IMG/VR virus record: IMGVR_UViG_3300028676_000003
Location: 124,001 to 188,000 of that record
DNA length: 64,000 nt
Reading direction: 5' to 3' (one strand)
In this document: piece by piece, positions 1 to 64,000 of the stretch
Numbering within the stretch: position 1 is the stretch's first letter
Layout: the number at the start of each line of letters is the position of its first letter
The notes under the pieces: generated by a model
What the model was told of the DNA's origin: nothing
The model's database searches: none
Seen by the model: the letters and a program-made list of their open reading frames with translations, nothing else
Translations under genes and position numbers: made by a program

Positions 1-2
1 GT

Positions 3-1367
3 GCTTATTCACATACTGAAGGTTCAGGTACAACTGCATCAGGAAACTCAGCTCACGCTGAAGGTATGGGGTCAAGAACCCAAGGACAAGCCGCTCACGC
101 TGAAGGTACTAATACAATTGCAAACGCAAATAATGGACACTCAGAAGGTTTAAATACTATCGTTTTAGGTGAAAATGCTCACGCTGAAGGTGAAGGTACA
201 TCTGCTACAACAAGAAATGCGCATGCTCAAGGTTCAGGGACAACAGCATCAGGTAATAACTCACATGCTGAAGGTTCAGGTACTGTTGCATTCGGACCTA
301 ATTCACATGCTGAAGGTTCTAATACTCAAGCAACTGGAAGTTTTTCACATGCTGAAGGTCTTCAAACTCAAGCATCAGGAGATGCATCACATGCTGAAGG
401 TTATGGTAGTGTTGCTTCAGGTCTTTATTCACATGCTCAAAATGATACAACAATTGCTAGTGGAACATATTCACATGCAGAAGGTCATGGTGCTCAAGCT
501 ATTGGTTATACTTCACACGCTGAAGGAAGCTCAACAGCTTATGGTTATTATTCACACGCTGAAGGTAATTCTACTGCCGCTAATGGTGACTATTCACACT
601 CGCAAGGTAATGAAACAACCGCTAATGGTACTTATGGTTTCGTAGGTGGTTTCCAATCAACAAGTGTTGGTGAATCATCTTTTGCATATGGTACTAAGGT
701 GAATGTATCGGGTGATTGGTCAGTTGGTACTGGAACTGGTTCAACAACTTCTAATGAAGGTTCATTTGTTCACGGTTCAGGTGCTACTTCTGATGGTCTT
801 TGGAGTGTTGCTTTTGGTAGAAACACACAAGTATCAGGAGATTGGTCATTTGGTGCTGGTGCAGGTGTAGTTGTATCAGGTGAGTCATCTGTTGCTTTTG
901 GATGGAATAGTATTGCTGGTGGTTATGCATCTTGTTCTATTGGTGAAAACAATAGAGCTTTAGGTTCTCGTAGTACTGCATTTGGTAGTGGTACACATGC
1001 AAATGACCAATGTTCTTTCTCTTGGGGTCAAAATACACAAGCTAACGGTGCTGGAGCAACAGCCTTTGGAGCAACAACACAAGCTAACGGTGGTGGGTCA
1101 TTTGTTGGTGGTTACTTAAGTAATGCTGACGCTAATAACTCATTCGTATTTGGTTCTGCATCAACTACTAATTCTAATGCTGACTGGTCATTCATTTTAG
1201 GTAATGGAATTACAGCAAACACACCAAATACAGTATTTGTTGAAAGACTTAGTATCAAGACAGCTGGTCCATATGCAAATGATGCGGCCGCAGATGCTGA
1301 TGTGAGTCTTGCATCAGGTGGTCTTTATACTCTAACAGGTTCAAGAGTTGTTTATAGAAAACCATAA
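3..1367 (+). CDS. Tail fibre/adhesin-like protein with ~14-aa SHAEG (YadA-head-like) repeats; 5' end lies outside the window
   Basis: Frame is open from position 3 (AYSHTEGSGTTASGNSAHAEG-MGSR...). Many tandem S/A-HAEG-x-x-T-x-A-x-G repeats grade into S-x-A-x-G repeats. Short C-terminal YANDAAA...GGLY motif. Confidence 0.7.
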   Translation, partial: AYSHTEGSGTTASGNSAHAEGMGSRTQGQAAHAEGTNTIANANNGHSEGLNTIVLGENAHAEGEGTSATTRNAHAQGSGTTASGNNSHAEGSGTVAFGPNSHAEGSNTQATGSFSHAEGLQTQASGDASHAEGYGSVASGLYSHAQNDTTIASGTYSHAEGHGAQAIGYTSHAEGSSTAYGYYSHAEGNSTAANGDYSHSQGNETTANGTYGFVGGFQSTSVGESSFAYGTKVNVSGDWSVGTGTGSTTSNEGSFVHGSGATSDGLWSVAFGRNTQVSGDWSFGAGAGVVVSGESSVAFGWNSIAGGYASCSIGENNRALGSRSTAFGSGTHANDQCSFSWGQNTQANGAGATAFGATTQANGGGSFVGGYLSNADANNSFVFGSASTTNSNADWSFILGNGITANTPNTVFVERLSIKTAGPYANDAAADADVSLASGGLYTLTGSRVVYRKP

Positions 1368-1373
1368 TAATAT

Positions 1374-1616
1374 ATGCCAATATTAATAAAAAAAATAAGT
1401 GGAGAAGCCTTAAAGAATGTTAGCGATAGCATTCTTTATGTTTCTGCCATTAACGGACAAATTCAAAGAGAAGACTATATTAATTTATATGGTTTCATTG
1501 GATATACCCAAAACTTAAGCAGAGTTGAAGAGACTTCATTATTGAATAAACCTTCACCTTTTGGGTTAAAAAATGCTTATGATAATACAATAGTTACACT
1601 AGAAATAAATTATTAA
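1374..1616 (+). CDS. Hypothetical protein (80 aa)
   Basis: ORF packed between neighbours, stop overlaps the next start (TAATG). Confidence 0.6.
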   Translation: MPILIKKISGEALKNVSDSILYVSAINGQIQREDYINLYGFIGYTQNLSRVEETSLLNKPSPFGLKNAYDNTIVTLEINY

Positions 1617-3049
1617 TGAGATATCAAGAACGCATATACATACAAAATGAGAATAAAGCTGTTAGAAATAAAGACATTTTAAATGTTAACATGAGTTCTG
1701 ACATTTGTATTTTCGAGACACCTATGTTTTCATTCAGTGGTGGTACGAAATTAGACTGTAGCACAGGTGCTACCAGTGGTACATCTTATGTTATTACAGG
1801 TTCTACAGATACAATTCCTTTAACGTTTGATTTTACAGCAAATACAAGCAGTTTTATTAACACAAATGCGATATTTAAATACGAAATCTATAAGTATTCA
1901 GATGCAATTGGTGAATTCAACTCAACAGCCGTTTACAAATCAAACCAAATTCCATATTCTGCATTTAGCGCAACAAATTCTACTACACAATATATTCCTT
2001 CAAGTCAATTAGATTTAGATGGTGAATATATTATTAAACCATTTTTCCAATATGGTGCATGTACTGAATTCATGAGCAAGCTTAATAAAAAAATAGATTC
2101 ATCAGTTTATATTACAGGTACTATTTATGGTATTTATAACCCTGAATTGGATTATTATTTTATTGCTGTTAGACAAGCTGAAGTGCCATTCTTTATTGGA
2201 AATACAACTAATAATCCACCAGCATTTGCTTTATTTCAATCAGTTATTCCAGTTGAAAGCGGACAAACTCAAATTGTTATGTCTAATTTATTTGTTGGTG
2301 ATTTTTTATTGTCGTTGAATGGGCTTATTCTTGCTAAGGATGTTGATTACGCTTATAGTGCTCAGATAATCAGTTTATCAGGTTCACTTGTTTCTGATGA
2401 TATCGTAACAATAATTTACACAACTGCTGGTTCTATTCAGTTTAGTAGTGATTATTATAATATTGGTGACCCTATTGTTAGTGGTGCTACTGATATGCAA
2501 GGAACAAATAGTGTTTATTTCAACACAACAACTGGAAAATATGAAGTTTATACCAGTATTACACCAGCAAGTGGTAACGCAATTGTTATGATGCTTAATG
2601 GTGCAACACTAGCAAGTGGGATTGACTACTATCAATCAAGTACTAATCCAAAAAGACTTATTCTTGAAGGTGATTTAATGGTTGGAGATTTAATTACACT
2701 GGTTTATTTACCAGTAATTAGCACTGCTGGTGGTTTAAATACCAACACTCCGCTAGTAACTTGGGTAGTTAGTAACCCACCAACACAAAATAATGGTTAT
2801 TTTTCGTTAGAAGTAAGTACTGGAAATACATTTTCAAATTTTTATTATAGTGGAAATACACCATATGATATTGGTTCGAGTCATTATAGTGATTCATTTG
2901 TTGCAACTGGAAGTGTTGGAACCAAGCTATATTATAGAGTTAAGAATACAAAAGACTATGTAACAATATGTAATGATATTGTAAGTAGCGTTTCGTATAG
3001 TGAGATTATTCCAGTAACAATTCAAACTAATTCGATAAATACATATTAA
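1616..3049 (+). CDS. Putative virion structural protein (baseplate/fibre-associated)
   Basis: Two internal repeats (LSLNGLILAKDVDY / MMLNGATLASGIDY), Thr/Ser/Gly-rich beta-type sequence, FN3-like C-terminus (KLYYRVKN), structural gene context. Confidence 0.55.
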   Translation: MRYQERIYIQNENKAVRNKDILNVNMSSDICIFETPMFSFSGGTKLDCSTGATSGTSYVITGSTDTIPLTFDFTANTSSFINTNAIFKYEIYKYSDAIGEFNSTAVYKSNQIPYSAFSATNSTTQYIPSSQLDLDGEYIIKPFFQYGACTEFMSKLNKKIDSSVYITGTIYGIYNPELDYYFIAVRQAEVPFFIGNTTNNPPAFALFQSVIPVESGQTQIVMSNLFVGDFLLSLNGLILAKDVDYAYSAQIISLSGSLVSDDIVTIIYTTAGSIQFSSDYYNIGDPIVSGATDMQGTNSVYFNTTTGKYEVYTSITPASGNAIVMMLNGATLASGIDYYQSSTNPKRLILEGDLMVGDLITLVYLPVISTAGGLNTNTPLVTWVVSNPPTQNNGYFSLEVSTGNTFSNFYYSGNTPYDIGSSHYSDSFVATGSVGTKLYYRVKNTKDYVTICNDIVSSVSYSEIIPVTIQTNSINTY

Positions 3050-3097
3050 AATATTTACTATTAGATATTTATTAGTAAAATACATAAAAACAAACAT

Positions 3098-5239
3098 ATG
3101 AGTTACATAATTAAAAGTACAAGTCCATTTGTTAGCATTAAGTTAACACAAAAGGGTAGAGAGTCATTAGCACAAGGGAAATTAAATTTCTCATTTTGGG
3201 CTATTGGTGATTCTGAAATAAACTACGGAAGAGAATCTATCGTCGATGCTAATCCTACTGATGTTACATTATCAGCGACTAGTATGGTTTTAAGACCGTT
3301 TGACCAACAACCAAATATAAAAACATTTATTACTCCAAGTAATAATACTGACCCATTCCAAGTAGTTAATAGTTCAGTTATAAACGTTGTAAAAGCAATT
3401 GTAAATAACCAAGCAACTGACAGAGGTTTCTTTAGTCAAAGCGGAAGTACATTTACAACACAAAGTGGTTCAACATATACTCCATATAACACAACAATAG
3501 CAAATACAGTTCTTAACGGTACTAATGTACTTGCTATGACAACAACAAATGTTGCGGTTGGTGACCTTATTATGATTAAGGTTTCAAATACAACTCTTGG
3601 TAACGTAGTTCCTTTTGAAAATGGTAGAGCAATGCCGAATCTTTGGTTCAAGGCCCAAGCAGTTAGTGTTGGTTCAGTAACTCTTGATAGAAACCTACCA
3701 AATTATTCAGCACAATCAACTCTTTCTCAAGTATTTGTTTACAGAGGTGGTGAAGTTTATAATTCAATTGCAACTGGTAGTACAGTAGCTTATTGGGATT
3801 CAGGAACTCTTGCTTTTGATTCAAACAACAGCATTACTTGTGATGATGTTCCAGTTTGGAATATGAACAATGTTTGGTGTGAAAACTTAGCTGGTATTAC
3901 TGGTCTTACTACAACAAATCTTTATGAAGACTACACCAAGTTTGGTTCATTCCCTTATTTAGGAACAAAGTACCCTTATTTGGAGTATGCGTGTGACGGA
4001 ACTGGAATAACTCAATCAACAACATTTGATTGTAACAACGCTGGTGATAGTTATTCTGATGATGTAAGCAAATCTATTAGTATTTTACACTACACAAACA
4101 ATACAATATCAAGTCTTTATGGTGAATTTTTCTATACCGATGTTGATAATGGAAAATATGTTAGAATTTCGTTACCTGACCTTATGTATCATAGAAAATC
4201 AGGTACTACTGCTAGTGGAACTAGTATGGGTATGGATTTTGTTGCTACAGGTACTACAAAATTAATTCAAAATACAGATATTCAATATTTAGATTTATAT
4301 GAGGATTCAGCTTTATTATCAAGCGGTTCAACAGCTCAAGTAGTTGGTAGGGTTTTCCCACAATTAAAAACAGTTGTTATCCATGATGATGAAATCGTGG
4401 CGGCTTCTTCTTACAAATCAAACCGTAATTGGACACTACCTGCATTGACTGCTTCATTACAGTCACCAAGTGGTGGTACTTCTACAGGTATGTTGGATGT
4501 TAACAAAACAATGTATATCACTTATAGCTTACAAAATACGCTTGCAACTGGTTTAAAATCAAGTCTTCCTTGTCAAAAATACACAAAGATTACCAACAAC
4601 ACATCATCTGCTAAGGATATTGCATTTAAAATGAGTGATACTGATTTACTTTCATTCATGCGTAAGATTGAATCAGGTTATGATGGTTATGGTTTCTATG
4701 CTGACAAATTTAAGTTGCTTTACCAAATCGTTGATGATTCTAATGATAGACCTGATGCTGGAGCTTGGAAAGAATATGATTTCACAAGTACTGCTATTAC
4801 TGGTGGAGCTGGGCAAACAATAAACCCTAAATTACTTGAAAATCAATCACCATCAACTCTTGGATTTATCCTTGATTCATTAAAGAATACAGGTGCTACA
4901 ACGTTCGATTTGATTAGCTTGTTAAACTTGCCGACTAATCTTCAACCAACAAATTTACAGTTTGGTGATGAGAGATTCTTCTATGGTAACTTATCAACTT
5001 ACATTGGTGCAACAATTTACAAAACAATCTTTGATATTAGAATAAACGCTAGTCAATTTAACTCGACTACAAACCCTTCTAGAAGCAAAGATATTACAAC
5101 AAGTCTTCCAAATATTAAGGTTAGTGAGATTGGAATTTACGATACAGATAAAAATCTTGTTTGTATTGGAAAATTATCAAATCCAGTAGCTCTTACAAAC
5201 GGAAATACAATCATGATTGAGTTAAGTTTAGATTTCTAA
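3098..5239 (+). CDS. Putative virion structural protein with tail-collar-fibre-like C-terminal domain
   Basis: N-terminal KLTQKGRESLAQG...AIGDSEINY and C-terminal SEIGIYDTDKNLVCIGKLSNPV, both paralogous to the next ORF. TATTTATT motif upstream. Confidence 0.6.
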   Translation: MSYIIKSTSPFVSIKLTQKGRESLAQGKLNFSFWAIGDSEINYGRESIVDANPTDVTLSATSMVLRPFDQQPNIKTFITPSNNTDPFQVVNSSVINVVKAIVNNQATDRGFFSQSGSTFTTQSGSTYTPYNTTIANTVLNGTNVLAMTTTNVAVGDLIMIKVSNTTLGNVVPFENGRAMPNLWFKAQAVSVGSVTLDRNLPNYSAQSTLSQVFVYRGGEVYNSIATGSTVAYWDSGTLAFDSNNSITCDDVPVWNMNNVWCENLAGITGLTTTNLYEDYTKFGSFPYLGTKYPYLEYACDGTGITQSTTFDCNNAGDSYSDDVSKSISILHYTNNTISSLYGEFFYTDVDNGKYVRISLPDLMYHRKSGTTASGTSMGMDFVATGTTKLIQNTDIQYLDLYEDSALLSSGSTAQVVGRVFPQLKTVVIHDDEIVAASSYKSNRNWTLPALTASLQSPSGGTSTGMLDVNKTMYITYSLQNTLATGLKSSLPCQKYTKITNNTSSAKDIAFKMSDTDLLSFMRKIESGYDGYGFYADKFKLLYQIVDDSNDRPDAGAWKEYDFTSTAITGGAGQTINPKLLENQSPSTLGFILDSLKNTGATTFDLISLLNLPTNLQPTNLQFGDERFFYGNLSTYIGATIYKTIFDIRINASQFNSTTNPSRSKDITTSLPNIKVSEIGIYDTDKNLVCIGKLSNPVALTNGNTIMIELSLDF

Positions 5240-5242
5240 GAA

Positions 5243-6436
5243 ATGGGATATATTAATACAGCAACAACACTTACGTTAACTGCAAAGTTAACACCACTTG
5301 GTAGACAAAAACTTGTTTCTACTAATAACGCACTTATAAAAACGTTTAGCTTAGGTGATTCTGACGCTAACTACTACGCAACCAAGACACTACCTACTGG
5401 TCAAGTGCCTAGTCTTGCTGGTAATGTTGGCCCATATGTTAGTACTAGCAATAGTACAACACAATCTATTGGTCTTAAAAGCGTTCTTATGGTTAATACT
5501 TCAGGTTCTCTATACAAGCCTGTTGCATCACAATCATATACGATTCTTTCTGAGATAAAACCTAATGGTGTAAACGTAGTTACTGGTGCCAGTATTACTC
5601 AAAATGTCGTAGATAGAAATAATTTCGCTACTGATGCTCTTGTTAATTTATTTTATTCGTTCGGATTATCGTTGAATAGTGTTGGTGACTCATTATTTAC
5701 AGCAACAACTTATACAAATGGTGGTTTTTCTAATACTGCTTTTAGTGGTCTTGCTCAATCTAAGATTCTTGTTATCGCTATCGATGGTTCACAATATGGT
5801 GAATGTATTGATGGTAAAACAATTAAACTTGAATTACCTACTTCTGCTGGAACATATACTATTTATAGTACTTATCAAGGTGGAGTTTCAAATACTTCAC
5901 AATTAGATGCTTTAAATTCAGATTCTGCTAGTGTTCTTAGTAGATTTGGAAATAATGTTAGCGCATTGGTTTCTGATGATATTATGACACCTAACGGTGG
6001 TGACCCTGCATTGAGTTGGGCAACTGGTTACGGAACTGCAAAGCCATTCTCATTGAATCAGAAACAACCTTATAATTTCCAAACAAACGCAAATCTAGGT
6101 GTAACAGCTGATACTCTTGTGGGTATGGCTTACTTAGATAAAGGTTTCTTGGTTATTACGGACCCTACAATTGTAGGTAATTTTAGTAATATGGCTCCTA
6201 CTATTACTCTTGATAGTGTTTCAACTGATGTTTACCAAAGTATCACTTGTATTGCTGACAGAGGTGAGTTCGGTTCTACAACAAATCCTACATTTAATGT
6301 TGGTGATGTTCCTAGAATTACTGAAATTGGTTTATATGATGACGCAAGCAATCTTATTGCTGTAGCGAAAACTGATAAGCAAATTACCAAAAATGTGAAT
6401 GAATTCCTTGCTTTAGGAATAATTATTAGTCTTTAA
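5243..6436 (+). CDS. Putative virion structural protein, paralog of 3098-5239
   Basis: N-terminal KLTPLGRQKLVS...SLGDSDANY and C-terminal TEIGLYDDASNLIAVAK. Confidence 0.6.
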   Translation: MGYINTATTLTLTAKLTPLGRQKLVSTNNALIKTFSLGDSDANYYATKTLPTGQVPSLAGNVGPYVSTSNSTTQSIGLKSVLMVNTSGSLYKPVASQSYTILSEIKPNGVNVVTGASITQNVVDRNNFATDALVNLFYSFGLSLNSVGDSLFTATTYTNGGFSNTAFSGLAQSKILVIAIDGSQYGECIDGKTIKLELPTSAGTYTIYSTYQGGVSNTSQLDALNSDSASVLSRFGNNVSALVSDDIMTPNGGDPALSWATGYGTAKPFSLNQKQPYNFQTNANLGVTADTLVGMAYLDKGFLVITDPTIVGNFSNMAPTITLDSVSTDVYQSITCIADRGEFGSTTNPTFNVGDVPRITEIGLYDDASNLIAVAKTDKQITKNVNEFLALGIIISL

Positions 6437-6485
6437 CCTTTATTTTATTTTTATCTTGATTAGATTAGGATAAAAAGATTAAAAA

Positions 6486-7142
6486 ATGGAAAAAGAATCA
6501 GAATTTTTATTGGCATTAGACGTATCAACTTCAACAATTGGTATTGCTCTATTTGAAGACTTAGGTGATAAAGGGAAACTTAAATTGTTACACCACGTAT
6601 CACCTAAAGTTAAGCCTAAGCCAAATAATAAAATGGAAGAATTATTCAGAAAGGTTGAAATCTTCGAGAATGAATTCTTATCACACTATAGTGATGTTGG
6701 TATCACTAGAATCGTAATTGAGGAACCTCTTTTACAATCAAATAACGTTTATACCATCGCAACTCTTCTTCGTTTTAACGGAATGATTTCTAAATCTTGT
6801 TGGGACACCATTGGTGTGGTCCCTGAGTTCATTTCTTCATACGATGCACGTAAGTATGCCTTCCCTGAACTTATGGCCGTTAGAAAGGCTAAAAAAGATG
6901 GAACTCCTTTGCCTGAAAAAACCATAGCTAAAAATACACCAGTTCTTTTTGGTGACTATGCTTTTGATATAGATAAAAAATATGTTCTTTGGGAGAAAGT
7001 AGCTGATTTAGAGCCACAAATAACTTGGTTCTTCGATAAAAACAACAAACTTAAAAAAGAAACATTTGATACATCTGATGCGTATACTGCCGCACGTGGT
7101 TATATGAACAAGATGGGTTATTGGAAAATCGAAGATAAATAA
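6486..7142 (+). CDS. RuvC-like Holliday junction resolvase (RNase H fold)
   Basis: LALDVSTSTIG (first catalytic Asp), IVIEEP (Glu), C-terminal FDTSDAYTAA (Asp pair). Confidence 0.75.
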   Translation: MEKESEFLLALDVSTSTIGIALFEDLGDKGKLKLLHHVSPKVKPKPNNKMEELFRKVEIFENEFLSHYSDVGITRIVIEEPLLQSNNVYTIATLLRFNGMISKSCWDTIGVVPEFISSYDARKYAFPELMAVRKAKKDGTPLPEKTIAKNTPVLFGDYAFDIDKKYVLWEKVADLEPQITWFFDKNNKLKKETFDTSDAYTAARGYMNKMGYWKIEDK

Positions 7143-7143
7143 A

Positions 7144-7175
7144 TTTGTGTGAATAAATCTTTTTTCGTACCTTTG
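7144..7175 (+). promoter_or_regulatory. Bacteroidota-type sigma-A promoter for the primase
   Basis: TTTG(7144-47)-N20-TACCTTTG(7168-75) matches the TTTG-N19-21-TAnnTTTG consensus. ATG is 5 nt downstream. Confidence 0.8.
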
Positions 7176-7180
7176 TCCCT

Positions 7181-8155
7181 ATGGCAATGTTATTAGTTAA
7201 TATATTAGAGAGTTTTCTAGGGGATGTTAGAAAGCATAACGAAGATACGGGACAAATCACTTTTGATTGTCCTGCGTGTTCCGCTGAGCAAAACATGCCT
7301 GATGGAGATGGTAAAGGAAACCTAGAAGTTAACTATAATCGTAGTATTTTCAAGTGTTGGGCCTGTCAAGACACCAATAACATGCATGGAGTGATAATGA
7401 AGCTCCTTAAAAAGTATGCCACCCCTAAGAATATACGTGATTACCTACTAGTTAAACCTGATGCTGATACCATTACACCCCTAGAGAAGAAGGAAGTTGT
7501 AGTTACTCTACCTGAAGGCTATAAAAAACTATCAGAATGTACTACCAAGGATTTTAAATACGGTCAAGCAATGAAATATTTGCGTGAACGTGGTATTACT
7601 GATGAAATAATCAGGTATTTTGAAATAGGATATACATACAAGGGTGATTTTTTCAATAGAATTATCATTCCATCGTATGATTCTGAAGGAAAATTGAATT
7701 ATTTCATTGCAAGATGGTTTGGAAATGAGTATACGAAGTTAAAATACATCAATCCAACTGCCGAAAAACAAGAAATAATATTCAACGAAGGTAAAATTAA
7801 CTTTGATGCAACGATTTATCTTGTTGAAGGGGTTACCGACCATATTGTTGTTCCAAATTCTATACCTCTATTAGGAAAATACATCTCAGATAAGCTTATG
7901 GACCTGTTACATGACAATGCTAATGGTAATATAGTAATTGTTCTAGATGATGATGCCTATGAGGATGCTAAGATTCTATACCACCAACTTAATTTTGGTA
8001 ACCTTAGAGATAGAATACGTATAGTAAAGATACAGAATATTGAGGGTCATGACCCGTTGGACCCGTCTAAGATATTTGAAAAGTGGGGTCCTAAAGCTAT
8101 TGTTAGTTTATTAAGAAGTGCTTTTAAACTGCCTGAGACGGATTATTACGTATAA
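7181..8155 (+). CDS. DNA primase (Zn finger + TOPRIM)
   Basis: CPAC...CWAC zinc finger, YLRERGI, RIIIPSY, VEGVTD and LDDDA TOPRIM motifs. Confidence 0.88.
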   Translation: MAMLLVNILESFLGDVRKHNEDTGQITFDCPACSAEQNMPDGDGKGNLEVNYNRSIFKCWACQDTNNMHGVIMKLLKKYATPKNIRDYLLVKPDADTITPLEKKEVVVTLPEGYKKLSECTTKDFKYGQAMKYLRERGITDEIIRYFEIGYTYKGDFFNRIIIPSYDSEGKLNYFIARWFGNEYTKLKYINPTAEKQEIIFNEGKINFDATIYLVEGVTDHIVVPNSIPLLGKYISDKLMDLLHDNANGNIVIVLDDDAYEDAKILYHQLNFGNLRDRIRIVKIQNIEGHDPLDPSKIFEKWGPKAIVSLLRSAFKLPETDYYV

Positions 8156-8648
8156 TTTTAAGTAATTCATCTCTATCAGGATTACCTTTTTTCATAACAA
8201 CCGTAGCTTTATCATCACTATATGACTCTAACTCAGGGTCATTCGCTAAGCCTTGAATCATCTTTGTAAAATTTGGGTTCAAGGTTCTTGCTTTTGTTAC
8301 ATATATATGACCGAAATCCATAATGAAAGCTTTCATTAATTTTGGAGCAACACCCATTCCTTGTAATTTATCTGATAAAAACAAGTGTGGATGAAAATAT
8401 GTACCTTTAATTTGTTGAATGCTGAAAACTATTGAATCAGAAAACTTATTCAATTCAGGATTTTTAAATTTTACATCAAAATAGAATGTTGATACACCAT
8501 CGTCTTTTTTAACATCAAGAATAATATCGTGCCACGTAATGTTTTTTAACATTTGTAGGTCTTCAGGTGTTGGTTGTGTATTTTGTGGTAAATCAAATGA
8601 TGGCATACTCACAGCCTCACGAATTTTATCTTTTATAAACTTCTTCAT
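8124..8648 (-). CDS. Hypothetical protein, possible GNAT-fold acetyltransferase
   Basis: HLFLSDKLQGMGVAPKLMKAF resembles the GNAT acetyl-CoA motif Q/R-x-x-G-x-G/A. TATTTATA lies 11 nt upstream. Overlaps the primase 3' end by 32 nt. Confidence 0.5.
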   Translation of the reverse strand: MKKFIKDKIREAVSMPSFDLPQNTQPTPEDLQMLKNITWHDIILDVKKDDGVSTFYFDVKFKNPELNKFSDSIVFSIQQIKGTYFHPHLFLSDKLQGMGVAPKLMKAFIMDFGHIYVTKARTLNPNFTKMIQGLANDPELESYSDDKATVVMKKGNPDRDELLKIIRNNPSQAV

Positions 8649-8693
8649 AACTTTTAATTATAAATATTTGGAACCTACAAGAAAAAATAGTGT

Positions 8694-9389
8694 TTAATAT
8701 TTTTTTCTATTTAAATTACCTTCATAAATAATACCATTAATTTCTCTCGTTGTTGACCATAAAGGTCTTAAGTTTTCTAATGAATTTACAATTATTATTG
8801 GTGTATCTTTATTATAAGTAACAATTGGTTTGATATGGTCAATATGCCACTCACCATAATTTTCCCAAGTCATACCATCTGTGAACAACGATTCAAGATG
8901 TGATTTAAGTTCTAATGCTGAATAACCTAATAAATTAATCGTTTTATTTTCCTTTTTTTGACCTAACCGTTTTAATGAATTATTTAATACATTTCTCCAA
9001 GCTATTATATGTTTTATTTTATCACGATATTCTTTTGTTTTACCACTTTCTTTATAAAATTGTTGTCTTTCTTTTATTTTAGATTTATTATCGTCTGAAT
9101 ATTTTTTAACTGAAGCTTTTATTTCATCTTTATTATCAATGTAGTGTTTTGCTCTTCTATCTTTATTTTTATCACTTTTAGAATATTTATTATTTTTTTG
9201 TTTCACCTTATCTGGATTATTATTAACCCAAATCTTATATTTTTCTTTATTTTTTTCGCTATAATTTTTGTTTAAAGTACTTTGACATGATTTACAAATA
9301 TATTTCAAATTATCTTTAGGGTCATTACCTTTATTGTATTCTGTTAATGATTTATCTTCTAAACATTTTCTACAGTTTTTAGTTTCCAT
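8694..9389 (-). CDS. Free-standing HNH endonuclease (probable homing endonuclease) with N-terminal Zn ribbon
   Basis: CRKC...CKSC, Lys-rich helical middle, TWENYGEWHIDHIKP...NLRPLW...GN. Start moved to METKN (9389) because TATTTATA lies 12 nt upstream of it. Confidence 0.8.
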   Translation of the reverse strand: METKNCRKCLEDKSLTEYNKGNDPKDNLKYICKSCQSTLNKNYSEKNKEKYKIWVNNNPDKVKQKNNKYSKSDKNKDRRAKHYIDNKDEIKASVKKYSDDNKSKIKERQQFYKESGKTKEYRDKIKHIIAWRNVLNNSLKRLGQKKENKTINLLGYSALELKSHLESLFTDGMTWENYGEWHIDHIKPIVTYNKDTPIIIVNSLENLRPLWSTTREINGIIYEGNLNRKKY

Positions 9390-9409
9390 ATTTCTTTTTA
9401 CTATAAATA

Positions 9410-9441
9410 GTTGCAACTATTGAAAAAATTCGGTAACTTTG
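9410..9441 (+). promoter_or_regulatory. Bacteroidota-type promoter (distal) upstream of the DNA polymerase
   Basis: GTTG-N20-TAACTTTG. Confidence 0.6.
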
Positions 9442-9474
9442 TCATACAAAGTTAAAAAAAAATCTTGGTTATCT

Positions 9475-9506
9475 CTTGCATTTACCTTAATTTGGTCGTA
9501 CCTTTG
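9475..9506 (+). promoter_or_regulatory. Bacteroidota-type promoter (proximal) upstream of the DNA polymerase
   Basis: CTTG-N20-TACCTTTG. Confidence 0.7.
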
Positions 9507-9520
9507 TATAAATATTTATA
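9507..9520. promoter_or_regulatory. Palindromic back-to-back TATTTATA motif between the divergent HNH and polymerase genes
   Basis: TATAAATATTTATA is a perfect 14-bp palindrome. An identical copy is at 16704-16717. Confidence 0.55.
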
Positions 9521-9527
9521 ACTAACT

Positions 9528-12500
9528 ATGAGTCAAACAAAAACGAAAGTCGATAACTTGGTTATCGAAAAATTTCTTGAAGGAACTGACCCGCAAAAGT
9601 ATATAGTTGGTGTTGAAGCTGTTTATGATAAACCAATTGTAACGTTGGTAATCAATGATAGAGATACAGACACCAAGTATTTAGAAGAGCACAGGTATAA
9701 ACCATTCCTTTGGTTTAAAGAAGACATTACCACAGTCATTTACGGTGGTAGTAAAACAAAGATACGAGAAGCGGCCGCTAGGCACGGTATCAAAATGGTT
9801 AAGCTTAGAACTGCTAATGATGATGGGTTTACACCTGTACGTCTACAAAATGGTTATAAGTTCTTAGCAACATGTACTAAATCATACAATGAATTAATCA
9901 ATTTCTTTAAATTCGGTGGTGTAGACCCATTTAGTAAAGAATACCAAAAGAACTTCGTTATGTTTAGTCCTACTGAACAATTCCTTATCCAAACAGGTAA
10001 GCGTTTGTTCAAAGGTATCGACGATTATAACGATGTTCACAGGTTCCAATATGACTTGGAGACCGAGGGTTTATTTGCTGACAGTCATGCAATATTCCAA
10101 ATCGGTGTACGAGACAATAGAGGATTCGAAGGTGTTCTAGAAACTGTCGGTGCGAGAACACAAGCACTTATCGAACAAGAGCGTGAAGCTAAGGATGAAA
10201 TAACGAAACTAGCCATTAGAGCTGAGTTAGAATTAATCAAAGATACACCTCAAGAATTACGTGAGGCAGAACGTCAAAATATCAAGAAATTCTTTGAAAT
10301 TATTGACGCTGTTAAACCTGATATTATCACTGGATATAACTCAGAGGACTTTGACTGGCCTTTCTTATTTAAAAGAGCTGAGAGACTTGGTATTTCAATT
10401 ACTGAATTAGCAATTACTCTTAATCGTGCATCTAAGATTAAACGTAAAGAAGCTTCTTTGAAATTGGGTGGTGAGACCCAAAAGTATCAACAAACTCACA
10501 TGTATGGATATAGTATTATCGATATCTCACATGCTGTTCGTAGAGCCATGGCGATTAACTCGGAAATCAAAGGATGGGGATTGAAATATATCACTCAATA
10601 CTCTGAGATTGCGAAGCCAAATAGGGTTTATGTGCCTGGGGATAAGATTAATACAACTTGGAGAGATAAGAAAAACGAGTACGCTTTCAACAATGAAAAT
10701 GGTGATTGGTACAAGATTACAGCAAAGGCTCCATTAAAAGAAAAATATTCAAAAGTTAAAGGTGCTTATATAGTACAACGTTACTTATGTGATGACTTGT
10801 GGGAAACTGAACAAATTGATACTATTTTCAACCAAGCCAGTTTCCTTATTTCGAAGATTCTTCCAACATCATTCCAACGTAGTTCTACAATGGGTACAGC
10901 TGGACAATGGAAGCTTATTATGTCTGCATGGTCTTATGAGAACGGTCTTGCTATTCCTGAGTTACAACAAAAACGTGAATTTACTGGTGGTCTTTCTAGA
11001 CTTCTTGAAGTAGGTTTCGCTAAAAATGTATACAAGTTAGATTATGCCGCTTTATATCCTAAAACACAGTTAACTCACTTTATTTTCCCTGACTTAGATA
11101 TTTCAGGTGTAATGGAAGGAATGCTTACTTATGTTGTTGATAGCCGTGATAAATTTAAGTTCTTGACTGGTGTTGAAAAGAAAACATATAAAGCATTAGA
11201 AGGTAAATTGAAAGCTGAGAAAGCTAATATGACTGACGCTGAAATCGAGGAATTAACTGAGAGAATTGCGAAGCATAAAGCACTATCAAATCTTTACGAT
11301 AAAAAACAATTACCACTTAAGATTCTTGCTAACTCATGGTTCGGTTCATATGGTGCGCCATATATCTTTAATTGGGGTGATTCGGATTCTGCTGAGGAAA
11401 CAACTTGTCGTGGTCGTCAATATTTACGTCTTATGGTTAAACACTTCTATGAGAAATATAAGTTTAGACCTCTTGTAGGTGATACCGATGGTTTCAACTT
11501 TGCGGCACCTGATAACTTGGAAGAAATTACTTATCTTGCTAAAGGTACGCATTGGAAAACTGAAGATGATGCAAACAAGTTACTTGTTGGTATCGATGCT
11601 GTTCTTGCAGAGTTTAACGAAACTTATATGGAAGGTCGTATGGGTCTAGATTTAGATGATGTATGTTCTTCAACAATCAACTTTGCTAGAAAGAACTACG
11701 CCAATGATATTGGTGGTAAGATTAAGCTTGTTGGTAACTCGGTTAAATCTAAGAAAATGTCGGTTTATATAGAAGAATTCTTAGGAAAAGGTATTCGTAT
11801 GCTTTTAGATGGTGATGGTCATTCATTCATAAATTATTACTATGAGTATGTAGATAAAATCTATAATTACCAAATTCCATTGGTTAAGATTGCATCTAAA
11901 GCTAGAGTTAAAACAACAGCTACTGAATACGCTAAGAAAGCAACTCAGAAAAATAAAGCTGGGAATCCAATGCCAAAGCAAGCTCACATGGAGTTAGCAT
12001 TAAAAGATGGACTTGGAATTAACTTAGGTGATACACTTTATTATGTGAATACTGGTCTTATGAAGTCTCACGGAGATTTAAAAACAGAAACAAACAAGGC
12101 TACTGGTTTAAAAACAGTAACTCTTAACTGTAAATTAATCAACCCTGATACTGTAGAAAAAGATTTTGAGCTTATAAAAGAATTGGAGATTCTTAAAAAA
12201 GGTTTACTTGTACTTGAAGAAGCTGAGTCCGAAGCTAAAAAAGATATTGAAGATAGAATTCAAGAAATTGAAAACTCTCTTGTAACTGATGAGTATAATG
12301 TTGCTCGTTACTTGGATAATTTCAACAAAAAGGTTAAACCTCTTTTGGTTTGTTTCAACGAAGAAGTTCGTGGTAAGGTTTTATTAGATATCGTTAAGGT
12401 TAAAAATAAAGAAACCAAAAAAACAACTGACACACTAAAACAAAGAGTTATTTTTTCTCCTTATGAGTGTGAACTAATTTCAGGTATTCCTTTTAAAGAA

Positions 12501-13307
12501 GGTGACCAAGATTCATATGAAGACCTTATGCGTATGGAAGATAAAGAAATTAAGTTTTGGGATAAGGTTGATAAGGTTCCAAATAACATGGAAGAACACG
12601 TTTGGGCCGAGCTTAGAATTGATTATCATGAAAGAATGGTAATTGCTAAGATTGAAGGTGTTGAACGAGAAAAAGAAGTTATGGATGATATCATCAAACA
12701 CTTAGAAGTTAGTGACTTAGAAGGTGCAATGAGAGGTGAATTACCACTAGATGTATTTGTCATGGCTGATATGGCTGACGATGATTCAGGTGCGATTGTT
12801 TCTAGAAAATTTGGAGAAGTACTATGTTATTTCGATGAATTATTTAAATACGAATCTGATGCTATTAGACGTAATGAATTTTACCATCTTAATGGAAATC
12901 TAAATGATGCTATCGACAGATACGAACAATGGTTAGATTACAACGCAGAAAACATTGTAATGACTGGTTCAACAGTTGAAACAAGCGGACAAATGGAATT
13001 ATTCTCAGATTCTGATATTGATTCCGTAATCAAGAGAGTTAAGGTAAAAAGCAAGACAGCTACTAAGAAATCAATAGCTATGCTTAATGCTGAGAAAGCT
13101 GAACCTAAAAAGAAAGCTAGTGAAGATGAAGATGATGAAGAAGTTGTTTTTATTCTTGACGCTAACGGACAATTGGTTAGAAAAGATGAAATATTACAAT
13201 TGGATGACGAATTCGATGATACCTTTGGAGATATGCCTGAAGGATATGTTGTTTATGAAGCACCAATTACTCCAAAAGAACCTGAAAAGGACGAGTGGGG
13301 ATTTTAA
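9528..13307 (+). CDS. Family B DNA polymerase with 3'-5' exonuclease
   Basis: Exo motifs YDLETEG, GYNSEDFDWP, YLCDD. Polymerase motifs LDYAALYP (A), KILANSWFGSYG (B), VGDTDG (C). Confidence 0.95.
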   Translation: MSQTKTKVDNLVIEKFLEGTDPQKYIVGVEAVYDKPIVTLVINDRDTDTKYLEEHRYKPFLWFKEDITTVIYGGSKTKIREAAARHGIKMVKLRTANDDGFTPVRLQNGYKFLATCTKSYNELINFFKFGGVDPFSKEYQKNFVMFSPTEQFLIQTGKRLFKGIDDYNDVHRFQYDLETEGLFADSHAIFQIGVRDNRGFEGVLETVGARTQALIEQEREAKDEITKLAIRAELELIKDTPQELREAERQNIKKFFEIIDAVKPDIITGYNSEDFDWPFLFKRAERLGISITELAITLNRASKIKRKEASLKLGGETQKYQQTHMYGYSIIDISHAVRRAMAINSEIKGWGLKYITQYSEIAKPNRVYVPGDKINTTWRDKKNEYAFNNENGDWYKITAKAPLKEKYSKVKGAYIVQRYLCDDLWETEQIDTIFNQASFLISKILPTSFQRSSTMGTAGQWKLIMSAWSYENGLAIPELQQKREFTGGLSRLLEVGFAKNVYKLDYAALYPKTQLTHFIFPDLDISGVMEGMLTYVVDSRDKFKFLTGVEKKTYKALEGKLKAEKANMTDAEIEELTERIAKHKALSNLYDKKQLPLKILANSWFGSYGAPYIFNWGDSDSAEETTCRGRQYLRLMVKHFYEKYKFRPLVGDTDGFNFAAPDNLEEITYLAKGTHWKTEDDANKLLVGIDAVLAEFNETYMEGRMGLDLDDVCSSTINFARKNYANDIGGKIKLVGNSVKSKKMSVYIEEFLGKGIRMLLDGDGHSFINYYYEYVDKIYNYQIPLVKIASKARVKTTATEYAKKATQKNKAGNPMPKQAHMELALKDGLGINLGDTLYYVNTGLMKSHGDLKTETNKATGLKTVTLNCKLINPDTVEKDFELIKELEILKKGLLVLEEAESEAKKDIEDRIQEIENSLVTDEYNVARYLDNFNKKVKPLLVCFNEEVRGKVLLDIVKVKNKETKKTTDTLKQRVIFSPYECELISGIPFKEGDQDSYEDLMRMEDKEIKFWDKVDKVPNNMEEHVWAELRIDYHERMVIAKIEGVEREKEVMDDIIKHLEVSDLEGAMRGELPLDVFVMADMADDDSGAIVSRKFGEVLCYFDELFKYESDAIRRNEFYHLNGNLNDAIDRYEQWLDYNAENIVMTGSTVETSGQMELFSDSDIDSVIKRVKVKSKTATKKSIAMLNAEKAEPKKKASEDEDDEEVVFILDANGQLVRKDEILQLDDEFDDTFGDMPEGYVVYEAPITPKEPEKDEWGF

Positions 13308-13310
13308 AAT

Positions 13311-13340
13311 AAGAAAGGGACCTTTGGGTCCCTTTTTTTA
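13311..13340. terminator. Bidirectional intrinsic terminator between the convergent polymerase and neck genes
   Basis: AAAGGGACC-TTTG-GGTCCCTTT followed by a T run, with an A run on the left. Confidence 0.85.
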
Positions 13341-14486
13341 TTAGTATACATAGAACCCTAGAGGTCTAAATTGTAATTGTCTGTTTAAGAATTCTGCTTC
13401 TTGTGCTCCACGCTCCAATTGAGCTGTACTTGAAAGCCTAAGAAGTCTTGCATCAAGTCTTTCTAAAACTGCTCTTCTTTCATCGTTTCCTTCTGAAATA
13501 AGTGTTTCATAATCCATGATTCTTTCAGCTTCAGGCGGTCCAACAACACCACCAAACTTTCCACGAGTTCTACCAAGTGCTCTCTTAGCTTCAGCAATAA
13601 ATAATTGTCTGATAAGAGTCTTTGTAGGTGGGTTAAATGATGAGAAATCTAATTCTGATAAAGGAACTTGATTTGGTAATTGGATAATATCAGGATTATC
13701 TTTCTTACACTTGTCAGCATCTTCATCTGTTAATTTTGAAGTATCGTAATAGTGATACCAAACTTGACACCCAGTCATATTGATTGAGTTAGGTACTCCA
13801 CCTAATCCAGTACCAAACGATAACTTAGACCCAGGAACACTCAATAAATGAAGTAATTTCGTTCCATTAGGACCTGCTGTAATCTTGTGAACAAGCTCAC
13901 TTCTAACCATTCTATTCTTAAGGTTCATATCTGCCGCAGTAAGAAGTACATCGAACGCTGGTGTAATGTAGTAACCAGCATTTTGACCACCACCTTGAGC
14001 AACACCTTGTCCAGTTTGGGCAAATCCACCACCGAAACCACCATCAAGTCCACCGTAGCTACCAAATAAGGCTGGCGTAATTGTTGGAGGTGTAATCCAA
14101 AGAACTTCGTTAATTTCACGTCCTGCTGGGATTGTGTAGACTTGTCTACCTGCTTCGATTTCAACGAAGTCTTTCTTTAATTCATAAGGACCATTAGCTT
14201 GTAGACCAACTCCTTTAGAATAAGCATAAGTATATTGTGTAATGAAGTCAAAGCCTCTTACACTTAATGCAAATGCCATATCGGTTGTGTCAATACTTGA
14301 ACCTAACAATGATTGCCATTGGTGTTCAACAAGCCATTCTTGAACGTATTGAGCATAGTCTTCAATAGCTATTTCTAATAGCGTACAAAGTTGCTCATCT
14401 TCCAATTCAATCTGACGGATTGGTGCTCCGACAGAGTGTCTAAATTGACGAAATATTTTATCTCTTTCTGTTGTGCTTACTGCCAT
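13341..14486 (-). CDS. Neck / head-tail adaptor protein (T4 gp13-like)
   Basis: N-terminal SVGAPIRQIELEDEQLCTLLEIAIEDY resembles the gp13 LGAPVINVE-type motif. C-terminal LGRTRGKFGGV. TATTTATA 14 nt upstream. Confidence 0.7.
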   Translation of the reverse strand: MAVSTTERDKIFRQFRHSVGAPIRQIELEDEQLCTLLEIAIEDYAQYVQEWLVEHQWQSLLGSSIDTTDMAFALSVRGFDFITQYTYAYSKGVGLQANGPYELKKDFVEIEAGRQVYTIPAGREINEVLWITPPTITPALFGSYGGLDGGFGGGFAQTGQGVAQGGGQNAGYYITPAFDVLLTAADMNLKNRMVRSELVHKITAGPNGTKLLHLLSVPGSKLSFGTGLGGVPNSINMTGCQVWYHYYDTSKLTDEDADKCKKDNPDIIQLPNQVPLSELDFSSFNPPTKTLIRQLFIAEAKRALGRTRGKFGGVVGPPEAERIMDYETLISEGNDERRAVLERLDARLLRLSSTAQLERGAQEAEFLNRQLQFRPLGFYVY

Positions 14487-14523
14487 GTTTGTTGTTTTAT
14501 TATAAATATAATAAAACTTGTAA

Positions 14524-14778
14524 TTAAGCTAAAAACTTCTTTGTTAATTCCACAGCCTCATCTATCGAGTGAAACGATACATTAGGGATAAATAATTGCT
14601 TACCAATCTTTACAACTGGCACTTCGTTAGAATTGCTTGCTACAACAACCTTACCATATTCTTCAGCATTTTCAGCCAAGTTAACGTTTATATCATTATA
14701 TTCGATACCTTCAGCTGTTAGCTTTTCTTTTAATTCCTTACAAAAAGGACACTCAGGGAATGTATAAATTATTACCAT
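14524..14778 (-). CDS. Glutaredoxin/NrdH-like redoxin
   Basis: IYTFPECPFC (CxxC) and VPVVKIG cis-Pro motif, 84 aa. Confidence 0.88.
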   Translation of the reverse strand: MVIIYTFPECPFCKELKEKLTAEGIEYNDINVNLAENAEEYGKVVVASNSNEVPVVKIGKQLFIPNVSFHSIDEAVELTKKFLA

Positions 14779-16619
14779 TACTCTTCTATTAATTCGTTAA
14801 TTAAGATTTCTGTTAATTCTTCATCTGAAGGACGCTTGTCACCCATGATTGTTGAAATAACATCTTTTTTATTATTAAGCATTAACCACATACGACTTGA
14901 AATTGTATCATCAAATAGTTGGTAGTAAACGTTTACGTTATTTTTTTGTCCGATACGGAAAGCTCTATCTTCAGCTTGTTCATTATTCCCAGGCACCCAA
15001 TCAAATGAGTTAAACACAACAACCGTTCCTTCAGTAAGTGTAATACCAACACCCGCTGACTTAATATTCCCTACAAATACCTTAACCTTGTCATTTTGTT
15101 GGAAAGCATCGACAGATTTTTGTTTTTGAATAGTAGACATAGGCCCGTTGTGTTTAACCGCTTGTTTTCCGAAGTGGTTAGCAATCATTTCTAATTCTTC
15201 AGTAAAGCTTGTAAATACAATAACCTTTCTTCCCATTTCAATAGCATTCTCAACCATTTCAATTGTTTGTGGAATAGCTTGTATCGCAATGAATTGTCTA
15301 AGGAGAATTAGTTCAACTAAATCCTTTTGAGATTCAACACTACGCTTTCCTTCAAGCTTACGCTTCAGCATATATTCATCCCAAAGCAACTCATATTGTT
15401 TAAGACCTTTTTTATCAAGTAAATGGTGCATCGGTGTGATAACCTTATCAGGCATATCAAGAACTTCAGTTTTTAAACGTCTTAGAATGATGTTTTTTGT
15501 TTTAGAAGCTAATTCTTCTAAGTTGCTGGCACCATCGGTAAGCCATATCTGCTTTTTAACACCATTTTTAAGCGTTCTAAAGAACTGTCTTCCGTCACAG
15601 TACCTTAGAGCGTAGTGCTTCCAATTCTCTGCAATAGGAGACTTTATAATCTTTAATAGATTAAAGAAGTCCATTGGTCTGTTTGCAACTGGTGTTCCAG
15701 TAAGAAGCCAAGTCTTATTTATTCCGTATTTGTTAGTCAATTCAACCATAATCTTTCCACGGATGCTTTCATTGTTTTTAAGGTAGTGAGCCTCATCAAT
15801 GATACATAGGTCAAATCCAGCTTCAGCTAATTGTCTGTTGATTACTTCTTCAGGTTCACCTTCTTTTTTCTTTGTTGTTTTAGCTAGAGTATGGAAATTT
15901 TTAAGAATATCAAAATTAATGATAACAAATTTAGCATCTGACCATTTTTTACCATCAATAATTGTTGTATCATCACAAAAAACGTTAATTTCACGTTCCC
16001 AATTTATCTTCGTTGCCGAAGGACAAACAATTAGAATCTTCTTAGCTCCACTTTCAAGGGCCGCAATGATGGATTGAATACTCTTTCCAAGACCCATATC
16101 ATCTGCAAGAATACAACCATTTCTAGCTAAAAGGAACTTGATTCCTTCCTCTTGGTGTTGATAGAGTTTTTTACCGTCTTTAGCCAATACATTATTGTAA
16201 GGTGTGAAGTCTACATCAATGTTGATTGGTTCAAAGTAAGGGTCATCAAGAACCTGAGTCTTTGCGAGCCAATACATTTTAGAAACCGTTTGGTTTTGTT
16301 TCAGCTTCCCATAAACGTGAAATGCTTTTTCAGTTTCACCCAAGATAAATTCAATTAGAACCTTTTGTGGTGTAAAAGCTACATTATCTGCTTTTTGTAA
16401 TTCAAGTCCTAGGTATTCAGTTATTCCAACTACTCGGTTAACGAATATTGGTTGTCTGTTATGGTTATCAATAATGTACTTTGATTGGTTTTCAGTCAAA
16501 GGTATTTTTTTATTTTTCAAATAAGCATTTTTAAGCTTTATAAGGTACGGATTTATCCCTTCGTAACCCTCAAGTAGCGCAACTGCTGATTGTGACTTTA
16601 AATCGTTTAATGTTATCAA
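14778..16619 (-). CDS. SNF2-family (SF2) helicase/translocase
   Basis: LADDMGLGKS, IIDEAH, LTGTP, GVGITL, QAEDRAFRIGQ. Starts with TTG. Confidence 0.92.
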   Translation of the reverse strand: MITLNDLKSQSAVALLEGYEGINPYLIKLKNAYLKNKKIPLTENQSKYIIDNHNRQPIFVNRVVGITEYLGLELQKADNVAFTPQKVLIEFILGETEKAFHVYGKLKQNQTVSKMYWLAKTQVLDDPYFEPINIDVDFTPYNNVLAKDGKKLYQHQEEGIKFLLARNGCILADDMGLGKSIQSIIAALESGAKKILIVCPSATKINWEREINVFCDDTTIIDGKKWSDAKFVIINFDILKNFHTLAKTTKKKEGEPEEVINRQLAEAGFDLCIIDEAHYLKNNESIRGKIMVELTNKYGINKTWLLTGTPVANRPMDFFNLLKIIKSPIAENWKHYALRYCDGRQFFRTLKNGVKKQIWLTDGASNLEELASKTKNIILRRLKTEVLDMPDKVITPMHHLLDKKGLKQYELLWDEYMLKRKLEGKRSVESQKDLVELILLRQFIAIQAIPQTIEMVENAIEMGRKVIVFTSFTEELEMIANHFGKQAVKHNGPMSTIQKQKSVDAFQQNDKVKVFVGNIKSAGVGITLTEGTVVVFNSFDWVPGNNEQAEDRAFRIGQKNNVNVYYQLFDDTISSRMWLMLNNKKDVISTIMGDKRPSDEELTEILINELIEE

Positions 16620-16650
16620 AATTATATGTGTTTCTTTTAAAAATTATATC

Positions 16651-16680
16651 TAAATATAATTAAAATTAAAGAAAAATCAA
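16651..16680 (-). promoter_or_regulatory. Host-type promoter variant for the SNF2-glutaredoxin operon
   Basis: Minus strand TTG-N19-TATATTTA (one mismatch to TAnnTTTG). Confidence 0.45.
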
Positions 16681-16703
16681 TAGTTATGGTATATTAAGTA
16701 AAT

Positions 16704-16717
16704 TATAAATATTTATA
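16704..16717. promoter_or_regulatory. Palindromic back-to-back TATTTATA motif between the divergent SNF2 and neck genes
   Basis: TATAAATATTTATA, 13 nt upstream of ATG 16731. Confidence 0.6.
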
Positions 16718-16730
16718 ATAAAACAAAATT

Positions 16731-17261
16731 ATGGACGAAACTAATAAAAAAGTAACACCGATTACTAGAATAAACAAATGGTTTTCTCATGAAGATTTCG
16801 CTTTAGAAGTTTCAATGGGAAGAGAAGCTATCGAAGGTGATGGAAATTTTACCATCATTTTATATAGAGTTAATAGAGATGAAACGGAATATGACAAGTT
16901 ATATGGTGAAGCAACCAAAGATGGTATTAGATTTCATCCACCTCTTGAACTTAAGGTTGTTCCTATCATGGCAACACCTGAAAATAAAGCATATAATTCA
17001 AGTGCTGGTTCACTTCAACACTTACAAGATGGGCCATTTACATTTGGAATATATGACCAACAATTATCTGAAATGGACGCTGAAATTAGCCACGGTGACT
17101 ACATTGGATATCCAGTGACTGAGACAGATGTTAGATATTTTTCAGTTGTAAATTCAGGAATAAAAAATTACGATAACAGACACACCATCATGGGTTACAA
17201 AGGAGCTTTCAGAACAGTAGTATGTGCTGGAGTTGACGATAGTGAATTCAGAGGTATTTAA
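16731..17261 (+). CDS. Head-closure / neck protein (T4 gp14-like)
   Basis: Size, YDKLYGE motif, beta-rich sequence, position before the terminator-like protein and sheath. Confidence 0.5.
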   Translation: MDETNKKVTPITRINKWFSHEDFALEVSMGREAIEGDGNFTIILYRVNRDETEYDKLYGEATKDGIRFHPPLELKVVPIMATPENKAYNSSAGSLQHLQDGPFTFGIYDQQLSEMDAEISHGDYIGYPVTETDVRYFSVVNSGIKNYDNRHTIMGYKGAFRTVVCAGVDDSEFRGI

Positions 17262-17275
17262 TAAAGACATAAAAC

Positions 17276-18070
17276 ATGGTAATGCAAAAAGGATATTTAA
17301 CTAATATCAACACACAAAATCAAAAAATTGGATTCGAAAGAAGACAAGAAATACTTGACGACATATCAGATAAAGGCACATTCCTTCCAAAGGGTGTTCT
17401 TGAAGAAGACATGGACGGAAGCTTTATTGAACATATGGAAAATAACTTGTCTATTGTAGTTGATGGTGAGAAGGTACCTGTTATATTCTTAACTATTCAA
17501 AGATGGTCAGAGTTTACTAAGACTTGGCAATTTACTGATAAGTACAAGAATATACAAATGCCTTTTATAACTGTTGTAAGAAAACCTGATATTCAACAAG
17601 GACAAAATCAAGCTGGACTTTGGAATATTCCAATGAATCACACATATACTTACATGAAGGTACCAACCTTTGATGGTGTTAGACGTGGTGTAGATTTATA
17701 TAAGATTCCTCAACCAACTAGTGTTGATTTACTTTATGAAGTGCGTATCTTTACTGGAAAGATGAAAGACTTGAATAAATTCAACAGAAAGGTTCAAAAA
17801 GCTTTCCAATCAAGACAATCATATTTAAATGTTAACGGACATCCAATGCCGCTTCACTTAGAAAGTATCGGTGATGAGAGTAATATTGAAGATTTTGAGA
17901 ACAGAAGATTTTATGTTCAAATGTTTGAAATGAAACTACTTGGATATATCCTTGATGAAGATGACTTTGAAGTAATTACAACAGTTAACAGAGCAATAAT
18001 ATCGACAGAATCAATAGAAACAACTAGTGTTGTTCCACAAAATAATAACCCATACCAAAAATATATCTAA
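17276..18070 (+). CDS. Tail terminator/completion protein (T4 gp15-like)
   Basis: IQMPFITVVR and PTSVDLLYEVRIFT-type motifs, position between neck and sheath genes. Confidence 0.5.
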   Translation: MVMQKGYLTNINTQNQKIGFERRQEILDDISDKGTFLPKGVLEEDMDGSFIEHMENNLSIVVDGEKVPVIFLTIQRWSEFTKTWQFTDKYKNIQMPFITVVRKPDIQQGQNQAGLWNIPMNHTYTYMKVPTFDGVRRGVDLYKIPQPTSVDLLYEVRIFTGKMKDLNKFNRKVQKAFQSRQSYLNVNGHPMPLHLESIGDESNIEDFENRRFYVQMFEMKLLGYILDEDDFEVITTVNRAIISTESIETTSVVPQNNNPYQKYI

Positions 18071-19651
18071 ATGGCAATAACAATAAATTCAGTAGACTTA
18101 GGCCCTATATGGTTTCAGAGTGGTAATGGTATTCCTGACCACATGGCTTTTAAAGGAACTCTTTTCATTGATTTGGACACGGCTATTGAATATATTAATA
18201 AAGATGGATTTTTTCTTTGGGAAGTAAATGGTGGTGGTGGTCCTGTAGGACCTGATATTTATATTTCAGGTATGTCATTTAACAATGGAAACTATGACCT
18301 TATTTTAAATAGAAATGATGGAGTTAACTTTACCCAAAATTTAGGTATATTAGCGAGTGACATGACAGTTACTGGTGGAACATACAATGTTAATACAGGT
18401 ATAGTTACGTTCACCAATAATTCAGGTGGTACATTCAATGTTACTGGGTTTACTAGTGGTATGACTGATAGTTATACTACTGGTGCTACACTAGTTGGTA
18501 ATTCTATTGAATTTGATAACAACATTTATGGTTCTGATTTTTATAGTGTTGATTTGACACCTGTTATATCTGGTAAAACAGATAATTCTTTATTTAATTT
18601 ACATACTGGTAACACTAGTAATCCACATCAAACATCTTTTAATAATCTAATATCAACTGCACATACACATTCAATTAGTGATATTGATAATTTACAAACT
18701 ATTTTAAATTCAAAATTTGATAATACAGGTGGAACAATAAGTGGTAATATAACAGTAAATACTATTTCTGCAACTACCTATCAAAACTTACCAACAAATC
18801 TTTTTGTTGGTGGTACAGGTACAACAAATACAGTTCCAAAGTTTACTAGTTTAAACAATATTGGTAATAGTTCTATTATTGATAACGGTAGTTTTATAAG
18901 AATAAATGGTCAAATAACTGGTACTACATCCATGTACGATTTTTATGATTCTAGTAGTACACTTAGAACACGTTTAACTGGTTCAGGTGCTCAAACTTGG
19001 TTTTTAAACAATGGTTTAGCAAATGTTGGGTCTGTAGCATATTCGACCCCTAATAGTAACCCAGGAATTGTATTCCTTGGTCTTACTGGTAATGGTCGAA
19101 CAGATATTAGGTTAAATTCACAAACTGGTGGTTTAGCTTTTGCAACTGGAACTGGTAGTGGTACCACATCAACCCAAGTTTTACTTACTACAAATGGTAA
19201 TTTTTTAATAAACACTACTACTGATAATAATACCGATAAATTACAAATAAATGGTTCATTAGTTGCAACAACGATTAAAAAAAGTGGTGGTTTATCAACA
19301 CAATTTTTAAAGGCAGATGGTAGCGTTGATACTAATCCTTCACAGATTAGACTTTCTGCCAGTACAGCAATTTCAACTCTAACTAATGATGTTAGTGGAT
19401 TTGGTCAGAATGGTCGAAATGTAATCATTGATAATTCAACTGCTATTACACTTACAACTAGTGTTTCATCTGAATCTAACTTTATTGCATCATATTTAAA
19501 ACATGGTATAACTCCTGTAACATTTTCTGCTGGAAGTGGTACTGTTGTATCTGCTTTAACTGGAACCTTATTAATGAATGGTGGAGCTGGAAGTCGTGCT
19601 ACTTTAAATAGAGTGGATAATTTATTTTATTTAACAATTACAAATGTTTAA
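18071..19651 (+). CDS. Fibre/whisker-like mosaic structural protein
   Basis: Gly/Thr/Asn-rich modules (HTGNTSNPHQT, HTHSISDI, DKLQINGS, TQFLKADGSVD) of the kind seen in phage fibres. Confidence 0.55.
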   Translation: MAITINSVDLGPIWFQSGNGIPDHMAFKGTLFIDLDTAIEYINKDGFFLWEVNGGGGPVGPDIYISGMSFNNGNYDLILNRNDGVNFTQNLGILASDMTVTGGTYNVNTGIVTFTNNSGGTFNVTGFTSGMTDSYTTGATLVGNSIEFDNNIYGSDFYSVDLTPVISGKTDNSLFNLHTGNTSNPHQTSFNNLISTAHTHSISDIDNLQTILNSKFDNTGGTISGNITVNTISATTYQNLPTNLFVGGTGTTNTVPKFTSLNNIGNSSIIDNGSFIRINGQITGTTSMYDFYDSSSTLRTRLTGSGAQTWFLNNGLANVGSVAYSTPNSNPGIVFLGLTGNGRTDIRLNSQTGGLAFATGTGSGTTSTQVLLTTNGNFLINTTTDNNTDKLQINGSLVATTIKKSGGLSTQFLKADGSVDTNPSQIRLSASTAISTLTNDVSGFGQNGRNVIIDNSTAITLTTSVSSESNFIASYLKHGITPVTFSAGSGTVVSALTGTLLMNGGAGSRATLNRVDNLFYLTITNV

Positions 19652-20375
19652 TCCAAATTTACATTACGAATATAGTAGTAATGTTGTATTACCTAATATA
19701 GCAACAGGTAGTATGGTATTATATTTAGATGCTGGGAATCCATTGTCATATCCTGGAACTGGTACAACATGGAATGATTTGAGTGGTAATAATTATAACT
19801 CAACAATAAGTGGTGCAACTTTTAATAATTCTAATTATTATAATAACTTTTTATTAGATGGAATAAATGATAATGTAATATCTCCATTAGCCGCAGCTAA
19901 AACAAATACTGATAGTTTTACTATTTCTTTTTGGTCAACACCAAGACAAAGTGGAGGAGGGCCAACTATTTCTAGAGGAAATGATAATTTTGGTTCTGGT
20001 TGGAGTATGTCGTGTGCAATGTTTAGTGGTGGTAGTAGTTTTGCCTTAGTTATAAATGGTGTTCAATATACAACTAGTTATACTGGGGCAAGTTTTGATT
20101 TAAATACATTTTATCATTTCAGTGGTACTTATAATAGACCAAGTGGTGTTATTAAAATGTATGTACAAGGTATTTTAGTTAGTAGTGGTACTACTGTTGT
20201 TAATGGAACACTTAGAGATTCAACCAGAGGGTTTGTTTTAGGTCAGATAAGTAATAGTAGTTTTGGTAAATATAATATTAGTGAGGTCATAGTATATAAT
20301 AGAGTTTTAACTGATAATGAAATAAGAGGTAATTATTTATATGGTTTGAACCGTTATAACTATTATAAACACTAA
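19644..20375 (+). CDS. LamG / concanavalin A-like lectin domain protein
   Basis: LYLDAGNPLSYPGTGTTWNDLSGN, FTISFW, YHFSGTY, IKMYVQG, ISEVIVYNRVLTDNEI. Confidence 0.8.
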   Translation: MFNPNLHYEYSSNVVLPNIATGSMVLYLDAGNPLSYPGTGTTWNDLSGNNYNSTISGATFNNSNYYNNFLLDGINDNVISPLAAAKTNTDSFTISFWSTPRQSGGGPTISRGNDNFGSGWSMSCAMFSGGSSFALVINGVQYTTSYTGASFDLNTFYHFSGTYNRPSGVIKMYVQGILVSSGTTVVNGTLRDSTRGFVLGQISNSSFGKYNISEVIVYNRVLTDNEIRGNYLYGLNRYNYYKH

Positions 20376-20525
20376 TTATTCTCCATATAAATCCTTCTTT
20401 TGAACACATTTTTCTTTGATAAGTTTCTCAACAAAAGCAAACATTTTAAGTCCATTTTCCTCACAGTACTTTTTAAGTATCTCATGTGTATTAGGTGTGA
20501 TTTTAAGGTTTTTATCTCGTTTCAT
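20376..20525 (-). CDS. Unannotated 49-aa ribbon-helix-helix (CopG/Arc-like) DNA-binding protein
   Basis: My translation: MKRDKNLKITPNTHEILKKYCEENGLKMFAFVEKLIKEKCVQKKDLYGE. Pattern is strand (KNLKI), helix, Gly turn, helix. It is below the ORF-track length cutoff. Confidence 0.7.
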   Translation of the reverse strand: MKRDKNLKITPNTHEILKKYCEENGLKMFAFVEKLIKEKCVQKKDLYGE

Positions 20526-20541
20526 AAGGTCTTTTACAATA

Positions 20542-20572
20542 AGTATGACGAAAGTATGAAAAAAAACATACT
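20542..20572. repeat. Candidate RHH operator: AGTATG direct repeats plus an inverted copy
   Basis: AGTATG at 20542 and 20553 (11-bp period) and CATACT at 20567, just upstream of the RHH start. Confidence 0.45.
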
Positions 20573-20620
20573 AAAAGTTAGATATCGAAGAAACTTATCT
20601 TTCTTTTGATAAAACGTGAA

Positions 20621-20628
20621 TATTTATA
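20621..20628 (+). promoter_or_regulatory. Putative late promoter for the tail sheath
   Basis: TATTTATA, a motif shared by most structural transcription units. Confidence 0.6.
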
Positions 20629-20677
20629 ATAAAGAAAACTACAAAGTAAATAATAACATAAAACAAAAAAAGAAAAT

Positions 20678-23512
20678 ATGTCAACAAAAGTATTTGTAAG
20701 TCCTGGGGTTTATACATCAGAAAAAGACTTAACTTTTATTACACGTCAAGTAGGGGTAACTCAACTTGGTTTGGTGGGTGAGACTACAATCGGTCCAGCT
20801 TTCCAACCAATCTTCATTAGCAACTACGGTGAATTCCAATCATTCTTTGGTGGCCTAAACGCTACTAAGGTTAAAGATACTGGTGCGCCTCAATATGAAT
20901 TACCTTATATTGCCAAATCATATTTAACTCAAGCAAATCAATTATTCGTAACAAGAGTATTAGGTTTCTCAGGTTACTATGCTGGTAAAGCATGGGGTAT
21001 TACTCTTGATGCCGCTGTAGATACTACAACCGTTGCACCTACAGGTGGAAGTAACGTAGCAAACATCATAACATACTCAACAACATCTGCTGGAACAAGT
21101 ACATTTACATCGGCTAGTCCTATTGTAACTGCGCTTTTAGCTGATAACTTGATACAAGACCAATTACAATACATTTCTTTATTGAATGTAGGTCAAACAG
21201 GTAGTGTTACAACAACATTTATTAAAACTGGAAACTCATTTACTGGTGCTTCATTCAACTATATCATTACCGCTACTGGTAGTACTGGTAGTACTTTAAC
21301 AGGTGTTGCTTCAGGTGTAACTGTAACTTATTCAGGTACAGGTTATACAGATGTTGAAAACCAATTGGTTGCGTTATTACGTTCAAGAGGTACAACAGAC
21401 TTAGCTACACAATTTCCAGCATTTGAGGTAACTGGTGCTACTGGTGTTATCTTCGACCCAGCATTTACTGATTCTGAAATGAATCCATTAGGAGATTTCT
21501 CTTTAAGTGGTTTCTCTCAAACTCAAGGTGCTTTTGATAACTTGGTATCTTTAGATAGAACTAAAAAGAATTACTTACCAAGAGTTCTTGGTAGAAGCGT
21601 TCAAAATGGTAATACACCATTATACCTTGAAGAATTCTACAACAGTATGTTCGAAGAACTTGTTGCTGAAGGAAAAGTAAGAGGACTTAAACAAACAATC
21701 GTTAGTTATAATAATGAATTCTCTGATTACCAACAACAATACTCGCCAGCGGTTACACCTTATGTTGTATCTGAGTTACGTGGTACAAAGGTGTTGAAAT
21801 TATTCAGATTCCATACAATTTCTGATGGTAATGCGGCTAATGAGCAATTCAAAATCTCATTCGTTAACATTAAACCTGATACAAGAGAGTTTGACGTAAT
21901 CATTAGAAGCTACTACGATAGTGATGCTTCACCAACAGTATTAGAAAGCTTTAGCCGTTGTACAATGGACCCAAATTCTAATAACTATATTGGTAGAAGA
22001 ATTGGTACACTTGATGGTTTATATCCTTCTAAATCAACTTACGTTCTTATAGAAATGGATGATACATCTGATACAAGTGATGCATTCCCAGCTGGTTTCA
22101 TTGGATTCCCAATTAGAGACTACCAAGAGAATAGCAACACAAGTGTTGTAGCTCCAAAATTAACATACAAAACTGCTTATGGTGCTTTTGAAAACAAACG
22201 TAAATTCTATTTAGGTTTATCTGAGACAATTGGTATTGATGCTGATTTCTTCGATTACAAAGGTGTACCACAAACAAATAATCCAAACGTTTGGACTGGA
22301 ATGACTAACGGTTTCCACATGGATATCGATGCTACTGGTGCAACAATTGACAACGTTAACGTTGTTATAAATACTTCAGGTGGAACTTACTCTCCTATAT
22401 TCTTATTCGACACAGGTGATGCTGAGTTTAGAACTGAATCAGGACTTGCTGGTGGACCATATGAAAAAATCTACGCTCGTAAATTTACATTCGCACCTTA
22501 TGGTGGATTTGATGGATGGGATGTTTACAGAACTAGAAGAAGTAATCTTGATAGCTACATAATCAATGGTACCAACGGTGCTAACGGTTTAACTTCAGGT
22601 GCATTTAGTAACAAAGCTTTATCTAATGGAGACATGGGTATTACATCTGATTACTATGCGTTTTTAGAGGCTATTTGGACATTCAGAAACCCTGAAGCGA
22701 TTAACATTAACGTGTTTGCTACACCTGGGATTGATAATTTCGATAATACTAACTTAATTGAAGATACTATCGAGATGATTGAAGAAGAAAGAGCGGATTC
22801 ACTTTACATCATGACAACACCTGATTTAAACACTGGTGGAGATGTGATGAGTGTTGAAGATGTTACTGACTATTTAGATGGTATGTACGATAGTAACTAT
22901 TCTTGTACATATTGGCCTTGGGTACAAATCAACGATACTGAAAATAACGTGTTTATCTACGTTCCACCAACAAGAGATGTTGTAAGAAATATTGCCTTAA
23001 CTGATAATGTTTCATTCCCTTGGTTTGCGGTTGCGGGTATTCAACGTGGTGATGTTGATGCGGTTCAAGCTAGAAAGAAATTAACACTTTCTGAAAGAGA
23101 TGAATTGTATGAAAACAGAATTAATCCGATTGCTACATTTACATCTGATGGTATCAAAATTTGGGGTAATAAAACACTTCAAGTTAGAGAATCTGCTCTT
23201 AATAGAATCAACGTAAGAAGACTTTTATTACAAGCAAGAAAACTTATCTCTGCTGTATCTATTAGATTGTTATTTGAACAAAATGATAACGTGGTTAGAA
23301 ACCAATTCTTATCTATAGTTACTCCTATCTTGGATAACATTAGAAGCGAAAGAGGTTTAACAGATTTCCGTGTGGTTCTTTCAAACGACCCTGAAGATAT
23401 CGACAGAAACCAATTAACTGGTCAAATATTCTTGAAACCAACAAGAGCCCTAGAATTTATTCAATTAGAGTTCGTAATCATGAATACAGGTGCTTCATTT
23501 GATAATGTATAA
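20678..23512 (+). CDS. Tail sheath protein (T4 gp18-like)
   Basis: N-terminal VSPGVYTSEKD. C-terminal YWPW, VPPT, PWFAVAG.QRG, LYENRINPI, IWGNKTL, RINVRRL, KPTRALEFI. Confidence 0.95.
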   Translation: MSTKVFVSPGVYTSEKDLTFITRQVGVTQLGLVGETTIGPAFQPIFISNYGEFQSFFGGLNATKVKDTGAPQYELPYIAKSYLTQANQLFVTRVLGFSGYYAGKAWGITLDAAVDTTTVAPTGGSNVANIITYSTTSAGTSTFTSASPIVTALLADNLIQDQLQYISLLNVGQTGSVTTTFIKTGNSFTGASFNYIITATGSTGSTLTGVASGVTVTYSGTGYTDVENQLVALLRSRGTTDLATQFPAFEVTGATGVIFDPAFTDSEMNPLGDFSLSGFSQTQGAFDNLVSLDRTKKNYLPRVLGRSVQNGNTPLYLEEFYNSMFEELVAEGKVRGLKQTIVSYNNEFSDYQQQYSPAVTPYVVSELRGTKVLKLFRFHTISDGNAANEQFKISFVNIKPDTREFDVIIRSYYDSDASPTVLESFSRCTMDPNSNNYIGRRIGTLDGLYPSKSTYVLIEMDDTSDTSDAFPAGFIGFPIRDYQENSNTSVVAPKLTYKTAYGAFENKRKFYLGLSETIGIDADFFDYKGVPQTNNPNVWTGMTNGFHMDIDATGATIDNVNVVINTSGGTYSPIFLFDTGDAEFRTESGLAGGPYEKIYARKFTFAPYGGFDGWDVYRTRRSNLDSYIINGTNGANGLTSGAFSNKALSNGDMGITSDYYAFLEAIWTFRNPEAININVFATPGIDNFDNTNLIEDTIEMIEEERADSLYIMTTPDLNTGGDVMSVEDVTDYLDGMYDSNYSCTYWPWVQINDTENNVFIYVPPTRDVVRNIALTDNVSFPWFAVAGIQRGDVDAVQARKKLTLSERDELYENRINPIATFTSDGIKIWGNKTLQVRESALNRINVRRLLLQARKLISAVSIRLLFEQNDNVVRNQFLSIVTPILDNIRSERGLTDFRVVLSNDPEDIDRNQLTGQIFLKPTRALEFIQLEFVIMNTGASFDNV

Positions 23513-23524
23513 TAAATAAAAATC

Positions 23525-23549
23525 AAGAAACCCCTTAATGGGGTTTTTT
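23525..23549 (+). terminator. Intrinsic terminator after the sheath gene
   Basis: AAACCCC-TTAAT-GGGGTTT followed by a T run. Confidence 0.8.
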
Positions 23550-23579
23550 GTTTTATCACATATTTATAATTAAAACACA

Positions 23580-23981
23580 ATGTCAAAGTTAAAGATAACA
23601 CAAAAACAATATGATGCAATTATTCTTCACGAGCAAAATTCTCGTAAGGAGTTGCTTAGTGAGAATATCAAAGATTTAACATTAACAATTGCTTTGTTGA
23701 CTGGAATTAAATTAACTGGTCAAAATGAGCATACTGTTAATAATTTAATCAAAGATAAAAAAAATATGCAAGAGATGAAATCTACTCTTGAAGATGAGAA
23801 TAAGATGCAAGATTTGGTTGATGCTCTGACTGAAAAAGGTATGAAAGACCCCGAAGGTAGACTATCTAGAAATGCTGACAAGATTGTAGCTAAATTCAAC
23901 GAGATTGCAGAAAAAGAGAAATTAAACTTAAAATTAGACTTTTTAACTTCTAATAATTTAAAAAATTTAACTGATAAGTAA
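23580..23981 (+). CDS. Hypothetical protein with KLKITxxQY N-terminal motif
   Basis: TATTTATA 11 nt upstream. N-terminus shared with 26666-28144. Confidence 0.65.
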   Translation: MSKLKITQKQYDAIILHEQNSRKELLSENIKDLTLTIALLTGIKLTGQNEHTVNNLIKDKKNMQEMKSTLEDENKMQDLVDALTEKGMKDPEGRLSRNADKIVAKFNEIAEKEKLNLKLDFLTSNNLKNLTDK

Positions 23982-24042
23982 AAGAAAATAAATTTTATGA
24001 TATTTATTATAAAATAAAACAATTTAAAAAATACAAACGAAC

Positions 24043-24531
24043 ATGGCTGATTTATTGATGAAAATGCCCCTACCATACGAACCTAAGAAAAAGAATCGTT
24101 GGTTAATTACTTTCCCAGCAGACCTAGGAATCCAACAATGGTGGTTAGCTTCTGCTTCAAGACCTTCAATCACACAAAATGAGGTTGAAATTCCGTTCCT
24201 TAATACTTCTACATGGGTAATCGGTAGATTTACTTGGGAAGCTATTGATGTTACTTTCCGTGACCCAATAGGGCCATCTGCAACACAAGCTATCATGGAG
24301 TGGGTTCGTCTTCACTCTGAATCTATCACAGGTCGTCAAGGTTATGCGGCAGGTTATAAAAGACCAGTTGAACTTGAGATGCTTGACCCAACAGGTGTAG
24401 TTATTGAAAAATGGCTTCTTGATGGAACGATGCTTACAAACGTTGGATTTGGTGACTTATCTATGGATGATGATGGTATCGCTGAGATTACAGCAACTCT
24501 TAGATTTGATAGAGCAATCTTATTATTCTAA
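24043..24531 (+). CDS. Tail tube protein (T4 gp19-like)
   Basis: YEPKKKNRW, ASRPSIT, GRFTWEAIDVTFRD, LEMLDPTG.VIEKWLL, TLRFDRA. 162 aa, follows the sheath. Confidence 0.9.
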   Translation: MADLLMKMPLPYEPKKKNRWLITFPADLGIQQWWLASASRPSITQNEVEIPFLNTSTWVIGRFTWEAIDVTFRDPIGPSATQAIMEWVRLHSESITGRQGYAAGYKRPVELEMLDPTGVVIEKWLLDGTMLTNVGFGDLSMDDDGIAEITATLRFDRAILLF

Positions 24532-24547
24532 TTTAAAACAAAACTTA

Positions 24548-24967
24548 TTAAAATGCCTCGTCTGAGGCATTTTTTTTGTTTATATGTGTCATTATTTGTT
24601 TTTCAATATCACGATAATCGGCCGCTTGCTGATACTCTTGCAGACTTACATGATAAATCTTAAGTTCATAGACTTGCTTATGAATTTGTAAAAGAAATTT
24701 ATATAAATCATCATGTGTTTCATACATCTTGTTTAAATCATCAATTAGTGTCTCTGTTCTGAATGGAAAAACACTAAATTCTTCAAACTTGCTTTTTTCT
24801 TTGATTATTTTGCCAATAGCCTCATTTACCTTTTTTTTACTAATTGCAAAAATACTAGAAACACTTTGAATGAAACCTTTATCAATAACTGCGATATAAC
24901 CTTCACCAACGCTTATTTTTATTTTTTCTAACTCATTAGAAATGTAGTCTTTAATAATTTCATCCAT
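24548..24967 (-). CDS. Hypothetical protein with C-terminal UVR (UvrB/UvrC)-like motif
   Basis: LQEYQQAADYRDIEKQI resembles the UVR consensus (E-x-Y-E-x-A-A-x-x-R-D). Has its own host-type promoter. Confidence 0.6.
   Translation of the reverse strand: MDEIIKDYISNELEKIKISVGEGYIAVIDKGFIQSVSSIFAISKKKVNEAIGKIIKEKSKFEEFSVFPFRTETLIDDLNKMYETHDDLYKFLLQIHKQVYELKIYHVSLQEYQQAADYRDIEKQIMTHINKKNASDEAF
24550..24577. terminator. Bidirectional terminator after the tube gene (overlaps the 3' end of the antisense ORF)
   Basis: AAAATGCCTC-GTCT-GAGGCATTTT followed by T run. Confidence 0.8.
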
Positions 24968-24970
24968 AAG

Positions 24971-25001
24971 TAAAGATACTAAATATCTAAAAAAATGTCA
25001 A
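24971..25001 (-). promoter_or_regulatory. Host-type promoter for the UVR-motif gene (probably leaderless)
   Basis: Minus strand TTG(ACA)-N20-TATCTTTA, with ATG 3 nt downstream. Confidence 0.6.
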
Positions 25002-25068
25002 GCTATTTACAAAAAAATTTAAATTTCTATATTTATTTTTATACATAATAATTTAAACACGTTTCATA

Positions 25069-26334
25069 ATGGATAGAAAACCAAATGTTGTTCCAACAAA
25101 AGAACAAATAAATTCAGTTAAATCTGAAAAAGAAAAAAAAGAACTTTACGAACAAGAAAAAGCTCTAGCAACAAATGAAATCTACTCGGCTTCATTTAGA
25201 GAAGCTGAAATGCCGACAGGTCAATTATCTGCCATTGAGCAAATGCAACAACGTACAGCACATCAATTAAATCTTAACGCACAAGGAATGCAAGTTAAAG
25301 ATGAAACTTTAGCTGAAGCACCTACTTATAGTGATGTCGCAAGATTTCGTAACGAAGAACAAATGAGACTTCGTGATGTGCAATTACAACAAAATCTAGA
25401 TAATATACAAAAGTTTCAAGACCAAACCGCTGAGGCTACAGTAAGACACCAATCTTACCAAAATCAACAACAAAAACCAATCATGGAAATCGACAACGGA
25501 TATCAAAAACCACCAACTCCACCTGTAACACCAAAAAACGGTAGCATTTGGGACGACTATTCTAACCAAAGTAGTGATGAACACATCAACGAAATTAGTC
25601 AACCAAACTATAACGCTCCTTTTGATGTAATTTCATTACCATCGTTAGGAAAAACTTATAAAAATAAGAAATCTAACATCAAGTTAAGTTATATGACAAC
25701 TGCTGATGAGAACATTCTTTCAAGTCCTAACTTATTACAAAGTGGTGAGTTTCTTGAGATTCTTATCAATAGAAAAATGCTTGAACCAAGCCTTAGATAT
25801 AAGGATTTATTGCCTGGGGACAGGAACGCTATTATGATTTGGTTAAGAGCTACTGGTTACGGTGAAATGTACCCTGTTGTTATCGAAGATGAGAAAGGAA
25901 TTCCATTTGAAACTGTTGTTAATTTAGATGACTTAAAAACGGTAGAATTAACGGTTGAGCCTGATGAAAATGGACTTTTCACGTTTGATTTACCATTAGC
26001 TAGACAAACCATCAAGTTCAGATTATTAACTTGTGGTGAAATTGATTTCTTGGACAAGAAAATGGAAGAAGAAAAAGAGAATAACGTTTTAATTAACAAT
26101 TATAATACTTACAAATTAGAGAGAATGATTGTTGAAGTTGATGGGTCTAAGGATAGAACTTTTATTTCTAGCGTTGCTAACAATATGAGACTACCTGATT
26201 CAAAAAAACTAACGGAATTTATGAACACAATTGATTGTGGGATTGACTTGGATATTGTTGTTAAGACTCCTGGGGGTGGGTCTGTAGCCACCTTTCTTCC
26301 ACTTAACCTCAACTTTTTTTGGCCTAACCTCTAA
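25069..26334 (+). CDS. Baseplate-hub/tail assembly chaperone (T4 gp26-like) with Gln/Glu-rich N-terminal extension
   Basis: FDVISLPSLGK, YMTTADENIL, DLLPGDRNAIMIWLRATGYG, ends FFWPNL. Lies between tube and tape measure. Confidence 0.65.
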   Translation: MDRKPNVVPTKEQINSVKSEKEKKELYEQEKALATNEIYSASFREAEMPTGQLSAIEQMQQRTAHQLNLNAQGMQVKDETLAEAPTYSDVARFRNEEQMRLRDVQLQQNLDNIQKFQDQTAEATVRHQSYQNQQQKPIMEIDNGYQKPPTPPVTPKNGSIWDDYSNQSSDEHINEISQPNYNAPFDVISLPSLGKTYKNKKSNIKLSYMTTADENILSSPNLLQSGEFLEILINRKMLEPSLRYKDLLPGDRNAIMIWLRATGYGEMYPVVIEDEKGIPFETVVNLDDLKTVELTVEPDENGLFTFDLPLARQTIKFRLLTCGEIDFLDKKMEEEKENNVLINNYNTYKLERMIVEVDGSKDRTFISSVANNMRLPDSKKLTEFMNTIDCGIDLDIVVKTPGGGSVATFLPLNLNFFWPNL

Positions 26335-26599
26335 TTATAAAGTTCCGTTACTAGAAGAAATTTATATTTGCACACAATATTTAAAAGGTTTTACGTATAA
26401 TGATGTTTTAAGTATGCCTGTTTATGAAAGAAGATTCTTTTTAGGGTTATTGAATAAAGAAAACTTTGAAAAACAGGAAAAAATTGAAGAAATGAAGGAG
26501 CAAAGTAAAACTACTGGCTCAAAAGGTACTAGAACAACCAAAATCAGCGGACAGAATCTTAAAAATAGGATGAACAACGGTGATTTACCATTATCATAA
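26314..26599 (+). CDS. Frameshift extension of the chaperone (gp51/tail-chaperone GT-like); ORF track lists only 26414-26599
   Basis: The +1 frame is open from 26288 with no ATG until 26414. It reads FFGLTSNYKVPLLEEIYICTQYLKGFTYNDVLSMPVYERRFF from the T7 run at 26314-26320. Confidence 0.6.
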
Positions 26600-26601
26600 C
26601 T

Positions 26602-26632
26602 AAAAATGCCCGCAGAAATGTGGGTATTTTTT
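26602..26632 (+). terminator. Intrinsic terminator after the chaperone pair
   Basis: AAAAATGCCCGC-AGAAAT-GTGGGTATTTTT, with G-U pairs. Confidence 0.7.
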
Positions 26633-26665
26633 ATTTAATATGATATTTATAAACAAAGATTAATC

Positions 26666-28144
26666 ATGAATAATAAAAAACTTAAGATAACTGAAGCACA
26701 ATACAATAGACTACTACAGTTTATTGTTGAAACTCCTTTTGACACAATGGTTAAACAAAGTATCGATATAGGTGATGTTGTTTCTATTAATTGGAAAGGT
26801 AGTAAGAATAATTTCAAGGTAATTGATAATTCAGGTGGGCAAATCATTATGGATAACATCGATAAAGGTTCAACCAACATCAACAATAGATACTTCATGA
26901 GCTTTACATCGTTGAATGGTGATGACCTAGAGATGAGAAAGGTAAACAAGGTTAAAGAACCTGAAAAACTTAACGATATCAAGTCATGGTCACCAGTAAC
27001 TGTTAAAGATATTTCAAACATACAAATCTTCAGAGACGGTGAATTAATTGATACGGTTGACCCAGTTTCTCCTACTGCTGAAAAACAACAAAAAAATGGT
27101 CCAAAACCTGATACAAACACAGATAATAACCCAAGTCCTGACTTCATGAATGAGGTTAATAACGACTTGGCTATTATTCTTGAACAATTGGAAAAAGGAA
27201 AAGGAATCAATTTTATATTTAATTCAGGGTTTATTAATTTCTGTTGCTTAGATAGAGTTGATTCTACATTTATCTTAGAAATTAATGAAGAACAAAATAC
27301 AATCATCGATAGTCTTAATAAATGGGACACCTTCATTTTGGATATCAAGGGTAATCCTCAAACAGATAACCTATATCTTAAAAACAAAGACATTGTTTCA
27401 ACTAATGATGGAGTAACTTATAACCTTAAATTCAAGGTTTCAGCTGGAAATACACACAAAGAGACTGTTATAAAAGCAATCAAAGGTGTTAGTGTTTTGA
27501 GCTCTTGTGATACAACTGAAGAAGATGAAGATGAGAAACCTGAAGTAAATGGCCCTGAAGAACAGAAAGCGGATGCTGAAAAGGCACTACAAATGATTCT
27601 TAAGGATAAAGATTTACAAGATGCGTTTTATAAACAACCTGGATTTTGGGAGATGTTTAAAGCTGAACTTTCAGGTGAAAAAGCTGTTGGTACTGGTATA
27701 ATTACCGTATTAGACGTTATGCGTAAAGTAACTGAATCTAGACTTGTTAAAAAGGTAGGTAAAGGGTTTAATGTTGGTAAAAAAGCCAAGTTTATTCCTA
27801 TTGAAAACGTTAACGTTAAGTATCGTGATGATAAAGATATAATCCATAATTATGACCTTCCAATGGTTGAAGATATGATTACGGTTAGAAGACACCTTAT
27901 CGATGATGTTAGTCAAGTTTTACAAAAAAGAGTTGAGGGTGGAAATGGACTAATTCTAAGAATCCTAGTTAAAGACCAAACAGACGAACCAAATATCAAG
28001 AATTGTGATGTTCAGATTGGTATTAAAAATAAAAGCGATAAATTCGTTGAGAAGGGACAAACATCAGATGTTAACATAAAATTCTTAAATTCAGAAGGTT
28101 ATGAAGCACAAGTTCAACAACCACAAACACAAAATACTAACTAA
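26666..28144 (+). CDS. Hypothetical protein (492 aa) with KLKITxxQY N-terminal motif
   Basis: TATTTATA 14 nt upstream. SH3/KOW-like IDIGDVVSINWKG segment. Stop overlaps the tape-measure start. Confidence 0.65.
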   Translation: MNNKKLKITEAQYNRLLQFIVETPFDTMVKQSIDIGDVVSINWKGSKNNFKVIDNSGGQIIMDNIDKGSTNINNRYFMSFTSLNGDDLEMRKVNKVKEPEKLNDIKSWSPVTVKDISNIQIFRDGELIDTVDPVSPTAEKQQKNGPKPDTNTDNNPSPDFMNEVNNDLAIILEQLEKGKGINFIFNSGFINFCCLDRVDSTFILEINEEQNTIIDSLNKWDTFILDIKGNPQTDNLYLKNKDIVSTNDGVTYNLKFKVSAGNTHKETVIKAIKGVSVLSSCDTTEEDEDEKPEVNGPEEQKADAEKALQMILKDKDLQDAFYKQPGFWEMFKAELSGEKAVGTGIITVLDVMRKVTESRLVKKVGKGFNVGKKAKFIPIENVNVKYRDDKDIIHNYDLPMVEDMITVRRHLIDDVSQVLQKRVEGGNGLILRILVKDQTDEPNIKNCDVQIGIKNKSDKFVEKGQTSDVNIKFLNSEGYEAQVQQPQTQNTN

Positions 28145-30633
28145 TGGCAGATACATCAAATATGAGTCAAGACGAGTTAAATGCGCATAACAGATTAGTC
28201 GCAGAGGCTCTTAAACTCGCAAAACAAGAAGCTAGATATAGAAAAGAAGTTAGCACCAGTCTTGCTGATTATTTAGCTGGTGTTGAGAAGGCAAATAAGA
28301 TGAAAAAAACTTATAATGCCAACTTAAAAATTCAATCTAAATTTGAGAAAGAATTAGAAAAAGCACAGCAAGATAATGATGCTCAAGCTATTCTTAATGC
28401 TCAAGTTAAGCTAGACCTTATAAAGAAACAAAATAAAGAACTTAAGAAACAACAAGAAGCTCTAGAAGACGCTTTGGCAACTGTTAATAAGACTTCTATG
28501 GTTACTGCCAAGTTAGGTGCTGAAGCTTTAAAAGGTATCGCAAAGCTTGCAACAAACATCCCAGGTCTTATCACCAAGGGTTACGGTCAAATCAAGAGTG
28601 CTGGTTTATTCGATATGGATAAAGCCATTAAGCAATCAGGTTTAAGTATGGGTCTTTTATCTAAACAAACTAGTGATTATAGAGCTAATATTACTGCGGC
28701 CGCTAAAAGAACAACTACCTTTGGTATTGGAATTGAAGAACTTGCTCAAATGCAAGCTAGTTATTCTGAAGAATTAGGTAGAGCTGTTGTTTTAACTGAA
28801 CAAGAAAGCGTTGCTATGGCTAAGATTGCCGCTGATGCTCAATTGAGTACCGAAGCAATGGGTCAAATGACTGCTGAATTAGATAGACAAGGTGTTTCTG
28901 CTGAAAGAACTGCTGACTATATTCACAAGGTTATGGAAGACACCCATAAAATGGGTCTTAATTCATCTAAGGTTATTAAGAATATCAATGCTAATTTCAA
29001 GATGCTTAATAGATATAACTTCAAAAATGGAGTTGATGGACTAGCTAAAATGGCCCAAACAGTATCTAAATTAGGTGTTTCTATGGAATTTGCCGCTGGT
29101 TTTGCAGATAAGTTATGGGATGTTGAAGGAGCTGTTGATATGTCTGCACAATTACAAGTATTAGGTGGTGAATGGTCTAAGTTAGCGGACCCATTCAAGC
29201 TTATGTATCAAGCTCGTAATGATATTGAAGGATTGACTGAAGAATTAGGTAAAGCCGCATCGGCTTCTGCTCACTTGAATAAAAAAGGTGAAATAGAAAT
29301 TGCCGCTGTTGAAATGCATAAATTAAAAATCATTGCTCAACAAACTGGTGTTGCATATGATGAGTTAGCTCAAGCTGGTAAAAATGCATTCAAGTTGAAT
29401 AAGATTAAAGGTCAAGTTCAATTCCAAATGTCTGATGAAGAAAAAGAATTCCTTACAAATCAAGCTCACTTAGATAAAGACGGAAAAGCCTATATCGTAG
29501 TTAAAGGTGATAAGAAATTCCTTGGACAATTAGGAGCTAATGCTCAAAGTATTGTTAAGGCCCAAATGGAAGAACAAAAAGCTATGGGTGAAAGAGCTAA
29601 GGATGCTCAAACATTTGATGAGGCGTTGAATAATACAATCAACGGTATGAAGGTTTATTTGCTTCCAATCATTACAGCTATAAACGAAAAATTACTTCCT
29701 AAATTGAAAGATTTTGGTGATAGATTCGAAAACGAAAAATGGGGTGATAAAATAGAGAAATTTGCTGGTATTGTTGGTGACTTGGTTACTACCATCGGTG
29801 GATTTATTATTGATAACCCAATCAAAACTGGTCTTATTTATCTTACAACTAAATTAGGTGGTTTCCTTATGGATAAAGCTACTTGGTTTAGTAATGGTCT
29901 TATACTTGCACAAGGATTTAACGCTGGGTCTGCTGGTGGTGGAGCCGCAAGTGCTGTAGCTGGTGGTGTCGGTAAATTTGCTAAGTTAGGTAAGTTTGCT
30001 AAGATTGGTGGTGGTGTAATTGCCGCTGGTGCTAGTGGATATGATGAATGGACAACCAATAAAGAAAATGGAGTTGAAGCTGGTGAAAACGCTGGCCGTA
30101 CTGCTATTAGAGCAGGGGGTGCTGGTTTAGGAGCATGGGGTGGTGCGGCCGCAGGTGCCGCATTGGGTTCTGTTGTTCCAGTTATCGGTACAGTTGTTGG
30201 TGGGATTATTGGTGGTATCTTAGGTGGACTTGCTGGTGATAAACTAGGTGATATGGGTGGTGATGCCGCTTATGGTGTTCACGATGGTAAATTCCCTGCA
30301 ATTGGTAAGAACTTAGGTAGCGATTTTTCTCAAGGTAGAGGAATTATTCAAGGTGGAAAAATTACACCTATTGATAATAAAGATGACCTTATGGCAATGA
30401 AACGTGGTGGTCCAGTCGATAATGCGTTGAGAGATGGTGGTGGAAGTGTGAACACTACTAGAGTTGATTTTGGTTCTATTACAATCAATGGTGAAATCTT
30501 GATTAAATCTCCTGGAAGTCCAGGTATGTCTGAAGACCTTATGAAGGACCCTTCATTTAGACGTGATATCACAAGAACAATCCAAGTTGAATTAGAGAAA
30601 AATAAAATTGGTGGAAAAAATAAAGGTCAATAA
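28144..30633 (+). CDS. Tail tape measure protein
   Basis: 829 aa, Ala/Lys/Glu-rich helical sequence with Gly-rich hydrophobic C-terminal segments, downstream of tube and chaperones. Confidence 0.8.
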   Translation: MADTSNMSQDELNAHNRLVAEALKLAKQEARYRKEVSTSLADYLAGVEKANKMKKTYNANLKIQSKFEKELEKAQQDNDAQAILNAQVKLDLIKKQNKELKKQQEALEDALATVNKTSMVTAKLGAEALKGIAKLATNIPGLITKGYGQIKSAGLFDMDKAIKQSGLSMGLLSKQTSDYRANITAAAKRTTTFGIGIEELAQMQASYSEELGRAVVLTEQESVAMAKIAADAQLSTEAMGQMTAELDRQGVSAERTADYIHKVMEDTHKMGLNSSKVIKNINANFKMLNRYNFKNGVDGLAKMAQTVSKLGVSMEFAAGFADKLWDVEGAVDMSAQLQVLGGEWSKLADPFKLMYQARNDIEGLTEELGKAASASAHLNKKGEIEIAAVEMHKLKIIAQQTGVAYDELAQAGKNAFKLNKIKGQVQFQMSDEEKEFLTNQAHLDKDGKAYIVVKGDKKFLGQLGANAQSIVKAQMEEQKAMGERAKDAQTFDEALNNTINGMKVYLLPIITAINEKLLPKLKDFGDRFENEKWGDKIEKFAGIVGDLVTTIGGFIIDNPIKTGLIYLTTKLGGFLMDKATWFSNGLILAQGFNAGSAGGGAASAVAGGVGKFAKLGKFAKIGGGVIAAGASGYDEWTTNKENGVEAGENAGRTAIRAGGAGLGAWGGAAAGAALGSVVPVIGTVVGGIIGGILGGLAGDKLGDMGGDAAYGVHDGKFPAIGKNLGSDFSQGRGIIQGGKITPIDNKDDLMAMKRGGPVDNALRDGGGSVNTTRVDFGSITINGEILIKSPGSPGMSEDLMKDPSFRRDITRTIQVELEKNKIGGKNKGQ

Positions 30634-30687
30634 TCGTTGAAAATCAATCATTTGATAAATTCTTTAGAAAAAATCTTTTACACTTAC

Positions 30688-30718
30688 TTGACAATGTCGA
30701 AAAAAAACCGTATATTTG
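30688..30718 (+). promoter_or_regulatory. Strong host-type promoter with no adjacent ORF
   Basis: TTGACA-N17-TATATT, which is also TTG-N20-TATATTTG. Confidence 0.75.
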
Positions 30719-30720
30719 TC

Positions 30721-30820
30721 TAAATTAAATAATAATATAAAAAATTAATATTAATAAATAAATTATAATAATTAAAATATTTAAATATATAATATAACCT
30801 AATATTATATATAATAATTA
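30721..30820. other. Extremely AT-rich tract (candidate DNA-unwinding element or sRNA body)
   Basis: 100 nt with only two C and no G. 77 consecutive A/T (30721-30797). No ATG. Confidence 0.8.
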
Positions 30821-30845
30821 AAAGGCACTAATTGTGTCTTTTTTT
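30820..30845 (+). terminator. Intrinsic terminator closing the AT tract
   Basis: AAAAGGCAC-TAATT-GTGTCTTTT followed by T run. Confidence 0.7.
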
Positions 30846-30891
30846 ATTTGGTCTAAAACCATTTATTTTTATAAAAATTCAAGTACTATAG

Positions 30892-30907
30892 TATTTATAT
30901 ATAAATA
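30892..30907. promoter_or_regulatory. Late-type motif in tail-to-tail palindrome
   Basis: TATTTATATATAAATA, identical to 41973-41988, 7 nt before ATG 30915. Confidence 0.55.
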
Positions 30908-30914
30908 AGTTACT

Positions 30915-33900
30915 ATGCAAAATTTTTATAACTCTTCTAAACCAAGTCCTACTACTAGAAACACTATTAACAGTGTAAGTATAGATATTAGAGATTATCT
31001 TTTAACGAAGAATTTAAAACCACAATACCCACAATTATCAACGACACTTAACGGTGCTCCTAAGATTGGTGAACCAGTTGTTGATACAACTATTGGTGAG
31101 AACGCTGTATTGGTTCCAATTGGTCTTCCATTGGAAACCGAAGGTATTTCATTTAAAAATAAGAACATCTCAACTAATCAATTTAAAAATGATGTTCAAA
31201 TTGCTGATGAACTTAAGAACATTGACCTATCAACGAAAGATGTAAATAAAGACTACCCTCAAGCAGTTTGGCCTCAAGGAACACAAAAATATCCTAATTC
31301 AGCTACTGAAGAAGTTACAAAGTATGGACTTATTGGAAAAACAGATGAAGCAGGATATCGTAAAAGAAATACAATCAAGAACTTATATCTAGATGCTGAT
31401 AAACAAATAGATATTTCAACTTTCATTGATTTAAACCCTACAGATACTACTCAACAAATAAAAGGATATTTAGACACTTATGGTGGTTTAAATACTGGAA
31501 ATGGTGGAGCAACAAAAGCAATCAATATCATTGGTAGCGTACTAAACGGACAAGGTTTAGGTATAGCTAAGGGTGGTGTTGTGACTAACTATGATGTTAG
31601 AGCAACGTTAGTTGGTAGAGTTCTTGGAGCAACAGGTTTCATCAACGATACAAAGCTTGGAACAATCGGTGGACAGCAATTAGCACTAGCATTGGCAAAC
31701 AATGCGGCATTTAATGTTCAACAAGATATTTTAGGGTCCTTCAATGTTACTGATAACATGATGAGCCTTGTTAAAAATGGTACACTTGCTGGATTTAGGT
31801 CAGATTATACTATTACAAAACCTTCAAGTACAGGTGGACAAATTGCTGATTATACTTCAAGAATCCTAGGATTCACACTACCTAAGAGTTATTTAGATGA
31901 TTCAGGGTCTATTTTCCAAAGTGAAAATAACAACGCTGAAAATGTAACTAGAGCCAACGCAATGATTCTAAATACTGGTAAGGGTCAAAATCAAGCCCTT
32001 TTAACGAACGTTAATGCGAATTTGATAGGGATTAGTCCATCAGGTATAGATAATCCTTCTAACTCGTCATTTAGGGTTGGTTATGCACCAGCATATACAA
32101 ACAACAACGGTGAGGTACAAATTACCAATGGAGTTATCTATGCTTTCTCAAATCAAGGTAAAACAATATCTCTATTTGGTTCAGACGATAATATCATTCC
32201 AAACTTGTCTTATAACAGAGAACAAAAGGTTCAAGCTTCAGGTTTTGAGGCTCCTGAAGACTTATTCTTTGTAGGACACAAATCAAACCCAGGTTATTCT
32301 GACCGTAAAATCAGTGACGTTACCTTCTCATGGGGTACTGAGATTGGTGGTAAGGTAAATTCAGATGCTAATTATTATCCATTTAGTGGTGATAAGAAAA
32401 GTCTTCTTGCTAAAACTCAAAAGCTTTTCAACAGTAAAGGTATGTTGAATATCGTTACAGCCAAAGGTGATATGGACAAGACTTCAACACAAATACAACA
32501 AGCTAACGGTAATGGTTTCTCTAAGGGTAGCCAAGTACTTAAAGCTGATTTATACGATGATAATGGACGTTATAACAACGCAACTGGTAAAACAGCTGAC
32601 GAAACATATTGCCGTAGTTGGACTACGCTTGACAGATATGATTCTGTTAATAATCTTATTAGAAAACACGGACTTTGGAAATCTCCAACGGTTCCATATA
32701 GATTCAATACTGAAAACTCAGTATTAGATGAGTATGGAATACCTAAGATTGCACCATATACAACAGATAAACCTGAAGACCCTAAGAAATTTATGTTCTC
32801 AATTGAGAACTTAGCTTGGGCCGATGAGAGTTCATATGCAAACCTACCACAATCAGAACGTGGACCAGGAGACCTTATCTCAGGTAAAAGAGGTCGTATC
32901 ATGTGGTTCCCGCCTTATAATATTAATTTCACAGAAAATAGTAGTGTAAATTGGGATTCTAATAATTTCATTGGTCGTGGAGAACCATTATACACATACA
33001 ATAACACCGAAAGAACAGGTACACTTTCTTTCCAAGTAATTGTTGACCATCCTAGTTATGCAAATTCATTTAGAGGTGTTAACGGACCCGATGATAACTA
33101 TATTGCTTCATTTTGGGCTGGATGTGTTGACCCTAGTAGTGAAATATCTAAAAAATTAACACCAAGTCAAGTAAGTTCACTTGTAGTTGAGTCTTTAACG
33201 GTTCAAGAACCTAAAAAGATTACTAGTGAGCCAACACCTGATGATATGGTTGTTTATTTCCCTAATGATAATGCTAATATTCCAGCAACATATGAAAATG
33301 GGTTAAGTGGTGCAACAACTGCTAATACAATCAATTATAATGTATCTGCAACTGGTTTAGGTTTCGGATTAGGCTCTTATCCAAGTAACTTCACCCCAGG
33401 TGTCACAAGTGCTTGGCCTGATAGATATAACTTCGGTTTAAACTACAAAGGTGAAAGAGCTCCTGTTTCTAATGTTGATGGTGTGCCTTATTATGGTTAT
33501 TTTGACCCAAGATACGACCAAGCTATTGTTAATTTCTTGAATACCAAGTGTAAGTATTGTGTAGTTGAGGTAACTGGTTATGCCAGCCCACAAGGTTCTG
33601 CACCATATAATCAAAAATTAGCTAACGCTAGAGCCAAGGCTATCCGTGATGAGTTAAGAGATACGAAATGGGGACCATTATTAACAGATAAAAGAAATTT
33701 TGATAAGAGATTTAAAACAATGCCAAGCATCGCTTTGACAAATACTCAGTGTATTCCTAACCATGGTGAAGATACTGATACTATTTGGTGTAAATTAGAT
33801 AGAAAAGCTGTTATTCATTTCAGATTTAGTCCTGAATTAGCAGCGGCCGACTATGCGAAAGCAACACCTGTTATTAAAAAATCATCTAAAACTGTTAATA

Positions 33901-34940
33901 CGCTTATAACAAATAAATTCTATGATGAATCTAAGTATTTTGACCAATTGGTTAATGATGATGCTTTTGTTTTTGATAGATTTAGAGATAAAATTAAGTA
34001 TTTTCACCCAGCGTTCCACTCAACAACACCTGAAGGGTTGAATTCTAGACTTACATTCTTATTGCAATGTACAAGACAAGGACCAACTTCAGAGGACCAA
34101 GGGGCAAATAACTTGGCATTCGGTAGACCGCCAGTTTGTATTTTAAGAATTGGAGATTTTTATAATACTAAGATTGTAATCGATAATATTGGAATTGATT
34201 ATGAGCCGTTGGTATGGGATTTAAACCCTGAAGGTATTGGAGTTCAGCCAATGATTGCGAATGTTAACATGTCGTTTAAATTTATCGGTGGTTCAACACT
34301 TATGGGTCCAATCAACAAGTTACAAAATGCGTTATCATTTAACTATTTCGCTAATACACAAGTGTATGACCCAAGAGCTGATTATATTGCTAAGACAGAT
34401 TTAACTGTTACTAAAAAATATAAAAAGAGTGATGGAACTGAAGTATCAGAAACAAACCCTGTTTATAAAATTAGCAATGGACAAGTTGATATTTCAAATC
34501 CTGAAACTGCGATTACACCTGATGTTATTGCTGATAATACACCTGAAGTAAATCAAACAGCGGCCGCAGAGCAAGCAATTAGTGGAACAACAGCACAAGA
34601 TGCTCAACCGCCAGCGGGTACATCGGCTACAACTAACAATGACATTTATGTTTATGTTACTGGTGATAGAACAACAGATGCTTATAATGGAACAATTGAT
34701 ATTAAATTGGTAACACCAGCACTGGCTGATTCTTACGATATGAAGGTTAGCATTTTTGATGCAACAAATAAGAGAGTTGAAATAGGTGTTGGACGTGTTG
34801 ATAAAACCAAGATGGAACAATCATACACTTATCCAATAAACCTAACAAGTAGTAACTTTAAGTTTTCTACAACAAATGCATATGTGATTAGAATCGATTT
34901 TATCGGTTACAAATCATTTAATATAACAAAAGAATTTTAA
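30915..34940 (+). CDS. Baseplate/tail-tube-initiator-like protein (gp48/gp54-like domains) with internal OmpA-like domain
   Basis: Two tube-like segments (WFPPYNINFTENSSVNW...GRGEPLYTY; GRPPVCILRIGDFYNTK) flank VEVTGYASPQG...YNQKLANARAKAIRDEL. Confidence 0.55.
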   Translation: MQNFYNSSKPSPTTRNTINSVSIDIRDYLLTKNLKPQYPQLSTTLNGAPKIGEPVVDTTIGENAVLVPIGLPLETEGISFKNKNISTNQFKNDVQIADELKNIDLSTKDVNKDYPQAVWPQGTQKYPNSATEEVTKYGLIGKTDEAGYRKRNTIKNLYLDADKQIDISTFIDLNPTDTTQQIKGYLDTYGGLNTGNGGATKAINIIGSVLNGQGLGIAKGGVVTNYDVRATLVGRVLGATGFINDTKLGTIGGQQLALALANNAAFNVQQDILGSFNVTDNMMSLVKNGTLAGFRSDYTITKPSSTGGQIADYTSRILGFTLPKSYLDDSGSIFQSENNNAENVTRANAMILNTGKGQNQALLTNVNANLIGISPSGIDNPSNSSFRVGYAPAYTNNNGEVQITNGVIYAFSNQGKTISLFGSDDNIIPNLSYNREQKVQASGFEAPEDLFFVGHKSNPGYSDRKISDVTFSWGTEIGGKVNSDANYYPFSGDKKSLLAKTQKLFNSKGMLNIVTAKGDMDKTSTQIQQANGNGFSKGSQVLKADLYDDNGRYNNATGKTADETYCRSWTTLDRYDSVNNLIRKHGLWKSPTVPYRFNTENSVLDEYGIPKIAPYTTDKPEDPKKFMFSIENLAWADESSYANLPQSERGPGDLISGKRGRIMWFPPYNINFTENSSVNWDSNNFIGRGEPLYTYNNTERTGTLSFQVIVDHPSYANSFRGVNGPDDNYIASFWAGCVDPSSEISKKLTPSQVSSLVVESLTVQEPKKITSEPTPDDMVVYFPNDNANIPATYENGLSGATTANTINYNVSATGLGFGLGSYPSNFTPGVTSAWPDRYNFGLNYKGERAPVSNVDGVPYYGYFDPRYDQAIVNFLNTKCKYCVVEVTGYASPQGSAPYNQKLANARAKAIRDELRDTKWGPLLTDKRNFDKRFKTMPSIALTNTQCIPNHGEDTDTIWCKLDRKAVIHFRFSPELAAADYAKATPVIKKSSKTVNTLITNKFYDESKYFDQLVNDDAFVFDRFRDKIKYFHPAFHSTTPEGLNSRLTFLLQCTRQGPTSEDQGANNLAFGRPPVCILRIGDFYNTKIVIDNIGIDYEPLVWDLNPEGIGVQPMIANVNMSFKFIGGSTLMGPINKLQNALSFNYFANTQVYDPRADYIAKTDLTVTKKYKKSDGTEVSETNPVYKISNGQVDISNPETAITPDVIADNTPEVNQTAAAEQAISGTTAQDAQPPAGTSATTNNDIYVYVTGDRTTDAYNGTIDIKLVTPALADSYDMKVSIFDATNKRVEIGVGRVDKTKMEQSYTYPINLTSSNFKFSTTNAYVIRIDFIGYKSFNITKEF

Positions 34941-34954
34941 TAAAAATATAAAGA

Positions 34955-35275
34955 ATGGCTAGTTATTTCGATAGATACGGAAGCTTTAGAGTTAATGCGG
35001 GTATGAAAACAATACCTGGAATCCAGGTCCCACAACTCGACTCAGATAAGAACATGGTTTATAAACAAGGTGTCTCTAGACTTGACAAATTGAGTCTTAT
35101 GTATTATAATAACCCTTACAGTGGTTGGTTAATTATGTTAGCCAACCCTGAATTTGGTGGTTTGGAGTTTAATATTCCTGATATGGCCCTGATTAGAATC
35201 CCATTTCCATTTGAGAGTGCGGTTTCTAGATATATAACACAAGTAACGAATCATAAAGCACTATATGGCGAATAA
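34955..35275 (+). CDS. LysM-like baseplate wedge protein (T4 gp53 / tail X-like)
   Basis: RLDKLSLMYYNNPYSGWLIMLANP...LIRIP. Confidence 0.75.
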   Translation: MASYFDRYGSFRVNAGMKTIPGIQVPQLDSDKNMVYKQGVSRLDKLSLMYYNNPYSGWLIMLANPEFGGLEFNIPDMALIRIPFPFESAVSRYITQVTNHKALYGE

Positions 35276-38200
35276 CATAACAAATAAGATAGGTTGTCAA
35301 ACAAGCGGAATAAAGATTGTAGACCCTAACGATTTTGACGGTTTTAACTCATCATCAAATATGTCAGTTCTAACTGAAGATTTAAATATCTCAGTTGTCC
35401 TTAGAACAAAGAAAAAAGGTAGAACTGTTTTAACAAAAACTGGTGATAATTCTACAGGTACTAGAGAAAGTACCAGCAATATAGCAATCAACTTCATTGA
35501 AGGTAGTGATATTAGCGGTAAAAAGGTTTTAACTACAAAATACACTGATTTAACAACAATCTTTGATAAGGATATAATTAATAACGAAACACTTGGAATT
35601 ACAGGTATCGATATTGATTTTAATTCGTCTATGGCTCCAATGATTAACATTAATTTTGTTGATGTTAGAGGTTCTAGTATTTTCCAAAACGAAGAAAATA
35701 TTTCAGGGAATAATTCAGCAAATAAATATTCAACATTCTTCCAACTTCCATATCCAATCTTCGAATTGGAAATTAAGGGTTATTACGGGAAACCAGTAAC
35801 CTATTGTCTTCACATGCTTAAGTTTAGTTCTAAATTTAACTCTAAGACTGGAAACTTTGAGATTCAATGTCAATTCATCGGATATACTTATGCGATGCTT
35901 TCTGACATGCTTATTGGTTTCCTTAAAGCTATTCCATTTACAACAATTGGTGCTTCAAAATTTAAGGACTACAAAGCAAATAGTGCAAACCCTGATAATA
36001 TCATAACACTTGTTGATTTGATGCGTAACATTTCTAGAATAAATGATGGTGTTAAAAAACTATCATCAACATCTCCAAATGCGGTAGCTGATAACTCAAT
36101 AAAGGTTGGTATTGAAAAATTGGGTGCTATTACTAGCATCATTAATTTTTTGGGTTCTGAATTACAATACGGTCATAGTACTGATAAGGCTTCAAACCCT
36201 GATACTTATGAATTTATTGTTAAATCATCAACTGTATTAACACAAGCTGAAATAGATTCAATTAAATTATACCAAGATAATGTAAAGACAGCAATTGATA
36301 ACTTTAATGGGTTGAGTCTTGGTGTAACACTTAATGTTGCAGATTTTCAATCAATAACACTTGTTGGTTCAGGTACTGGTTTCTATCATGATATCACAAA
36401 AGCTCAATTATCACCTACAAGTGGAGATATTGCTGGTGATGCTAACTTAGGTGCTAGTATTGGTTCAAATGCTGATTTGGTTACACTTAAAAGAAACTTA
36501 TTAGCTTATTTAGAGAAAAATTACTCAGGTATAAGGGATGATTATAAATTAGATGTTTATGATATGAATTCTCTATTAGCTAAATTAACTACAGCTACTG
36601 AAACACTTACAAAAAGTGCAAAAACAGTTCGTGAAAATCTAGCTCTTGAATTAAAATCAACAGTTCGTGAACAGTTAGGTTTTGAACCAACTGTTAGAAA
36701 TATCATTGAAATATTTACTGCGGCAATCGAAACTTTTATGGAAACAATCTATGAAGTGTCTAGACGTGCTGAAGCAACAACTAACAATGTTAGAACTGCT
36801 CAATTGGAAAACAAATTCAAAGATGACCTTGTTAAGGTAGACTCAAAAAAAGAATACATAGATGCTAAGAAATTCTTTGCTTGGCCTGATTATAGAGAAA
36901 AAGATGAAAAAACAAAAACCTTTGTTGAAAAATACTTAGGTTCAAGTGGTGTATTAGATAACCCAAAACAAGTTGATGAAATTGATTTTATCGATGACCT
37001 TCTTAAGGCGTTTTTAATTGCGGCTGAGAAGAGTGCAGATGTTGTAAATCAAATGCAAAGTGAAGCAACTACTTGGTTTCCAATAAACCCAATGGATAGT
37101 CAAATATTTGTTGATGGTGAACCTTATCAAAGAACTCAATTAAGTAGCAATGAAGATATAACAAGACTTATGGTTATCAGAGGTATGACTTATTTAGGGT
37201 ATACAAACGATGAAACTATTCTAACTGAAGATGAAATCAAAGCAATGGCTGAAATTGAAGCTGAAGCTATTCTTAGAGGTGTTAAAAACCCTACACTTAA
37301 AACTTCACTTACGTTTGTAAATTTAGATTATGTAAAAAACATTAAAGGTGTTATTAATAATATCTCTGAAAATGTTGTTGTACCTAAAGACGATAGATTT
37401 GTTTATAATTATATCTATGGTAAACAACCTGAAGGGCCTAATAGTGTTGTTATTCCAATTAGTGATACATTTACTGGTAATTGGCCTACAAAGACTTCTG
37501 ATTTAAAAATAAAAGCAGATGATGGTTCTACTTTCTTAACAAACTATAGTTCAGATAACTATTTGGTTGGTAAAAAGGTATTGGATGGTGGTCAGTATGT
37601 TAAAATAATTCCAAAAAATAAATTAAATGGTAATGCGCTTATCTCGACAACAGCAAAGGTAAAACCTGAAAGTATTTTTAGTCTTGATAAAATGAAATCT
37701 GATAGTGTTGATGCAACAGCTGGATTCAACTCTTTCGGTGGTAGTATGGGTACTCAAGAATATGTGAATATGGACTTCGGTGGCCTTGATGGGTTACCGC
37801 TTATGTATGTATTTTACAAGAATTCTGATAATGGTATGTCTATGAACAGAACCAATACTGGAATAGAACAGAAAGTACCTAAGAATGCACCAACTAGTTC
37901 AGTTTATGATATAAAATCTAGTGGTTTCATACCAGCAATACTTGGTAGAGATAAAGAAGAAGGTTATGAGGGTAAAAATGGTAGACATATTGTTAGTAAT
38001 CTTGGAAAAAATAGAGAATTATTCCATGGATTTATTAAAAATAGTGATACTAGCCTAACATATCCATATGTTGAGCAAAGATATCGTGATGAAGATAGAG
38101 ATGCGTATGATGAAAACTCATTTAGTCTTTTTGGTAGTCAATGGTATTATAATCAAGATAAAGCTAGGTGTATTCTTTCTGATAACACACAATATAATTG

Positions 38201-40931
38201 TGAACAATACGCTAAAGCTACGTTATTTTTAAACACGCTTCCATTTAATATTGATAATGAACTTGGAAACCCATTTGGTCCAAATGAAATCAAACACTTA
38301 TTTGATAAAAAAGGTGGTTTTATACATGCACCAAGACTTTGGTGTGCTTATGTTGGAAGTATTCTTTGGAGAATAAATGATGGTGTTAACTTAACTACAT
38401 TTAAAGACCCAATTATCCAAGATGGAAAAATTGTAGGTGGTGGTAGTGGTAAATCTGACCCATTTATTTGGACCAAAGGTAAAATGGTTGAAGATGGTCA
38501 AGTAGTTCTTAGAAAATACAAGGCGGCAACCCGTACTGAGTATTTCCCAAATACTCTTGAATTAGTTGAAACTGATAGTGTTGATTATCCAATAATCTAT
38601 GCTACAGATATCATTATTAACCTACCACAACAAGTTAAAGACGCTTTTAAACAAGTTTTCTTTGATTTCGTTAATGGTACTGACGAAATGATTTCATGGG
38701 ATATGATTAGAGAGAAACTTGAGGTTTGGAAAGGAACAGGAGATGCATTCAATGCATTCTTCATAAACCTATATAATAAAACAATTCCTGAAGGAAATGG
38801 TTATAAGTTTAATGCTAATTTAATTAATAATAATACCAATATTAAAAACGTATCAAATTATCAAATAGTTACTTATGTGACTGGTCTTGATGATGCGGAT
38901 GCTCTATTCCTAGAATTGAAAGGTGATTATAGAACAAATCCAGCAGTAACGACTCTTATTAATGCTTTAAATCAAGAACTTATAATTGTTAACAATAACT
39001 ATAAGATTTGGACCAAAGATACCAATACAGTAAGAAACGTATATTCTGATATTTCAGTTAGTGCAAAAAACTTTGATTTGTATTTCAATACAATAATTGG
39101 TAAAATTAAAGAATCAGGTAGTAAGTTCTCTGATACTGCTCTTAAAAAAGAATTTGAACAAAGCTTATTCGGAACAACAAATGAAGATACAATTAAACTT
39201 CTTCTTTATAGAACTTGTAAGAATATACACGATAAATGGCTTGCTGGTGTAACTGATAACAATGATATTATGTATCAGTGTGGTGGTGCGTCAGGAAGAA
39301 GCTCTGTAGATGCAGAATTAGGTAAGCGTTACGGTAATGCTAGTCCTAAGTTCATCGATTCATTCAGATTCGTTTCAAGGTCATTCAAAGATATTGGAGA
39401 CAAGCTATATATCAATCCTATTCCAATCAATGATTATCTTATTGATGGAGTAAATTCAGGTGCTTATGATGCAATTAGTTCATTATTAGCGGCTAATGGA
39501 TTCGATTTTATTGCGTTACCTAACTTCATCAACTATCGTGACCAAGCAGAAGTTGAAGCAATCTTCAAACCATACGGAAACTATGGAGAAGCAATTGCTA
39601 ATGGTTCTTGTGGTCCAGCTTTTGTTAGCGTTTATGTTGGTGAACCATCTAAACACTTAGATTTCAAAAATTCAGAATATAATAATGATGGAATGGATTT
39701 AAGATGTGTTAATGGTGGTATTGATGCAACCAGCATCCCTGATGATTTTACTGAAAATCTAAATTCATATGAAGATGGAATCGGTGTGTTTACTGTAAAG
39801 TATTCACAACAAAATCAGAATATTTTCAAAGATATAAACCTTGACCAAAATGAATTCACTGAAACAAATGAATCACTTCAAATTCAAGATGATATATCTC
39901 AAAAGGGTTCTGAAACAAATAGAACAATTGCTGGTCAAAATATCTATAATGTTTATTCGGTTAGAAGCTACACAGCTGAGGTAGAGATGATGGGTAATGC
40001 CATGATTCAACCAATGATGTATTTCCAATTAGATAATATTCCTATGTTCCATGGGGGTTATATGATTAAGAGAGTAAGACACTCAATACAGCCAAACTCA
40101 ATGAGTACATCATTTAGTGGAACACGTATAAAGTTTAGTGAAACTCCATTGATTACAGCATTAGATTTGTATATGTCTATGGCAGACAACCTAAATACTG
40201 AATCGGCTGGAACGGGTCCTGTGAACATTGTTGACGGTGTTGTAAGCTCAGCAAATAGAAGTCCTAAGAAATCTATTGGATGTAGTGCAATCAAAAAACC
40301 AGTTGTTTCATTTGAAGATACTCTTAGAAATGTTGTATTATACTTGGAAGGAAATTACTGTTCAGGTGGTTATAACTGTGGAGATGATAAAACACGTGCT
40401 CCTAGAAGTGGTGAGACACTTTGGGGTCTTGATAGAAAAAATCACGGTGTTGGTAAAGCGATTGATAATACATTTTGGACAGCAGTTGATGCGGTTAAAA
40501 ATACTCCAAGAAAATGGGGTCAATCATATCCAAACCCAACACAGGCAGATAAATTGGATTCAACGCTATTCGCTAAGTATTCAGCTGTAATTAAGAAAGA
40601 CTTTGATACATTTATGAAATCATATTTAAAAACAGAGGCTCTTAAACAAGCGATACTAAGTGATGGTAGACTTTATTTCAATATGGTTTACGCTGTTTAT
40701 AATGGTCAAGGATTCTTTAGAGGATTTGCTAATCTTCTTGAGACAGCTTATGCCAGCGGAACAACAACAGCTGACGGATTAAACACTGTATTCGTAAACG
40801 AAAGGGTTTATGGTGGTAAAAACGCATACAAATCAGGTACTGGTAAGAACCTAGGAAATCCATCGGCAACACTTATAGCAAATACAGGTGTTGATATTGG
40901 TAAATTGACTGGTGAGTCTAAATTCTGTTAA
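35265..40931 (+). CDS. Baseplate hub (gp27/VgrG-like) fused to a C-terminal lysozyme-like domain
   Basis: Hub-type segments GITGIDIDF...FVDVRG and VEMMGNAMIQP...YMIKRVRHSI. C-terminal LEGNY...SGETLWGL resembles GH108/T4-lysozyme-like motifs. Confidence 0.6.
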   Translation: MANNITNKIGCQTSGIKIVDPNDFDGFNSSSNMSVLTEDLNISVVLRTKKKGRTVLTKTGDNSTGTRESTSNIAINFIEGSDISGKKVLTTKYTDLTTIFDKDIINNETLGITGIDIDFNSSMAPMININFVDVRGSSIFQNEENISGNNSANKYSTFFQLPYPIFELEIKGYYGKPVTYCLHMLKFSSKFNSKTGNFEIQCQFIGYTYAMLSDMLIGFLKAIPFTTIGASKFKDYKANSANPDNIITLVDLMRNISRINDGVKKLSSTSPNAVADNSIKVGIEKLGAITSIINFLGSELQYGHSTDKASNPDTYEFIVKSSTVLTQAEIDSIKLYQDNVKTAIDNFNGLSLGVTLNVADFQSITLVGSGTGFYHDITKAQLSPTSGDIAGDANLGASIGSNADLVTLKRNLLAYLEKNYSGIRDDYKLDVYDMNSLLAKLTTATETLTKSAKTVRENLALELKSTVREQLGFEPTVRNIIEIFTAAIETFMETIYEVSRRAEATTNNVRTAQLENKFKDDLVKVDSKKEYIDAKKFFAWPDYREKDEKTKTFVEKYLGSSGVLDNPKQVDEIDFIDDLLKAFLIAAEKSADVVNQMQSEATTWFPINPMDSQIFVDGEPYQRTQLSSNEDITRLMVIRGMTYLGYTNDETILTEDEIKAMAEIEAEAILRGVKNPTLKTSLTFVNLDYVKNIKGVINNISENVVVPKDDRFVYNYIYGKQPEGPNSVVIPISDTFTGNWPTKTSDLKIKADDGSTFLTNYSSDNYLVGKKVLDGGQYVKIIPKNKLNGNALISTTAKVKPESIFSLDKMKSDSVDATAGFNSFGGSMGTQEYVNMDFGGLDGLPLMYVFYKNSDNGMSMNRTNTGIEQKVPKNAPTSSVYDIKSSGFIPAILGRDKEEGYEGKNGRHIVSNLGKNRELFHGFIKNSDTSLTYPYVEQRYRDEDRDAYDENSFSLFGSQWYYNQDKARCILSDNTQYNCEQYAKATLFLNTLPFNIDNELGNPFGPNEIKHLFDKKGGFIHAPRLWCAYVGSILWRINDGVNLTTFKDPIIQDGKIVGGGSGKSDPFIWTKGKMVEDGQVVLRKYKAATRTEYFPNTLELVETDSVDYPIIYATDIIINLPQQVKDAFKQVFFDFVNGTDEMISWDMIREKLEVWKGTGDAFNAFFINLYNKTIPEGNGYKFNANLINNNTNIKNVSNYQIVTYVTGLDDADALFLELKGDYRTNPAVTTLINALNQELIIVNNNYKIWTKDTNTVRNVYSDISVSAKNFDLYFNTIIGKIKESGSKFSDTALKKEFEQSLFGTTNEDTIKLLLYRTCKNIHDKWLAGVTDNNDIMYQCGGASGRSSVDAELGKRYGNASPKFIDSFRFVSRSFKDIGDKLYINPIPINDYLIDGVNSGAYDAISSLLAANGFDFIALPNFINYRDQAEVEAIFKPYGNYGEAIANGSCGPAFVSVYVGEPSKHLDFKNSEYNNDGMDLRCVNGGIDATSIPDDFTENLNSYEDGIGVFTVKYSQQNQNIFKDINLDQNEFTETNESLQIQDDISQKGSETNRTIAGQNIYNVYSVRSYTAEVEMMGNAMIQPMMYFQLDNIPMFHGGYMIKRVRHSIQPNSMSTSFSGTRIKFSETPLITALDLYMSMADNLNTESAGTGPVNIVDGVVSSANRSPKKSIGCSAIKKPVVSFEDTLRNVVLYLEGNYCSGGYNCGDDKTRAPRSGETLWGLDRKNHGVGKAIDNTFWTAVDAVKNTPRKWGQSYPNPTQADKLDSTLFAKYSAVIKKDFDTFMKSYLKTEALKQAILSDGRLYFNMVYAVYNGQGFFRGFANLLETAYASGTTTADGLNTVFVNERVYGGKNAYKSGTGKNLGNPSATLIANTGVDIGKLTGESKFC

Positions 40932-40934
40932 TGA

Positions 40935-40966
40935 TTTGGTAGATTTAAAAAGTTTTAGTACCTTTG
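40935..40966 (+). promoter_or_regulatory. Bacteroidota-type promoter (probably leaderless)
   Basis: TTTG-N20-TACCTTTG, with ATG 4 nt downstream. Confidence 0.8.
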
Positions 40967-40970
40967 CGGT

Positions 40971-41600
40971 ATGAAGATAGCAAATATTGTTACAACGCAA
41001 AGCACAAATGTTTCAGAAGACTTTAATGTAGTGGGGTCTATGGATGAGATAATCCATGGACTTCCTACGTTGATAGTTGGTTTTGATTATGTTAACAAAC
41101 ACTATCCTGATTTCGATATTATGGAACGTGAAGTGGAGCCTAACTTATATTGGATTTTCAAGAAGACAGAAAAAAGAGATGATTTCGAAACTGGTATGTA
41201 TTGGTTCACAAAAAAAGTCTACTCTGACTTAACCCAAGAAATATCTTACATTTATGTTGACTTTATCCAATACTCACAAAAAACTCTATTTAAAATAGTA
41301 AGAAAAATTTTAAATATTGAAAATAAAATTTCTTTTATTTTTGGCGATATGGTTTACATTTATGGCGAAAACATTATCTTTGGAGTCGATTTGAAATTAT
41401 TGAAATATATGGAGTTTGATGTTGATAAGTTAAAATTGAGAATTCAGGCCAAAAGTTCAGTCTTTTTGGGACTTAGCGATATACTTATAGAAGATAAAAA
41501 CACAGTTGAAGAACTTGGAATACAAGTTAGATACATTCCTTATTTATACTCTATACGAAATGAACAAAACGATACTACTAGCAGCATTTATATTCCCTGA
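40971..41600 (+). CDS. Hypothetical protein (209 aa)
   Basis: Full ORF directly behind a consensus promoter. Confidence 0.7.
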   Translation: MKIANIVTTQSTNVSEDFNVVGSMDEIIHGLPTLIVGFDYVNKHYPDFDIMEREVEPNLYWIFKKTEKRDDFETGMYWFTKKVYSDLTQEISYIYVDFIQYSQKTLFKIVRKILNIENKISFIFGDMVYIYGENIIFGVDLKLLKYMEFDVDKLKLRIQAKSSVFLGLSDILIEDKNTVEELGIQVRYIPYLYSIRNEQNDTTSSIYIP

Positions 41601-41961
41601 AAGACTTGATTGGTTTATGAATTATTTGCAAACAAAATTCAATATAAGCGAAGATAAAATTTTCTGTTATAAGAACTTAGATGATGAGTCAAAGTTGATT
41701 ATAACATTCAAATTAACAATACAAGAGGATAAACCACTTAATCTTAAGAATTTATTCCCTAGTGCTGTTACTATACACAAAAAAGGTGGTGCTTTATACA
41801 CTATAAATGCCTTAAATAAACTGATAGAAGAGATGTACCCTGAATCAATTGGGAATATCAATAATAAATCAGTTAAGATTGATTGGAATAAATATCAAGA
41901 TAAGTTTATCTTGATAAACGGTAAAGAACTGTCTATTTTGAACATAAGTAGAGTTTTTTAA
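41560..41961 (+). CDS. Hypothetical protein (start MNKTILL)
   Basis: Start moved from 41506 to 41560 because TATTTATA (41541-48) is 11 nt upstream of it. Confidence 0.65.
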   Translation: MNKTILLAAFIFPERLDWFMNYLQTKFNISEDKIFCYKNLDDESKLIITFKLTIQEDKPLNLKNLFPSAVTIHKKGGALYTINALNKLIEEMYPESIGNINNKSVKIDWNKYQDKFILINGKELSILNISRVF

Positions 41962-42013
41962 TGATTTTATGATATTTATATATAAATAAAAATATATAAA
42001 AACAATAATAATC

Positions 42014-42214
42014 ATGGAAAATCCAAAAAATAATACAGATTCAAAAAAAGTTGATAACTTAAACAAAGCTATCGATGGTTATTTAAATAACGAAAGTCAA
42101 GACCCTAACTTAGATTGTAGTTCAGGTGTTTGTGTAATTAAAGGTGATAAAAGCCTAGTTGAAAGAATCAACAAAAAAATAATTACTGAAGACGGTAGAC
42201 AATTATTGTACTAA
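42014..42214 (+). CDS. Small hypothetical protein (66 aa, CxxGxC motif)
   Basis: DCSSGVC. Late motif upstream, coupled to the next ORF. Confidence 0.6.
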   Translation: MENPKNNTDSKKVDNLNKAIDGYLNNESQDPNLDCSSGVCVIKGDKSLVERINKKIITEDGRQLLY

Positions 42215-42221
42215 TTTACTA

Positions 42222-42998
42222 ATGAGAAAAAATAAATTTAATCCTGAATTACTAAAAGAGGAACTTAAAAGATTCAAGCTATTAGAAAACTACGATTTCT
42301 ATCATGAAGACAAATCGGCACCTGAATATGAGAAAATCATAGATGAAGACGATGAGGAAAAAGATGTTGACGTAGATATTGATGCTGATGTTGATGCGCA
42401 AGCTCCAGCACCTGATGCAACTGGTGAAGACCCTAATGCGGCTGGTGATGCGATTGCTAACGATTTAGGTGTAGGTGGTGATGCTCCAACAGGAGACATG
42501 CCTGAGCCTGAAGCTGAAGAATTACCTGTTGAGGAACCTGTAGCTCCAGCTCCACCAGCTGAAGATGAAGTAGAAATTGATGTAACAAGTCTTGTTCAAG
42601 CAAGTGATGACGCTAAAGCGGCCGCAGACAGAGCAACACAGAATTCTGAAATTCTATTACAAAAATTATCTGATTTAGAAGCTAGACTTGGAAATATGAG
42701 TGTTATCAACGATAAAATTGATAATCTTGAACACGAACTTGTTAAAAGAAATCCTACACCAGTAGAGAAGCTTGAAATGCGTTCATTCGACTCATACCCT
42801 TACAATCAAAAGTTAACTGATTATTGGGCAGATAAAGAGGGTCCTTACGATGTACTAGATACAGAAGGTAAACCAAAAAAGAAAGAATACATCTTAACAA
42901 AAGACGACATAGACCATGAATATTCAGAGCCAGCTGTTAAAAAAAGCTTTGATGTTACAAATGGTGACGCTGATTACGAAGAAGAAGACATATACTAA
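42222..42998 (+). CDS. Acidic, Pro/Ala-rich coiled-coil protein (scaffold/core-like)
   Basis: Long D/E/P/A low-complexity linker and heptad region LQKLSDLEARLGNMSVINDKIDNLEHEL. Confidence 0.5.
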   Translation: MRKNKFNPELLKEELKRFKLLENYDFYHEDKSAPEYEKIIDEDDEEKDVDVDIDADVDAQAPAPDATGEDPNAAGDAIANDLGVGGDAPTGDMPEPEAEELPVEEPVAPAPPAEDEVEIDVTSLVQASDDAKAAADRATQNSEILLQKLSDLEARLGNMSVINDKIDNLEHELVKRNPTPVEKLEMRSFDSYPYNQKLTDYWADKEGPYDVLDTEGKPKKKEYILTKDDIDHEYSEPAVKKSFDVTNGDADYEEEDIY

Positions 42999-43008
42999 AA
43001 ATATTAAG

Positions 43009-43036
43009 AAAAGGACTCCAAAAGGGTCCTTTTTTT
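43009..43036 (+). terminator. Intrinsic terminator before the SSB promoters
   Basis: AAAAGGACTC-CAAAA-GGGTCCTTTT followed by T run. Confidence 0.8.
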
Positions 43037-43064
43037 ATCGATTTAAAAGAAAAAATACTATTTT

Positions 43065-43096
43065 GTTGCATTCTCTGCGATAAAGTAGTATATTTG
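43065..43096 (+). promoter_or_regulatory. Host-type promoter 1 of the replication module
   Basis: GTTG-N20-TATATTTG. Confidence 0.7.
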
Positions 43097-43148
43097 TTTA
43101 TACGACAAAATAAAATGAATTTATTCACAATAAAGATGTCAAAATGTA

Positions 43149-43178
43149 TTGACTTTTTTTTGATATGTAGTATATTTG
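43149..43178 (+). promoter_or_regulatory. Host-type promoter 2 of the replication module
   Basis: TTG(ACT)-N19-TATATTTG. Confidence 0.7.
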
Positions 43179-43234
43179 TGTAACTTTAAATGAGAACATA
43201 AATAACATACATACAAAAAAAATTAATTAAGAAA

Positions 43235-44146
43235 ATGGAAAAAAATAACCAATTAGAAGCAATGTTAGCAGATTATGCTAAGACTTTAGTACCTAAATTT
43301 GCGCCTAAAGTTGAAGCTAATGTTTTTAACGAAAACAACTACTTTACTATCTATGATATGAAAGAAGGTGTTCAGTCAGCTGAAAAAGAAATCAGAATAC
43401 TTCCTGATGCTAACGGTGGTTCACCAATTGCTGAAGTTTGGATTCACGAAACAACAGTTGATGGTAAAAAAGCTAAATTCCCATGCTTGAAACACTTAAA
43501 AGACGAAGCTTGTCCTTTCTGTGAAGCTAGAGAAGAGTTGCTTGCAACAGGAACTGAAACTAACAAAGAGTTCGCTAAAAGATACAGAGCTAGAAAATAT
43601 CATATCGTTAAATTGATTGATAGAGCTAACCCTGACCACGGACCAAAATTTTGGAGATTCCCTGACGCTTACGATAAAAAAGGTCCTTACGACATGATTA
43701 TGGGAGTTGTTAAGGGACTTAAAAAACACCAAGCGATTATGGACCCTAACGAAGGTCGTGATTTAACTCTTATGATTGGAAGAAGCGACAGAAATGTACC
43801 AACAGTTTCATCAATCGTAGCTCAAGATTCAGACGTTTTATCAGAAGATGCTGAATTACAAGCAAAATGGTTGGCTGATGACAGAACTTGGGAAAAAGTA
43901 TTCTCAGTTAAAAATTACGATTATTTAGAAATCGTAGTTAAAGGTGGAGTTCCAGTTTGGGATAAGGAACTTAAACAATTCGTAGACAAAAACGGAGTAA
44001 AAGCAGTAGAAGCTGAATTACCTGAAGGAGAAAGCGAAATTACAATGGGTGTTGAAAACATCAAAGCTAATATATTAGCAGCGACTGAAACAACACAAGA
44101 AAACAATGTAGATGCTGGCGACGAAGTTGATGACTTGCCTTTCTAA
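43235..44146 (+). CDS. Single-stranded DNA-binding protein (T4 gp32-like)
   Basis: IRILP, CLKH...CPFCE zinc site, GPKFWRF, DPNEGRDL, acidic tail ending DEVDDLPF. Confidence 0.85.
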   Translation: MEKNNQLEAMLADYAKTLVPKFAPKVEANVFNENNYFTIYDMKEGVQSAEKEIRILPDANGGSPIAEVWIHETTVDGKKAKFPCLKHLKDEACPFCEAREELLATGTETNKEFAKRYRARKYHIVKLIDRANPDHGPKFWRFPDAYDKKGPYDMIMGVVKGLKKHQAIMDPNEGRDLTLMIGRSDRNVPTVSSIVAQDSDVLSEDAELQAKWLADDRTWEKVFSVKNYDYLEIVVKGGVPVWDKELKQFVDKNGVKAVEAELPEGESEITMGVENIKANILAATETTQENNVDAGDEVDDLPF

Positions 44147-44162
44147 TTATAAAATTGTTCAT

Positions 44163-44195
44163 AACAAAAAGGGGTATAAAAGCCTCTTTTTTGTT
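44163..44195 (+). terminator. Terminator after SSB
   Basis: AACAAAAAGGGGT-ATAAAA-GCCTCTTTTTTGTT. Confidence 0.65.
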
Positions 44196-44217
44196 CTAGT
44201 ATAACGAAAAAAGAAAA

Positions 44218-45345
44218 ATGTATGGGGAAATGGCTAAAAAGCATCCTGAAAAAAAATCTATTGACAAACCAGCGTTTGACAATAAAGCATTCAAAAAGAA
44301 CCTAGGATTAGGGGAACAAGTAATTAAAGAAAAAGAATTAACGTGGCTTCCGTTCAAAAAAGCGTTCCACGATGCCGTTGGACTCCCAGGTGTTCCACGT
44401 GGTTACACATCACAATTCAGAGGATTCTCCGATGTAGGTAAATCAACTGGTATTTATGAGTCACTTGCTGGCGCACAAAAAATTGGTGATTACTGTATCA
44501 TTATTGACACAGAGGGTTCATTCAATTGGGAACACGCAAGACTTGTAGGTTTCAATTATGAAGAAATTGTAGATGAAGAAACAGGACTTGTAATCGATTA
44601 TGATGGAGACGACTTTATGTACTTCGGTGGTAGTGATTTATTAGCAATGTATCAAAATTTTGATTACAAAGAAGCTAAGATGAAAACTACTCCACAAAGA
44701 TATATTCCAGTTGTTGAAGACGTTGCAAAATTAATCAATGATTTGTTAGACAAACAAGCTAAAGGTGAGTTTCCTCACAACCTAGTTTTCCTTTGGGATT
44801 CAATTGGTTCGATAGGATGTTACCAAGGAGCCGTTTCTAACACAAACAATAACCAATGGACCGCTGGTGCATTAAAAAGAGAGTTTGAATCTATCCTTAA
44901 CTTTAGAATTCCAGCCTCAAGACGTGAAGGTGCGCCTTACACAAATACATTTGTAGCAGTACAAAAGATTTGGCTTAGACCTAACGCAGTTGGACAACCA
45001 ACAGTTATGCATAATGGTGGTGAAGGTTTCAAATACGGTGTGAGAATGATTTTCCACATGGGTGGTATGACAACATCATCTTCTAAGAAATTAGATGCAG
45101 TAAATAGTGGTAAAAGTTTTAACTTCGGTGTTAGAACTGATATCAAGTGTGTGAAGAACCACGTAAATGGTATCGAGAAAATGGGTACTATTTGTTCAAC
45201 ACCACACGGGTTCCTAAACCCTGATGAGAAAAATGCTTATGTTAAAGAAAACAAGGATTTTATCAATATGAAATTGGGAACTAATTTTGATGATTTCAAA
45301 GTTGAAGAAGAAAGCTTCGATGATGATGCATTCGAAAAAGAGTAA
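44218..45345 (+). CDS. RecA/UvsX-like recombinase
   Basis: Walker A GFSDVGKST, IIIDTEG, Walker B FLWDSIG, HNGGEGFKY, KCVKNHVNG. Start may be 44230. Confidence 0.88.
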   Translation: MYGEMAKKHPEKKSIDKPAFDNKAFKKNLGLGEQVIKEKELTWLPFKKAFHDAVGLPGVPRGYTSQFRGFSDVGKSTGIYESLAGAQKIGDYCIIIDTEGSFNWEHARLVGFNYEEIVDEETGLVIDYDGDDFMYFGGSDLLAMYQNFDYKEAKMKTTPQRYIPVVEDVAKLINDLLDKQAKGEFPHNLVFLWDSIGSIGCYQGAVSNTNNNQWTAGALKREFESILNFRIPASRREGAPYTNTFVAVQKIWLRPNAVGQPTVMHNGGEGFKYGVRMIFHMGGMTTSSSKKLDAVNSGKSFNFGVRTDIKCVKNHVNGIEKMGTICSTPHGFLNPDEKNAYVKENKDFINMKLGTNFDDFKVEEESFDDDAFEKE

Positions 45346-45377
45346 AAAAAAGAATATTAAATTAAAAATTTGTTATT

Positions 45378-46430
45378 GTGAGCAAAAGACCTCCACGTAA
45401 CGGTGAAAAAAGAAAAAAAATACAAAATACTTTATTGGTAGACGGAAATGCCCTGTTTAAAACAGGGTTTTTCGGAGCCAAAAATAGCTTTAACCAACAC
45501 GGGCATCATATTGGTGGAATATACCAATTTATGACCACACTACGGATGCTATTAACCGAGGACCTATACCACAGAGTATATGTTTTTTGGGATGGTAATT
45601 TTAGTGGCAAGCTTAGATATGATATCTATAAGCCATATAAAAGTGATAGAGGTAAAGACTATATCAACGGTACTCAACCGATTGATGCCTCAGAATTAAA
45701 TCAACGAGAAATTGTTTGGGAATACCTGAACGAAATGTATGTAAGACAACTGAAGGACCCTATTATTGAGGGTGATGATTTCATTGCTTATTACTGTTTG
45801 ACAAAAAAAGACAACGAAAAAATTACAATATGTACGAACGATAGAGATATGGCTCAATTAGTTACGAAAGACGTTAAGATATATTTCGTAGATTTGAAGA
45901 AATATGTTGATAATACCAACTTTTCTTCGTACTTTTGCTATAATCCCGATAATGCGTGTTTAATGAAAACAATGCTTGGTGATAAATCCGATTCTATTAA
46001 AGGAATTAAAGGGTTAGGGGAAAAGACCCTTATAACTCACTTTCCTGAATTAGCAGAACGAAAGGTGCTTATAGAAGAGATTATCGAAAGTGCAGAAAGA
46101 CAGCAAATCGAACGTAAAAAACAGAAACTAAAACCCCTAAAGGTCTTAGATAACATCATCAACAAAGTAACTGAAGGAGTACAAGGTGAAAAGATTTATG
46201 AGATAAATGAAAGACTTGTAAATCTTCAAAAGCCAATGATGACCATTGATGGTATTGAAGCTTTGGAGCAATTGATGGATGGAACACTAGATGGTAGTGG
46301 TCGTGAACTAAAAAATGTCATGGACATGATGAAACGTGACGGACTAGACAGAGCCATTGGTGAACACAGATATCCTGATTATTTGATTCCTTTTAAGGAA
46401 TTGATAGGGAGAGAAAAATTGAATTTTTAA
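45378..46430 (+). CDS. 5'-3' exonuclease / flap endonuclease (T4 RNase H / PolI N-terminal family)
   Basis: LLVDGNALF, VFWDG, IEGDDFIA, TNDRDMAQL, GDKSDSIKGIKGLGEKT helix-hairpin-helix. Confidence 0.92.
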   Translation: MSKRPPRNGEKRKKIQNTLLVDGNALFKTGFFGAKNSFNQHGHHIGGIYQFMTTLRMLLTEDLYHRVYVFWDGNFSGKLRYDIYKPYKSDRGKDYINGTQPIDASELNQREIVWEYLNEMYVRQLKDPIIEGDDFIAYYCLTKKDNEKITICTNDRDMAQLVTKDVKIYFVDLKKYVDNTNFSSYFCYNPDNACLMKTMLGDKSDSIKGIKGLGEKTLITHFPELAERKVLIEEIIESAERQQIERKKQKLKPLKVLDNIINKVTEGVQGEKIYEINERLVNLQKPMMTIDGIEALEQLMDGTLDGSGRELKNVMDMMKRDGLDRAIGEHRYPDYLIPFKELIGREKLNF

Positions 46431-46450
46431 TTAAACAGAATATAACAAAA

Positions 46451-46942
46451 ATGAACACAGAAAAAAACACACAGTCAGGTAAAAAAATTGAAGAACAACG
46501 ATTTGAATTCGTATTCTATGTAAACAACAACATCATTTGTCAAAGATATTTTCATATCTACGACTTCAATGAAGATGCTCTTAAATCTTTAGAACTAAAA
46601 GATATGATGGACAACATCGGTGGTATGAACAACGGACAATTCGGAGAATTGGGAATAATCCCTAATTACTTAAAAACGAAATCGTTAAACTACCTTTGGG
46701 AAAATTATAACCCATATTCAGTTCAAAATGATGACAGTTACAAGGCACCCGCTAAAAAAGGAGATGTCTTTAAATTTGAATTTAAAGTTGACAAAAGGTC
46801 AGTTTCAGAGATTCAATTTAGTAACGAATTCTTTACTTTAAACCCAAAGATTAACGTTGATATTAGAGAAATCATCCCAGCAGTAATGTCTGAGATTAGA
46901 CAATCAACTAGTCAAAAAAATTATACAATAATTAAGCGTTAA
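46451..46942 (+). CDS. Hypothetical protein (163 aa)
   Basis: Full ORF in the replication operon. Confidence 0.7.
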   Translation: MNTEKNTQSGKKIEEQRFEFVFYVNNNIICQRYFHIYDFNEDALKSLELKDMMDNIGGMNNGQFGELGIIPNYLKTKSLNYLWENYNPYSVQNDDSYKAPAKKGDVFKFEFKVDKRSVSEIQFSNEFFTLNPKINVDIREIIPAVMSEIRQSTSQKNYTIIKR

Positions 46943-46997
46943 TAGAAATTAGTCTATATTTATATTAACAAAAAGGTTTTAAAAGAAAGTAAAAAGC

Positions 46998-48419
46998 ATG
47001 GCAAAAATTGATAAGAATAGTTTGGGTTACTTAGGTTATGAATACCAAGTACGATTATTAGCACAAATTCTAACAGATAGAAAATTCGCTAATTCCATTC
47101 TAGATATCGTTGACCCTAATTATTTCGAAGACCAGTACTTAAGAGTTATTGCCGCAACTATCAAAGATGCGAAACGTGTAGACGATATTGTACCTGATGT
47201 AGGTAGTTTAGAATTTAGATTATTAAAAGATGTGAAAGATGACATACAAAGAAAGTATGTCATCTCACAACTTCGTAAAGTCCAAGAAGCCAATCTAAAC
47301 GACACATTAGAGGTTCAAGATATCGCTATGAAGTTCTGTAAACAACAAGAGTTGAAGAAATCAATAGCTGAAATTACCAAAATCATCAACAAAGGTGATA
47401 TCGAAAATTATGACCAATGTGAAGCAATCCTTAGAAAGGCGTTGGAACACGGTGATAACAAAGATGATGGTATGGACGTATTGGATAACATCGCTGATGT
47501 TTTGGTGGAAGATTTTAGAAAACCAATCCGTACTGGAATTGAAGGATTAGATGAAATTATGGACGGTGGATTGTCCAAAGGTGAATTAGCTGTTATCCTA
47601 GCACCATTCGGTGTTGGTAAAACAACAATGATTACCAAATTCGCAAACACGGCCATGTTAGATGGTCACAACGTTTTACAAATATTCTTTGAAGATAATC
47701 CAAAGGTTATCCAAAGAAAACACTTATCATGTTGGTCAGGTTATGATTTAAATAGTCTTTCGCTTCACAGTGAAGAAATTTTGGCTATGGTCGAAGGAAT
47801 GGCTAATGATGGTAAAAAAGGTAAGTTAAGGCTTAAAAAGTTTTCAAGTGATGGAACAACGATTCCAGTTATTAGACAATACATTAGAAAATTAATCGCA
47901 AGTGGATTTAGACCTGATTTAATTTTATTGGATTACATTGATTGTGTTGAACCGTCAAGAAAATTCGATGATGTTAACGCAGGAGAAGGAAGTGTTATGC
48001 GTCAATTCGAAGCAATGCTTGCGGAATTGGACATGGCAGGGTGGACAGCTATTCAAGGTAATAGAAGTTCGATTAAAGCAGAGGTAGTTGAGGCTGACCA
48101 AATGGGTGGTTCTATTAAGAAAGCACAAATTGCTCACTTCGTATTATCTATTGCAAAAACACTTGAACAAAAAGAGGATGATACCGCTACAATGGCGATT
48201 CTTAAGTCTCGTTTTGGTAAATCAGGTGAGGTATTCGAAAACATTCGATTTGATAACGCAAGAATTCAAATTGATATGGGTCAAAGCAATGGTGCTAGAA
48301 CTCGTACAGAATACAAGCAAGATAAAGAGGTTACAGACCAAGTTAAGATAAATGCAGTATTGGCGGCCGCTGAGAATCGCAAAAAATTACTTAACGGAGT
48401 TACTGTAGTGCCTCAATAA
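46998..48419 (+). CDS. Replicative helicase (DnaB / T4 gp41-like)
   Basis: [49 protein letters not shown]. Confidence 0.92.
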
Positions 48420-48439
48420 AAGAAATATTAACAATTAAA

Positions 48440-49393
48440 ATGAATGAACCAATATTAGTTCCTAATGACAATAGGTTTGTTTTATTTCCAATTGAACATG
48501 ATGACCTTTGGGGATTTTATGAAGAATCGTTAAAGGCAATGTGGACAGTAAGTGAAGTAGACTTATCAAAAGACGTTGACCATTGGAATAATAAATTAAC
48601 AGACAATGAAAGATTTTTTGTCAAAAATGTTTTAGCATTCTTTGCGGCTTCAGATGGAATCGTAAATGAAAACTTAGCGATAAACTTCTTGAATGAAGTA
48701 CAGTATACAGAAGCGAAGTTCTTCTATGGTTTTCAAATCATGATGGAGAATATACATAGTCATATGTACTCTTTGCTTATTGATACGTACATCAAGGATA
48801 TTAAAGAAAGAAACGAATGTTTCAAAGCTATTGAATACATGCCACCAGTTAAGAAAAAAGCTGAATGGGCCCTTAAATGGATTGAATCAGATTCATTTGT
48901 TGAAAGACTGATAGCGTTTGTAGCTGTAGAAGGTATTTTCTTCTCAGGTTCGTTCTGTAGTATTTTTTATCTTAAATCACGTGGTCTAATGCCAGGACTC
49001 TGCGACTCAAACACCTTCATCAACAGAGATGAATCAATGCATGCCGATTTTGCGATACACTTGTTAAACAACCACATCGTAAACAAAGCATCAAAGGAGA
49101 GAATAACTGAAATTTTATTATCAGCTCTAGAAATCGAAAAAGAATTCATTACTGAATCACTTCCAGTTTCACTAATCGGAATGAACTCTGATTTAATGAA
49201 ACAATACCTAGAGTTTGTTGTTGACGGTTTATTAAACCAATTACAATGTGATAAAGTATTCAATGCTTCAAACCCATTTGAGTTTATGAACCAAATTGCA
49301 CTGAAAACGAAGACAAATTTCTTCGAAGGACGTTCAACAGAATACAAAGCGGCTGATTTAAGCGGTCCAATCTCATTTGATGAGGAAATATAA
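48440..49393 (+). CDS. nrdB: Class Ia ribonucleotide reductase small subunit
   Basis: [22 protein letters not shown] (radical Tyr), [23 protein letters not shown]. Confidence 0.95.
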
Positions 49394-49419
49394 TAAAGAG
49401 TACAAGAACTAAAACACTA

Positions 49420-51732
49420 ATGCAAGTAATTAAAAGAAATGGTAGTAAAATAGATTTTAATCCAAATAAAATCTTAAGCAGAATTAAAAAACAATCAGAA
49501 GGGTTAAAAGTTAATCCTGATGATGTCTTCATCAAAGTAACACAGGGTATTGCTAACGAAATGACGACAAACGAATTAGATGATTTAATTTCAGTGGTTT
49601 CAGAATCACTAGCAATGAATCATCCTGATTATTCAAAATTAGCGGCAAACATCGCAATTAGTAAGCTACATAAAGAAACTGAAGATTCTTTCATGAAAGC
49701 AATCAAGAAGATGTACAACGCTGGATTGTTAAACGATTCATATTTCAATAAAGTTAAAGAAAATATTGAACTTATCGAATCAACAATCGATTATAAAAGA
49801 GACTACCATTTCGATTACTTTGGTTGGTGTTCATTAAAAGATATCTATCTTTTGAAAACAAAAGGGAATGTAATTCTAGAAAGACCTCAACAAATGTATG
49901 TTAGGGTTGCACTGATGGTAACAAATACACCTGAAGATTTCATTGAGAAATACAATGACTTAAGCCAACAAAAAGAGAGCCCAGCTACTCCGCTTAAGAT
50001 GAATATTGGTACTAAGATTGGACAGATTGCATCTTGTAACCTTTCAATAGTACCTGACGATTCAACTGATGGTTTATTAGGTATCTTGAATAGAATTGCT
50101 GTATCATCTTCAAAAGCTGAAGGTATTGGTCTTGCAATTTCTAACATTCGTTCAAAAGAAAGCAATGTAGGTAATTCTAATGGAAAAGCTGGTGGACTTT
50201 TGAAATACCTTAAGGTTGTAAATGAAACACTTAGATTTTGGAATCAAAGAGGTAAGAGACCTGGGTCTTGTGCGGTATACATCGAGCCTTGGCATAAGGA
50301 TATCTTCGACGTATTAGATATCAGAAAGAAAACAGGTCAAGAAGAATTAAGAGCTCGTGATTTATTTACAGCACTTTGGATTCCTGACAATTTCATGAGA
50401 GCTATTGAAGCAAATGGAGATTGGTACCTGTTTTGTCCGCACGACATAAAATTAGCTGGTTTAAAGCCACTTTATGAGATTTATGGTGACGAATATGAAG
50501 CAGAGTATAATAAGGCCGTAGAGCTTGGAATTGGTACCAAGATTAAAGCGCATGATTTATGGTTGAAAATCCTTGAAGCACAAATTGAGACAGGAATGCC
50601 TTATATGTGTTTTAAAGACCACGCAAACAAAAAGTCAAACCAAAAGAACATCGGAGTAATTCACAGTTCTAACTTGTGTGCTGAGATTATGGAAGTTACT
50701 GACGCTAAAACGACAGCAATTTGTACCCTTACAAGTATTCCACTTCAAAAATTCGTGGTTGATGGTAAATACGATTTCTTAGGATTAGGTAAGGTTACAC
50801 GTTCTATTACAAAGTCACTTAACATTGCCTTGGAAGTAAACGAGTATTCAACTGAAGAAGGACGTAAAGGTGGACTTGAACAAAGAGCCCTAGGTATAGG
50901 AACTCAAGGACTTGCAGATGTATTTGCTATCCTTAAGTTAGAGTTTACTGGAGCTGAAGCTAGAAAGCTTAATAAAGAAATTTATGAAACAATCTACTTC
51001 AACGCACTTAGAGAATCTTGTAACTTGGCAAAAGAAAGCGGATTAACTTATGATGGTTATGAAGGTTCACCAATATCTGAGGGTATTTTCCAATGGGAAA
51101 TGTGGGGACTTACTGAAGCTGATTTAAGTGGAATGTATGATTGGGCTGGACTTAGAGCTGATATCTTGTTATACGGTGTAAGAAATTCACTTGTAACATG
51201 TGAGCCACCAACAGCTAGTTCTGCTCGTGTAATCGGTTCTAACGAAGCATTTGAAGCTTTTACTTCAAATCTTTATGTACGTAGAGTAACAGGTGGTGAG
51301 TTTGCTATGGTAAACAAACACTTGGTTAGAGACTTAGAAGCTGAAGGATTATGGAATAGAGAAACGCTTAGTGAATTGATTAAAAATGAAGGTAGTGTAC
51401 AAAACATACCAACAATTAGTCAAGAAATCAAAAATAGATACAAAACTGTTTGGGAGTTATCACAAAAAGCACTTATTGAAATGTCTGCAGAAAGAGGTCC
51501 ATTCATTGACCAATCTCAAAGTCTTAACATTTTCTTCTCTACACCAACAGTAGGAAAATTGACTACTTCACACATGTTATCATGGAAGTTAGGTTTAAAA
51601 ACTGGTCAATACTACTTAAGAAGTGAATCAGTAGAAATGAAAGCGAAGCACTTAGCTATCGACGTTTCTAAACAAAAAGAAGTCGAAAGACCAACTGAAA
51701 GCCAATTCGAATGTGTTGGTTGTTCATCTTAA
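49420..51732 (+). CDS. nrdA: Class Ia ribonucleotide reductase large subunit with ATP cone
   Basis: N-terminal VIKRNG ATP cone, ASCNL, SNLCAEI, AICTL, PTASS, YYLRS, C-terminal CVGC. Confidence 0.96.
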   Translation: MQVIKRNGSKIDFNPNKILSRIKKQSEGLKVNPDDVFIKVTQGIANEMTTNELDDLISVVSESLAMNHPDYSKLAANIAISKLHKETEDSFMKAIKKMYNAGLLNDSYFNKVKENIELIESTIDYKRDYHFDYFGWCSLKDIYLLKTKGNVILERPQQMYVRVALMVTNTPEDFIEKYNDLSQQKESPATPLKMNIGTKIGQIASCNLSIVPDDSTDGLLGILNRIAVSSSKAEGIGLAISNIRSKESNVGNSNGKAGGLLKYLKVVNETLRFWNQRGKRPGSCAVYIEPWHKDIFDVLDIRKKTGQEELRARDLFTALWIPDNFMRAIEANGDWYLFCPHDIKLAGLKPLYEIYGDEYEAEYNKAVELGIGTKIKAHDLWLKILEAQIETGMPYMCFKDHANKKSNQKNIGVIHSSNLCAEIMEVTDAKTTAICTLTSIPLQKFVVDGKYDFLGLGKVTRSITKSLNIALEVNEYSTEEGRKGGLEQRALGIGTQGLADVFAILKLEFTGAEARKLNKEIYETIYFNALRESCNLAKESGLTYDGYEGSPISEGIFQWEMWGLTEADLSGMYDWAGLRADILLYGVRNSLVTCEPPTASSARVIGSNEAFEAFTSNLYVRRVTGGEFAMVNKHLVRDLEAEGLWNRETLSELIKNEGSVQNIPTISQEIKNRYKTVWELSQKALIEMSAERGPFIDQSQSLNIFFSTPTVGKLTTSHMLSWKLGLKTGQYYLRSESVEMKAKHLAIDVSKQKEVERPTESQFECVGCSS

Positions 51733-51748
51733 CAACATTAAACTAAAC

Positions 51749-51777
51749 AAAAGGACTCCAATCGGGGTCCTTTTTTT
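51749..51777 (+). terminator. Intrinsic terminator after nrdA
   Basis: AAAAGGACTCC-AATC-GGGGTCCTTTT followed by T run. Nearly identical to 43009. Confidence 0.85.
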
Positions 51778-51835
51778 ATTTGCCATATTTACTTCTAAAA
51801 AATAATTAGTATATATTTATCTAATAAACAATAAC

Positions 51836-52222
51836 ATGGCAAACGGAAAATTCATAAACATAAACTATCCATTCAAGGATAGCAAAAAGGGTTTCTTCTT
51901 AGATTTAAATGATGAAGATTCTCAAGCAATCAAAGCAGATTTACTACATTTGATACTTACTAGAAAAGGTCAAAGACTCTACAATCCAAACTTTGGAACT
52001 GATTTGATTAAATTCATTTTCGAACCTGAAGATGGAATGACTCTAAATGCAATCAAGCAAGAAATAACTTCAGCGGTAAAAATCTATTTACCAAAGCTTC
52101 AATTAGATGATATTTCTATTGAAGAATCAACTGAGAGCGAATATGCGGCAGTTGTAACAATAAAATACACAATAAGTGATGATGTTTTTAGTACTAAAGA
52201 TATCGTAGTTGTAAAATTATAA
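51836..52222 (+). CDS. Baseplate wedge subunit (T4 gp25-like)
   Basis: AIKADLLHLILTRKGQRLYNPNFGTDL...FEP. Confidence 0.9.
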   Translation: MANGKFININYPFKDSKKGFFLDLNDEDSQAIKADLLHLILTRKGQRLYNPNFGTDLIKFIFEPEDGMTLNAIKQEITSAVKIYLPKLQLDDISIEESTESEYAAVVTIKYTISDDVFSTKDIVVVKL

Positions 52223-52227
52223 TTAAA

Positions 52228-54048
52228 ATGGCAAATCAAGGAATACAATATACTTCAAGAAACTTCGCAGACATTAGAACTGACTTAATAAACATGGCTA
52301 GACAATACTATCCTGATATCTTTAATGATTTTAATGATGCATCGGTAGGTATGATGCTTTTAGAGCTAAATGCGGCCGTAGGAGACATGCTTTCGTTTAA
52401 TACCGATAGAATGTTCCAAGAAACACAAATTGACTACGCTACGGAAAGAAAATCAGTTTTATCACTTGCTAGAACCTTCGGATTAAATATCCCAGGAAAG
52501 CGTCCAAGTGTAACAATCGTTGATTTCAGCGTAACCATTCCAGTTCTAGGAGATACATTCGATATCTCATATGCACCAATAATAAAAGCAGGTTCACAAG
52601 TAACTGGTGGTGGAAAGGTATTCGAAGCTTCAGACGATATCGATTTTTCAAGTCCGTTTACAATAGGTGGAATTCCAAACAGAATCATCATTCCTAATTT
52701 CAATGCAAATGGGAATCTTTTAAACTATACTGTAACAAAAAGAGAGATTGTTCTAAATGGTTATACAAAGACTTTTAAGAGAGTTATGACAGCATCTGAT
52801 GTTAGACCATTCCTAGAAATAGTTCTTCCTGAAAACAACGTATTATCGATTGAATCAATCATTACACTTAGTGGGACCAATTTCATTCAAGACCCAAGCC
52901 TTGGAGACTATTTAAACTTGGATAACCAATGGTTTGAAGTTCCAGCACTTGCAGAAGATAAAGTTTTTATTGAAGATAATTCAAGAATCTCAGATAATCC
53001 AGGTGTACGCCCAGGTAAATGGATATCAGTAAACAAGAAATTCATCAAAGAATACACCGATTTAGGGTTCACAAAAATCATACTTGGTGGTGGTTCACAA
53101 GACCTAAGCAGTATTTCACAATTCGATACAAATTCAGCACTTGCTGGACAAATAGGAAATTTCATAAATAATATGTCTTTAGGTACTGTTCCAACAGCTA
53201 ATACAACAATGTTCATTAAGTATCGTGTTGGTGGTGGTGCTGATACAAACTTAGGACCTAACGTATTAAGAGGTGTAGGTGTGTTGAGTATTGATGTTAA
53301 CGGGCAAGACAACACAATTAACCAAGCGGTAAAGAATTCACTTAAAGTAAACAATGCTTTCCCAGCACTAGGTGGTAAAGATTCTCCAAGCATAGATGAA
53401 ATCAAGAATATGGTGAGATATAATTTTGCTTCTCAAAATAGAGCGGTAACAATTAAGGATTATCAAACGAGAATTGCTCAGATGCCTGGGAAATATGGGG
53501 TTCCATTTAGATGTGGAGTATTTGAAGAACAAAATAAGATAAAAACTTACATTCTTGGACTTGATGCCAGCTCTAAATTAACAAACGAATCAACAAGTGC
53601 TCTTAGAGAGAATATTGCGACATACTTAGCTGATTATAGAATGCTTAATGACTACGTTCAAATTACCAATGGTAGAATCATAAACTTGTCATTCGAGATT
53701 GATTTATACATTGATAAAAAGGTTCCATCATCTCAAATCATATCACAAGTAATCACGGATGTACAACAATACTTGGATATCAATAAATTCCAAATGGGTG
53801 ATAACATTTATATCTCTCCGCTTATTGAAACAATCAATAATGTTGGTGGTGTTATGAACGTTACAGATATCAGAATATTCAACAAGGTAGATGAAGGAAT
53901 TTATAGCCTTAATGAAATTTCACAACCTTACATTGATGAAACAACAAGACAAATCGACTTAAGTGATGATTATACTCTTTTTGGTGAGCCAACTAGTATG
54001 TTTGAGATTAAATTCCCGACAAAGGATATTGTATGTAGAGTAAAATAA
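52228..54048 (+). CDS. Baseplate wedge subunit (T4 gp6 / baseplate J-like)
   Basis: SRNFADIRTDL, LLELNAAVGD, KYRVGGG, ALGGKD.PSIDEIK, QNRAVTIKDY. Confidence 0.88.
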   Translation: MANQGIQYTSRNFADIRTDLINMARQYYPDIFNDFNDASVGMMLLELNAAVGDMLSFNTDRMFQETQIDYATERKSVLSLARTFGLNIPGKRPSVTIVDFSVTIPVLGDTFDISYAPIIKAGSQVTGGGKVFEASDDIDFSSPFTIGGIPNRIIIPNFNANGNLLNYTVTKREIVLNGYTKTFKRVMTASDVRPFLEIVLPENNVLSIESIITLSGTNFIQDPSLGDYLNLDNQWFEVPALAEDKVFIEDNSRISDNPGVRPGKWISVNKKFIKEYTDLGFTKIILGGGSQDLSSISQFDTNSALAGQIGNFINNMSLGTVPTANTTMFIKYRVGGGADTNLGPNVLRGVGVLSIDVNGQDNTINQAVKNSLKVNNAFPALGGKDSPSIDEIKNMVRYNFASQNRAVTIKDYQTRIAQMPGKYGVPFRCGVFEEQNKIKTYILGLDASSKLTNESTSALRENIATYLADYRMLNDYVQITNGRIINLSFEIDLYIDKKVPSSQIISQVITDVQQYLDINKFQMGDNIYISPLIETINNVGGVMNVTDIRIFNKVDEGIYSLNEISQPYIDETTRQIDLSDDYTLFGEPTSMFEIKFPTKDIVCRVK

Positions 54049-54110
54049 GGTTTCCTTATTGTTTCAAAATAACTATATTTGTTGAATAACAAATAATTAA
54101 ATAAATTAAA

Positions 54111-54464
54111 ATGGGTTGTAATTGCAAATCGGGGAATCCAAAGATGGATGAATCCTCATATAAAATAGGAAAAAAATCAGCATTAGAAATGGGACTACAT
54201 TATACTGCTAAGATAATAGGTTTTTTAGTTGGTGTGGTTTTATCACCTTTAATGTTACTTGGTATTCTTTGGTTTATGTTTGATATTATTGTTTTGAACA
54301 AAAATGTTGATTTAACCATTATCATGAAGAAAATCGTTAAGATTCACAAAGCCGTAATGGAAGAAGATGAATTGGAAGAAGAAGATGAAGAATATGATGA
54401 AAACTTCGATGAAGAAGATTACGTAACAATAAACGTAGAAGACCTAACACCAAAAAGCGAATAA
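54111..54464 (+). CDS. Small membrane protein (MGCNCK N-terminus, acidic C-terminus)
   Basis: Hydrophobic IIGFLVGVVLSPLMLLGILWFMFDIIVL. TATATTTG at 54074-81 upstream. Confidence 0.65.
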   Translation: MGCNCKSGNPKMDESSYKIGKKSALEMGLHYTAKIIGFLVGVVLSPLMLLGILWFMFDIIVLNKNVDLTIIMKKIVKIHKAVMEEDELEEEDEEYDENFDEEDYVTINVEDLTPKSE

Positions 54465-54465
54465 A

Positions 54466-57400
54466 ATGTCAAATAGTATTAGAATAAGAACAACACCAAA
54501 TGGTGAAGATAAATACCTTAAGGTTAACCTTGAACAAGACTTCGATTTTCTTGAAATTCTTTCTTTAAAGATATCACAAGAAGATGCTTATAGAAACTTT
54601 TGTTCAGACTATGGTGTTGTTGTTGGTAGAGTAGTAATTAACAGCGGTTTTGGAGTACCAAATGCCAAGGTTAGTATATTTGTACCAATTGATGAAATCG
54701 ATAGCTTAGACCCTGAAATAAAGGGCCTATATCCATATGAAATAGTTTCAGATAAAAACATAGATGGAATTAGGTATAATCTTTTCCCTAAAACGTCAGA
54801 AACAGATAATGAGTGCTTTACACCAATAGGTACATTTCCAAGCAAGAGAGAAGTTCTAGATAACGACATACTTTCAGACATATACTCAAAATACTATAAA
54901 TTCACCACAAATACAAATCATGCTGGTGATTTTATGATTTTTGGGGTACCTCTTGGTACGTATGTTCTTCACGTAGATGCCGACTTATCAGATATTGGAA
55001 TTGCTTCACAAAGACCATATGATAGCATCAGCCAAGGAACACCAACCAAGTTTTTTGATAGTCCAACCAAGTATAAAGGTGGTACAAACTTAGATACCCT
55101 TATTCAGGTTAAATCTGCGAATATGGGTGTTAATGTGCAACCATTTTGGGGAAGCCAAGATAATTGTGAGATTGGGATTACAAGAGTTGATTTAGACTTA
55201 AATTATAATATCATTCCTTCTGCAATGTTTATGGGAAGCCTTTTTGGTGACCAAGACAAGGATTCTGTTAATAAAAACTGTAGACCTAGAAAGGGTCTTG
55301 GTGAATTATGTAGCCAAATTTCAGGTGAAGGAACAATCGAAATGATTAGAGAAACTATTGATGGTGGAATTGAATCATTTGATGTTGAAGGTGGACGTGT
55401 GATTGATTCTGACGGTACTTGGGCCTACCAAATACCTATGAATTTAGATTATATGGTTACAGACGAATTTGGTAACCTAGCACCTTCTGATAATCCAAAT
55501 GTTGGACTTGCGACAAGAGCCAGCGTTCGTTTCAGAATTGGTATGGATGAAACAGGTGGAATTGGTAGACTTAGAACAAGAGCCAAGTATTTAATACCAC
55601 ATAATCCAAGTCTTGGAGTACCAAGTGAAATTGACTACGAATTTGGACCTAAAACTAAAAAAACAAGCTTTAGAAGCCTTTATTGGAATAAGATTTATTC
55701 AGTAAATAACTTCATAGCAAGATTTCAGCCAAATGGTACTGTAAGAAGCCGTAACATGACTGGTATCAAGGATGTTGATAGTTGTGTTGGTACAAAGAAT
55801 CCATTTCCGTATAACAAAGTAAATACAAGCTTTAGCCCAATCTTCTTCATTATTTGTTTATTGATTAAGATTGTTGGTGGTATCATTTATATTTTCAATA
55901 ATGTACTTATTCCAGTTATCAATTTTGTTATTGGTATCATTAAAGGAATCTTTGATGCATTATGTGGTGTAAAACTCCCAGGTGGTAAACGTCTATTTAA
56001 ATTTGCTTGTAAATCTTGGGAATATGTACCTTGTATTTTCATCAAGTGCCCATTTGATGGGGAAGGAGCCATCTATGCCCCAGGTTGTAAAAAAGGTTCA
56101 AGAGGATTCGATGCAGTACAACCACCACCGAATTATTATCCAAACGATGGTTTCTGTCACGGTAAAGGATTCTTAGACCTTGCAGGTTTAGATGACTGTG
56201 TGGCGGCAACTATGGCTGTAGAATTAAACCTATTCCAATTCGATTTCTATAATGATTGGATAAATGGTAGTCTTTTCCATTTCTTATTAAAATATAAGAG
56301 AAGAAAAAATTCAGGAAAGTTCTGTGAATTTGATTGTGATGATTTTGAGGGTTCTTCAATGAATGATTGTCATACAAACTATATCATGGACACTTGTTAT
56401 GATGGTGGAGATAATTCAGAAGACAAATCATATTCAACAACAATAAGAGAAGGTCTTATAAAAAAGGTTGGTAATGATTTCTATTATGCGGCCAGTACTC
56501 ACGATGCTAGAGTTAAGATGTTTGCAACAGATATAATCAACTTAGGAAGTGTATTCAGTTGTGATTGGCAAGGTGTGCCTAAGATTCAACAATACTTGAT
56601 TCCAACAACATATAAATTACCACCAATTACACAAGAACTTCTTGAAGAAGATAATAAGATAGTAGATGTTTCAGGTCAATTTAATATTGGTTGTGAATCA
56701 AGCTCATTATTCTTTAAGATTAACTGTTTGGGTATTGAATCAAGTTACAGAAACTGTTTAAATATCAGACACATATCAGAGTTTGGAGTTGAATTAGATG
56801 AGTATCGTTTTGCTTCTAACGGAACACCTATTTTTGTTGATGGTATCATTAGTATGGCAGATATAGATGCAGATGAGAATGGTGGAAAATGGGTTAGAGA
56901 TGTATTTTATGGTCTTAATAAGAACAGAGAACAATTCAATTTAAATTTCCCATTTACAACAAACTTTAATATCGGCCAACCACTTCCTGAAGCTACATAT
57001 GACTTTACAAGTTATGCAAGCAACGGTGTTGATTATGTTGATTTTAGAGGGTATGCTTTGAATTCTAAAAATTCGTTTTCACAACCTAAAAATTCATTCT
57101 TTTTCTATTTTGGTTTAAATCCAAGTAGTTCAGGTTTAGATAAATTAAATCAAAGATTCTTTACACCTTGTACTGCTATTGTAGAAGATGAATTCATCAT
57201 TGAAATTAAAACAACTCCAACAACTCGTCAAACTACAGCTGATGCAACAATGACATTTAATTTTGTTAATGGAACATCACCGTTTACATACAGTGTAAGT
57301 GGACCAAACTCATACCTAAGAACTGGTAGTGTGATTGGTAGTTCAGCTACAACGCTAACAGGTTTAGCTGTTGGTACATATCAAATAACAAGTACAGATG

Positions 57401-58326
57401 ATAGTGGGCTTAGTGTTATTCAATCGTTCAGTATTAGTGGACCGCCAAGACTTTATGGTACAGCGGCAGTAACACAAAATGCTACTACTGATGCGGCTAA
57501 TGATGGACAAATAACAATATCTAGTGTTGGTGGTGGTTCAGGAACGTATTACTATCAATTATATGATAATAATGGTGGAACAGTAAGACCAAAAACACTT
57601 CTTACTAGTGTACCAACAACGATTACAAACTTGCCAATTAATATACTAACAAATGGTCAAACACCACCTAATTTTGGTTATAGACTTGTTATAAGTGATT
57701 CTGATGATAACTTATTAACAATTCCTAACTTATCAGTAAGTGGGCCTAATGTATTGAAATCAAATGTAGTTGTTTCTGATGTAACATGTTTCGGTGGAAA
57801 TAATGGTTCAATCAACTTAAATATTAGTGGCGGTCAACCACCATACTCAATATCAACAACAGGACCAGTAAATGAGGGTGAAGTATTCGAATCACCATTC
57901 GGAAGTATGTCAGATTTATTTGCTGGAACATATACATCGACTGTTATTGATGCACAAAGTAAAACACTAGTATTAACAACGGTTCTACCAACAATAAATA
58001 GTGAGATGTTGATAACTAAAGGATTCACATTTGATTTACAAAATCAAACTGATATTAATAATTTTATCATTCCGATATATGTATTAAAAGGTGGTGTTAG
58101 TGGACAACCAGTTAAGATTCAATTTAACTTGGATGGAGCTATTGATTCAAACGAAGATTACATTTGGATTAACACAAACGGTACATTTGTAGATACAACA
58201 ACACTAGTAACATTCAGTGTTCCAAGAACATCGTTGAATAGTTACATAACAATTAGAATAGCAAATACTAGTATGGCTTGTTTCAGTGAAGAAATAGATA
58301 TACAAGTTAGCGAAATGACACTTTAA
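54466..58326 (+). CDS. Large baseplate/tail-associated protein with Cys-rich region, hydrophobic segment and C-terminal SprB-like repeats
   Basis: GRVVINSGFGVPNAKVSIF transthyretin-like start, many Cys, VTCFGGNNGSINLNISGGQPPY repeat. Confidence 0.6.
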   Translation: MSNSIRIRTTPNGEDKYLKVNLEQDFDFLEILSLKISQEDAYRNFCSDYGVVVGRVVINSGFGVPNAKVSIFVPIDEIDSLDPEIKGLYPYEIVSDKNIDGIRYNLFPKTSETDNECFTPIGTFPSKREVLDNDILSDIYSKYYKFTTNTNHAGDFMIFGVPLGTYVLHVDADLSDIGIASQRPYDSISQGTPTKFFDSPTKYKGGTNLDTLIQVKSANMGVNVQPFWGSQDNCEIGITRVDLDLNYNIIPSAMFMGSLFGDQDKDSVNKNCRPRKGLGELCSQISGEGTIEMIRETIDGGIESFDVEGGRVIDSDGTWAYQIPMNLDYMVTDEFGNLAPSDNPNVGLATRASVRFRIGMDETGGIGRLRTRAKYLIPHNPSLGVPSEIDYEFGPKTKKTSFRSLYWNKIYSVNNFIARFQPNGTVRSRNMTGIKDVDSCVGTKNPFPYNKVNTSFSPIFFIICLLIKIVGGIIYIFNNVLIPVINFVIGIIKGIFDALCGVKLPGGKRLFKFACKSWEYVPCIFIKCPFDGEGAIYAPGCKKGSRGFDAVQPPPNYYPNDGFCHGKGFLDLAGLDDCVAATMAVELNLFQFDFYNDWINGSLFHFLLKYKRRKNSGKFCEFDCDDFEGSSMNDCHTNYIMDTCYDGGDNSEDKSYSTTIREGLIKKVGNDFYYAASTHDARVKMFATDIINLGSVFSCDWQGVPKIQQYLIPTTYKLPPITQELLEEDNKIVDVSGQFNIGCESSSLFFKINCLGIESSYRNCLNIRHISEFGVELDEYRFASNGTPIFVDGIISMADIDADENGGKWVRDVFYGLNKNREQFNLNFPFTTNFNIGQPLPEATYDFTSYASNGVDYVDFRGYALNSKNSFSQPKNSFFFYFGLNPSSSGLDKLNQRFFTPCTAIVEDEFIIEIKTTPTTRQTTADATMTFNFVNGTSPFTYSVSGPNSYLRTGSVIGSSATTLTGLAVGTYQITSTDDSGLSVIQSFSISGPPRLYGTAAVTQNATTDAANDGQITISSVGGGSGTYYYQLYDNNGGTVRPKTLLTSVPTTITNLPINILTNGQTPPNFGYRLVISDSDDNLLTIPNLSVSGPNVLKSNVVVSDVTCFGGNNGSINLNISGGQPPYSISTTGPVNEGEVFESPFGSMSDLFAGTYTSTVIDAQSKTLVLTTVLPTINSEMLITKGFTFDLQNQTDINNFIIPIYVLKGGVSGQPVKIQFNLDGAIDSNEDYIWINTNGTFVDTTTLVTFSVPRTSLNSYITIRIANTSMACFSEEIDIQVSEMTL

Positions 58327-58327
58327 G

Positions 58328-60133
58328 ATGGAAAGAATAAAACAAAGACTTAACGTAATTAAATCAAAGAGTTCGGTAAATACGGACACTTTATTTAAGG
58401 TTAATATTGAAGGTAAAGAAAGACTCTTACCGACAAATGAAATAAACAAGGTACTTAATGTTGCTGACAGATTTAACACTGAAAGACAACGTTGCAGTTA
58501 TTATAGAATCATTGGAACAATAAACCCAACGATTTCAAATCCATTATTTAATTTAACTGATTCAAGTCTTCTAAACAAATATACATTCGCTGGATTCAAT
58601 AATCTTGAATTCCTAGATTCATCATACCCAAAAGATAATGATGTAATCGACCAATCAGATTTTACATATCCAAATTCTATCAAAAAATTTTTAAAAGAAC
58701 ATGATGGATGGTTTGGTTATTCTGAACCTGATTTAACCAAGGCTAGTCTTTGTGGTTATTATGATATGGAACCTAAAAGACAAAGATTTTCATTCTTGCC
58801 TGATACAAACCCATACCATAGTAATGTTTCTACTCCATTAAAAAATTGGGAGCTAACAATTACCTACCCTAAAACTACTGATAAGGTACACCCTATAGTA
58901 AATGGGGGGTTACTAATTATAGATATACAACCAGTTATAGTGGCTAGTAGGGGTATGACAGCCTTTGGTATACCATGTAATCACAATGTATTGGTAGGGG
59001 ATGTAGTTAGAATAACAGGTACACAGGGTTTTGATGGTGATTTCGTTGTTGTAAGACTAGGTTTAGATGATGGAGACCTTAAATTAAACTATTTTGTACT
59101 AGATATTCCAAGTACAGGTAGTATAAATCAGAATTCTAGGTTCAAAAAGATGATAGGTGGTGTTGAATCAGAGTATTATTTTAGAAAATTCAGAAAAATT
59201 GCTACAAAAATGTCTAGTATTATCGAAACTGACGATTATGAAACGTATCAAGCAGGTTTTTCTGAGAATATTTACAATGATGCTATAACACAATTCGTTT
59301 TTAATGAAGATATTGATGTAAATGGACTTACTGATAATCTAAATAGACCACTTAGTGAGTTATTTTTTAGTGTAATTAAGACAAATAGCAATAATTTATT
59401 CACAAATGTTGCTTCAGGTATAGAAATTCCATTCATTCCTAGTCTTAATACTAGTAATGTGAACACATATTTGCAAAAAGTACCATGTATTAGCAAGATT
59501 CATAACGGAAATCAGATACCTTTTCCTTCACATGTACCCCTAGAGGCAAATATTACTATTAATAATAACAATGGTATAGTGGGTAATAATGATTTTTATG
59601 GTGATTTGGTAGAATATAACACTACTACACTACTAGAAACAGTATTATCGGTAGTATCACATAGGTTTAATACTCTAAATAGGGAGACCCCTTCTAATAT
59701 AAGCTATGTAAATGGCCTTTCTAGTATACTACCTATAGTACCTATACTAGCTAATATAGACCTAGGTCCTAGACAAGAGGGGTATTATTACCAAGCACAC
59801 TATCTAATAAAGATTAGAGAGTTTTCTAACTATATAGAAGAAGGGAATTCACTAACGATTGATATACCTGATTATGCAACTAATTTAGGTGATGGTAGAT
59901 ATTTATGGAGAGACCTTATAGAAATTGGTTTTAATGAAAGTAGTGAAAAAGCATTAGACTATCCGTTTTTAAATGGTAGTCATTATATGTACGATAATTA
60001 TGTTTTTAATTTAAAAAGACAAGACCCATTTGCTACTTGGGGATTATATTACAGTAAGTTCCCGTCAGACCCAATTGGTGATAGAATAACAGATATATTT
60101 ACAACAAAAACAACAGATACAGATGTTTGCTAA
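58328..60133 (+). CDS. Hypothetical structural protein (601 aa)
   Basis: Tightly packed in the baseplate operon. Confidence 0.6.
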   Translation: MERIKQRLNVIKSKSSVNTDTLFKVNIEGKERLLPTNEINKVLNVADRFNTERQRCSYYRIIGTINPTISNPLFNLTDSSLLNKYTFAGFNNLEFLDSSYPKDNDVIDQSDFTYPNSIKKFLKEHDGWFGYSEPDLTKASLCGYYDMEPKRQRFSFLPDTNPYHSNVSTPLKNWELTITYPKTTDKVHPIVNGGLLIIDIQPVIVASRGMTAFGIPCNHNVLVGDVVRITGTQGFDGDFVVVRLGLDDGDLKLNYFVLDIPSTGSINQNSRFKKMIGGVESEYYFRKFRKIATKMSSIIETDDYETYQAGFSENIYNDAITQFVFNEDIDVNGLTDNLNRPLSELFFSVIKTNSNNLFTNVASGIEIPFIPSLNTSNVNTYLQKVPCISKIHNGNQIPFPSHVPLEANITINNNNGIVGNNDFYGDLVEYNTTTLLETVLSVVSHRFNTLNRETPSNISYVNGLSSILPIVPILANIDLGPRQEGYYYQAHYLIKIREFSNYIEEGNSLTIDIPDYATNLGDGRYLWRDLIEIGFNESSEKALDYPFLNGSHYMYDNYVFNLKRQDPFATWGLYYSKFPSDPIGDRITDIFTTKTTDTDVC

Positions 60134-60974
60134 TACATACAAAATTAACCTTAAAACAATGAATAGTGGAGCTACAGCTACCACTATTACTTTTCCTATT
60201 GATATGAGTTTTCAAGCCGTTGACCAAGGAGAGTTGATTGAACGTGTTTTTGTTGAAACTGAGACTGAAAACGCTATTAATCCAATCCTTAATTACGACA
60301 AGGTTAGATTCATGCCAACAACTCCTAATGACGTAATTGTAAATAAAATAATTTACAATGTAAATGTATTGGATGAGAACAGCCAATATGTTAATGTGTA
60401 TGGAAAGATTGGATTTACAGATGATGATATAAAATTTAAAAAAGAATCATTTAAACAAACGTTTGTTGAATTGGTATTTTTCGATACGGATAATGCATTA
60501 ACACAGAAACCTATCAACGACCTGACAATATTTTCAAATCTTAATTCAAGTGATTTATTGCCAATAGGTTCAAATAATGGAATCGGTGGACAACCTAAGC
60601 CAGCTATTCAGATTCCAATTAATTTTGTTCTTGAAAATCCAATAATAAATCCAATGGGTTTTGCTGAAGGATATCATTTATATGATTATAAAGATGAATT
60701 AGCTATAGGTCAGTCTAAAGATATCTATATGAGAGCAACATTTAAAAATGCAAAGACTGGTAAAGCGGTTAACCTTATGGTTAAACAATCACCACAGGCC
60801 ATTGATAAATTGGTTAATGAACTATATACTAGGTTTATTCTAACCCGTACTAGTAGTGGGTACTACTATAAATTAGATACTACATACCAAGGTAATGGTA
60901 TAGTAGGGGTAAATAACGTGGTTTATACCTCGAATTCGGTTACAATTGACCTATATGAAATAAAAGCACTATAA
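60123..60974 (+). CDS. Hypothetical structural protein (283 aa)
   Basis: Overlaps the previous ORF by 11 nt, coupled to the next. Confidence 0.6.
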   Translation: MFANTYKINLKTMNSGATATTITFPIDMSFQAVDQGELIERVFVETETENAINPILNYDKVRFMPTTPNDVIVNKIIYNVNVLDENSQYVNVYGKIGFTDDDIKFKKESFKQTFVELVFFDTDNALTQKPINDLTIFSNLNSSDLLPIGSNNGIGGQPKPAIQIPINFVLENPIINPMGFAEGYHLYDYKDELAIGQSKDIYMRATFKNAKTGKAVNLMVKQSPQAIDKLVNELYTRFILTRTSSGYYYKLDTTYQGNGIVGVNNVVYTSNSVTIDLYEIKAL

Positions 60975-61816
60975 TGAAAGTAGAAAAACGTAAAATATAT
61001 TTAGAAAGTAGTACTGATAGAAGTGCAAATAGTGAAACATGGGGTACAATGACTGCATCTACGTTTTATTTGAATGTTTTTATCACACAAGACGTGGATG
61101 ATATGGGTTTATTTACGGATATGTCATTTATTCCAAAGAATATTTCATCATCAACACCAAATTATCAAATATTATCAGATAAATTAAGAGATATTGGAGT
61201 AATTTTTCCATTTATGAATGGTTATGTACCAAATCAAATAACAAACTTAACTGAATCAGAGAAAAAAACACTTAGAATTCCTCAAAAAGTTGAATCTGAT
61301 TACTATAATTTTGGAAATTTACCGATAACTGGTAGAACTGATAGTAAAATTGATGATGTTAAGTCATATTCTAGTATAAATCCGTATAGAATTAACTTTA
61401 ATGTTAACAAAGCGGCCTATATTAACTACCAAAACACTACTATAGTAGGTGTAGATAGGATAAAAACTCTAGGAGACCCTAATATATACGTATTTGATAC
61501 GGTAGAGGATGTAAATTTAGGTACCCCTACACAAATTTATGGTATACAGTACCATGATTATACAGGTAGTACTACCCCATACACTACCTTTAGAATTCTA
61601 GGTGAGGGATGGAACCAAACTAACACTAGTATTTCTGCACTAGGTAAAGAAGAATACTTATTTGGAATTATTTCTAGACCAGAAGTTGAAAGTGATGTAT
61701 TTATAGATAGAGGTGCAATTAGTGTAATGGATATGCATTTGAAATTATCTGAAATTAAAAATCTTGGACAACTAACAAGATATGGAAACGGTTTTTATAA
61801 GATAAATAAACAATAA
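60974..61816 (+). CDS. Hypothetical structural protein (280 aa)
   Basis: TAATG coupling. C-terminal PEVESDVFIDRG motif. Confidence 0.6.
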   Translation: MKVEKRKIYLESSTDRSANSETWGTMTASTFYLNVFITQDVDDMGLFTDMSFIPKNISSSTPNYQILSDKLRDIGVIFPFMNGYVPNQITNLTESEKKTLRIPQKVESDYYNFGNLPITGRTDSKIDDVKSYSSINPYRINFNVNKAAYINYQNTTIVGVDRIKTLGDPNIYVFDTVEDVNLGTPTQIYGIQYHDYTGSTTPYTTFRILGEGWNQTNTSISALGKEEYLFGIISRPEVESDVFIDRGAISVMDMHLKLSEIKNLGQLTRYGNGFYKINKQ

Positions 61817-61886
61817 CAAGTGCTTACTTTTAGCAATCTTGTATTAAATTTAGATTTAATAATAAATAAAAAAATAAACAAATAAT

Positions 61887-62810
61887 ATGGCAACAGGAAC
61901 ATATGGAATAGTTAGACCAGCGGATATAAACCCTGAAGATGTAGAAATTTTCTACCATTATACTCCATCTAGAGATAATGTAGGGAACTCTACACTAATT
62001 AAACTAGATTCAGCGAGCGTTCTATCTAAGGTAGATAACCCTAACAAAACACAGTCAAATGTTACTGGTTTTGAGGTTTTCGGTGGAATGTATACACTAA
62101 AATTACCAGCGGCACAATTCGGAGCCAAAGGATTTTATTCGATTATGATTAAACCAGTCGAAATTAGAACAACTATCGTAGATGTTGGTGTTTTATCAGC
62201 ATTTCCTGATATTAAAGGACTAGTATTCGATTTATCGACAATTCCAAACACATTCCTTAGTAAGTTTGAGAATAATGGTCTTGTTGGGTATAGAATTGAG
62301 TATTTAAACACGAATACTGGTGGAAGTGATGCTAAATTGAACAATTTCTTTAGAGTTATTACATCAAACAACAGAGCTGAACCAGTTAACCAAAATCTTA
62401 CGAATTCTAATCAAAAAGCAATACGTTACAGATTCAACGACAATTCAACTCTTACATTTTGTACACTAACACCAGCTTCAGCATCAAATGTTAAACCAAA
62501 TGCGTTGCCATTCATTGGACAACCTAATCAACAAGTGATTATTACAAATACATTATTCAATCCATTTATGCTTGAAGTAGAAATGGTTGAACACGATATT
62601 GAAACTCTTGCATATGCATTGTTAGGAAACCAAAGCAAGTCTCTTGAAGATGGTATTTATACAATTTACAATTTCAGCAACGATATCTACAAACAATATA
62701 ACTTGTATGAAATAAAAGACCAATTTACTGGTAAACCATTGTTCGAGGTTAGAGAAGAAAGAACGGCTATAGATTTTAGCAAAACATTTAATAATGTAAC
62801 AACAATTTAA
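61887..62810 (+). CDS. Hypothetical structural protein (307 aa)
   Basis: Full ORF with A-rich translation initiation region. Confidence 0.65.
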   Translation: MATGTYGIVRPADINPEDVEIFYHYTPSRDNVGNSTLIKLDSASVLSKVDNPNKTQSNVTGFEVFGGMYTLKLPAAQFGAKGFYSIMIKPVEIRTTIVDVGVLSAFPDIKGLVFDLSTIPNTFLSKFENNGLVGYRIEYLNTNTGGSDAKLNNFFRVITSNNRAEPVNQNLTNSNQKAIRYRFNDNSTLTFCTLTPASASNVKPNALPFIGQPNQQVIITNTLFNPFMLEVEMVEHDIETLAYALLGNQSKSLEDGIYTIYNFSNDIYKQYNLYEIKDQFTGKPLFEVREERTAIDFSKTFNNVTTI

Positions 62811-62814
62811 TAAA

Positions 62815-64000
62815 ATGAGTGATAAAAAAATAAAAGTAGCGGGGTATGCAAAGAAGGTTGTATATGACGGTAACATAGAATACAGAAATTTCAGTCCTGA
62901 CCTAGTTGGTGTACAATTAGCTAGTAATGGTGGAACCCCTTTGTTTACAATGGGGAATTTTTCTATTACAACCAATCTTGACCCTAAAACCAATAAGTCT
63001 TTTATTACCAATAGTTTTTCAAATTTTACGTCTCTTGATGACTTACAGTTAACACTTGACCAAACCAAGGCTCTTTTAACAAATAATGCTGGTGTAATTC
63101 TTAACTTGGATAAAACCAATCTTAAATACTACTCATTATTTGGTTCACTTACTGAGTTTGTTAGAGTTTCATTGGAAAATGTTATTACTACTTGGCCCGC
63201 TTCATTGTATATGTATTCAGTGAATACTAATGCGGCAGGTACAACAATTACAAATAATACATTCGATAATTATACTTATGATAGTATTTCAGATACTTCT
63301 AGCTTTAGAGTTAATACAAATTCAATCATAAACAGCTTTGATATCAATTACCTTTTAAACGGAACTATCCAAGATACTTTCAATGCATCAAATGATATAA
63401 GAAACTTAACAGTAAACTTTTATTCATATGCTGTATTATTTGAAGGTGTGGAATTTCCAGTAATTGGATATACTGGTTCAACTGATACCGTAAACGATTT
63501 TATCTATTTTGATATCAAAGGAAACCCGTTTTCAGGACAACCAAACAATATAACTTATCACGTAAAGCCAAATAAGACGATTGAAGACACGTTCTTTAAT
63601 ACGTTGGATGATTTTACCTCTTATCTATTAAATCGTCTTATAACACCTGTTTATACGGCTACATTCAGTTATCCAATCAAATCTGAAGATGGATTGATTC
63701 TTTATGTAGATAAATCAGTAACTTGGCCTGTAAGTGATGGTTATAACATTGATTTTGATTCAGGTGAGTATTTGTCGTATGCAACAGAATTATTTGAAAT
63801 TGCAACAAATAATGACTTGTATACAAGTAACCTTATGAATAGATTTCTTGTATCGGAATCTATTACATCATTTGATACACAACCTGTATTCCTTGCCGAT
63901 GAGCATATGGATTCTTCAGGTCAAAAAATGAACAAGACTCTTAATCTTTATGGTCAAGAATTTGATGATATTAATAAGTTTATTACTGGTATTTCTTTTG
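62815..64000 (+). CDS. Partial CDS running off the window (MSDKKIKVAGY...), probable structural protein
   Basis: ATG at 62815, 4 nt after the previous stop. Frame appears open to the end. Absent from the ORF track, presumably because no stop is reached. Confidence 0.7.
   Translation, partial: MSDKKIKVAGYAKKVVYDGNIEYRNFSPDLVGVQLASNGGTPLFTMGNFSITTNLDPKTNKSFITNSFSNFTSLDDLQLTLDQTKALLTNNAGVILNLDKTNLKYYSLFGSLTEFVRVSLENVITTWPASLYMYSVNTNAAGTTITNNTFDNYTYDSISDTSSFRVNTNSIINSFDINYLLNGTIQDTFNASNDIRNLTVNFYSYAVLFEGVEFPVIGYTGSTDTVNDFIYFDIKGNPFSGQPNNITYHVKPNKTIEDTFFNTLDDFTSYLLNRLITPVYTATFSYPIKSEDGLILYVDKSVTWPVSDGYNIDFDSGEYLSYATELFEIATNNDLYTSNLMNRFLVSESITSFDTQPVFLADEHMDSSGQKMNKTLNLYGQEFDDINKFITGISF

What the first reader, a model, noticed from the sequence alone, without database searches (positions are those of the whole stretch)
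3066..51821. TATTTATA late-promoter-like motif, the exact reverse complement of the T4 late promoter
Seen on the coding strand 7-50 nt upstream of starts. Plus strand: 3066 (TATTTATT), 9513, 16710, 20621, 23561, 24001 (TATTTATT), 25030 (TATTTATT), 26644, 30892, 41541, 41973, 46957, 51814 (TATTTATC). Minus strand: 8660, 9402, 14501. It follows gene direction on both strands and marks mostly virion genes, and it predicts internal starts (9389, 41560). No shared -35 element is evident. Known: T4 gp55 recognises TATAAATA with no -35. Inference: a phage-encoded sigma factor (outside this window) has a different specificity.
Basis: partly seen in the sequence, partly recalled or inferred. Interest (0 to 1): 0.6.

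Follow-up and report, generated by a model that had tools for sequence, protein, structure and literature searches.

The report
Conserved late-type promoter of a jumbo phage
The short AT-rich word (T)ATATTTAT(A) is a real, strand-specific, conserved promoter-like signal in front of tail, baseplate, head and some replication genes of a 368-kb phage that probably infects Bacteroidota. It is most likely read by a phage-made sigma factor, which is the ordinary phage strategy with a new consensus sequence.

Summary
All 16 listed sites exist; one is off by one base.

**Enrichment**
- Window intergenic DNA (2.6 kb) holds 13 sense and 2 antisense TATTTATA. An AT-matched null gives 1.8±1.3.
- Whole-genome intergenic DNA holds 67 sense and 5 antisense ATATTTAT (null 10-13). 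The 309 kb of coding DNA holds 14 and 13.

**The motif**
- The unbiased consensus is tATATTTATa-N3-AAA.
- There is no -33/-35 box, only a weak T tract.
- About a quarter of the sites directly follow a terminator hairpin.

**Two promoter classes**
- The genome also carries about 119 canonical Bacteroidota promoters (TTG-N20-TAnnTTTG), densest in the genome arms.
- The new motif (about 54 genes) is confined mostly to the central 60-250 kb.
- It precedes sheath, tube, hub, wedge, protease and fibre genes, and also DNA polymerase, DnaB and endonuclease VII.

**Conservation**
- In relatives with about 75% protein identity the core is kept in 54/55, 48/48, 47/49, 28/29 and 13/13 upstream regions.
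- It is also enriched in the distant cultured phages Flavobacterium immuto and Microcystis Mel-JY01.

**Candidate reader**
- There is no phage RNA polymerase. Three sigma genes lie outside the window.
- The only one shared with immuto and Mel-JY01 is a divergent 242-aa sigma with weak gp55 similarity.

No transcript data exist, so promoter function and the sigma assignment are inferences.

The parts
3066..3073 (+). L-type promoter core (TATTTATT variant), 24 nt before the ATG of the 713-aa gene 3098-5239
   Evidence: 14.0 bits on the matrix; sequence
8659..8666 (-).
   Evidence: 12.1 bits
9402..9409 (-). Weaker L-type core (C at -1), 12 nt before ATG 9389 of the endonuclease VII-like gene 8694-9389. 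It supports ATG 9389 rather than TTG 9416 as the start.
   Evidence: 6.8 bits; phrog_1035 endonuclease VII
9499..9506 (+). Host-type -7 box TACCTTTG, with TTG 20 nt upstream, directly before the L core of the DNA polymerase gene. This makes a dual promoter.
9513..9520 (+). L-type core 7 nt before the ATG of DNA polymerase gene 9528-13307. It is part of the palindrome TATAAATATTTATA at 9507-9520.
   Evidence: 9.9 bits; phrog_262 DNA polymerase
14501..14508 (-). L-type core before the 381-aa gene 13341-14486
   Evidence: 15.0 bits, the best in the window; conserved in 6 of 6 relatives
16710..16717 (+). L-type core before the 176-aa gene 16731-17261. It is part of the palindrome at 16704-16717 in a divergent intergenic region.
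   Evidence: 12.7 bits
20621..20628 (+). L-type core 49 nt before the tail sheath gene 20678-23512
   Evidence: 10.2 bits; phrog_23 tail sheath; core kept in every distinct upstream region of the relatives (55 of 55, 54 of 55)
23561..23568 (+). L-type core just after a terminator hairpin, before the 133-aa gene 23580-23981
   Evidence: 13.7 bits; 47 of 49 relatives, hairpin also conserved
24001..24008 (+). L-type core (TATTTATT) before the tail tube gene 24043-24531
   Evidence: 14.6 bits; phrog_4542 tail tube; 48 of 48 relatives
25030..25037 (+). L-type core (TATTTATT) before the baseplate hub-like gene 25069-26334
   Evidence: 11.0 bits; tblastn match to the 'baseplate hub subunit' of phage immuto; 28 of 29 relatives
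26644..26651 (+). L-type core after a terminator hairpin, before the 492-aa gene 26666-28144. The tape-measure-like gene 28144-30633 follows it.
   Evidence: 14.2 bits
30892..30899 (+). L-type core with G at -1, before the 1341-aa gene 30915-34940
   Evidence: Only 4.9 bits, but tagTATTTATatataaa is kept in 13 of 13 relatives
41541..41548 (+). Doubtful site inside ORF 40971-41600, 11 nt before ATG 41560
   Evidence: 3.9 bits, T at -1, no downstream AAA. Conservation could not be checked.
41973..41980 (+). L-type core before the 66-aa gene 42014-42214
   Evidence: 13.4 bits
46957..46964 (+). L-type core before the DnaB-like helicase gene 46998-48419
   Evidence: 12.2 bits; phrog_19
51814..51821 (+). 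Variant core TATTTATC before the gp25-like baseplate wedge gene 51836-52222
   Evidence: 6.9 bits; phrog_261/43 baseplate wedge
40959..40966 (+). Host-type promoter (TTTGGTAG-N-TACCTTTG) before gene 40971-41600, given for contrast with the L class
7168..7175 (+). Host-type -7 box TACCTTTG before gene 7181-8155

Best explanation
**Proposed mechanism**
- (t)ATATTTAT(a)-N3-AAA is the -10-region element of a second, probably middle or late, promoter class of a 368.5-kb jumbo myovirus whose host is most likely a member of the Bacteroidota.
- Early genes use canonical host sigma-A promoters: TTG, a 20-nt spacer, then TAnnTTTG. The two RpoD-like phage sigma genes are among these early genes.
- The new class has no -33 box. 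It differs from the host -7 box by a fixed TA at the 'nn' positions and a fixed A where the host box has G.
- I propose that host core RNA polymerase carrying a phage-encoded sigma reads it. The best candidate is the divergent 242-aa sigma at genome 101308-102036 (minus strand).
- Transcription would start at the conserved A's 5-7 nt downstream of the core, giving very short leaders that suit a host without Shine-Dalgarno sequences.

**Shown**
- The motif's enrichment, strandedness, position, conservation and genomic partition.
- The presence of the sigma genes and the lack of any detected phage RNA polymerase (one Pfam domain each of beta and beta').

**Inferred**
- That it is a promoter at all.
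- The start site and the timing.
- Which sigma reads it.
For: **Enrichment**
- Sense against antisense is 67 to 5 in intergenic DNA, against a null of 10-13. The density is about 25 times that of coding DNA.
- It is the top 8-mer in upstream regions, alongside the host-type box.

**Anatomy**
- The unbiased EM consensus is tATATTTATa-N3-Aaa, with about 50 sites.
- It sits in the same register as the host box, including the downstream A-rich patch.
- 14 of 53 sites have a terminator-like hairpin within 60 nt upstream, against 2.7% of random positions.

**Partition along the genome**
- There are no L sites in 0-60 kb. They are concentrated in 60-250 kb, where the virion genes lie.
- The 119 host-type boxes are densest in the arms.

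**Downstream genes**
- Sheath, tube, wedge, hub, head protease and tail fibre. Also DNA polymerase (which has both promoter types), DnaB and endonuclease VII.

**Conservation**
- The core is invariant upstream of orthologues in relatives with about 75% protein identity, while the flanks drift. The A is never exchanged for the host-type G.
- ATATTTAT is again among the most enriched sense-strand upstream 8-mers in Flavobacterium phage immuto (21 sense, 1 antisense, 2.2 expected). There it lies before the tube, hub and sheath genes.
- In Microcystis phage Mel-JY01 it is 24 sense, 3 antisense, 5.1 expected. There the distance to the ATG is 30-50 nt, which argues against a translational role.

**Transcription machinery**
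- Three sigma genes and no beta or beta' domains.
- Sigma-1 and sigma-2 sit behind host-type promoters.
- Immuto and Mel-JY01 have a homologue only of the third sigma.
- That protein gives a confident two-domain model (pLDDT 91). The model matches sigma factors over its full length and T4 gp55 over its N-terminal domain (Z 10.9).
- A profile comparison with gp55 gives E = 1e-4, collinear from residue 42.
- It is the only place in the genome hit by the gp55 family phrog_234 (E = 0.011).
- The gene is directly followed by an L site in this phage and in immuto.
Against: - There is no transcript 5'-end or time-course evidence. No RNA run holds this phage.
- The motif is one substitution from a host-type box (TATATTTG), and host-type boxes ending in A exist when a -33 box is present. 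Host sigma-A plus an activator therefore cannot be excluded.
- The 484-kb phage LR756508.1 has a member of the same sigma family (profile E = 3.5e-37). It shows no enrichment of the motif and no copy before its sheath, tube or hub genes. Family membership alone does not predict the motif.
- The similarity to gp55 is weak: probability 58%, 13.6 bits.
- No gp33 or gp45-type clamp was found.
- My gene calls are crude (84% coding).
- About half the sites lie a tight 10-20 nt before the ATG, which would also fit an mRNA-level signal.
Confidence: 0.62

Rival explanations
1. The motif is a promoter, but one of the two RpoD-like phage sigmas reads it (303 aa at 357729-358640, or 275 aa at 204519-205346) rather than the divergent third sigma.
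For: - Both have regions 1.2, 2 and 4.
- Both are made from host-type promoters, as expected for the first step of a sigma cascade.
- LR756508.1 has the third-sigma family but not the motif.
Against: - Immuto and Mel-JY01 keep the motif but have no homologue of either RpoD-like sigma.
- A full region 4 would normally go with a -35/-33 box, and none exists.
Confidence: 0.13
2. The motif is a weak, -33-less variant of the host sigma-A -7 box. It fires only when a phage activator or a modification of the polymerase is present, as with T4 middle promoters and MotA/AsiA.
For: - It is in the same register as TAnnTTTG and one base away from it.
- Host-type boxes ending in A occur when a good -33 box is present.
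Against: - The A and the TA dinucleotide are invariant in more than 190 orthologous sites in relatives and are never swapped for G.
- The same 8-mer is used by a phage recorded on a cyanobacterium, whose main sigma has a different -10 consensus by textbook knowledge.
Confidence: 0.15
3. The motif acts on the mRNA, as a translation enhancer or a processing site, rather than on DNA.
For: - There is a tight 10-20 nt spacing to the ATG in about half of the sites in this phage and in immuto.
- Bacteroidota lack Shine-Dalgarno sequences and use A/T-rich leaders (PMC6847099, abstract listed).
Against: - Spacing ranges from 4 to 62 nt. It is 49, 34 and 31 nt for sheath, tube and hub (8-mer end to ATG), and stays similar for each of these genes across relatives while differing between genes.
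- In Mel-JY01 the spacing is 30-50 nt.
- The motif is absent from the short junctions inside operons.
- It often follows a terminator.
Confidence: 0.06
4. The motif is a chance product of AT-rich intergenic DNA.
For: The genome has 34% G+C, and many A/T-rich words are enriched upstream of genes.
Against: - Order-2 and order-3 Markov nulls trained on the intergenic DNA itself give 10-13 copies against 67 observed.
- The strand ratio is 13 to 1.
- The core is conserved across relatives.
Confidence: 0.01

Closest known systems
Phage T4 late promoters (TATAAATA at -10, read by gp55 with gp33 and the gp45 clamp)
   Same: - An 8-bp A/T-only element with no -35 partner.
- It lies in front of virion genes and of some replication and recombination genes.
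- A phage-encoded minimal sigma is the likely reader.
- 6 of 8 positions are identical in the same orientation.
- The candidate sigma's N-terminal domain superposes on gp55 (Z 10.9).
   Different: - The central AA is TT.
- The candidate sigma is 242 aa with a second, sigma-4-like domain, where gp55 has 185 aa.
- No gp33 (phrog_254) and no gp45 N-domain (PF02916) were found.
- Sequence similarity to gp55 is marginal.
Bacteroidota primary-sigma promoters (-33 TTTG / -7 TAnnTTTG)
   Same: - Same register: tA-TA-TTT-A-T against TA-nn-TTT-G-T.
- The same A-rich patch 6-8 nt downstream.
- The phage's own early promoters are textbook examples of this class.
   Different: - No -33 box.
- A instead of G, invariably.
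- The 'nn' positions are fixed as TA.
- The first T is only about 50% conserved.
Sigma cascades of Bacillus phage SPO1 (gp28, then gp33/34), and 'group 2' jumbo phages that carry minimal and RpoD-like sigmas but no RNA polymerase (PMC7824862)
   Same: - Several phage sigma genes, no phage polymerase, family-B-type DNA polymerase, T4-like tail genes.
- The review describes exactly this repertoire, including Bacteroidetes phages.
   Different: - The promoter consensus of such Bacteroidota and environmental phages has not been described in the literature I could search.
- Only two promoter classes were found here for three sigmas.

Membership tests
T4-type late promoter system | TATAAATA on the non-template strand at about -10 | tested here: not met
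   The consensus is tATATTTATa. Sense-strand TATAAATA is barely enriched in intergenic DNA (19 against a null of 12-13), and most copies are the antisense image of the motif.
T4-type late promoter system | No -35 element | tested here: met
   Information content upstream of the core is at most 0.45 bit per position. There is only a T tract at -18 to -15.
T4-type late promoter system | gp55-family sigma encoded by the phage | tested here: inconclusive
   - phrog_234 hits only the third sigma gene, at E = 0.011.
- hhalign gives probability 58%, E = 1e-4.
- Structural Z is 10.9 to 7d7c_F, but Z is 9-10 to many other sigma domain-2 structures.
T4-type late promoter system | gp33 co-activator and gp45 sliding clamp | tested here: not met
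   There is no phrog_254 match at E <= 10 and no PF02916 match at E <= 1. Very divergent versions cannot be excluded.
Bacteroidota sigma-A promoter | -7 box TAnnTTTG | tested here: not met
   A replaces G in 90% of EM sites and in nearly all orthologous sites.
Bacteroidota sigma-A promoter | -33 TTG with a 19-20 nt spacer | tested here: not met
   13 of the 17 L cores with a TA prefix have no TTG in the expected place. The E class shows a sharp 20-nt spacer.
Sigma-70 family (for the 242-aa candidate) | Domain 2 fold and Sigma70_r2 signature | tested here: met
   - PF04542 scores 25.6 bits in the six-frame search and 23.6 bits on the protein, against a cut-off of 24.
- The family profile hits SigA at E = 0.004.
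- The model aligns to sigma domain-2 structures with rmsd 2.6-2.8 Å over 93-97 residues.
Sigma-70 family (for the 242-aa candidate) | Domain 4 (helix-turn-helix that binds the beta flap and the -35 box) | tested here: inconclusive
   Full-length alignments to sigma-E, AlgU, sigma-H and sigma-B cover residues 12-242 (Z 9-11). There is no Pfam region-4 hit, and the C-terminal domain was not searched on its own.
Functional promoter | Transcript 5' ends at a fixed distance downstream | not testable with these tools
   All 17 public runs that hold this DNA are DNA metagenomes from peat, soil and water.

The most novel reading that the evidence does not exclude
The 242-aa protein may found a large, uncharacterised family of late sigmas. 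The family has more than 1,200 clusters at 50% identity and thousands of environmental phage contigs. These sigmas would join a gp55-like domain 2 to a domain-4-like module in one chain, taking over the gp33 role. In one large branch they would read a -35-less ATATTTAT box regardless of host phylum (Bacteroidota and Cyanobacteria). That would give a portable, self-contained sigma and promoter pair, and a marker for late genes in a very abundant group of uncultured jumbo phages.
Probability: 0.35. Interest if true: 0.6.

Novelty: new variant of a known kind. Interest (0 to 1): 0.45.

Why it matters
- It gives a concrete, testable regulatory map (early host-type against late phage-type promoters) for a very abundant, entirely uncultured clade of jumbo phages from peat, soil and water.
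- It points to a conserved hypothetical protein as their late sigma.
- It identifies a cultured relative, Flavobacterium phage immuto, in which the prediction can be tested at the bench.
- It adds a second promoter specificity for Bacteroidota, where few promoters other than the TAnnTTTG type are known. This could be useful for gene-expression tools.
- The strategy itself, a phage sigma redirecting the host polymerase to an A/T-rich -10 box without a -35, is well known from T4 and SPO1.

Tried and rejected
- **Phage multisubunit RNA polymerase.** No Rpb2_6 or Rpb1_2 domain was found. Very divergent phiKZ-type enzymes might escape Pfam, but the three sigma genes argue for use of the host core enzyme.
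- **A third promoter class to match three sigmas.** K-mer analysis of the 112 upstream regions lacking both motifs gave only A-rich leader words and a TAnCTTTAC variant of the host box that comes with a -33 box. The two -33 flavours, TTTGGTAG and CTTGC, share the same 20-nt spacer and the same genomic distribution.
- **EM seeded with the motif on all upstream regions.** It drifted to the stronger host-type box. It worked only after regions containing TAnnTTTG were removed.
- **My first dinucleotide-shuffle null.** It timed out and was replaced by Markov nulls.
- **LR756508.1 as a further test of the sigma and motif link.** It has the sigma family but not the motif. This weakens the assignment and is reported as such.
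- **gp33 and gp45 homologues.** None were found.
- **PHROGs on the sigma-3 operon neighbours.** These were uninformative apart from PhoH and a hub-like protein.
- **Two 2,671-nt gene-poor gaps of identical length.** They are unrelated sequences.
- **Template-strand reading of TATAAATA (a true 'mirror' of T4).** I considered this, but nothing supports it and the register with the host box explains the sequence more simply.
- **No complex prediction was run.** No host polymerase sequence is known.
Full report
**What the window is**

The window is bases 124,001-188,000 of a single 368,549-bp virus record.
- The record has 33.6% G+C, and its two ends overlap by about 150 bp.
- It is rated complete and comes from IMG/VR.
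- The only public run that holds all of the 6-kb test stretch is a peat metagenome. Partial holders are peat, soil, groundwater and freshwater samples, and none is an RNA run.
- A crude codon-usage gene call gives 510 genes, 452 of them on the plus strand. Aragorn finds 62 tRNA genes.
- The window encodes tail sheath, tail tube, a hub-like protein, a gp25-like wedge protein and a tape-measure-like protein. It also encodes a family-B-type DNA polymerase, a DnaB-like helicase, an SSB-like protein and an endonuclease VII-like protein.

Yes. All the listed coordinates carry the stated words. The minus-strand site given as 8660 is 8659-8666.

The raw count of 23 against 11.5±3.3 in shuffles understates the signal, because the signal is about strand and place.
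- In the window's 2,631 nt of intergenic DNA there are 13 TATTTATA in the sense of the downstream gene and 2 antisense. An order-2 Markov model trained on that same DNA gives 1.8±1.3.
- Genome-wide, intergenic ATATTTAT is 67 sense and 5 antisense, against 9.9-13.1±3.3 under order-2 and order-3 nulls. The 309 kb of coding DNA holds 14 and 13.
- ATATTTAT is the single most over-represented 8-mer in the 120 nt upstream of genes (57 sense, 12 antisense, 7.9 expected).
- Of the 28 window genes with at least 35 nt of spacer upstream, 15 carry TATTTAT within 70 nt. The tightly packed internal genes do not.

**Anatomy**

An EM search on upstream regions that lack the host-type box gives about 50 sites with consensus tATATTTATa, three variable bases, then Aaa. 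Nothing exceeds 0.3 bit further upstream apart from a T-rich patch.
- In sites selected on the exact 7-mer, the T tract sits 15-18 nt upstream of the core.
- Part of that T tract is the U-tract of a preceding terminator. 14 of 53 sites have a hairpin plus T run within 60 nt upstream, usually ending 10-18 nt before the core. Only 2.7% of random positions do.
- The core ends 4-62 nt before the ATG, with a sharp mode at 10-20 nt.

**A second motif gives the context**

The other top word is TACCTTTG (57 sense, 8 antisense).
- Aligned, these sites read TTG (as TTTGGTAG or CTTGC), a strict 20-nt spacer, then TAnnTTTGTa.
- By established knowledge this is the -33/-7 promoter of the Bacteroidota primary sigma.
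- Start codons are not preceded by Shine-Dalgarno sequences.
- The closest cultured relative infects Flavobacterium.
- Together these point to a Bacteroidota host. That is an inference.
- TAnnTTTG lies upstream of 119 genes and is densest at 0-60 kb and 250-368 kb.
- The new motif lies upstream of 54 genes. None is in 0-60 kb, and most are in 60-250 kb, where the virion genes lie.
- Seven genes carry both, including the DNA polymerase gene in the window. There TACCTTTG (9499-9506) abuts the new core (9513-9520).

**Register with the host box**

When EM was seeded with the new motif on all regions, it slid onto the host box without any shift. tA-TA-TTT-A-T lines up with TA-nn-TTT-G-T, and both have an A-rich patch 6-8 nt after the G/A position.
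- This fixes the likely start site at the conserved A's 5-7 nt after the core.
- It also shows that 'reverse complement of T4' is not needed to explain the sequence.
- In the same orientation, TATTTATA and T4's TATAAATA already agree at 6 of 8 positions.

**Conservation**

IMG/VR holds at least 226 contigs with a sheath 70-79% identical in protein. The table counts distinct upstream regions that keep the core.

| Gene | Regions keeping the core | Calls |
|---|---|---|
| Sheath | 55 of 55 / 54 of 55 | 32 / 42 |
| 133-aa gene | 47 of 49 | 42 |
| Tube | 48 of 48 | 42 |
| Hub | 28 of 29 | 42 |
| 1341-aa gene | 13 of 13 | 42 |
| 381-aa gene | 6 of 6 | 42 |
| Internal control gene | 0 of 10 | 42 |

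- The flanks differ from gene to gene and drift between relatives, while aTATTTAT stays fixed.
- The host-type G never replaces the A. This argues for a specificity distinct from the host sigma.

Two distant cultured phages use the same word.
- In Flavobacterium phage vB_FspM_immuto (160 kb), ATATTTAT is 21 sense and 1 antisense against 2.2 expected, and TATTTATA is 25 and 8 against 2.8 expected. The motif lies 11-31 nt before the tube, hub, sheath-sized and many other genes of the structural half.
- In Microcystis phage Mel-JY01 (190 kb), ATATTTAT is the top upstream 8-mer at 24 sense and 3 antisense against 5.1 expected. There it sits 30-50 nt before the ATG, with AGGA-type ribosome sites in between.
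- A distance to the ATG that changes with the host's translation system is what a promoter predicts. It is not what a translational element predicts.

**Who reads it?**

No beta or beta' domain was found. Three sigma-70-family genes were found, all outside the window.
- Two are RpoD-like, with regions 1.2, 2 and 4 and a match to phrog_351. They are 35% identical to each other.
- Both sit behind host-type promoters.
- The third, at genome 101308-102036 on the minus strand, encodes 242 aa and reaches Sigma70_r2 only at the cut-off.
- It is highly conserved, at 76-90% identity in relatives whose sheath is 70-79% identical.
- It belongs to a large unnamed family: 7,796 hits in the word search and 1,232 clusters at 50% identity.
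- An AlphaFold model built from 66 diverse members has pLDDT 91 and shows two helical domains.
- Nearly every structural neighbour is a sigma factor. T4 gp55 matches the N-terminal domain (Z 10.9, 117 residues). ECF-type and other sigmas match over residues 12-242.
- The family profile against gp55 gives E = 1e-4, collinear from residue 42 in both proteins.
- The gp55 family phrog_234 hits this gene and nothing else in the genome, at E = 0.011.
- No gp33 or T4-type clamp was detected.
- Immuto and Mel-JY01 have a homologue of this third sigma only (tblastn 5e-17 and 6e-12). They have no Sigma70_r2 hit, immuto has no phrog_351 hit, and tblastn finds no homologue of the RpoD-like pair in either.
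- In this phage and in immuto the gene is immediately followed by an L site.
- The third sigma is therefore the best candidate. This is correlation across three lineages, not proof.

**A counter-example**

The 484-kb uncultured phage LR756508.1 is more distant (sheath 31%, tube 41%, this sigma 24% identical).
- It has a clear family member (profile E = 3.5e-37).
- It shows no enrichment of the motif and no copy before its sheath, tube or hub genes.
- Either the specificity drifted in that lineage (40% G+C), or the assignment is wrong.

**What remains open**
- The timing, meaning whether 'late' is the right word.
- The start site.
- The reader of the motif.
- The role of the T tract.
- What the two RpoD-like sigmas do.
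- The presence of the motif before DNA polymerase, DnaB and endonuclease VII suggests a middle-to-late class or overlapping control. T4 late promoters also serve some replication and recombination genes, by general knowledge of T4.

**Literature**

Full-text searches for the motif with 'phage' and 'promoter' found nothing relevant. The same holds for searches on TAnnTTTG with phage and on jumbo-phage sigma factors. A comparative review describes 'group 2' jumbo phages, Bacteroidetes phages among them, that lack a polymerase and carry minimal and RpoD-like sigmas plus gp33 (PMC7824862). The gene repertoire is therefore of a known kind. The promoter consensus, and its link to this sigma family, are new as far as I could search.

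**Verdict**

This is a real, conserved, strand-specific promoter-like element of a second promoter class. It is most probably read by a phage-encoded sigma.
- The kind of system is known. The consensus sequence and the candidate sigma family are new.
- Confidence that the motif is a functional transcription signal is about 0.85.
- Confidence in the full model, with the third sigma as reader, is about 0.5-0.6.

Noticed in passing
whole genome; in the window at 7168-7175, 9499-9506 and 40959-40966: About 119 textbook Bacteroidota promoters: TTG, an exact 20-nt spacer, then TAnnTTTGTa. They come in two -33 flavours, TTTGGTAG and CTTGC, with the same genomic distribution. Together with the absence of Shine-Dalgarno sequences this points to a Bacteroidota host.
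   Followed up: partly
genome 357729-358640 (+), 204519-205346 (+), 101308-102036 (-), all outside the window: Three phage sigma-70-family genes. Two are RpoD-like (35% identical to each other) and lie behind host-type promoters. One is a divergent two-domain sigma. Only two promoter classes were found for them.
   Followed up: partly
genome 228804-228879: Among the 62 tRNA genes, aragorn calls one with anticodon CTA, which would read the TAG stop codon. Long window ORFs are intact under the standard code, so no recoding is evident in the window. Gene-poor stretches at 14-35 kb and 278-300 kb were not examined for it.
   Followed up: no
window 9507-9520 and 16704-16717: The palindrome TATAAATATTTATA sits in two divergent intergenic regions, so the core is present on both strands. 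These may be bidirectional promoters. For the gene 14778-16277/16619 the minus-strand copy lies about 85 nt before the TTG start.
   Followed up: no
genome, e.g. upstream of genes at 5588, 330063, 54432: In several host-type promoters the -33 TTTGGTAG lies inside a G+C-rich hairpin followed by a T run, so the terminator and the next promoter overlap. The stem ends 8-13 nt before the -7 box.
   Followed up: no
window 60096-60104: TATATTTAC lies 20 nt before the ATG of gene 60123-60974, inside the end of the preceding gene.
   Followed up: no
window 43089-43096, 43171-43178, 54074-54081, 26363-26370, 30711-30718: TATATTTG boxes, which are host-type and one base away from the L core, lie before the SSB-like gene 43235 and the genes at 54111 and 26414, and in the long spacer before 30915. 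The two classes differ at these sites only by G against A and by the -33 box.
   Followed up: no
window 30915-34940, 35265-40931, 54466-58326: Very large ORFs (1341, 1888 and 1286 aa). The first two have no PHROG match; the 1286-aa ORF was not scanned. They lie within the tail and baseplate region.
   Followed up: no
IMG/VR and protein collections: The clade is very abundant. At least 226 viral contigs carry a close sheath homologue. There are 7,796 database hits for the small sigma, on contigs up to 362 kb, almost all annotated as hypothetical.
   Followed up: partly
genome ends, 1-150 and 368400-368549: The two ends repeat about 150 bp with a few mismatches. This is consistent with a circularly assembled or terminally redundant genome, although IMG/VR classes the record as linear.
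   Followed up: no

What the first reader, a model, noticed from the sequence alone, without database searches (positions are those of the whole stretch)
20376..20628. Hidden ribbon-helix-helix regulator with a helically phased operator, divergent from the tail sheath gene
Seen: a 49-aa minus-strand ORF missed by the track, with an RHH pattern (KNLKI strand, THEILKKYCEENG helix and Gly turn, MFAFVEKLIKE helix). Directly upstream are AGTATG twice with an 11-bp period (20542, 20553) and an inverted CATACT (20567). About 50 bp further is the sheath TATTTATA motif. Known: CopG/Arc/MetJ-type RHH dimers bind arrays of short direct or inverted repeats and autoregulate. Inference: a small switch that may link its own repression to expression of the major tail operon.
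Basis: partly seen in the sequence, partly recalled or inferred. Interest (0 to 1): 0.62.

Follow-up and report, generated by a model that had tools for sequence, protein, structure and literature searches.

The report
Phage RHH regulator beside sheath promoter
A real, strongly conserved 49-residue ribbon-helix-helix DNA-binding gene and its three-site repeat array sit at a fixed distance upstream of the tail sheath promoter in a large group of uncultured giant phages, most likely a small self-regulating switch that also tunes sheath expression; it is a tidy new example of a known kind of regulator.

Summary
Observation confirmed. The 49-aa minus-strand ORF (20376-20525) is a real gene. More than 400 relatives are 80-100% identical, dN/dS is about 0.10, and the gene lies divergent from the sheath gene in every locus that holds both. 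RHH assignment rests on convergent weak evidence: sub-threshold Pfam and PHROG matches, a family profile hitting the solved viral RHH regulator SvtR (E 6e-5), and an AF2 model (pLDDT 86) whose Foldseek neighbours are almost all RHH proteins.

AGTATG-N5-AGTATG-N8-CATACT (20542-20572) is unique in the 368-kb genome and is the best-conserved stretch of the intergenic region beside the promoter box. Its end lies 47 nt from the sheath promoter box ATATTTAT (20620) in about 69 of 78 distinct sequences, though the spacer sequence drifts. The exceptions differ by -20, +10 and +11 nt. Insertions always fall on the RHH side. Gene and array were lost together at least three times while the promoter stayed. 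Distant homologues keep the architecture and spacing with different hexamers.

Best reading: an autoregulated RHH whose operator also modulates the sheath late promoter, but is not essential to it. Binding, sign of regulation and the RHH promoter are untested. The sheath is monocistronic, so "major tail operon" is too broad. New member of a known kind; moderate interest.

The parts
20376..20525 (-). 49-aa ribbon-helix-helix protein gene. Predicted strand is about residues 5-10 (KNLKIT), helix A 11-24, a turn at N24-G25-L26, and helix B 28-40.
   Evidence: ORF. More than 400 relatives at 80-100% identity. dN/dS about 0.10, with third-codon-position entropy highest in this frame. RHH family hits. 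AF2 pLDDT 85.7. Foldseek neighbours are Arc, CopG, omega, ParG and AvtR.
20539..20548 (.). Operator site 1 (core AGTATG 20542-20547), a direct repeat.
   Evidence: 92-100% conserved in 50 distinct intergenic regions. Position table.
20551..20559 (.). Operator site 2 (core AGTATG 20553-20558), 11 bp from site 1.
   Evidence: The 5-nt gap is invariant in exact matches.
20560..20566 (.). A-rich 8-nt spacer between sites 2 and 3 (with 20559). Its length is fixed; its sequence is A/T-rich.
20567..20573 (.). Operator site 3 (core CATACT 20567-20572), an inverted copy 14 bp centre to centre from site 2.
   Evidence: Changes in sites 2 and 3 are not compensatory (13 distinct sequences have AGTAAG with CATACT unchanged), so this is not a selected hairpin.
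20574..20602 (.). Spacer of fixed length and poorly conserved sequence, between the array and the sheath promoter. The full spacer from array end to box is 47 nt.
   Evidence: 47 nt in about 69 of 78 distinct sequences. Exceptions are 27, 57 and 58, plus a few at 46 or 48. Distant homologues give 47, 47, 47 and 37.
20603..20608 (+). CTTTTG, the upstream element of the sheath promoter (a T-rich element about 14-17 nt before the box).
   Evidence: TTT is invariant. A tTTt element sits at -17..-14 in the genome-wide class consensus. It is kept in RHH-less relatives.
20620..20633 (+). Sheath promoter box ATATTTAT (20620-20627) plus AATAAA. It belongs to a phage promoter class of about 54-59 sites.
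   Evidence: Invariant. ATATTTAT lies upstream of 59 ORFs, peaking 20-29 nt before the start codon. 49 of 101 genomic occurrences are 12-45 nt upstream of a start.
20649..20656 (+). Conserved AATAATAA element in the presumed sheath mRNA leader.
   Evidence: 78-92% conserved. Function unknown.
20678..23512 (+). Tail sheath gene (944 aa), transcribed divergently from the RHH gene.
   Evidence: PHROG 23 tail sheath, E 1e-58. Pfam sheath domains are below their cut-offs.
23524..23550 (.). Bidirectional intrinsic-terminator-like hairpin that ends the sheath transcription unit.

Best explanation
The 49-residue protein is a ribbon-helix-helix (RHH) DNA-binding regulator.

Proposed mechanism (inferred): dimers bind the three AGTATG-type sites, two direct at 11 bp and one inverted at 14 bp, arranged ->-><-. 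The array lies between the RHH start codon and the sheath promoter. It therefore lies in or over the RHH gene's own promoter or leader, and binding there gives negative autoregulation.

The same nucleoprotein complex sits at a fixed, helically phased distance, 47 nt from the ATATTTAT box. That puts the site centres about 54 to 79 bp upstream of the box centre. From there it modulates this one late-class promoter. The most likely effect is damping or delaying sheath transcription, as SvtR does for a structural gene of the archaeal virus SIRV1. Upstream activation cannot be excluded.

Shown here: the gene is real and under purifying selection; it has an RHH-like sequence and fold; the array is conserved and unique in the genome; gene and array occur and are lost together; the spacing to the sheath promoter is rigid.

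Inferred: the protein binds the array; autorepression; any effect on the sheath promoter and its sign.
For: Gene reality:
- 435 tblastn-confirmed relatives in viral contigs and 506 protein clusters.
- dN/dS about 0.10.
- More conserved than the sheath on the same contigs, for example 90% against 72%.

RHH assignment:
- PF10723 in 49 of 50 close members at E<0.01; PHROG Arc-like 582 in 50 of 50.
- All ten best named ESM-Atlas look-alikes are RHH families.
- Members of the broader family hit Omega_Repress, 56B_RHH, ParG and RHH_1.
- The family profile hits PDB 2KEL (SvtR/56B) at E 6.1e-5 across strand, helix A and helix B.
- AF2 pLDDT is 85.7. Foldseek top rows are Arc (TM 0.71) and CopG (TM 0.68/0.74, rmsd 2.1), then omega, ParG, AvtR and NikR.

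Pairing of protein and array:
- The array is present, exact or degenerate, in essentially all loci with the gene.
- It is absent in all 5 loci that lack the gene. These 5 are nested in the sheath tree and need at least 3 independent losses.
- Homologues at 43-57% identity keep the ->-><- layout but with other hexamers: AGGTAG/AGGCAG/CTTACT; AAGCAG twice; AAGATA twice plus TATCTT. This is what a co-evolving regulator and operator would show. It is not what a promoter element read by a conserved polymerase would show.
- A GIY-YIG nuclease carries a C-terminal domain 71% identical to this protein. That fits the domain being a DNA-binding module.

Coupling to the sheath promoter:
- The 47-nt spacing holds in about 69 of 78 distinct sequences despite sequence drift. 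Exceptions are -20, +10 and +11 nt. Distant relatives give 47, 47, 47 and 37 nt.
- Every insertion (homing endonuclease, tandem repeats, short inserts) lies between the array and the RHH start, never between the array and the box.
- Of about 54 ATATTTAT promoters in this genome, only the sheath's has such an array.

Precedent: SvtR represses its own gene and binds about 80 nt upstream of a structural gene's promoter. AvtR covers about 100 nt between divergent promoters and both activates and represses (PMC5569661).
Against: - No binding data exist.
- The window protein misses Pfam's curated cut-off (19.7 against 21 bits).
- Each single structural match has a non-significant E-value (0.2-3).
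- The RHH gene's promoter is not identified. It has neither the exact early (TTG-N20-TACCTTTG) nor the late (ATATTTAT) box.
- The array lies at least 47 nt upstream of the box, too far for simple occlusion of the sheath promoter.
- RHH-less relatives keep an intact sheath promoter, so any effect is dispensable.
- The predicted DNA-facing strand core K-N-x-K-I is the same in homologues whose repeats differ. Specificity would then have to come from positions 4 and 10 or from the N-terminal arm.
- The helical-turn exceptions number only two or three independent events.
Confidence: 0.55

Rival explanations
1. Purely local autoregulation. The RHH binds the array only to control its own gene, and any further targets lie in the unknown host genome. 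The neighbouring sheath promoter is unaffected, and the fixed spacing reflects the RHH gene's own promoter architecture in the spacer.
For: - RHH-less relatives keep a normal sheath promoter.
- The array is far upstream of the box.
- In 28 of 68 distinct sequences, a weak Bacteroidota -7-like box (TAhhTTTn) lies just upstream of site 3 in the RHH direction. That would put the RHH promoter inside the spacer.
- No second array exists in the phage genome.
Against: - The -7-like box is absent in the window itself and rarely matches TAnnTTTG fully.
- An RHH promoter in the spacer would fix its distance to the array, but not the array's distance to the sheath box.
- Spacer-length exceptions are whole helical turns.
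- Distant relatives keep 47 or 37 nt to the box, while the distance to the RHH start ranges from 0 to 22 nt.
Confidence: 0.2
2. Homing-endonuclease accessory. The small RHH belongs to a family that travels with GIY-YIG homing endonucleases, as a targeting, immunity or regulatory subunit. The array is a homing or protection site rather than a transcriptional operator for phage genes.
For: - A GIY-YIG+RHH fusion lies exactly between the array and the RHH gene in L004. Decayed copies are in L063, L040 and L141.
- Two distant homologues (P0218, P0215) sit directly upstream of, and overlap, GIY-YIG/NUMOD3 genes.
- PHROG 945 'endonuclease' matches the RHH weakly over its C-terminal part.
Against: - The free RHH gene is present in 91 of 96 distinct sheath loci, while the nuclease is sporadic and often decayed.
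- Strong purifying selection acts on the free gene.
- The array's phasing with the sheath promoter has no explanation under this reading.
- The window itself has no nuclease gene next to the RHH gene.
Confidence: 0.1
3. The array is read by something else, such as a host or phage factor, or it acts through intrinsic bending by the A-tract as an upstream element of the sheath promoter. The RHH protein would then have an unrelated target.
For: - Fixed phasing with the sheath promoter.
- The A-rich 8-nt spacer.
- The predicted DNA-facing strand core is unchanged in homologues with different repeats.
Against: - Gene and array were lost together at least three times.
- The repeat sequences diverge together with the RHH lineage, while the promoter box stays constant.
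- The array is unique in the genome, so it is not a general factor site.
Confidence: 0.1
4. Sites 2 and 3 form an RNA or DNA hairpin (AGTATG-A8-CATACT) that acts as an attenuator or terminator.
For: A perfect 6-bp inverted repeat with an 8-nt loop.
Against: - Changes are not compensatory.
- The stem is short and A/T-rich.
- Site 1 is an equally conserved direct copy that a hairpin does not explain.
- One distant relative keeps two direct repeats with no clear inverted copy (L164).
Confidence: 0.03

Closest known systems
[quoted passage not shown]
   Same: - It is the best solved-structure match of the family profile (E 6.1e-5) and shares the LK-YC--N-L motif.
- It is a small viral RHH that represses its own gene and binds about 80 nt upstream of a virion structural gene's promoter.
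- AvtR covers the region between two divergent promoters (PMC5569661).
   Different: - It belongs to an archaeal virus with TBP/TFB-type promoters.
- Its operator is an imperfect inverted repeat, not a ->-><- hexamer array.
- No fixed helical phasing has been reported for it.
- Here the host is inferred to be Bacteroidota, and the target is a phage-specific ATATTTAT promoter.
Arc and Mnt repressors of Salmonella phage P22
   Same: - Phage RHH proteins of about 50 residues.
- Arc is the top Foldseek row (TM 0.71), and the PHROG 'Arc-like repressor' families match.
- On my own knowledge, Arc binds as two dimers on subsites one helical turn apart and autoregulates from a divergent promoter region.
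   Different: - Arc and Mnt control the immI region (ant), not a structural gene.
- Their operators are palindromic.
- Sequence identity is only about 19%.
Omega repressor (pSM19035) and ParG
   Same: - Members of the broader family hit Omega_Repress (best E 2.2e-6) and ParG; ParG PDB 1P94 scores E 0.085.
- On my own knowledge, omega dimers read short non-palindromic repeats in direct and inverted orientation, like the ->-><- layout here.
   Different: - They are plasmid copy-number and partition regulators.
- Omega's heptads are contiguous (7-bp period), not spaced at 11 and 14 bp.
CopG / RepB-RCR_reg (PF10723) plasmid copy-control RHH proteins
   Same: - PF10723 is the best Pfam hit of the window protein.
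- CopG chains align at TM 0.68/0.74 and rmsd 2.1 over 43-44 columns.
   Different: - The window protein scores below Pfam's gathering cut-off.
- There is no replication gene context.
I-TevI-type GIY-YIG homing endonucleases with a modular DNA-binding domain
   Same: In relatives, a GIY-YIG nuclease carries this RHH domain at its C-terminus and sits next to the array. On my own knowledge, I-TevI also acts as an autorepressor at its own late promoter.
   Different: - I-TevI uses a zinc finger, a minor-groove helix and a helix-turn-helix, not an RHH.
- The window itself has only the free RHH gene.

Membership tests
Ribbon-helix-helix (RHH / MetJ-Arc) superfamily | Topology: a short N-terminal beta-strand with alternating residues, then helix A, a tight turn (often with Gly), and helix B, in about 45 residues. 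| tested here: met
   The AF2 model has residues 1-10 extended, H11-24, a turn at N24-G25-L26 and H28-40, with pLDDT 85.7. Foldseek rows are nearly all RHH chains, at TM 0.65-0.74. A strand is not assigned in the monomer model, as expected when the partner chain is missing.
Ribbon-helix-helix (RHH / MetJ-Arc) superfamily | Significant sequence-profile relationship to known RHH proteins. | tested here: met
   The family profile A2 hits PDB 2KEL at E 6.1e-5 over 38 residues. Members hit Omega_Repress at 2.2e-6 and 56B_RHH at 2e-7. PHROG Arc-like families reach a best E of 2.9e-5.
Ribbon-helix-helix (RHH / MetJ-Arc) superfamily | Obligate homodimer with an intertwined two-stranded sheet. | tested here: inconclusive
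   The only dimer test gave no verdict, so it counts neither way. Testing this needs biophysics or a structure.
Ribbon-helix-helix (RHH / MetJ-Arc) superfamily | Sequence-specific binding to arrayed short repeats through the sheet. | not testable with these tools
   Only indirect evidence exists: co-occurrence, co-loss and co-variation of gene and array.
Pfam PF10723 RepB-RCR_reg | Score at or above the curated gathering cut-off (21 bits). | tested here: not met
   The score is 19.7 bits, E 8.5e-4. 49 of 50 close members match at E<0.01, but I do not file the protein as a member of this family.
Pfam PF21432 56B_RHH (SvtR-like) | Family-model match of the protein itself. | tested here: not met
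   The window protein has no PF21432 hit at E<=1. Only 5 of 90 broader-family members match. The link to 2KEL is at profile level.
Autoregulated RHH repressor-operator module (Arc, CopG, omega, SvtR type) | Operator repeats overlap the regulator's own promoter or transcript start. | tested here: inconclusive
   The array lies 16 nt upstream of the start codon here, and 0-22 nt in distant relatives. The RHH promoter is not mapped. The candidates are weak: ATACTTAT, with one mismatch to the late box, is not used elsewhere, and a -7-like box lies beside site 3 in 28 of 68 relatives.
Autoregulated RHH repressor-operator module (Arc, CopG, omega, SvtR type) | Repeats phased so that neighbouring dimers lie on one face of the helix. 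| tested here: met
   Sites 1 and 2 are 11 bp apart, invariant across relatives. The period is 10-11 bp in distant relatives. Site 3 is 14 bp from site 2, which is not one full turn.

The most novel reading that the evidence does not exclude
The RHH-array complex is a dedicated, face-of-the-helix-dependent control element for a single promoter, the sheath's, out of about 55 phage late-class ATATTTAT promoters in a Bacteroidota-infecting jumbo phage lineage. It would set sheath timing or dosage independently of the other structural genes.

Regulator and operator have co-diversified into at least four specificity types while keeping a 47-nt (or 37-nt) phasing. A GIY-YIG homing endonuclease has captured the resident regulator's DNA-binding domain and inserted beside its operator.
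Probability: 0.3. Interest if true: 0.6.

Novelty: new member of a known kind. Interest (0 to 1): 0.45.

Why it matters
Almost nothing is known about how transcription is timed in giant phages of Bacteroidota. This locus offers a compact, testable control unit: one 49-residue protein, three 6-bp sites and one promoter. It is conserved in hundreds of environmental phage genomes and comes with natural 'experiments', namely losses, whole-turn spacer changes and operator swaps.

If the protein does gate the sheath promoter, it would be a bacterial-virus counterpart of the archaeal SvtR/AvtR systems. It would also be a small, portable, orthogonal repressor-operator family for Bacteroidota genetics.

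The analysis gives two genome-wide promoter classes as well. Those classes point to a Bacteroidota host and will help annotate this uncultured phage group.

Tried and rejected
- **Homodimer prediction.** 'No answer': 0.36 against a mark of 0.42. This is not evidence either way.
- **First AF2 model from the shallow alignment (pLDDT 72.5).** Its searches were uninformative. Foldseek pdb gave only Arc at E 5.7. VIA wide gave only generic helical hairpins at Z<=4.3. BFVD and the Atlas gave weak rows, with a few RHH families among them.
- **SUMO2/3 hits of the profile.** These are a chance 15-residue motif match (LMKAYCERQGLSM) and were rejected.
- **tblastn of the protein against 50,697 named phage genomes.** No match. 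DNA search found only short unrelated Synechococcus phage hits under the neighbouring gene.
- **Sequencing runs.** Only DNA metagenomes, mostly peat and soil, hold the locus. No RNA run was found, so read laying was not used and no transcript start could be mapped.
- **Sigma-70-type scan.** Fewer hits than in shuffles and none convincing in the intergenic region. The host is inferred to use the Bacteroidota -33/-7 promoter type anyway.
- **ATACTTAT as a late-class promoter for the RHH gene.** It has the right distance (21 nt) and an upstream T-run. But one-mismatch variants of the box are hardly used anywhere in the genome, and this variant is used only here. It is kept only as a weak candidate.
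- **TACTTTCG inside site 2 as a -7 box.** The final G is present in only about half of the relatives. Weak.
- **Further operator arrays in the phage genome.** Neither exact nor one-mismatch 8-mer pairs gave anything beyond chance.
- **Hairpin reading of sites 2 and 3.** Rejected because there is no compensatory change.
- **Maximum-likelihood tree with the default method.** It did not finish. FastTree was used instead.

Full report
**1. What is in the sequence**

AGTATG occurs at 20542 and 20553 and CATACT at 20567. TATTTATA occurs at 20621. The window is bases 124001-188000 of a 368,549-bp IMG/VR virus record judged complete. The genome is 33.6% G+C. Its near-identical DNA is found in peat and soil metagenomes only, and no RNA run holds it.

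**2. The ORF is a real gene**

- The search for related loci found 435 confirmed relatives in viral contigs, the best 80 at 80-100% identity.
- The word-index protein search found 506 clusters, several already called 'hypothetical protein' by other pipelines. This very protein is among them.
- In 85 distinct coding sequences, mean nucleotide identity is 76% but dN/dS is about 0.10. Variation is concentrated at third codon positions of this frame.
- On shared contigs the small protein is more conserved than the sheath protein, for example 90% against 72%.
- The overlapping plus-strand ORFs are therefore shadows of this gene.

**3. It is an RHH protein at superfamily level**

- The window protein hits Pfam RepB-RCR_reg at 19.7 bits, just under the cut-off of 21.
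- It hits PHROG 'Arc-like repressor' families at E about 3e-4.
- 49 of 50 close relatives repeat the Pfam hit, and 50 of 50 repeat the hit to PHROG 582.
- The ten best named ESM-Atlas look-alikes are all RHH families.
- A profile search of 1.8 billion representatives gave 270 proteins at E<=1e-3.
- An alignment of 90 of these (A2) contains members that hit Omega_Repress, 56B_RHH, ParG, HicB, RHH_1 and MatP_C.
- The A2 profile hits the solved RHH regulator SvtR/56B (2KEL) at E 6.1e-5 across strand and both helices, and ParG at 0.085.
- With A2 as input, AlphaFold2 gives pLDDT 85.7, an extended N-terminus, and helices 11-24 and 28-40.
- Foldseek against the PDB returns Arc, TacA, CopG, omega, McdB, MazE, AtaR, AvtR, ParG, NikA, MatP and NikR as its top rows, at TM 0.53-0.74. 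Each has a non-significant E-value, as expected for 49 residues.
- Hydrophobic L7 and I9 should face the core. N6, K8 and T10, invariant in the close clade, together with position 4, should then face the DNA. This last point is an inference from RHH structures.

I file the protein in the RHH superfamily, but in no single Pfam family.

**4. The repeat array**

- It is the only triple of these hexamers within 60 bp in the genome. Chance placement gives such a cluster (three within 31 bp) in about 2% of trials.
- One-mismatch 8-mer pairs elsewhere are at chance level and lie in coding DNA.
- In 50 distinct homologous intergenic regions, the conserved blocks are 20539-20548, 20551-20559, 20567-20573, TTT at 20604-20606, and 20620-20633 (ATATTTAT invariant), with a weaker block at 20649-20656. 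The rest drifts.
- The consensus layout is (A/T)AAGTATGA, 3 nt, AAGTATGA, an A-rich stretch, then CATACTAA. The gaps between the hexamer cores are fixed at 5 and 8 nt.
- Changes in sites 2 and 3 are not compensatory: 13 distinct sequences have AGTAAG opposite an unchanged CATACT. A hairpin is therefore not what is conserved.

**5. The promoters of this phage**

K-mer enrichment upstream of ORFs shows two classes.

*The first class* is TTG-N20-TACCTTTG, at 61 sites.
- It matches the Bacteroidota sigma-A consensus of -33 TTTG and -7 TAnnTTTG (PMC6847099).
- Shine-Dalgarno-like motifs are nearly absent, at 13 of 306 upstream regions.
- Together these point to a Bacteroidota host. That is an inference.

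*The second class* is ATATTTAT.
- It lies upstream of 59 ORFs, mostly 20-29 nt before the start codon, and includes many structural genes.
- A T-rich element sits 14-17 nt upstream of the box.
- The box is stringent: 49 of its 101 genomic occurrences are promoter-placed, against at most 20% for any one-mismatch variant.

The sheath gene's box at 20620 belongs to this second class, but lies unusually far (58 nt) from the start codon. The sheath gene ends at a strong bidirectional terminator at 23524-23550. The next genes, a 133-aa ORF and the tail tube gene, have their own boxes. The unit downstream of the array is therefore the sheath gene alone, not a tail operon.

**6. Gene, array and sheath promoter form one unit**

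*Arrangement.* All 80 best RHH loci have the sheath gene divergent from the RHH gene. The gap is about 150 bp in 75 of them.

*Spacing.*
- The array's end lies 47 nt from ATATTTAT in about 69 of 78 distinct sequences.
- By contrast, the distance from the box to the sheath start codon spreads over about 25 nt.
- The distance from the array to the RHH start is 15-17 nt, or 26-38, 78, 168, 219, 250 or 501 nt where insertions are present.
- The few deviant spacers are 27, 57 and 58 nt, that is -20, +10 and +11, plus some at 46 or 48 nt.

*Insertions.* They include the following.
- An intact GIY-YIG gene with a C-terminal RHH domain (L004).
- Its decayed remains (L063, L040, L141).
- Four 21-bp tandem repeats (L146).
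- L103 is not an exception: a second RHH gene copy there lies next to the array.

All these insertions lie on the RHH side of the array.

*Losses.* Five sheath loci with enough upstream sequence lack the RHH gene. All five also lack the array but keep CTTTTG-N12-(A)ATATTTAT. On a sheath tree of 96 rows, these five are nested among RHH-bearing phages and need 4 changes, at least 3 of them forced by well-supported branches.

*Distant homologues.* Homologues at 43-57% identity, found by the profile search, are again divergent from a sheath gene. Their intergenic regions show the same layout with other hexamers.
- L163: AGTATG, AGTATG, CATACT.
- L162: AGGTAG, AGGCAG, CTTACT.
- L164 and L165: AAGCAG twice at an 11-bp period.
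- L166: AAGATA twice at 10 bp, plus TATCTT.

The array ends 47, 47, 47 and 37 nt before the box, while its distance to the RHH start varies from 0 to 22 nt.

Of about 54 ATATTTAT promoters in this genome, only the sheath's carries an array.

**7. Mechanism**

*Shown:*
- A conserved RHH-like gene.
- A conserved, unique repeat array.
- Joint presence, joint loss and co-variation of gene and array.
- A length-constrained, turn-quantised spacer to the sheath promoter.

*Inferred:*
- RHH dimers occupy the three sites. Sites 1 and 2 lie on one face of the helix. Site 3 is inverted, across an A-tract.
- Because the array lies directly upstream of the RHH start codon (and abuts it in L164), it must lie within the RHH promoter or leader. 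This gives autorepression, as in Arc, CopG, omega and SvtR.
- The complex also acts on the sheath promoter in a position-dependent way.

I favour damping or delay over activation, for two reasons. The promoter persists and is presumably active in phages that lost the module. And the closest characterised relative, SvtR, represses a structural gene from about 80 nt upstream, possibly by spreading along the DNA (PMC5569661). AvtR shows that both signs are possible, so activation from an upstream site remains open.

The RHH promoter itself is unresolved. The candidates are ATACTTAT, which overlaps site 1, and a weak -7-like box next to site 3, present in 28 of 68 relatives but not in the window.

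**8. Comparison and novelty**

This works like the classic autoregulated RHH repressor-operator modules. In its link to a virion gene it is closest to SvtR/AvtR of archaeal viruses. It is a member of the RHH superfamily but of no curated family.

New here:
- The setting, an uncultured, widespread jumbo-phage lineage with an inferred Bacteroidota host.
- The phased coupling to one promoter of a phage-specific class.
- The natural series of operator variants.
- The endonuclease fusion.

None of this is categorically new, and all functional claims are comparative. Interest is moderate (0.45).

No genetic code other than table 11 was used.

Noticed in passing
whole genome G000 (window = 124001-188000), e.g. 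window 9499-9527 upstream of 9528: 61 upstream regions carry TTG-N20-TACCTTTG(TA), the Bacteroidota -33/-7 promoter type. Shine-Dalgarno-like motifs precede only 13 of 306 ORFs. Together these point to a Bacteroidota host for this 368-kb phage.
   Followed up: partly
whole genome; in the window e.g. 20620, 23560, 24000, 16709: A second, very stringent promoter-like box, ATATTTAT, with a T-rich element 14-17 nt upstream. It lies before 54-59 ORFs, mostly structural, typically 20-29 nt from the start codon. The factor that reads it is unknown.
   Followed up: partly
L004:2884-3336 (-): A 150-aa GIY-YIG nuclease (Pfam 25 bits, above its cut-off). Its C-terminal 38 residues are 71% identical to the RHH protein. 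It is inserted exactly between the array and the RHH gene. Decayed copies are in L063, L040 and L141, and the sister phage L003 lacks it.
   Followed up: partly
contigs of P0218 and L167:137-836: More distant RHH homologues (about 50% identity) lie immediately upstream of, and overlap, GIY-YIG/NUMOD3 endonuclease genes. The family therefore has a second recurrent context besides the sheath gene.
   Followed up: no
L103 (intergenic region between 2528 and 5001): There are two RHH gene copies. One sits next to the array and sheath gene as usual. The second lies beyond two plus-strand ORFs (567 and 108 aa).
   Followed up: no
L146, between the RHH start and the array: Four tandem copies of a 21-bp unit (GGGGTAAATTTGATTTTATAG-like) push the RHH start 168 nt away from the array. 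The 47-nt spacing to the sheath box is kept.
   Followed up: no
spacer equivalent to window 20574-20602 in L149, L153, L156, L150, L154, L107, L155, L146: Several clades have a strong hairpin (up to -13 kcal/mol) directly beside site 3. The stem sequences differ between clades, but the position is the same. The window lacks it. Function unknown.
   Followed up: no
window 20376-20525, residues H14 and C21: H14 (80 of 90) and C21 (88 of 90) are nearly invariant across the broad family. C40 alternates with I/L. The YC motif is shared with SvtR (2KEL). A conserved His/Cys pair on one face of helix A is unusual for RHH proteins and might bind a metal or sense redox state.
   Followed up: no
window 20373-20378: The stop codon of the plus-strand 243-aa gene (TAA, 20373-20375) abuts the stop codon of the RHH gene (20376-20378). 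There is no terminator between these convergent genes, so their transcripts may overlap as antisense.
   Followed up: no
window 19644-20375 (+): The gene downstream of the RHH gene encodes a Laminin_G_3 / concanavalin-A-like lectin-fold protein (E 6e-17), probably a fibre or receptor-binding part. Among 80 RHH loci, only the identical relative L082 has it, so the RHH-sheath pair borders a variable region.
   Followed up: no
window 20678-23512: The sheath protein is long (944 aa). Only its C-terminal third resembles known sheaths. The nearest named phages are Microcystis phage Mel-JY01, Flavobacterium 'immuto' phages and Bacillus SP-15, at 32-40% identity, so the lineage has no cultured close relative.
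   Followed up: no

Follow-up and report, generated by a model that had tools for sequence, protein, structure and literature searches.

A probable +1 ribosomal frameshift in the gp26/gp51-type chaperone gene of a jumbo phage and its relatives

In this study, we revisited a jumbo phage gene that had been predicted, from its DNA sequence, to encode two forms of a tail or baseplate chaperone by programmed frameshifting. The gene lies in a 64,000-nt stretch of virus record IMGVR_UViG_3300028676_000003 (positions 124,001 to 188,000 of the record, here called the window, whose numbering is used throughout). Judging from the sequence and its conservation, the gene probably yields a short and a long protein by a +1 slip of the ribosome on a run of U. 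The protein belongs to the family of the phage T4 proteins gp26 and gp51, and the overlap of two reading frames at a shift-prone site is conserved in its relatives. Our data suggest that this +1 device is common to hundreds of related phages, and that genes 26 and 51 of T4 represent the two-gene version of a G/GT pair.

Results

Organization of the chaperone locus

The features of the locus are collected in Table 1. The chaperone ORF ends within the sequence AAC TTT TTT TGG CCT AAC CTC TAA (26311-26334), which contains a run of seven T (T7) close to the gene's 3' end. In the +1 frame, an open stretch runs from 26288, directly after a TAG at 26285-26287, to a TAA at 26597-26599 and reads PPFFHLTSTFFGLTSNYKVPLLEEIYICTQYLKGFTYNDVLSMPVYERRFF...; in a scan of this frame for ATG, GTG and TTG, the earliest start codon was the ATG at 26414. 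The ending of the 421-aa ORF, the position of the T run, the extent of the +1 frame and the lack of an ATG before 26414 had all been described correctly in the original prediction, as the sequence and the ORF list confirm. The predicted long form has 417 + 92 = 509 aa.

Table 1. Positions of the features discussed in the text (window numbering)
Feature	Position	Strand	Remarks
Sheath gene	20678-23512		
Tail tube gene	24043..24531	+	phrog_4542, E 2.6e-25
Promoter-like site	25006..25033	+	TTTACA-16-TATATT, upstream of the chaperone gene; found by consensus scan, a consensus match only, and the consensus may not be that of the host
Frame-0 ORF, short form, 421 aa	25069..26334	+	ends ...NFFWPNL and stop (LPLNLNFFWPNL, then stop)
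N-terminal Q/N-rich addition, ~180 aa	25069..25620	+	specific to the jumbo-phage clade
T4 gp26/gp51-type domain (PF12322 T4_baseplate, phrog_150)	25621..26319	+	in short and long forms
Shift site AAC UUU UUU UGG CCU	26311..26325	+	T7 at 26314-26320
Frame-0 tail of the short form	26320..26334	+	W P N L and stop TAA
+1-frame extension, 92 aa and stop	26321..26599	+	GLTSNYKVPLLEEIY...MPVYERRFF...
ATG, earliest start codon of the +1 frame	26414..26416	+	codes for the M of the conserved MP motif
Terminator-like hairpin, then T run	26602..26631	+	directly 3' of the stop of the +1 ORF
492-aa ORF between chaperone and tape measure genes	26666..28144	+	
Tape measure protein gene	28144..30633	+	phrog_167, E 7.7e-18

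The chaperone gene is a single locus in the 368.5-kb genome of this jumbo phage, and the extension is likewise present in one copy only. When the phage genome itself was searched with PF12322, no match was obtained and even the known locus was missed, so that this search is uninformative; uniqueness rests on the other searches. Among the 426 ORFs of the genome, five have an in-phase TTT TTT Y within their last 15 codons, and only the chaperone ORF among these five also has a +1 frame that stays open for at least 60 codons beyond the stop. The T run together with the open +1 frame at this ORF is more than a chance coincidence. The Q/N-rich addition at the N terminus, which had no family match in Pfam and PHROGs searches, is reflected in the length of the relatives L005-L017 (358-450 aa versus ~250 aa elsewhere). 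Terminator-like hairpins in the region number four, against 0.5 expected from shuffles.

The gene order in the window is tube, chaperone, 492-aa ORF and tape measure. An extra gene had been proposed to separate the chaperone gene from the tape measure gene; the ORF list confirms it, and this 492-aa ORF, for which Pfam, PHROGs and Atlas gave no family, is kept in the relatives L005, L007 and L010. The order tube, chaperone, (small ORF), tape measure is also present in SP-15, HSE3, immuto and many IMG/VR loci, in which the chaperone gene directly adjoins the tape measure gene, with Atu_ph07 as an exception to this adjacency.

Relationship to T4 gp26 and gp51

The window protein matches PF12322 with an E value of 2.5e-4 and 21.2 bits, which is under the gathering cut-off of 24.5 bits, and an aligned relative matches the same family at 2e-15. 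Against phrog_150, the window protein has an E value of 2.9e-9 (positions 13-219 of 282) and the fusion construct one of 1.1e-9, with the alignment of the fusion product reaching position 237, just beyond the slip; T4 gp26 covers positions 14-235 of this profile and T4 gp51 positions 13-280. BLASTP of the extension against T4 gp51 gave no significant match, and the family HMM scored only 0-3 bits against the single T4 gp26 and gp51 sequences, though these alignments were colinear. Sequence identity to T4 is too low for either method, and therefore profile-profile comparison was needed. Using hhalign, the fusion family was aligned with the gp51 family at an E value of 1.2e-5, colinear as far as gp51 residue 248, and in a profile-profile comparison the extension alone matched gp51 residues 224-248 at 0.01 (reversed control 0.19). 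PF12322, phrog_150 and the hhalign comparison thus confirm that the gene is part of a gp26/gp51 module, and the resemblance of the downstream segment to a gp51-type tail, which had also been proposed, is borne out by its colinearity with the C terminus of T4 gp51.

An AF2 model was available for P0194, a natural long form from a relative and not the window protein, and has a pLDDT of 95; it matches BFVD entries described as 'baseplate hub subunit / hub assembly protein, T4-like' with E values of 7.5e-19 to 1e-7 and a TM score of up to 0.86. A four-cysteine zinc ribbon is inserted in the domain of T4 gp26, gp51, L003 and P0194. In alignment A1, the cysteines of the CxxC...CxxC pattern are present in L003 and absent in the window protein, Mel-JY01 and immuto, a clade-level loss; the ribbon plays no part in Pfam's definition of PF12322. 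Pfam searches with eight of the extensions gave sub-threshold matches to DUF6760 only (four of the eight, E 0.004-0.04), which we note as a lead, and homologues of gp51 are listed under PF28602.

Conservation of the two-frame layout

Of 83 related IMG/VR loci, with identities of 28-68%, 82 have a chaperone gene that stops just past FF(W/R/Y)P, and the same ending is present in the isolates immuto, Mel-JY01, SP-15, HSE3 and GXN1. At the nucleotide level, 82 of the 83 IMG/VR loci read YUU-YUN-NNN-CCN, followed by a frame-0 stop one to four codons on. The +1 frame across the site is open in every locus and codes for a homologous segment of 46-114 aa, which occupies the +1 frame of all 83 IMG/VR-type loci and is homologous across 73 aligned loci; the extension profile matches 1,870 protein clusters. 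The same two-frame layout was seen in immuto, Mel-JY01 and LR756508 and also in SP-15, HSE3 and GXN1, where the extension HMM detected the +1 frame with E values of 2e-9, 2e-9 and 1e-6, respectively, and the other frames at 0.8 or above. In Atu_ph07 (site U UUU UUC) and XacN1, and in these two only, the extension is in the -1 frame. The non-canonical +1 direction originally proposed thus applies here and to all 83 loci of the IMG/VR type, but it is not uniform, since two relatives shift by -1. Alignment of the homologous loci further revealed protein-level conservation of the T run and of the LLEEIY...GFTYxD segment upstream of the ATG, and +1-frame stops between the site and the MP motif, which had been named as evidence that would speak against a frameshift, occur in no relative.

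Homopolymer runs are error-prone, and with one T less the two frames would be fused, so that a sequencing error or a pseudogene that splits a single ORF had to be considered. A strain from another study with 90-95% identity covers positions 26249-26715 and has no indel at the T run, and because this independent strain also has T7, the run is not an assembly error; its two substitutions in the extension are both at third positions of the +1 frame. In addition, the same +1 offset is found in more than 80 independent assemblies and eight isolate genomes, and the frame-0 tail, WPxx-stop, is itself conserved. We consider artefact or decay to be effectively refuted by these findings.

It is also highly improbable that the downstream frame is an independent gene, translated alone from the ATG at 26414 as a 61-aa protein without fusion. 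This ATG is present, and such small ORFs are listed in relatives by GenBank annotators and gene callers. However, the start of the conserved segment is the FF site, which precedes the ATG by 31 codons, and 34 of 82 loci have no ATG, GTG or TTG before it, the earliest +1 start in these loci being 25-184 nt downstream of the site or, in one locus, absent altogether. The M of the MP motif is an internal conserved position and not a conserved start, other loci having L, F, I or W there, and the called ORFs open at scattered, incidental TTG or GTG codons a few residues before position 1 of the profile. Two further observations argue against independent genes, namely the existence of natural single-ORF fusions and the loss of the slippery run exactly where the long form has its own gene. 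Using the extension profile, six single-ORF long forms were found, and immediately upstream of each is a short PF12322 paralogue in a gene of its own. These short paralogues keep (F/L)(F/L/M)WP and a tail of 3-5 aa, and none of the six keeps the T6/T7 run (Fisher p 4e-7, a value that ignores phylogenetic relatedness); the fused forms spell FFGL as TTC TTC GGA. Two of the fused forms, P0194 and P0239, show the P-x4-FF-(G/N)-L spacing expected of the +1 product.

The shift site and the direction of the shift

Within the 160-nt context compared across 80 loci, TTTTTTTGGCCT is the most conserved 12 nt and forms the information peak. TTT TTT is present in 77 of 81 frameshift loci, versus 63% expected from codon usage (p ~1e-11, again ignoring phylogenetic relatedness) and versus none of the six two-gene loci, which points to selection acting on the site. 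The run is T7 in 66 of the 83 +1 loci and T6 in most others; the element common to all is UUU-Y (rarely CUU-U), as at least one UUU_U, UUU_C or CUU_U is found in each +1 locus, even where there is no T run, with CUU_U in two to three homologues. The codons in the A site are all sense codons, with no stop among them (UGG in 59, UAY in 10, CGN in 12 and UUC in 1). Because the next codon may be UGG, UAY or CGN, the essential element appears to be UUU-Y, rather than T7 or the Trp codon. The slip had been attributed to tRNA-Phe on UUU-UUU-U before a Trp codon, and of this proposal the UUU slip is supported by the sequences, whereas T7 and the Trp codon vary between the loci.

On U7, tRNA-Phe can also re-pair two bases back, and a -2 ribosomal frameshift, as proposed for phage Mu, would give a product of 510 aa with the junction ...NLNFFF-GLTS.... 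The original prediction had left +1 and -2 side by side, and our results favour +1 because the sites with short T runs, TTC TTT CGT (HSE3 and GXN1), TTT CTT TGG (immuto and L082) and TTT CTA TTC (LR756508), permit only +1 re-pairing (UUU to UUC or CUU to UUU), and because the natural fused forms match the +1 product in length, P0194 and P0239 with their P anchor having two, not three, hydrophobic residues before G/N-L. With UUU-Y (rarely CUU-U) as the common element, +1 fits every locus and -2, which is impossible at the three short-T sites, does not; we regard a -2 shift as very unlikely.

A +1 offset in the product could also arise before translation, if the polymerase stutters on the A7 template and some mRNAs carry U6 and are then translated normally into the same 509 aa. 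The predominance of T7 and T6 among the +1 loci would suit such transcriptional slippage, as would the T6 of the -1-frame homologues Atu_ph07 and XacN1, where one added U would suffice, and homopolymer slippage is a known route to overlapping frames in bacteria (PMC5009743). However, HSE3, GXN1, immuto, L082 and LR756508 keep the +1 layout with runs of three T, on which polymerase slippage is not expected, and UUU is followed by a pyrimidine in every case, a feature that is relevant to the re-pairing of a tRNA but not to a polymerase. Seven T, moreover, is at the low end of the runs on which bacterial RNA polymerases slip, which also counts against this explanation. Contigs from an RNA library carry T7, but as contigs hide minor variants, this is no test of transcriptional slippage. 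Overall, we consider it unlikely that the polymerase, rather than the ribosome, is responsible.

No recognised stimulator was found at the shift site when upstream Shine-Dalgarno-like motifs and downstream RNA structure were examined: a loose purine-rich match within 22 nt upstream occurs in 27 of 80 loci, at no fixed position and hence not as a conserved motif, and RNA structure downstream is not a general feature of the loci (mean z -0.46). The phage genome encodes its own tRNA-Trp and three tRNA-Phe, and a 'hungry codon' pause is therefore not evident. Among 62 tRNA calls there was no quadruplet-decoding or AAA-anticodon tRNA for UUUU.

Discussion

From the gene layout and the conserved site we infer a +1 slip, its direction and its efficiency as follows. 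Most ribosomes would read straight on and produce the 421-aa short form ending in FFWPNL. In a minority, peptidyl-tRNA-Phe (anticodon GAA) on UUU within U UUU UUU would re-pair with the UUU one base downstream, and decoding would restart at the GGC at 26321 and add 92 residues, giving the 509-aa long form with the junction ...NLNFF-GLTSNYKV.... The short and long proteins would be the functional counterpart of λ gpG/gpGT. In both forms, the gp26-like domain would hold the tape measure protein, and the long form would use its helical extension, the equivalent of the tail at the C terminus of T4 gp51, to recruit another tail component, for example the tube or the hub. T4, like some other phages, would make this pair of products from two paralogous genes.

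The proposed chaperone function draws on synteny, the T4 literature and structural Z-scores that are modest (<8). In a wide VIA-align search of 48,161 PDB chains, YqbN (3klu, Z 5.2) was ranked second and the HK97 tail assembly chaperone (2ob9, Z 4.7) third, with alignments spanning residues ~8-100, although Z-scores below 8 are not decisive. Foldseek gave a weak match to 2ob9 (E 1.8, probability 0.28) and nothing significant against the PDB and AFDB/Swiss-Prot. The modelled N-terminal fold thus weakly resembles that of known tail assembly chaperones. A complex prediction for the tube protein and the extension gave no answer (score 0.00), which counts neither for nor against the proposed role.

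In phage λ, gpG and gpGT are encoded by two overlapping ORFs between the tail tube and tape measure genes (Xu, Hendrix & Duda 2004, as cited in PMC5009743), and this layout is described as conserved even without sequence conservation, with a shift that depends on the lineage and is mostly -1, but -2 in Mu and +1 in HSTV-2 (as summarized in PMC5009743). The locus studied here has the same arrangement of overlapping ORFs between tube and tape measure genes, with a short and a predicted rarer long product sharing an N-terminal domain; its downstream ORF overlaps the 3' end of the chaperone ORF, has no start of its own and is conserved at the protein level from the overlap onward. It differs from λ in that the shift would be +1 on UUU-Y instead of -1 on an X XXY YYZ heptamer, that the proteins belong to PF12322 (~250 aa, with a zinc ribbon in many members) and not to a Phage_TAC family of ~110-140 aa, with only a weak resemblance in fold to gpG-type chaperones (Z 4.7-5.2), and that a 492-aa gene is placed between the chaperone and tape measure genes in the jumbo clade.

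The proposed slip itself has precedents. +1 slippage in the P site at CUU_U and UUU_U is established (PMC5009743), with CUU_U being used in the gene for bacterial release factor 2 (prfB), and UUU-pyrimidine +1 sites such as that of E. coli argI have been described (Fu & Parker 1994, as cited in PMC5009743). As in prfB and argI, a peptidyl-tRNA on YUU would re-pair with UUY one base downstream; unlike in prfB, there is no in-frame stop in the A site and no conserved upstream Shine-Dalgarno-like stimulator, and the shift would not be autoregulatory. Listeria phage PSA uses +1 frameshifts at CCC_UGA in cps and tsh (as cited in PMC5009743). These likewise give C-terminally extended phage structural or assembly proteins, but they occur at a Pro codon before a stop, in capsid and tail shaft genes whose products are both virion components, and in other protein families.

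T4 gp26 and gp51, which are members of the same families as the window protein (PF12322 and phrog_150), are hub assembly chaperones, of which gp51 is essential and absent from the virion (PMC3004832). T4 gp26 resembles the short form in that it stops at the point corresponding to the slip site and has an FFELL-type tail; T4 gp51 resembles the long form in that it runs on into a tail (...EIF...MIPAERGF...) colinear with the +1 extension. However, in T4 the two forms are made without a frameshift from two diverged, divergently transcribed paralogous genes, and there is an internal in-frame start, 26'. Nearly all long-tailed phages, "except T4", have been regarded as having the G/GT frameshift (PMC5009743), and in the literature outside subscription journals we found no earlier report that joins gp26/gp51 with frameshifting. 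In all seven annotated genomes examined (immuto, Mel-JY01, SP-15, HSE3, GXN1, Atu_ph07 and XacN1), the long form is missing from the annotation and the extension appears as a tiny hypothetical protein or is unannotated.

Taking these comparisons together, we lean towards the view that the PF12322 gp26/gp51 proteins are the missing G/GT-type chaperones of T4-like and many jumbo myoviruses, and that they were ancestrally, and are still most commonly, expressed through a stimulator-poor +1 shift on UUU-Y, in a family of more than 1,800 protein clusters. If this is correct, programmed +1 frameshifting in prokaryotic viruses would have here one of its largest natural families. T4 would then be no exception to the conservation of G/GT, its genes 26 and 51 being the same pair resolved into two genes, and most relatives of the T4 lineage would use a +1 version of the device. 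This would also give a concrete and testable function to the essential T4 proteins gp26 and gp51, which have so far been described only as hub assembly chaperones. Furthermore, natural +1 UUU-Y sites that lack obvious stimulators would number in the hundreds, beside versions of the gene that use a -1 shift or two genes, and together they would be useful for the study of what sets the direction and efficiency of frameshifting.

Results

The original prediction placed a programmed frameshift at a T7 run near the end of a 421-aa tail chaperone ORF, with a +1 frame open across it and no ATG in that frame before 26414; the ORF, the T run, the open +1 frame and the ATG were all confirmed in the sequence, 26414 being the first ATG, GTG or TTG of the +1 frame. 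The locus belongs to the myovirus tail module of a jumbo phage (a 368,549-bp virus record from a peat metagenome, 33.6% G+C), and its coordinates are collected in the table. The extra gene noted before the tape measure is indeed present; nothing in Pfam, PHROG or the Atlas matched it. L005, L007 and L010, the closest jumbo relatives, keep this gene at 31-46% identity, and it is missing from smaller relatives, where the tape measure comes directly after the chaperone.

Features of the chaperone locus (window positions) and extension coordinates in other phage loci
Feature	Position	Strand	Remark
Sheath	20678-23512		
Tube	24043-24531		
139-aa ORF	24548-24967	-	between tube and chaperone genes
Bidirectional terminator-like hairpin	24550-24573		where 3' ends of tube gene and 139-aa ORF meet
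Promoter-like site	25006-25033		5' bracket of 421-aa and +1 ORFs
Frame-0 ORF, 421 aa	start 25069	+	closed by TAA of shift region
Shift region AAC TTT TTT TGG CCT AAC CTC TAA	26311-26334	+	T7 at 26314-26320
+1 frame, open	26288 to TAA 26597-26599	+	reads ...FFGLTSNYKVPLLEEIYICTQYLKGFTYNDVLSMPVYERRFF...
Terminator-like hairpin	26602-26631		3' bracket of 421-aa and +1 ORFs
ORF, 492 aa	26666-28144		between chaperone and tape measure
Tape measure	28144-30633		phrog_167
ORF, 1341 aa	30915-34940		downstream of tape measure; OmpA-family (peptidoglycan-binding) domain, residues 871-917, E 3e-6
Annotated extension piece, immuto	L002:4833-4943		
Annotated extension piece, Mel-JY01	L001:4740-4976		
Annotated extension piece, SP-15	L090:3249-3368		
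Annotated extension piece, HSE3	L091:3231-3401		
Annotated extension piece, Atu_ph07	L088:3406-3528		
Annotated extension piece, XacN1	L089:3364-3546		
-1-frame extension, Atu_ph07	L088:3283-3525		
-1-frame extension, XacN1	L089:3286-3543		

Assignment to the T4 gp26/gp51 family was supported by matches to phrog_150 ('baseplate hub', E 3e-9) and to PF12322 T4_baseplate, the latter just below the gathering score for the window's protein (E 2.5e-4) and at 2e-15 for an aligned relative. Both T4 proteins fall in phrog_150 (gp26 at profile positions 14-235, gp51 at 13-280). The gp26/gp51-type domain covers residues ~185-421; the N-terminal ~180 residues (25069-25620), rich in Q and N, form an addition that is limited to the closest jumbo-phage relatives (L005-L017), whose chaperones are 358-450 aa long compared with ~250 aa elsewhere. 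In an alignment of chaperone homologues (A1), the four zinc-ribbon cysteines (CxxC...CxxC) are absent from the window's protein (25621-26319), Mel-JY01 and immuto, and they are present in T4 gp26, T4 gp51, LR756508 and the natural single-ORF long forms.

Using tblastn, the gene was found in Microcystis phage Mel-JY01, Flavobacterium phage immuto and an uncultured 484-kb phage (27-33% identity), with a homologous extension in the +1 frame in all three. An IMG/VR scan gave 571 relatives, from which 80 loci with 28-68% identity were examined. Among the 83 loci compared at a readable junction, frame 0 stops 1-4 codons past an (F/L)(F/L)xP motif in 82, and in 82 the +1 frame runs through the site without a stop and encodes a homologous segment of 46-114 aa, so that the predicted protein-level conservation upstream of the ATG held. 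The consensus of the extension is FFxL(T/S/P)xxY(K/R)..L.EEI(F/Y)......G(F/Y)....(V/I)..MP...R+(F/Y), with one locus (L050) carrying the minor variant FFRA. The window's ATG supplies the methionine of the conserved MP motif, an internal position at which other loci have L, F, I or W. In 34 of 82 loci the +1 frame offers no possible start codon until 25-184 nt past the site, or none at all. With the extension profile, 1,870 clusters were matched in a set of 1.84 billion representative proteins. Almost all are ORF calls of 56-130 aa that begin at an incidental start codon only a few residues ahead of the match, which itself starts from profile position 1. Sub-threshold Pfam matches to DUF6760 (E 0.004-0.04) recur over the EI...MP...R core in the extensions of the window and of three other loci (L005, L018 and L026), and may reflect a distant link to this uncharacterised family.

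Searches of the 368-kb genome with the 421-aa protein and with the extension profile both led to the same single locus, and there is thus no separate long-form gene in this phage. An in-phase TTT TTT Y occurs within the last 15 codons of 5 of 426 ORFs genome-wide, and only the chaperone ORF among these has a long open +1 frame past its stop. A second strain, assembled independently in another study (90-95% identity), covers 26249-26715 and has no indel at the T run; it carries two substitutions within the extension (26395 and 26575), each at the third position of a +1-frame codon, the former upstream of ATG 26414. We conclude with high confidence that a recoding event yields a fusion product; the predicted long form would have 417 + 92 = 509 aa.

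The site itself was most often TTT TTT TGG CCN (56 loci), followed by TTT TTT CGN CCN (12), TTT TTT TAY CCT (10), TTT CTT TGG CCT (2), and CTT TTT TGG CCT and TTT CTA TTC CCT (1 each), and the 12 nt TTTTTTTGGCCT form the conservation maximum of the 160-nt context. T7, proposed as part of a T7-GG signal, is the commonest form of the site but not an obligatory one, and TAY or CGN can stand in place of TGG. In the more distant isolates SP-15 (GAA TTT TTT CAC), HSE3 and GXN1 (both GAR TTC TTT CGT CCC) the extension was recognised in the +1 frame (HMM E 2e-9, 2e-9 and 1e-6; other frames at least 0.8). The sole shift-prone element in HSE3 and GXN1 is one UUU followed by C, and every +1 locus has at least one UUU-U, UUU-C or CUU-U.

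Of the two directions originally proposed, +1 is favoured and can be sharpened to UUU-Y. A -2 slip at the U run would give the same reading frame, but it could not re-pair at the homologous sites TTT CTT TGG, TTT CTA TTC or TTC TTT CGT, and natural fused forms with the conserved Pro anchor have the P-x4-FF-(G/N)-L spacing of the +1 product. Transcriptional slippage is possible at T7 sites such as the window's. Ribosomal +1 slippage is the probable source of the fusion. It would take place in the P site, by tRNA-Phe(GAA) or, in the manner of RF2, by tRNA-Leu, and would require just the kind of site (UUU-U, UUU-C or CUU-U) that each +1 locus offers. Slippage by +1 is already established at both CUU_U and UUU_U (PMC5009743). 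We found no conserved upstream SD-like motif (27/80 loose matches), no general downstream RNA structure (mean z -0.46) and no unusual UUUU-reading tRNA among the phage's 62 tRNA calls. These ARAGORN calls, located outside the window at 224978-302525 and 49566-49639 of the phage genome, include three tRNA-Phe(GAA) and one tRNA-Trp(CCA). The set also holds an amber-reading tRNA with a CUA anticodon ('Pyl' according to ARAGORN; 228804-228879). Loops of 6 nt are seen in three of the tRNAs, and the tRNA at 281534-281619 has an 8-nt anticodon loop, '(agga)'.

In two jumbo phages of Proteobacteria the extension lies in the -1 frame, namely Agrobacterium phage Atu_ph07 (E 1e-4; site CAT TTT TTC GCA, containing U UUU UUC) and Xanthomonas phage XacN1 (E 2e-4; site TTT TTT A). 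The Atu_ph07 chaperone gene is not adjacent to a tape measure gene. With +1 in most loci and -1 in these two, the two-product design is conserved whereas the direction is variable, as is likewise the case among G/GT systems, the λ tail assembly chaperone pair and its homologues.

Among the best 150 extension-profile matches, six are single ORFs of 308-331 aa in which the gp26-type domain is continuous with the extension, and immediately upstream of each stands another PF12322 gene, 261-289 aa long. The C-terminus of these short paralogues is (F/L)(F/L/M)WP plus 3-5 aa, the same tail as that of the window's frame-0 product, spelled TTC TTC, TTA TTT, TTT ATG, TTC TTT, TTC TTC and TTC TTG, and hence none of the six has a T6 or T7 run; FFGL in the fused long forms is spelled TTC TTC GGA. 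TTT TTT is present in 77 of 81 dereplicated frameshift loci compared with 63% predicted from codon usage elsewhere in the same genes (binomial p about 1e-11, ignoring relatedness), and frameshift and two-gene loci differ in its use (Fisher p 4e-7, again ignoring relatedness). Loci that need a frameshift thus keep the slippery run, and those that do not have lost it. A short and a long product both appear to be required.

Discussion

The two ORFs are joined in none of the immuto, Mel-JY01, SP-15, HSE3, GXN1, Atu_ph07 or XacN1 records. The extension is unannotated in GXN1 and appears as tiny separate hypothetical protein(s) in the other six, where the upstream gene is called 'baseplate hub'. No report of frameshifting in gp26/gp51-family genes was found by full-text literature searches, in the PRFect paper or in the 2016 recoding review, with most subscription journals outside this scope. 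What appears to be new here is that the G/GT principle would operate in another protein family and at a +1 UUU-Y site, although an earlier report may exist beyond the literature covered.

The gene lies directly between tube and tape measure in SP-15, HSE3, immuto and many IMG/VR loci. The extension forms three helices in the AF2 model built for one of the natural long forms (pLDDT 95, pTM 0.90). Foldseek alone gave nothing significant; a structure-only search of 48,161 PDB chains ranked first 3fgx (uncharacterised, Z 6.1), second YqbN (3klu, Z 5.2), which we take to be an XkdN-type tail assembly chaperone, and third the HK97 tail assembly chaperone (2ob9, Z 4.7), all modest scores and all aligned on the N-terminal ~100 residues. 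The T4 tape measure gp29 is also a hub component. T4 reviews describe gp26 and gp51 as hub assembly chaperones, gp51 being essential and absent from the virion (PMC3004832). By analogy, we infer that the window's gene may act through a chaperone mechanism.

G-T frameshifting has been described as conserved in long-tailed phages 'except T4' (PMC5009743). At the slip-site profile position, T4 gp26 (208 aa) ends as ...GLKEFFELL* with no extension, whereas gp51 (249 aa) goes on with ...DEIFTFYQ.... The fusion-product family is colinear with the gp51 family to gp51 residue 248 (hhalign E 1.2e-5, probability 81%), and the extension alone matches gp51 residues 224-248 (E 0.01 versus 0.19 for the reversed control). 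T4 (locus L004) also has an annotated internal in-frame product, 26' (7803-8090; 95 aa), which shares its C-terminus with gp26. Based on the end of gp26 and the colinearity of gp51, T4 gp26/gp51 looks like a two-gene version of the short/long pair, as do the six metagenomic tandem pairs.
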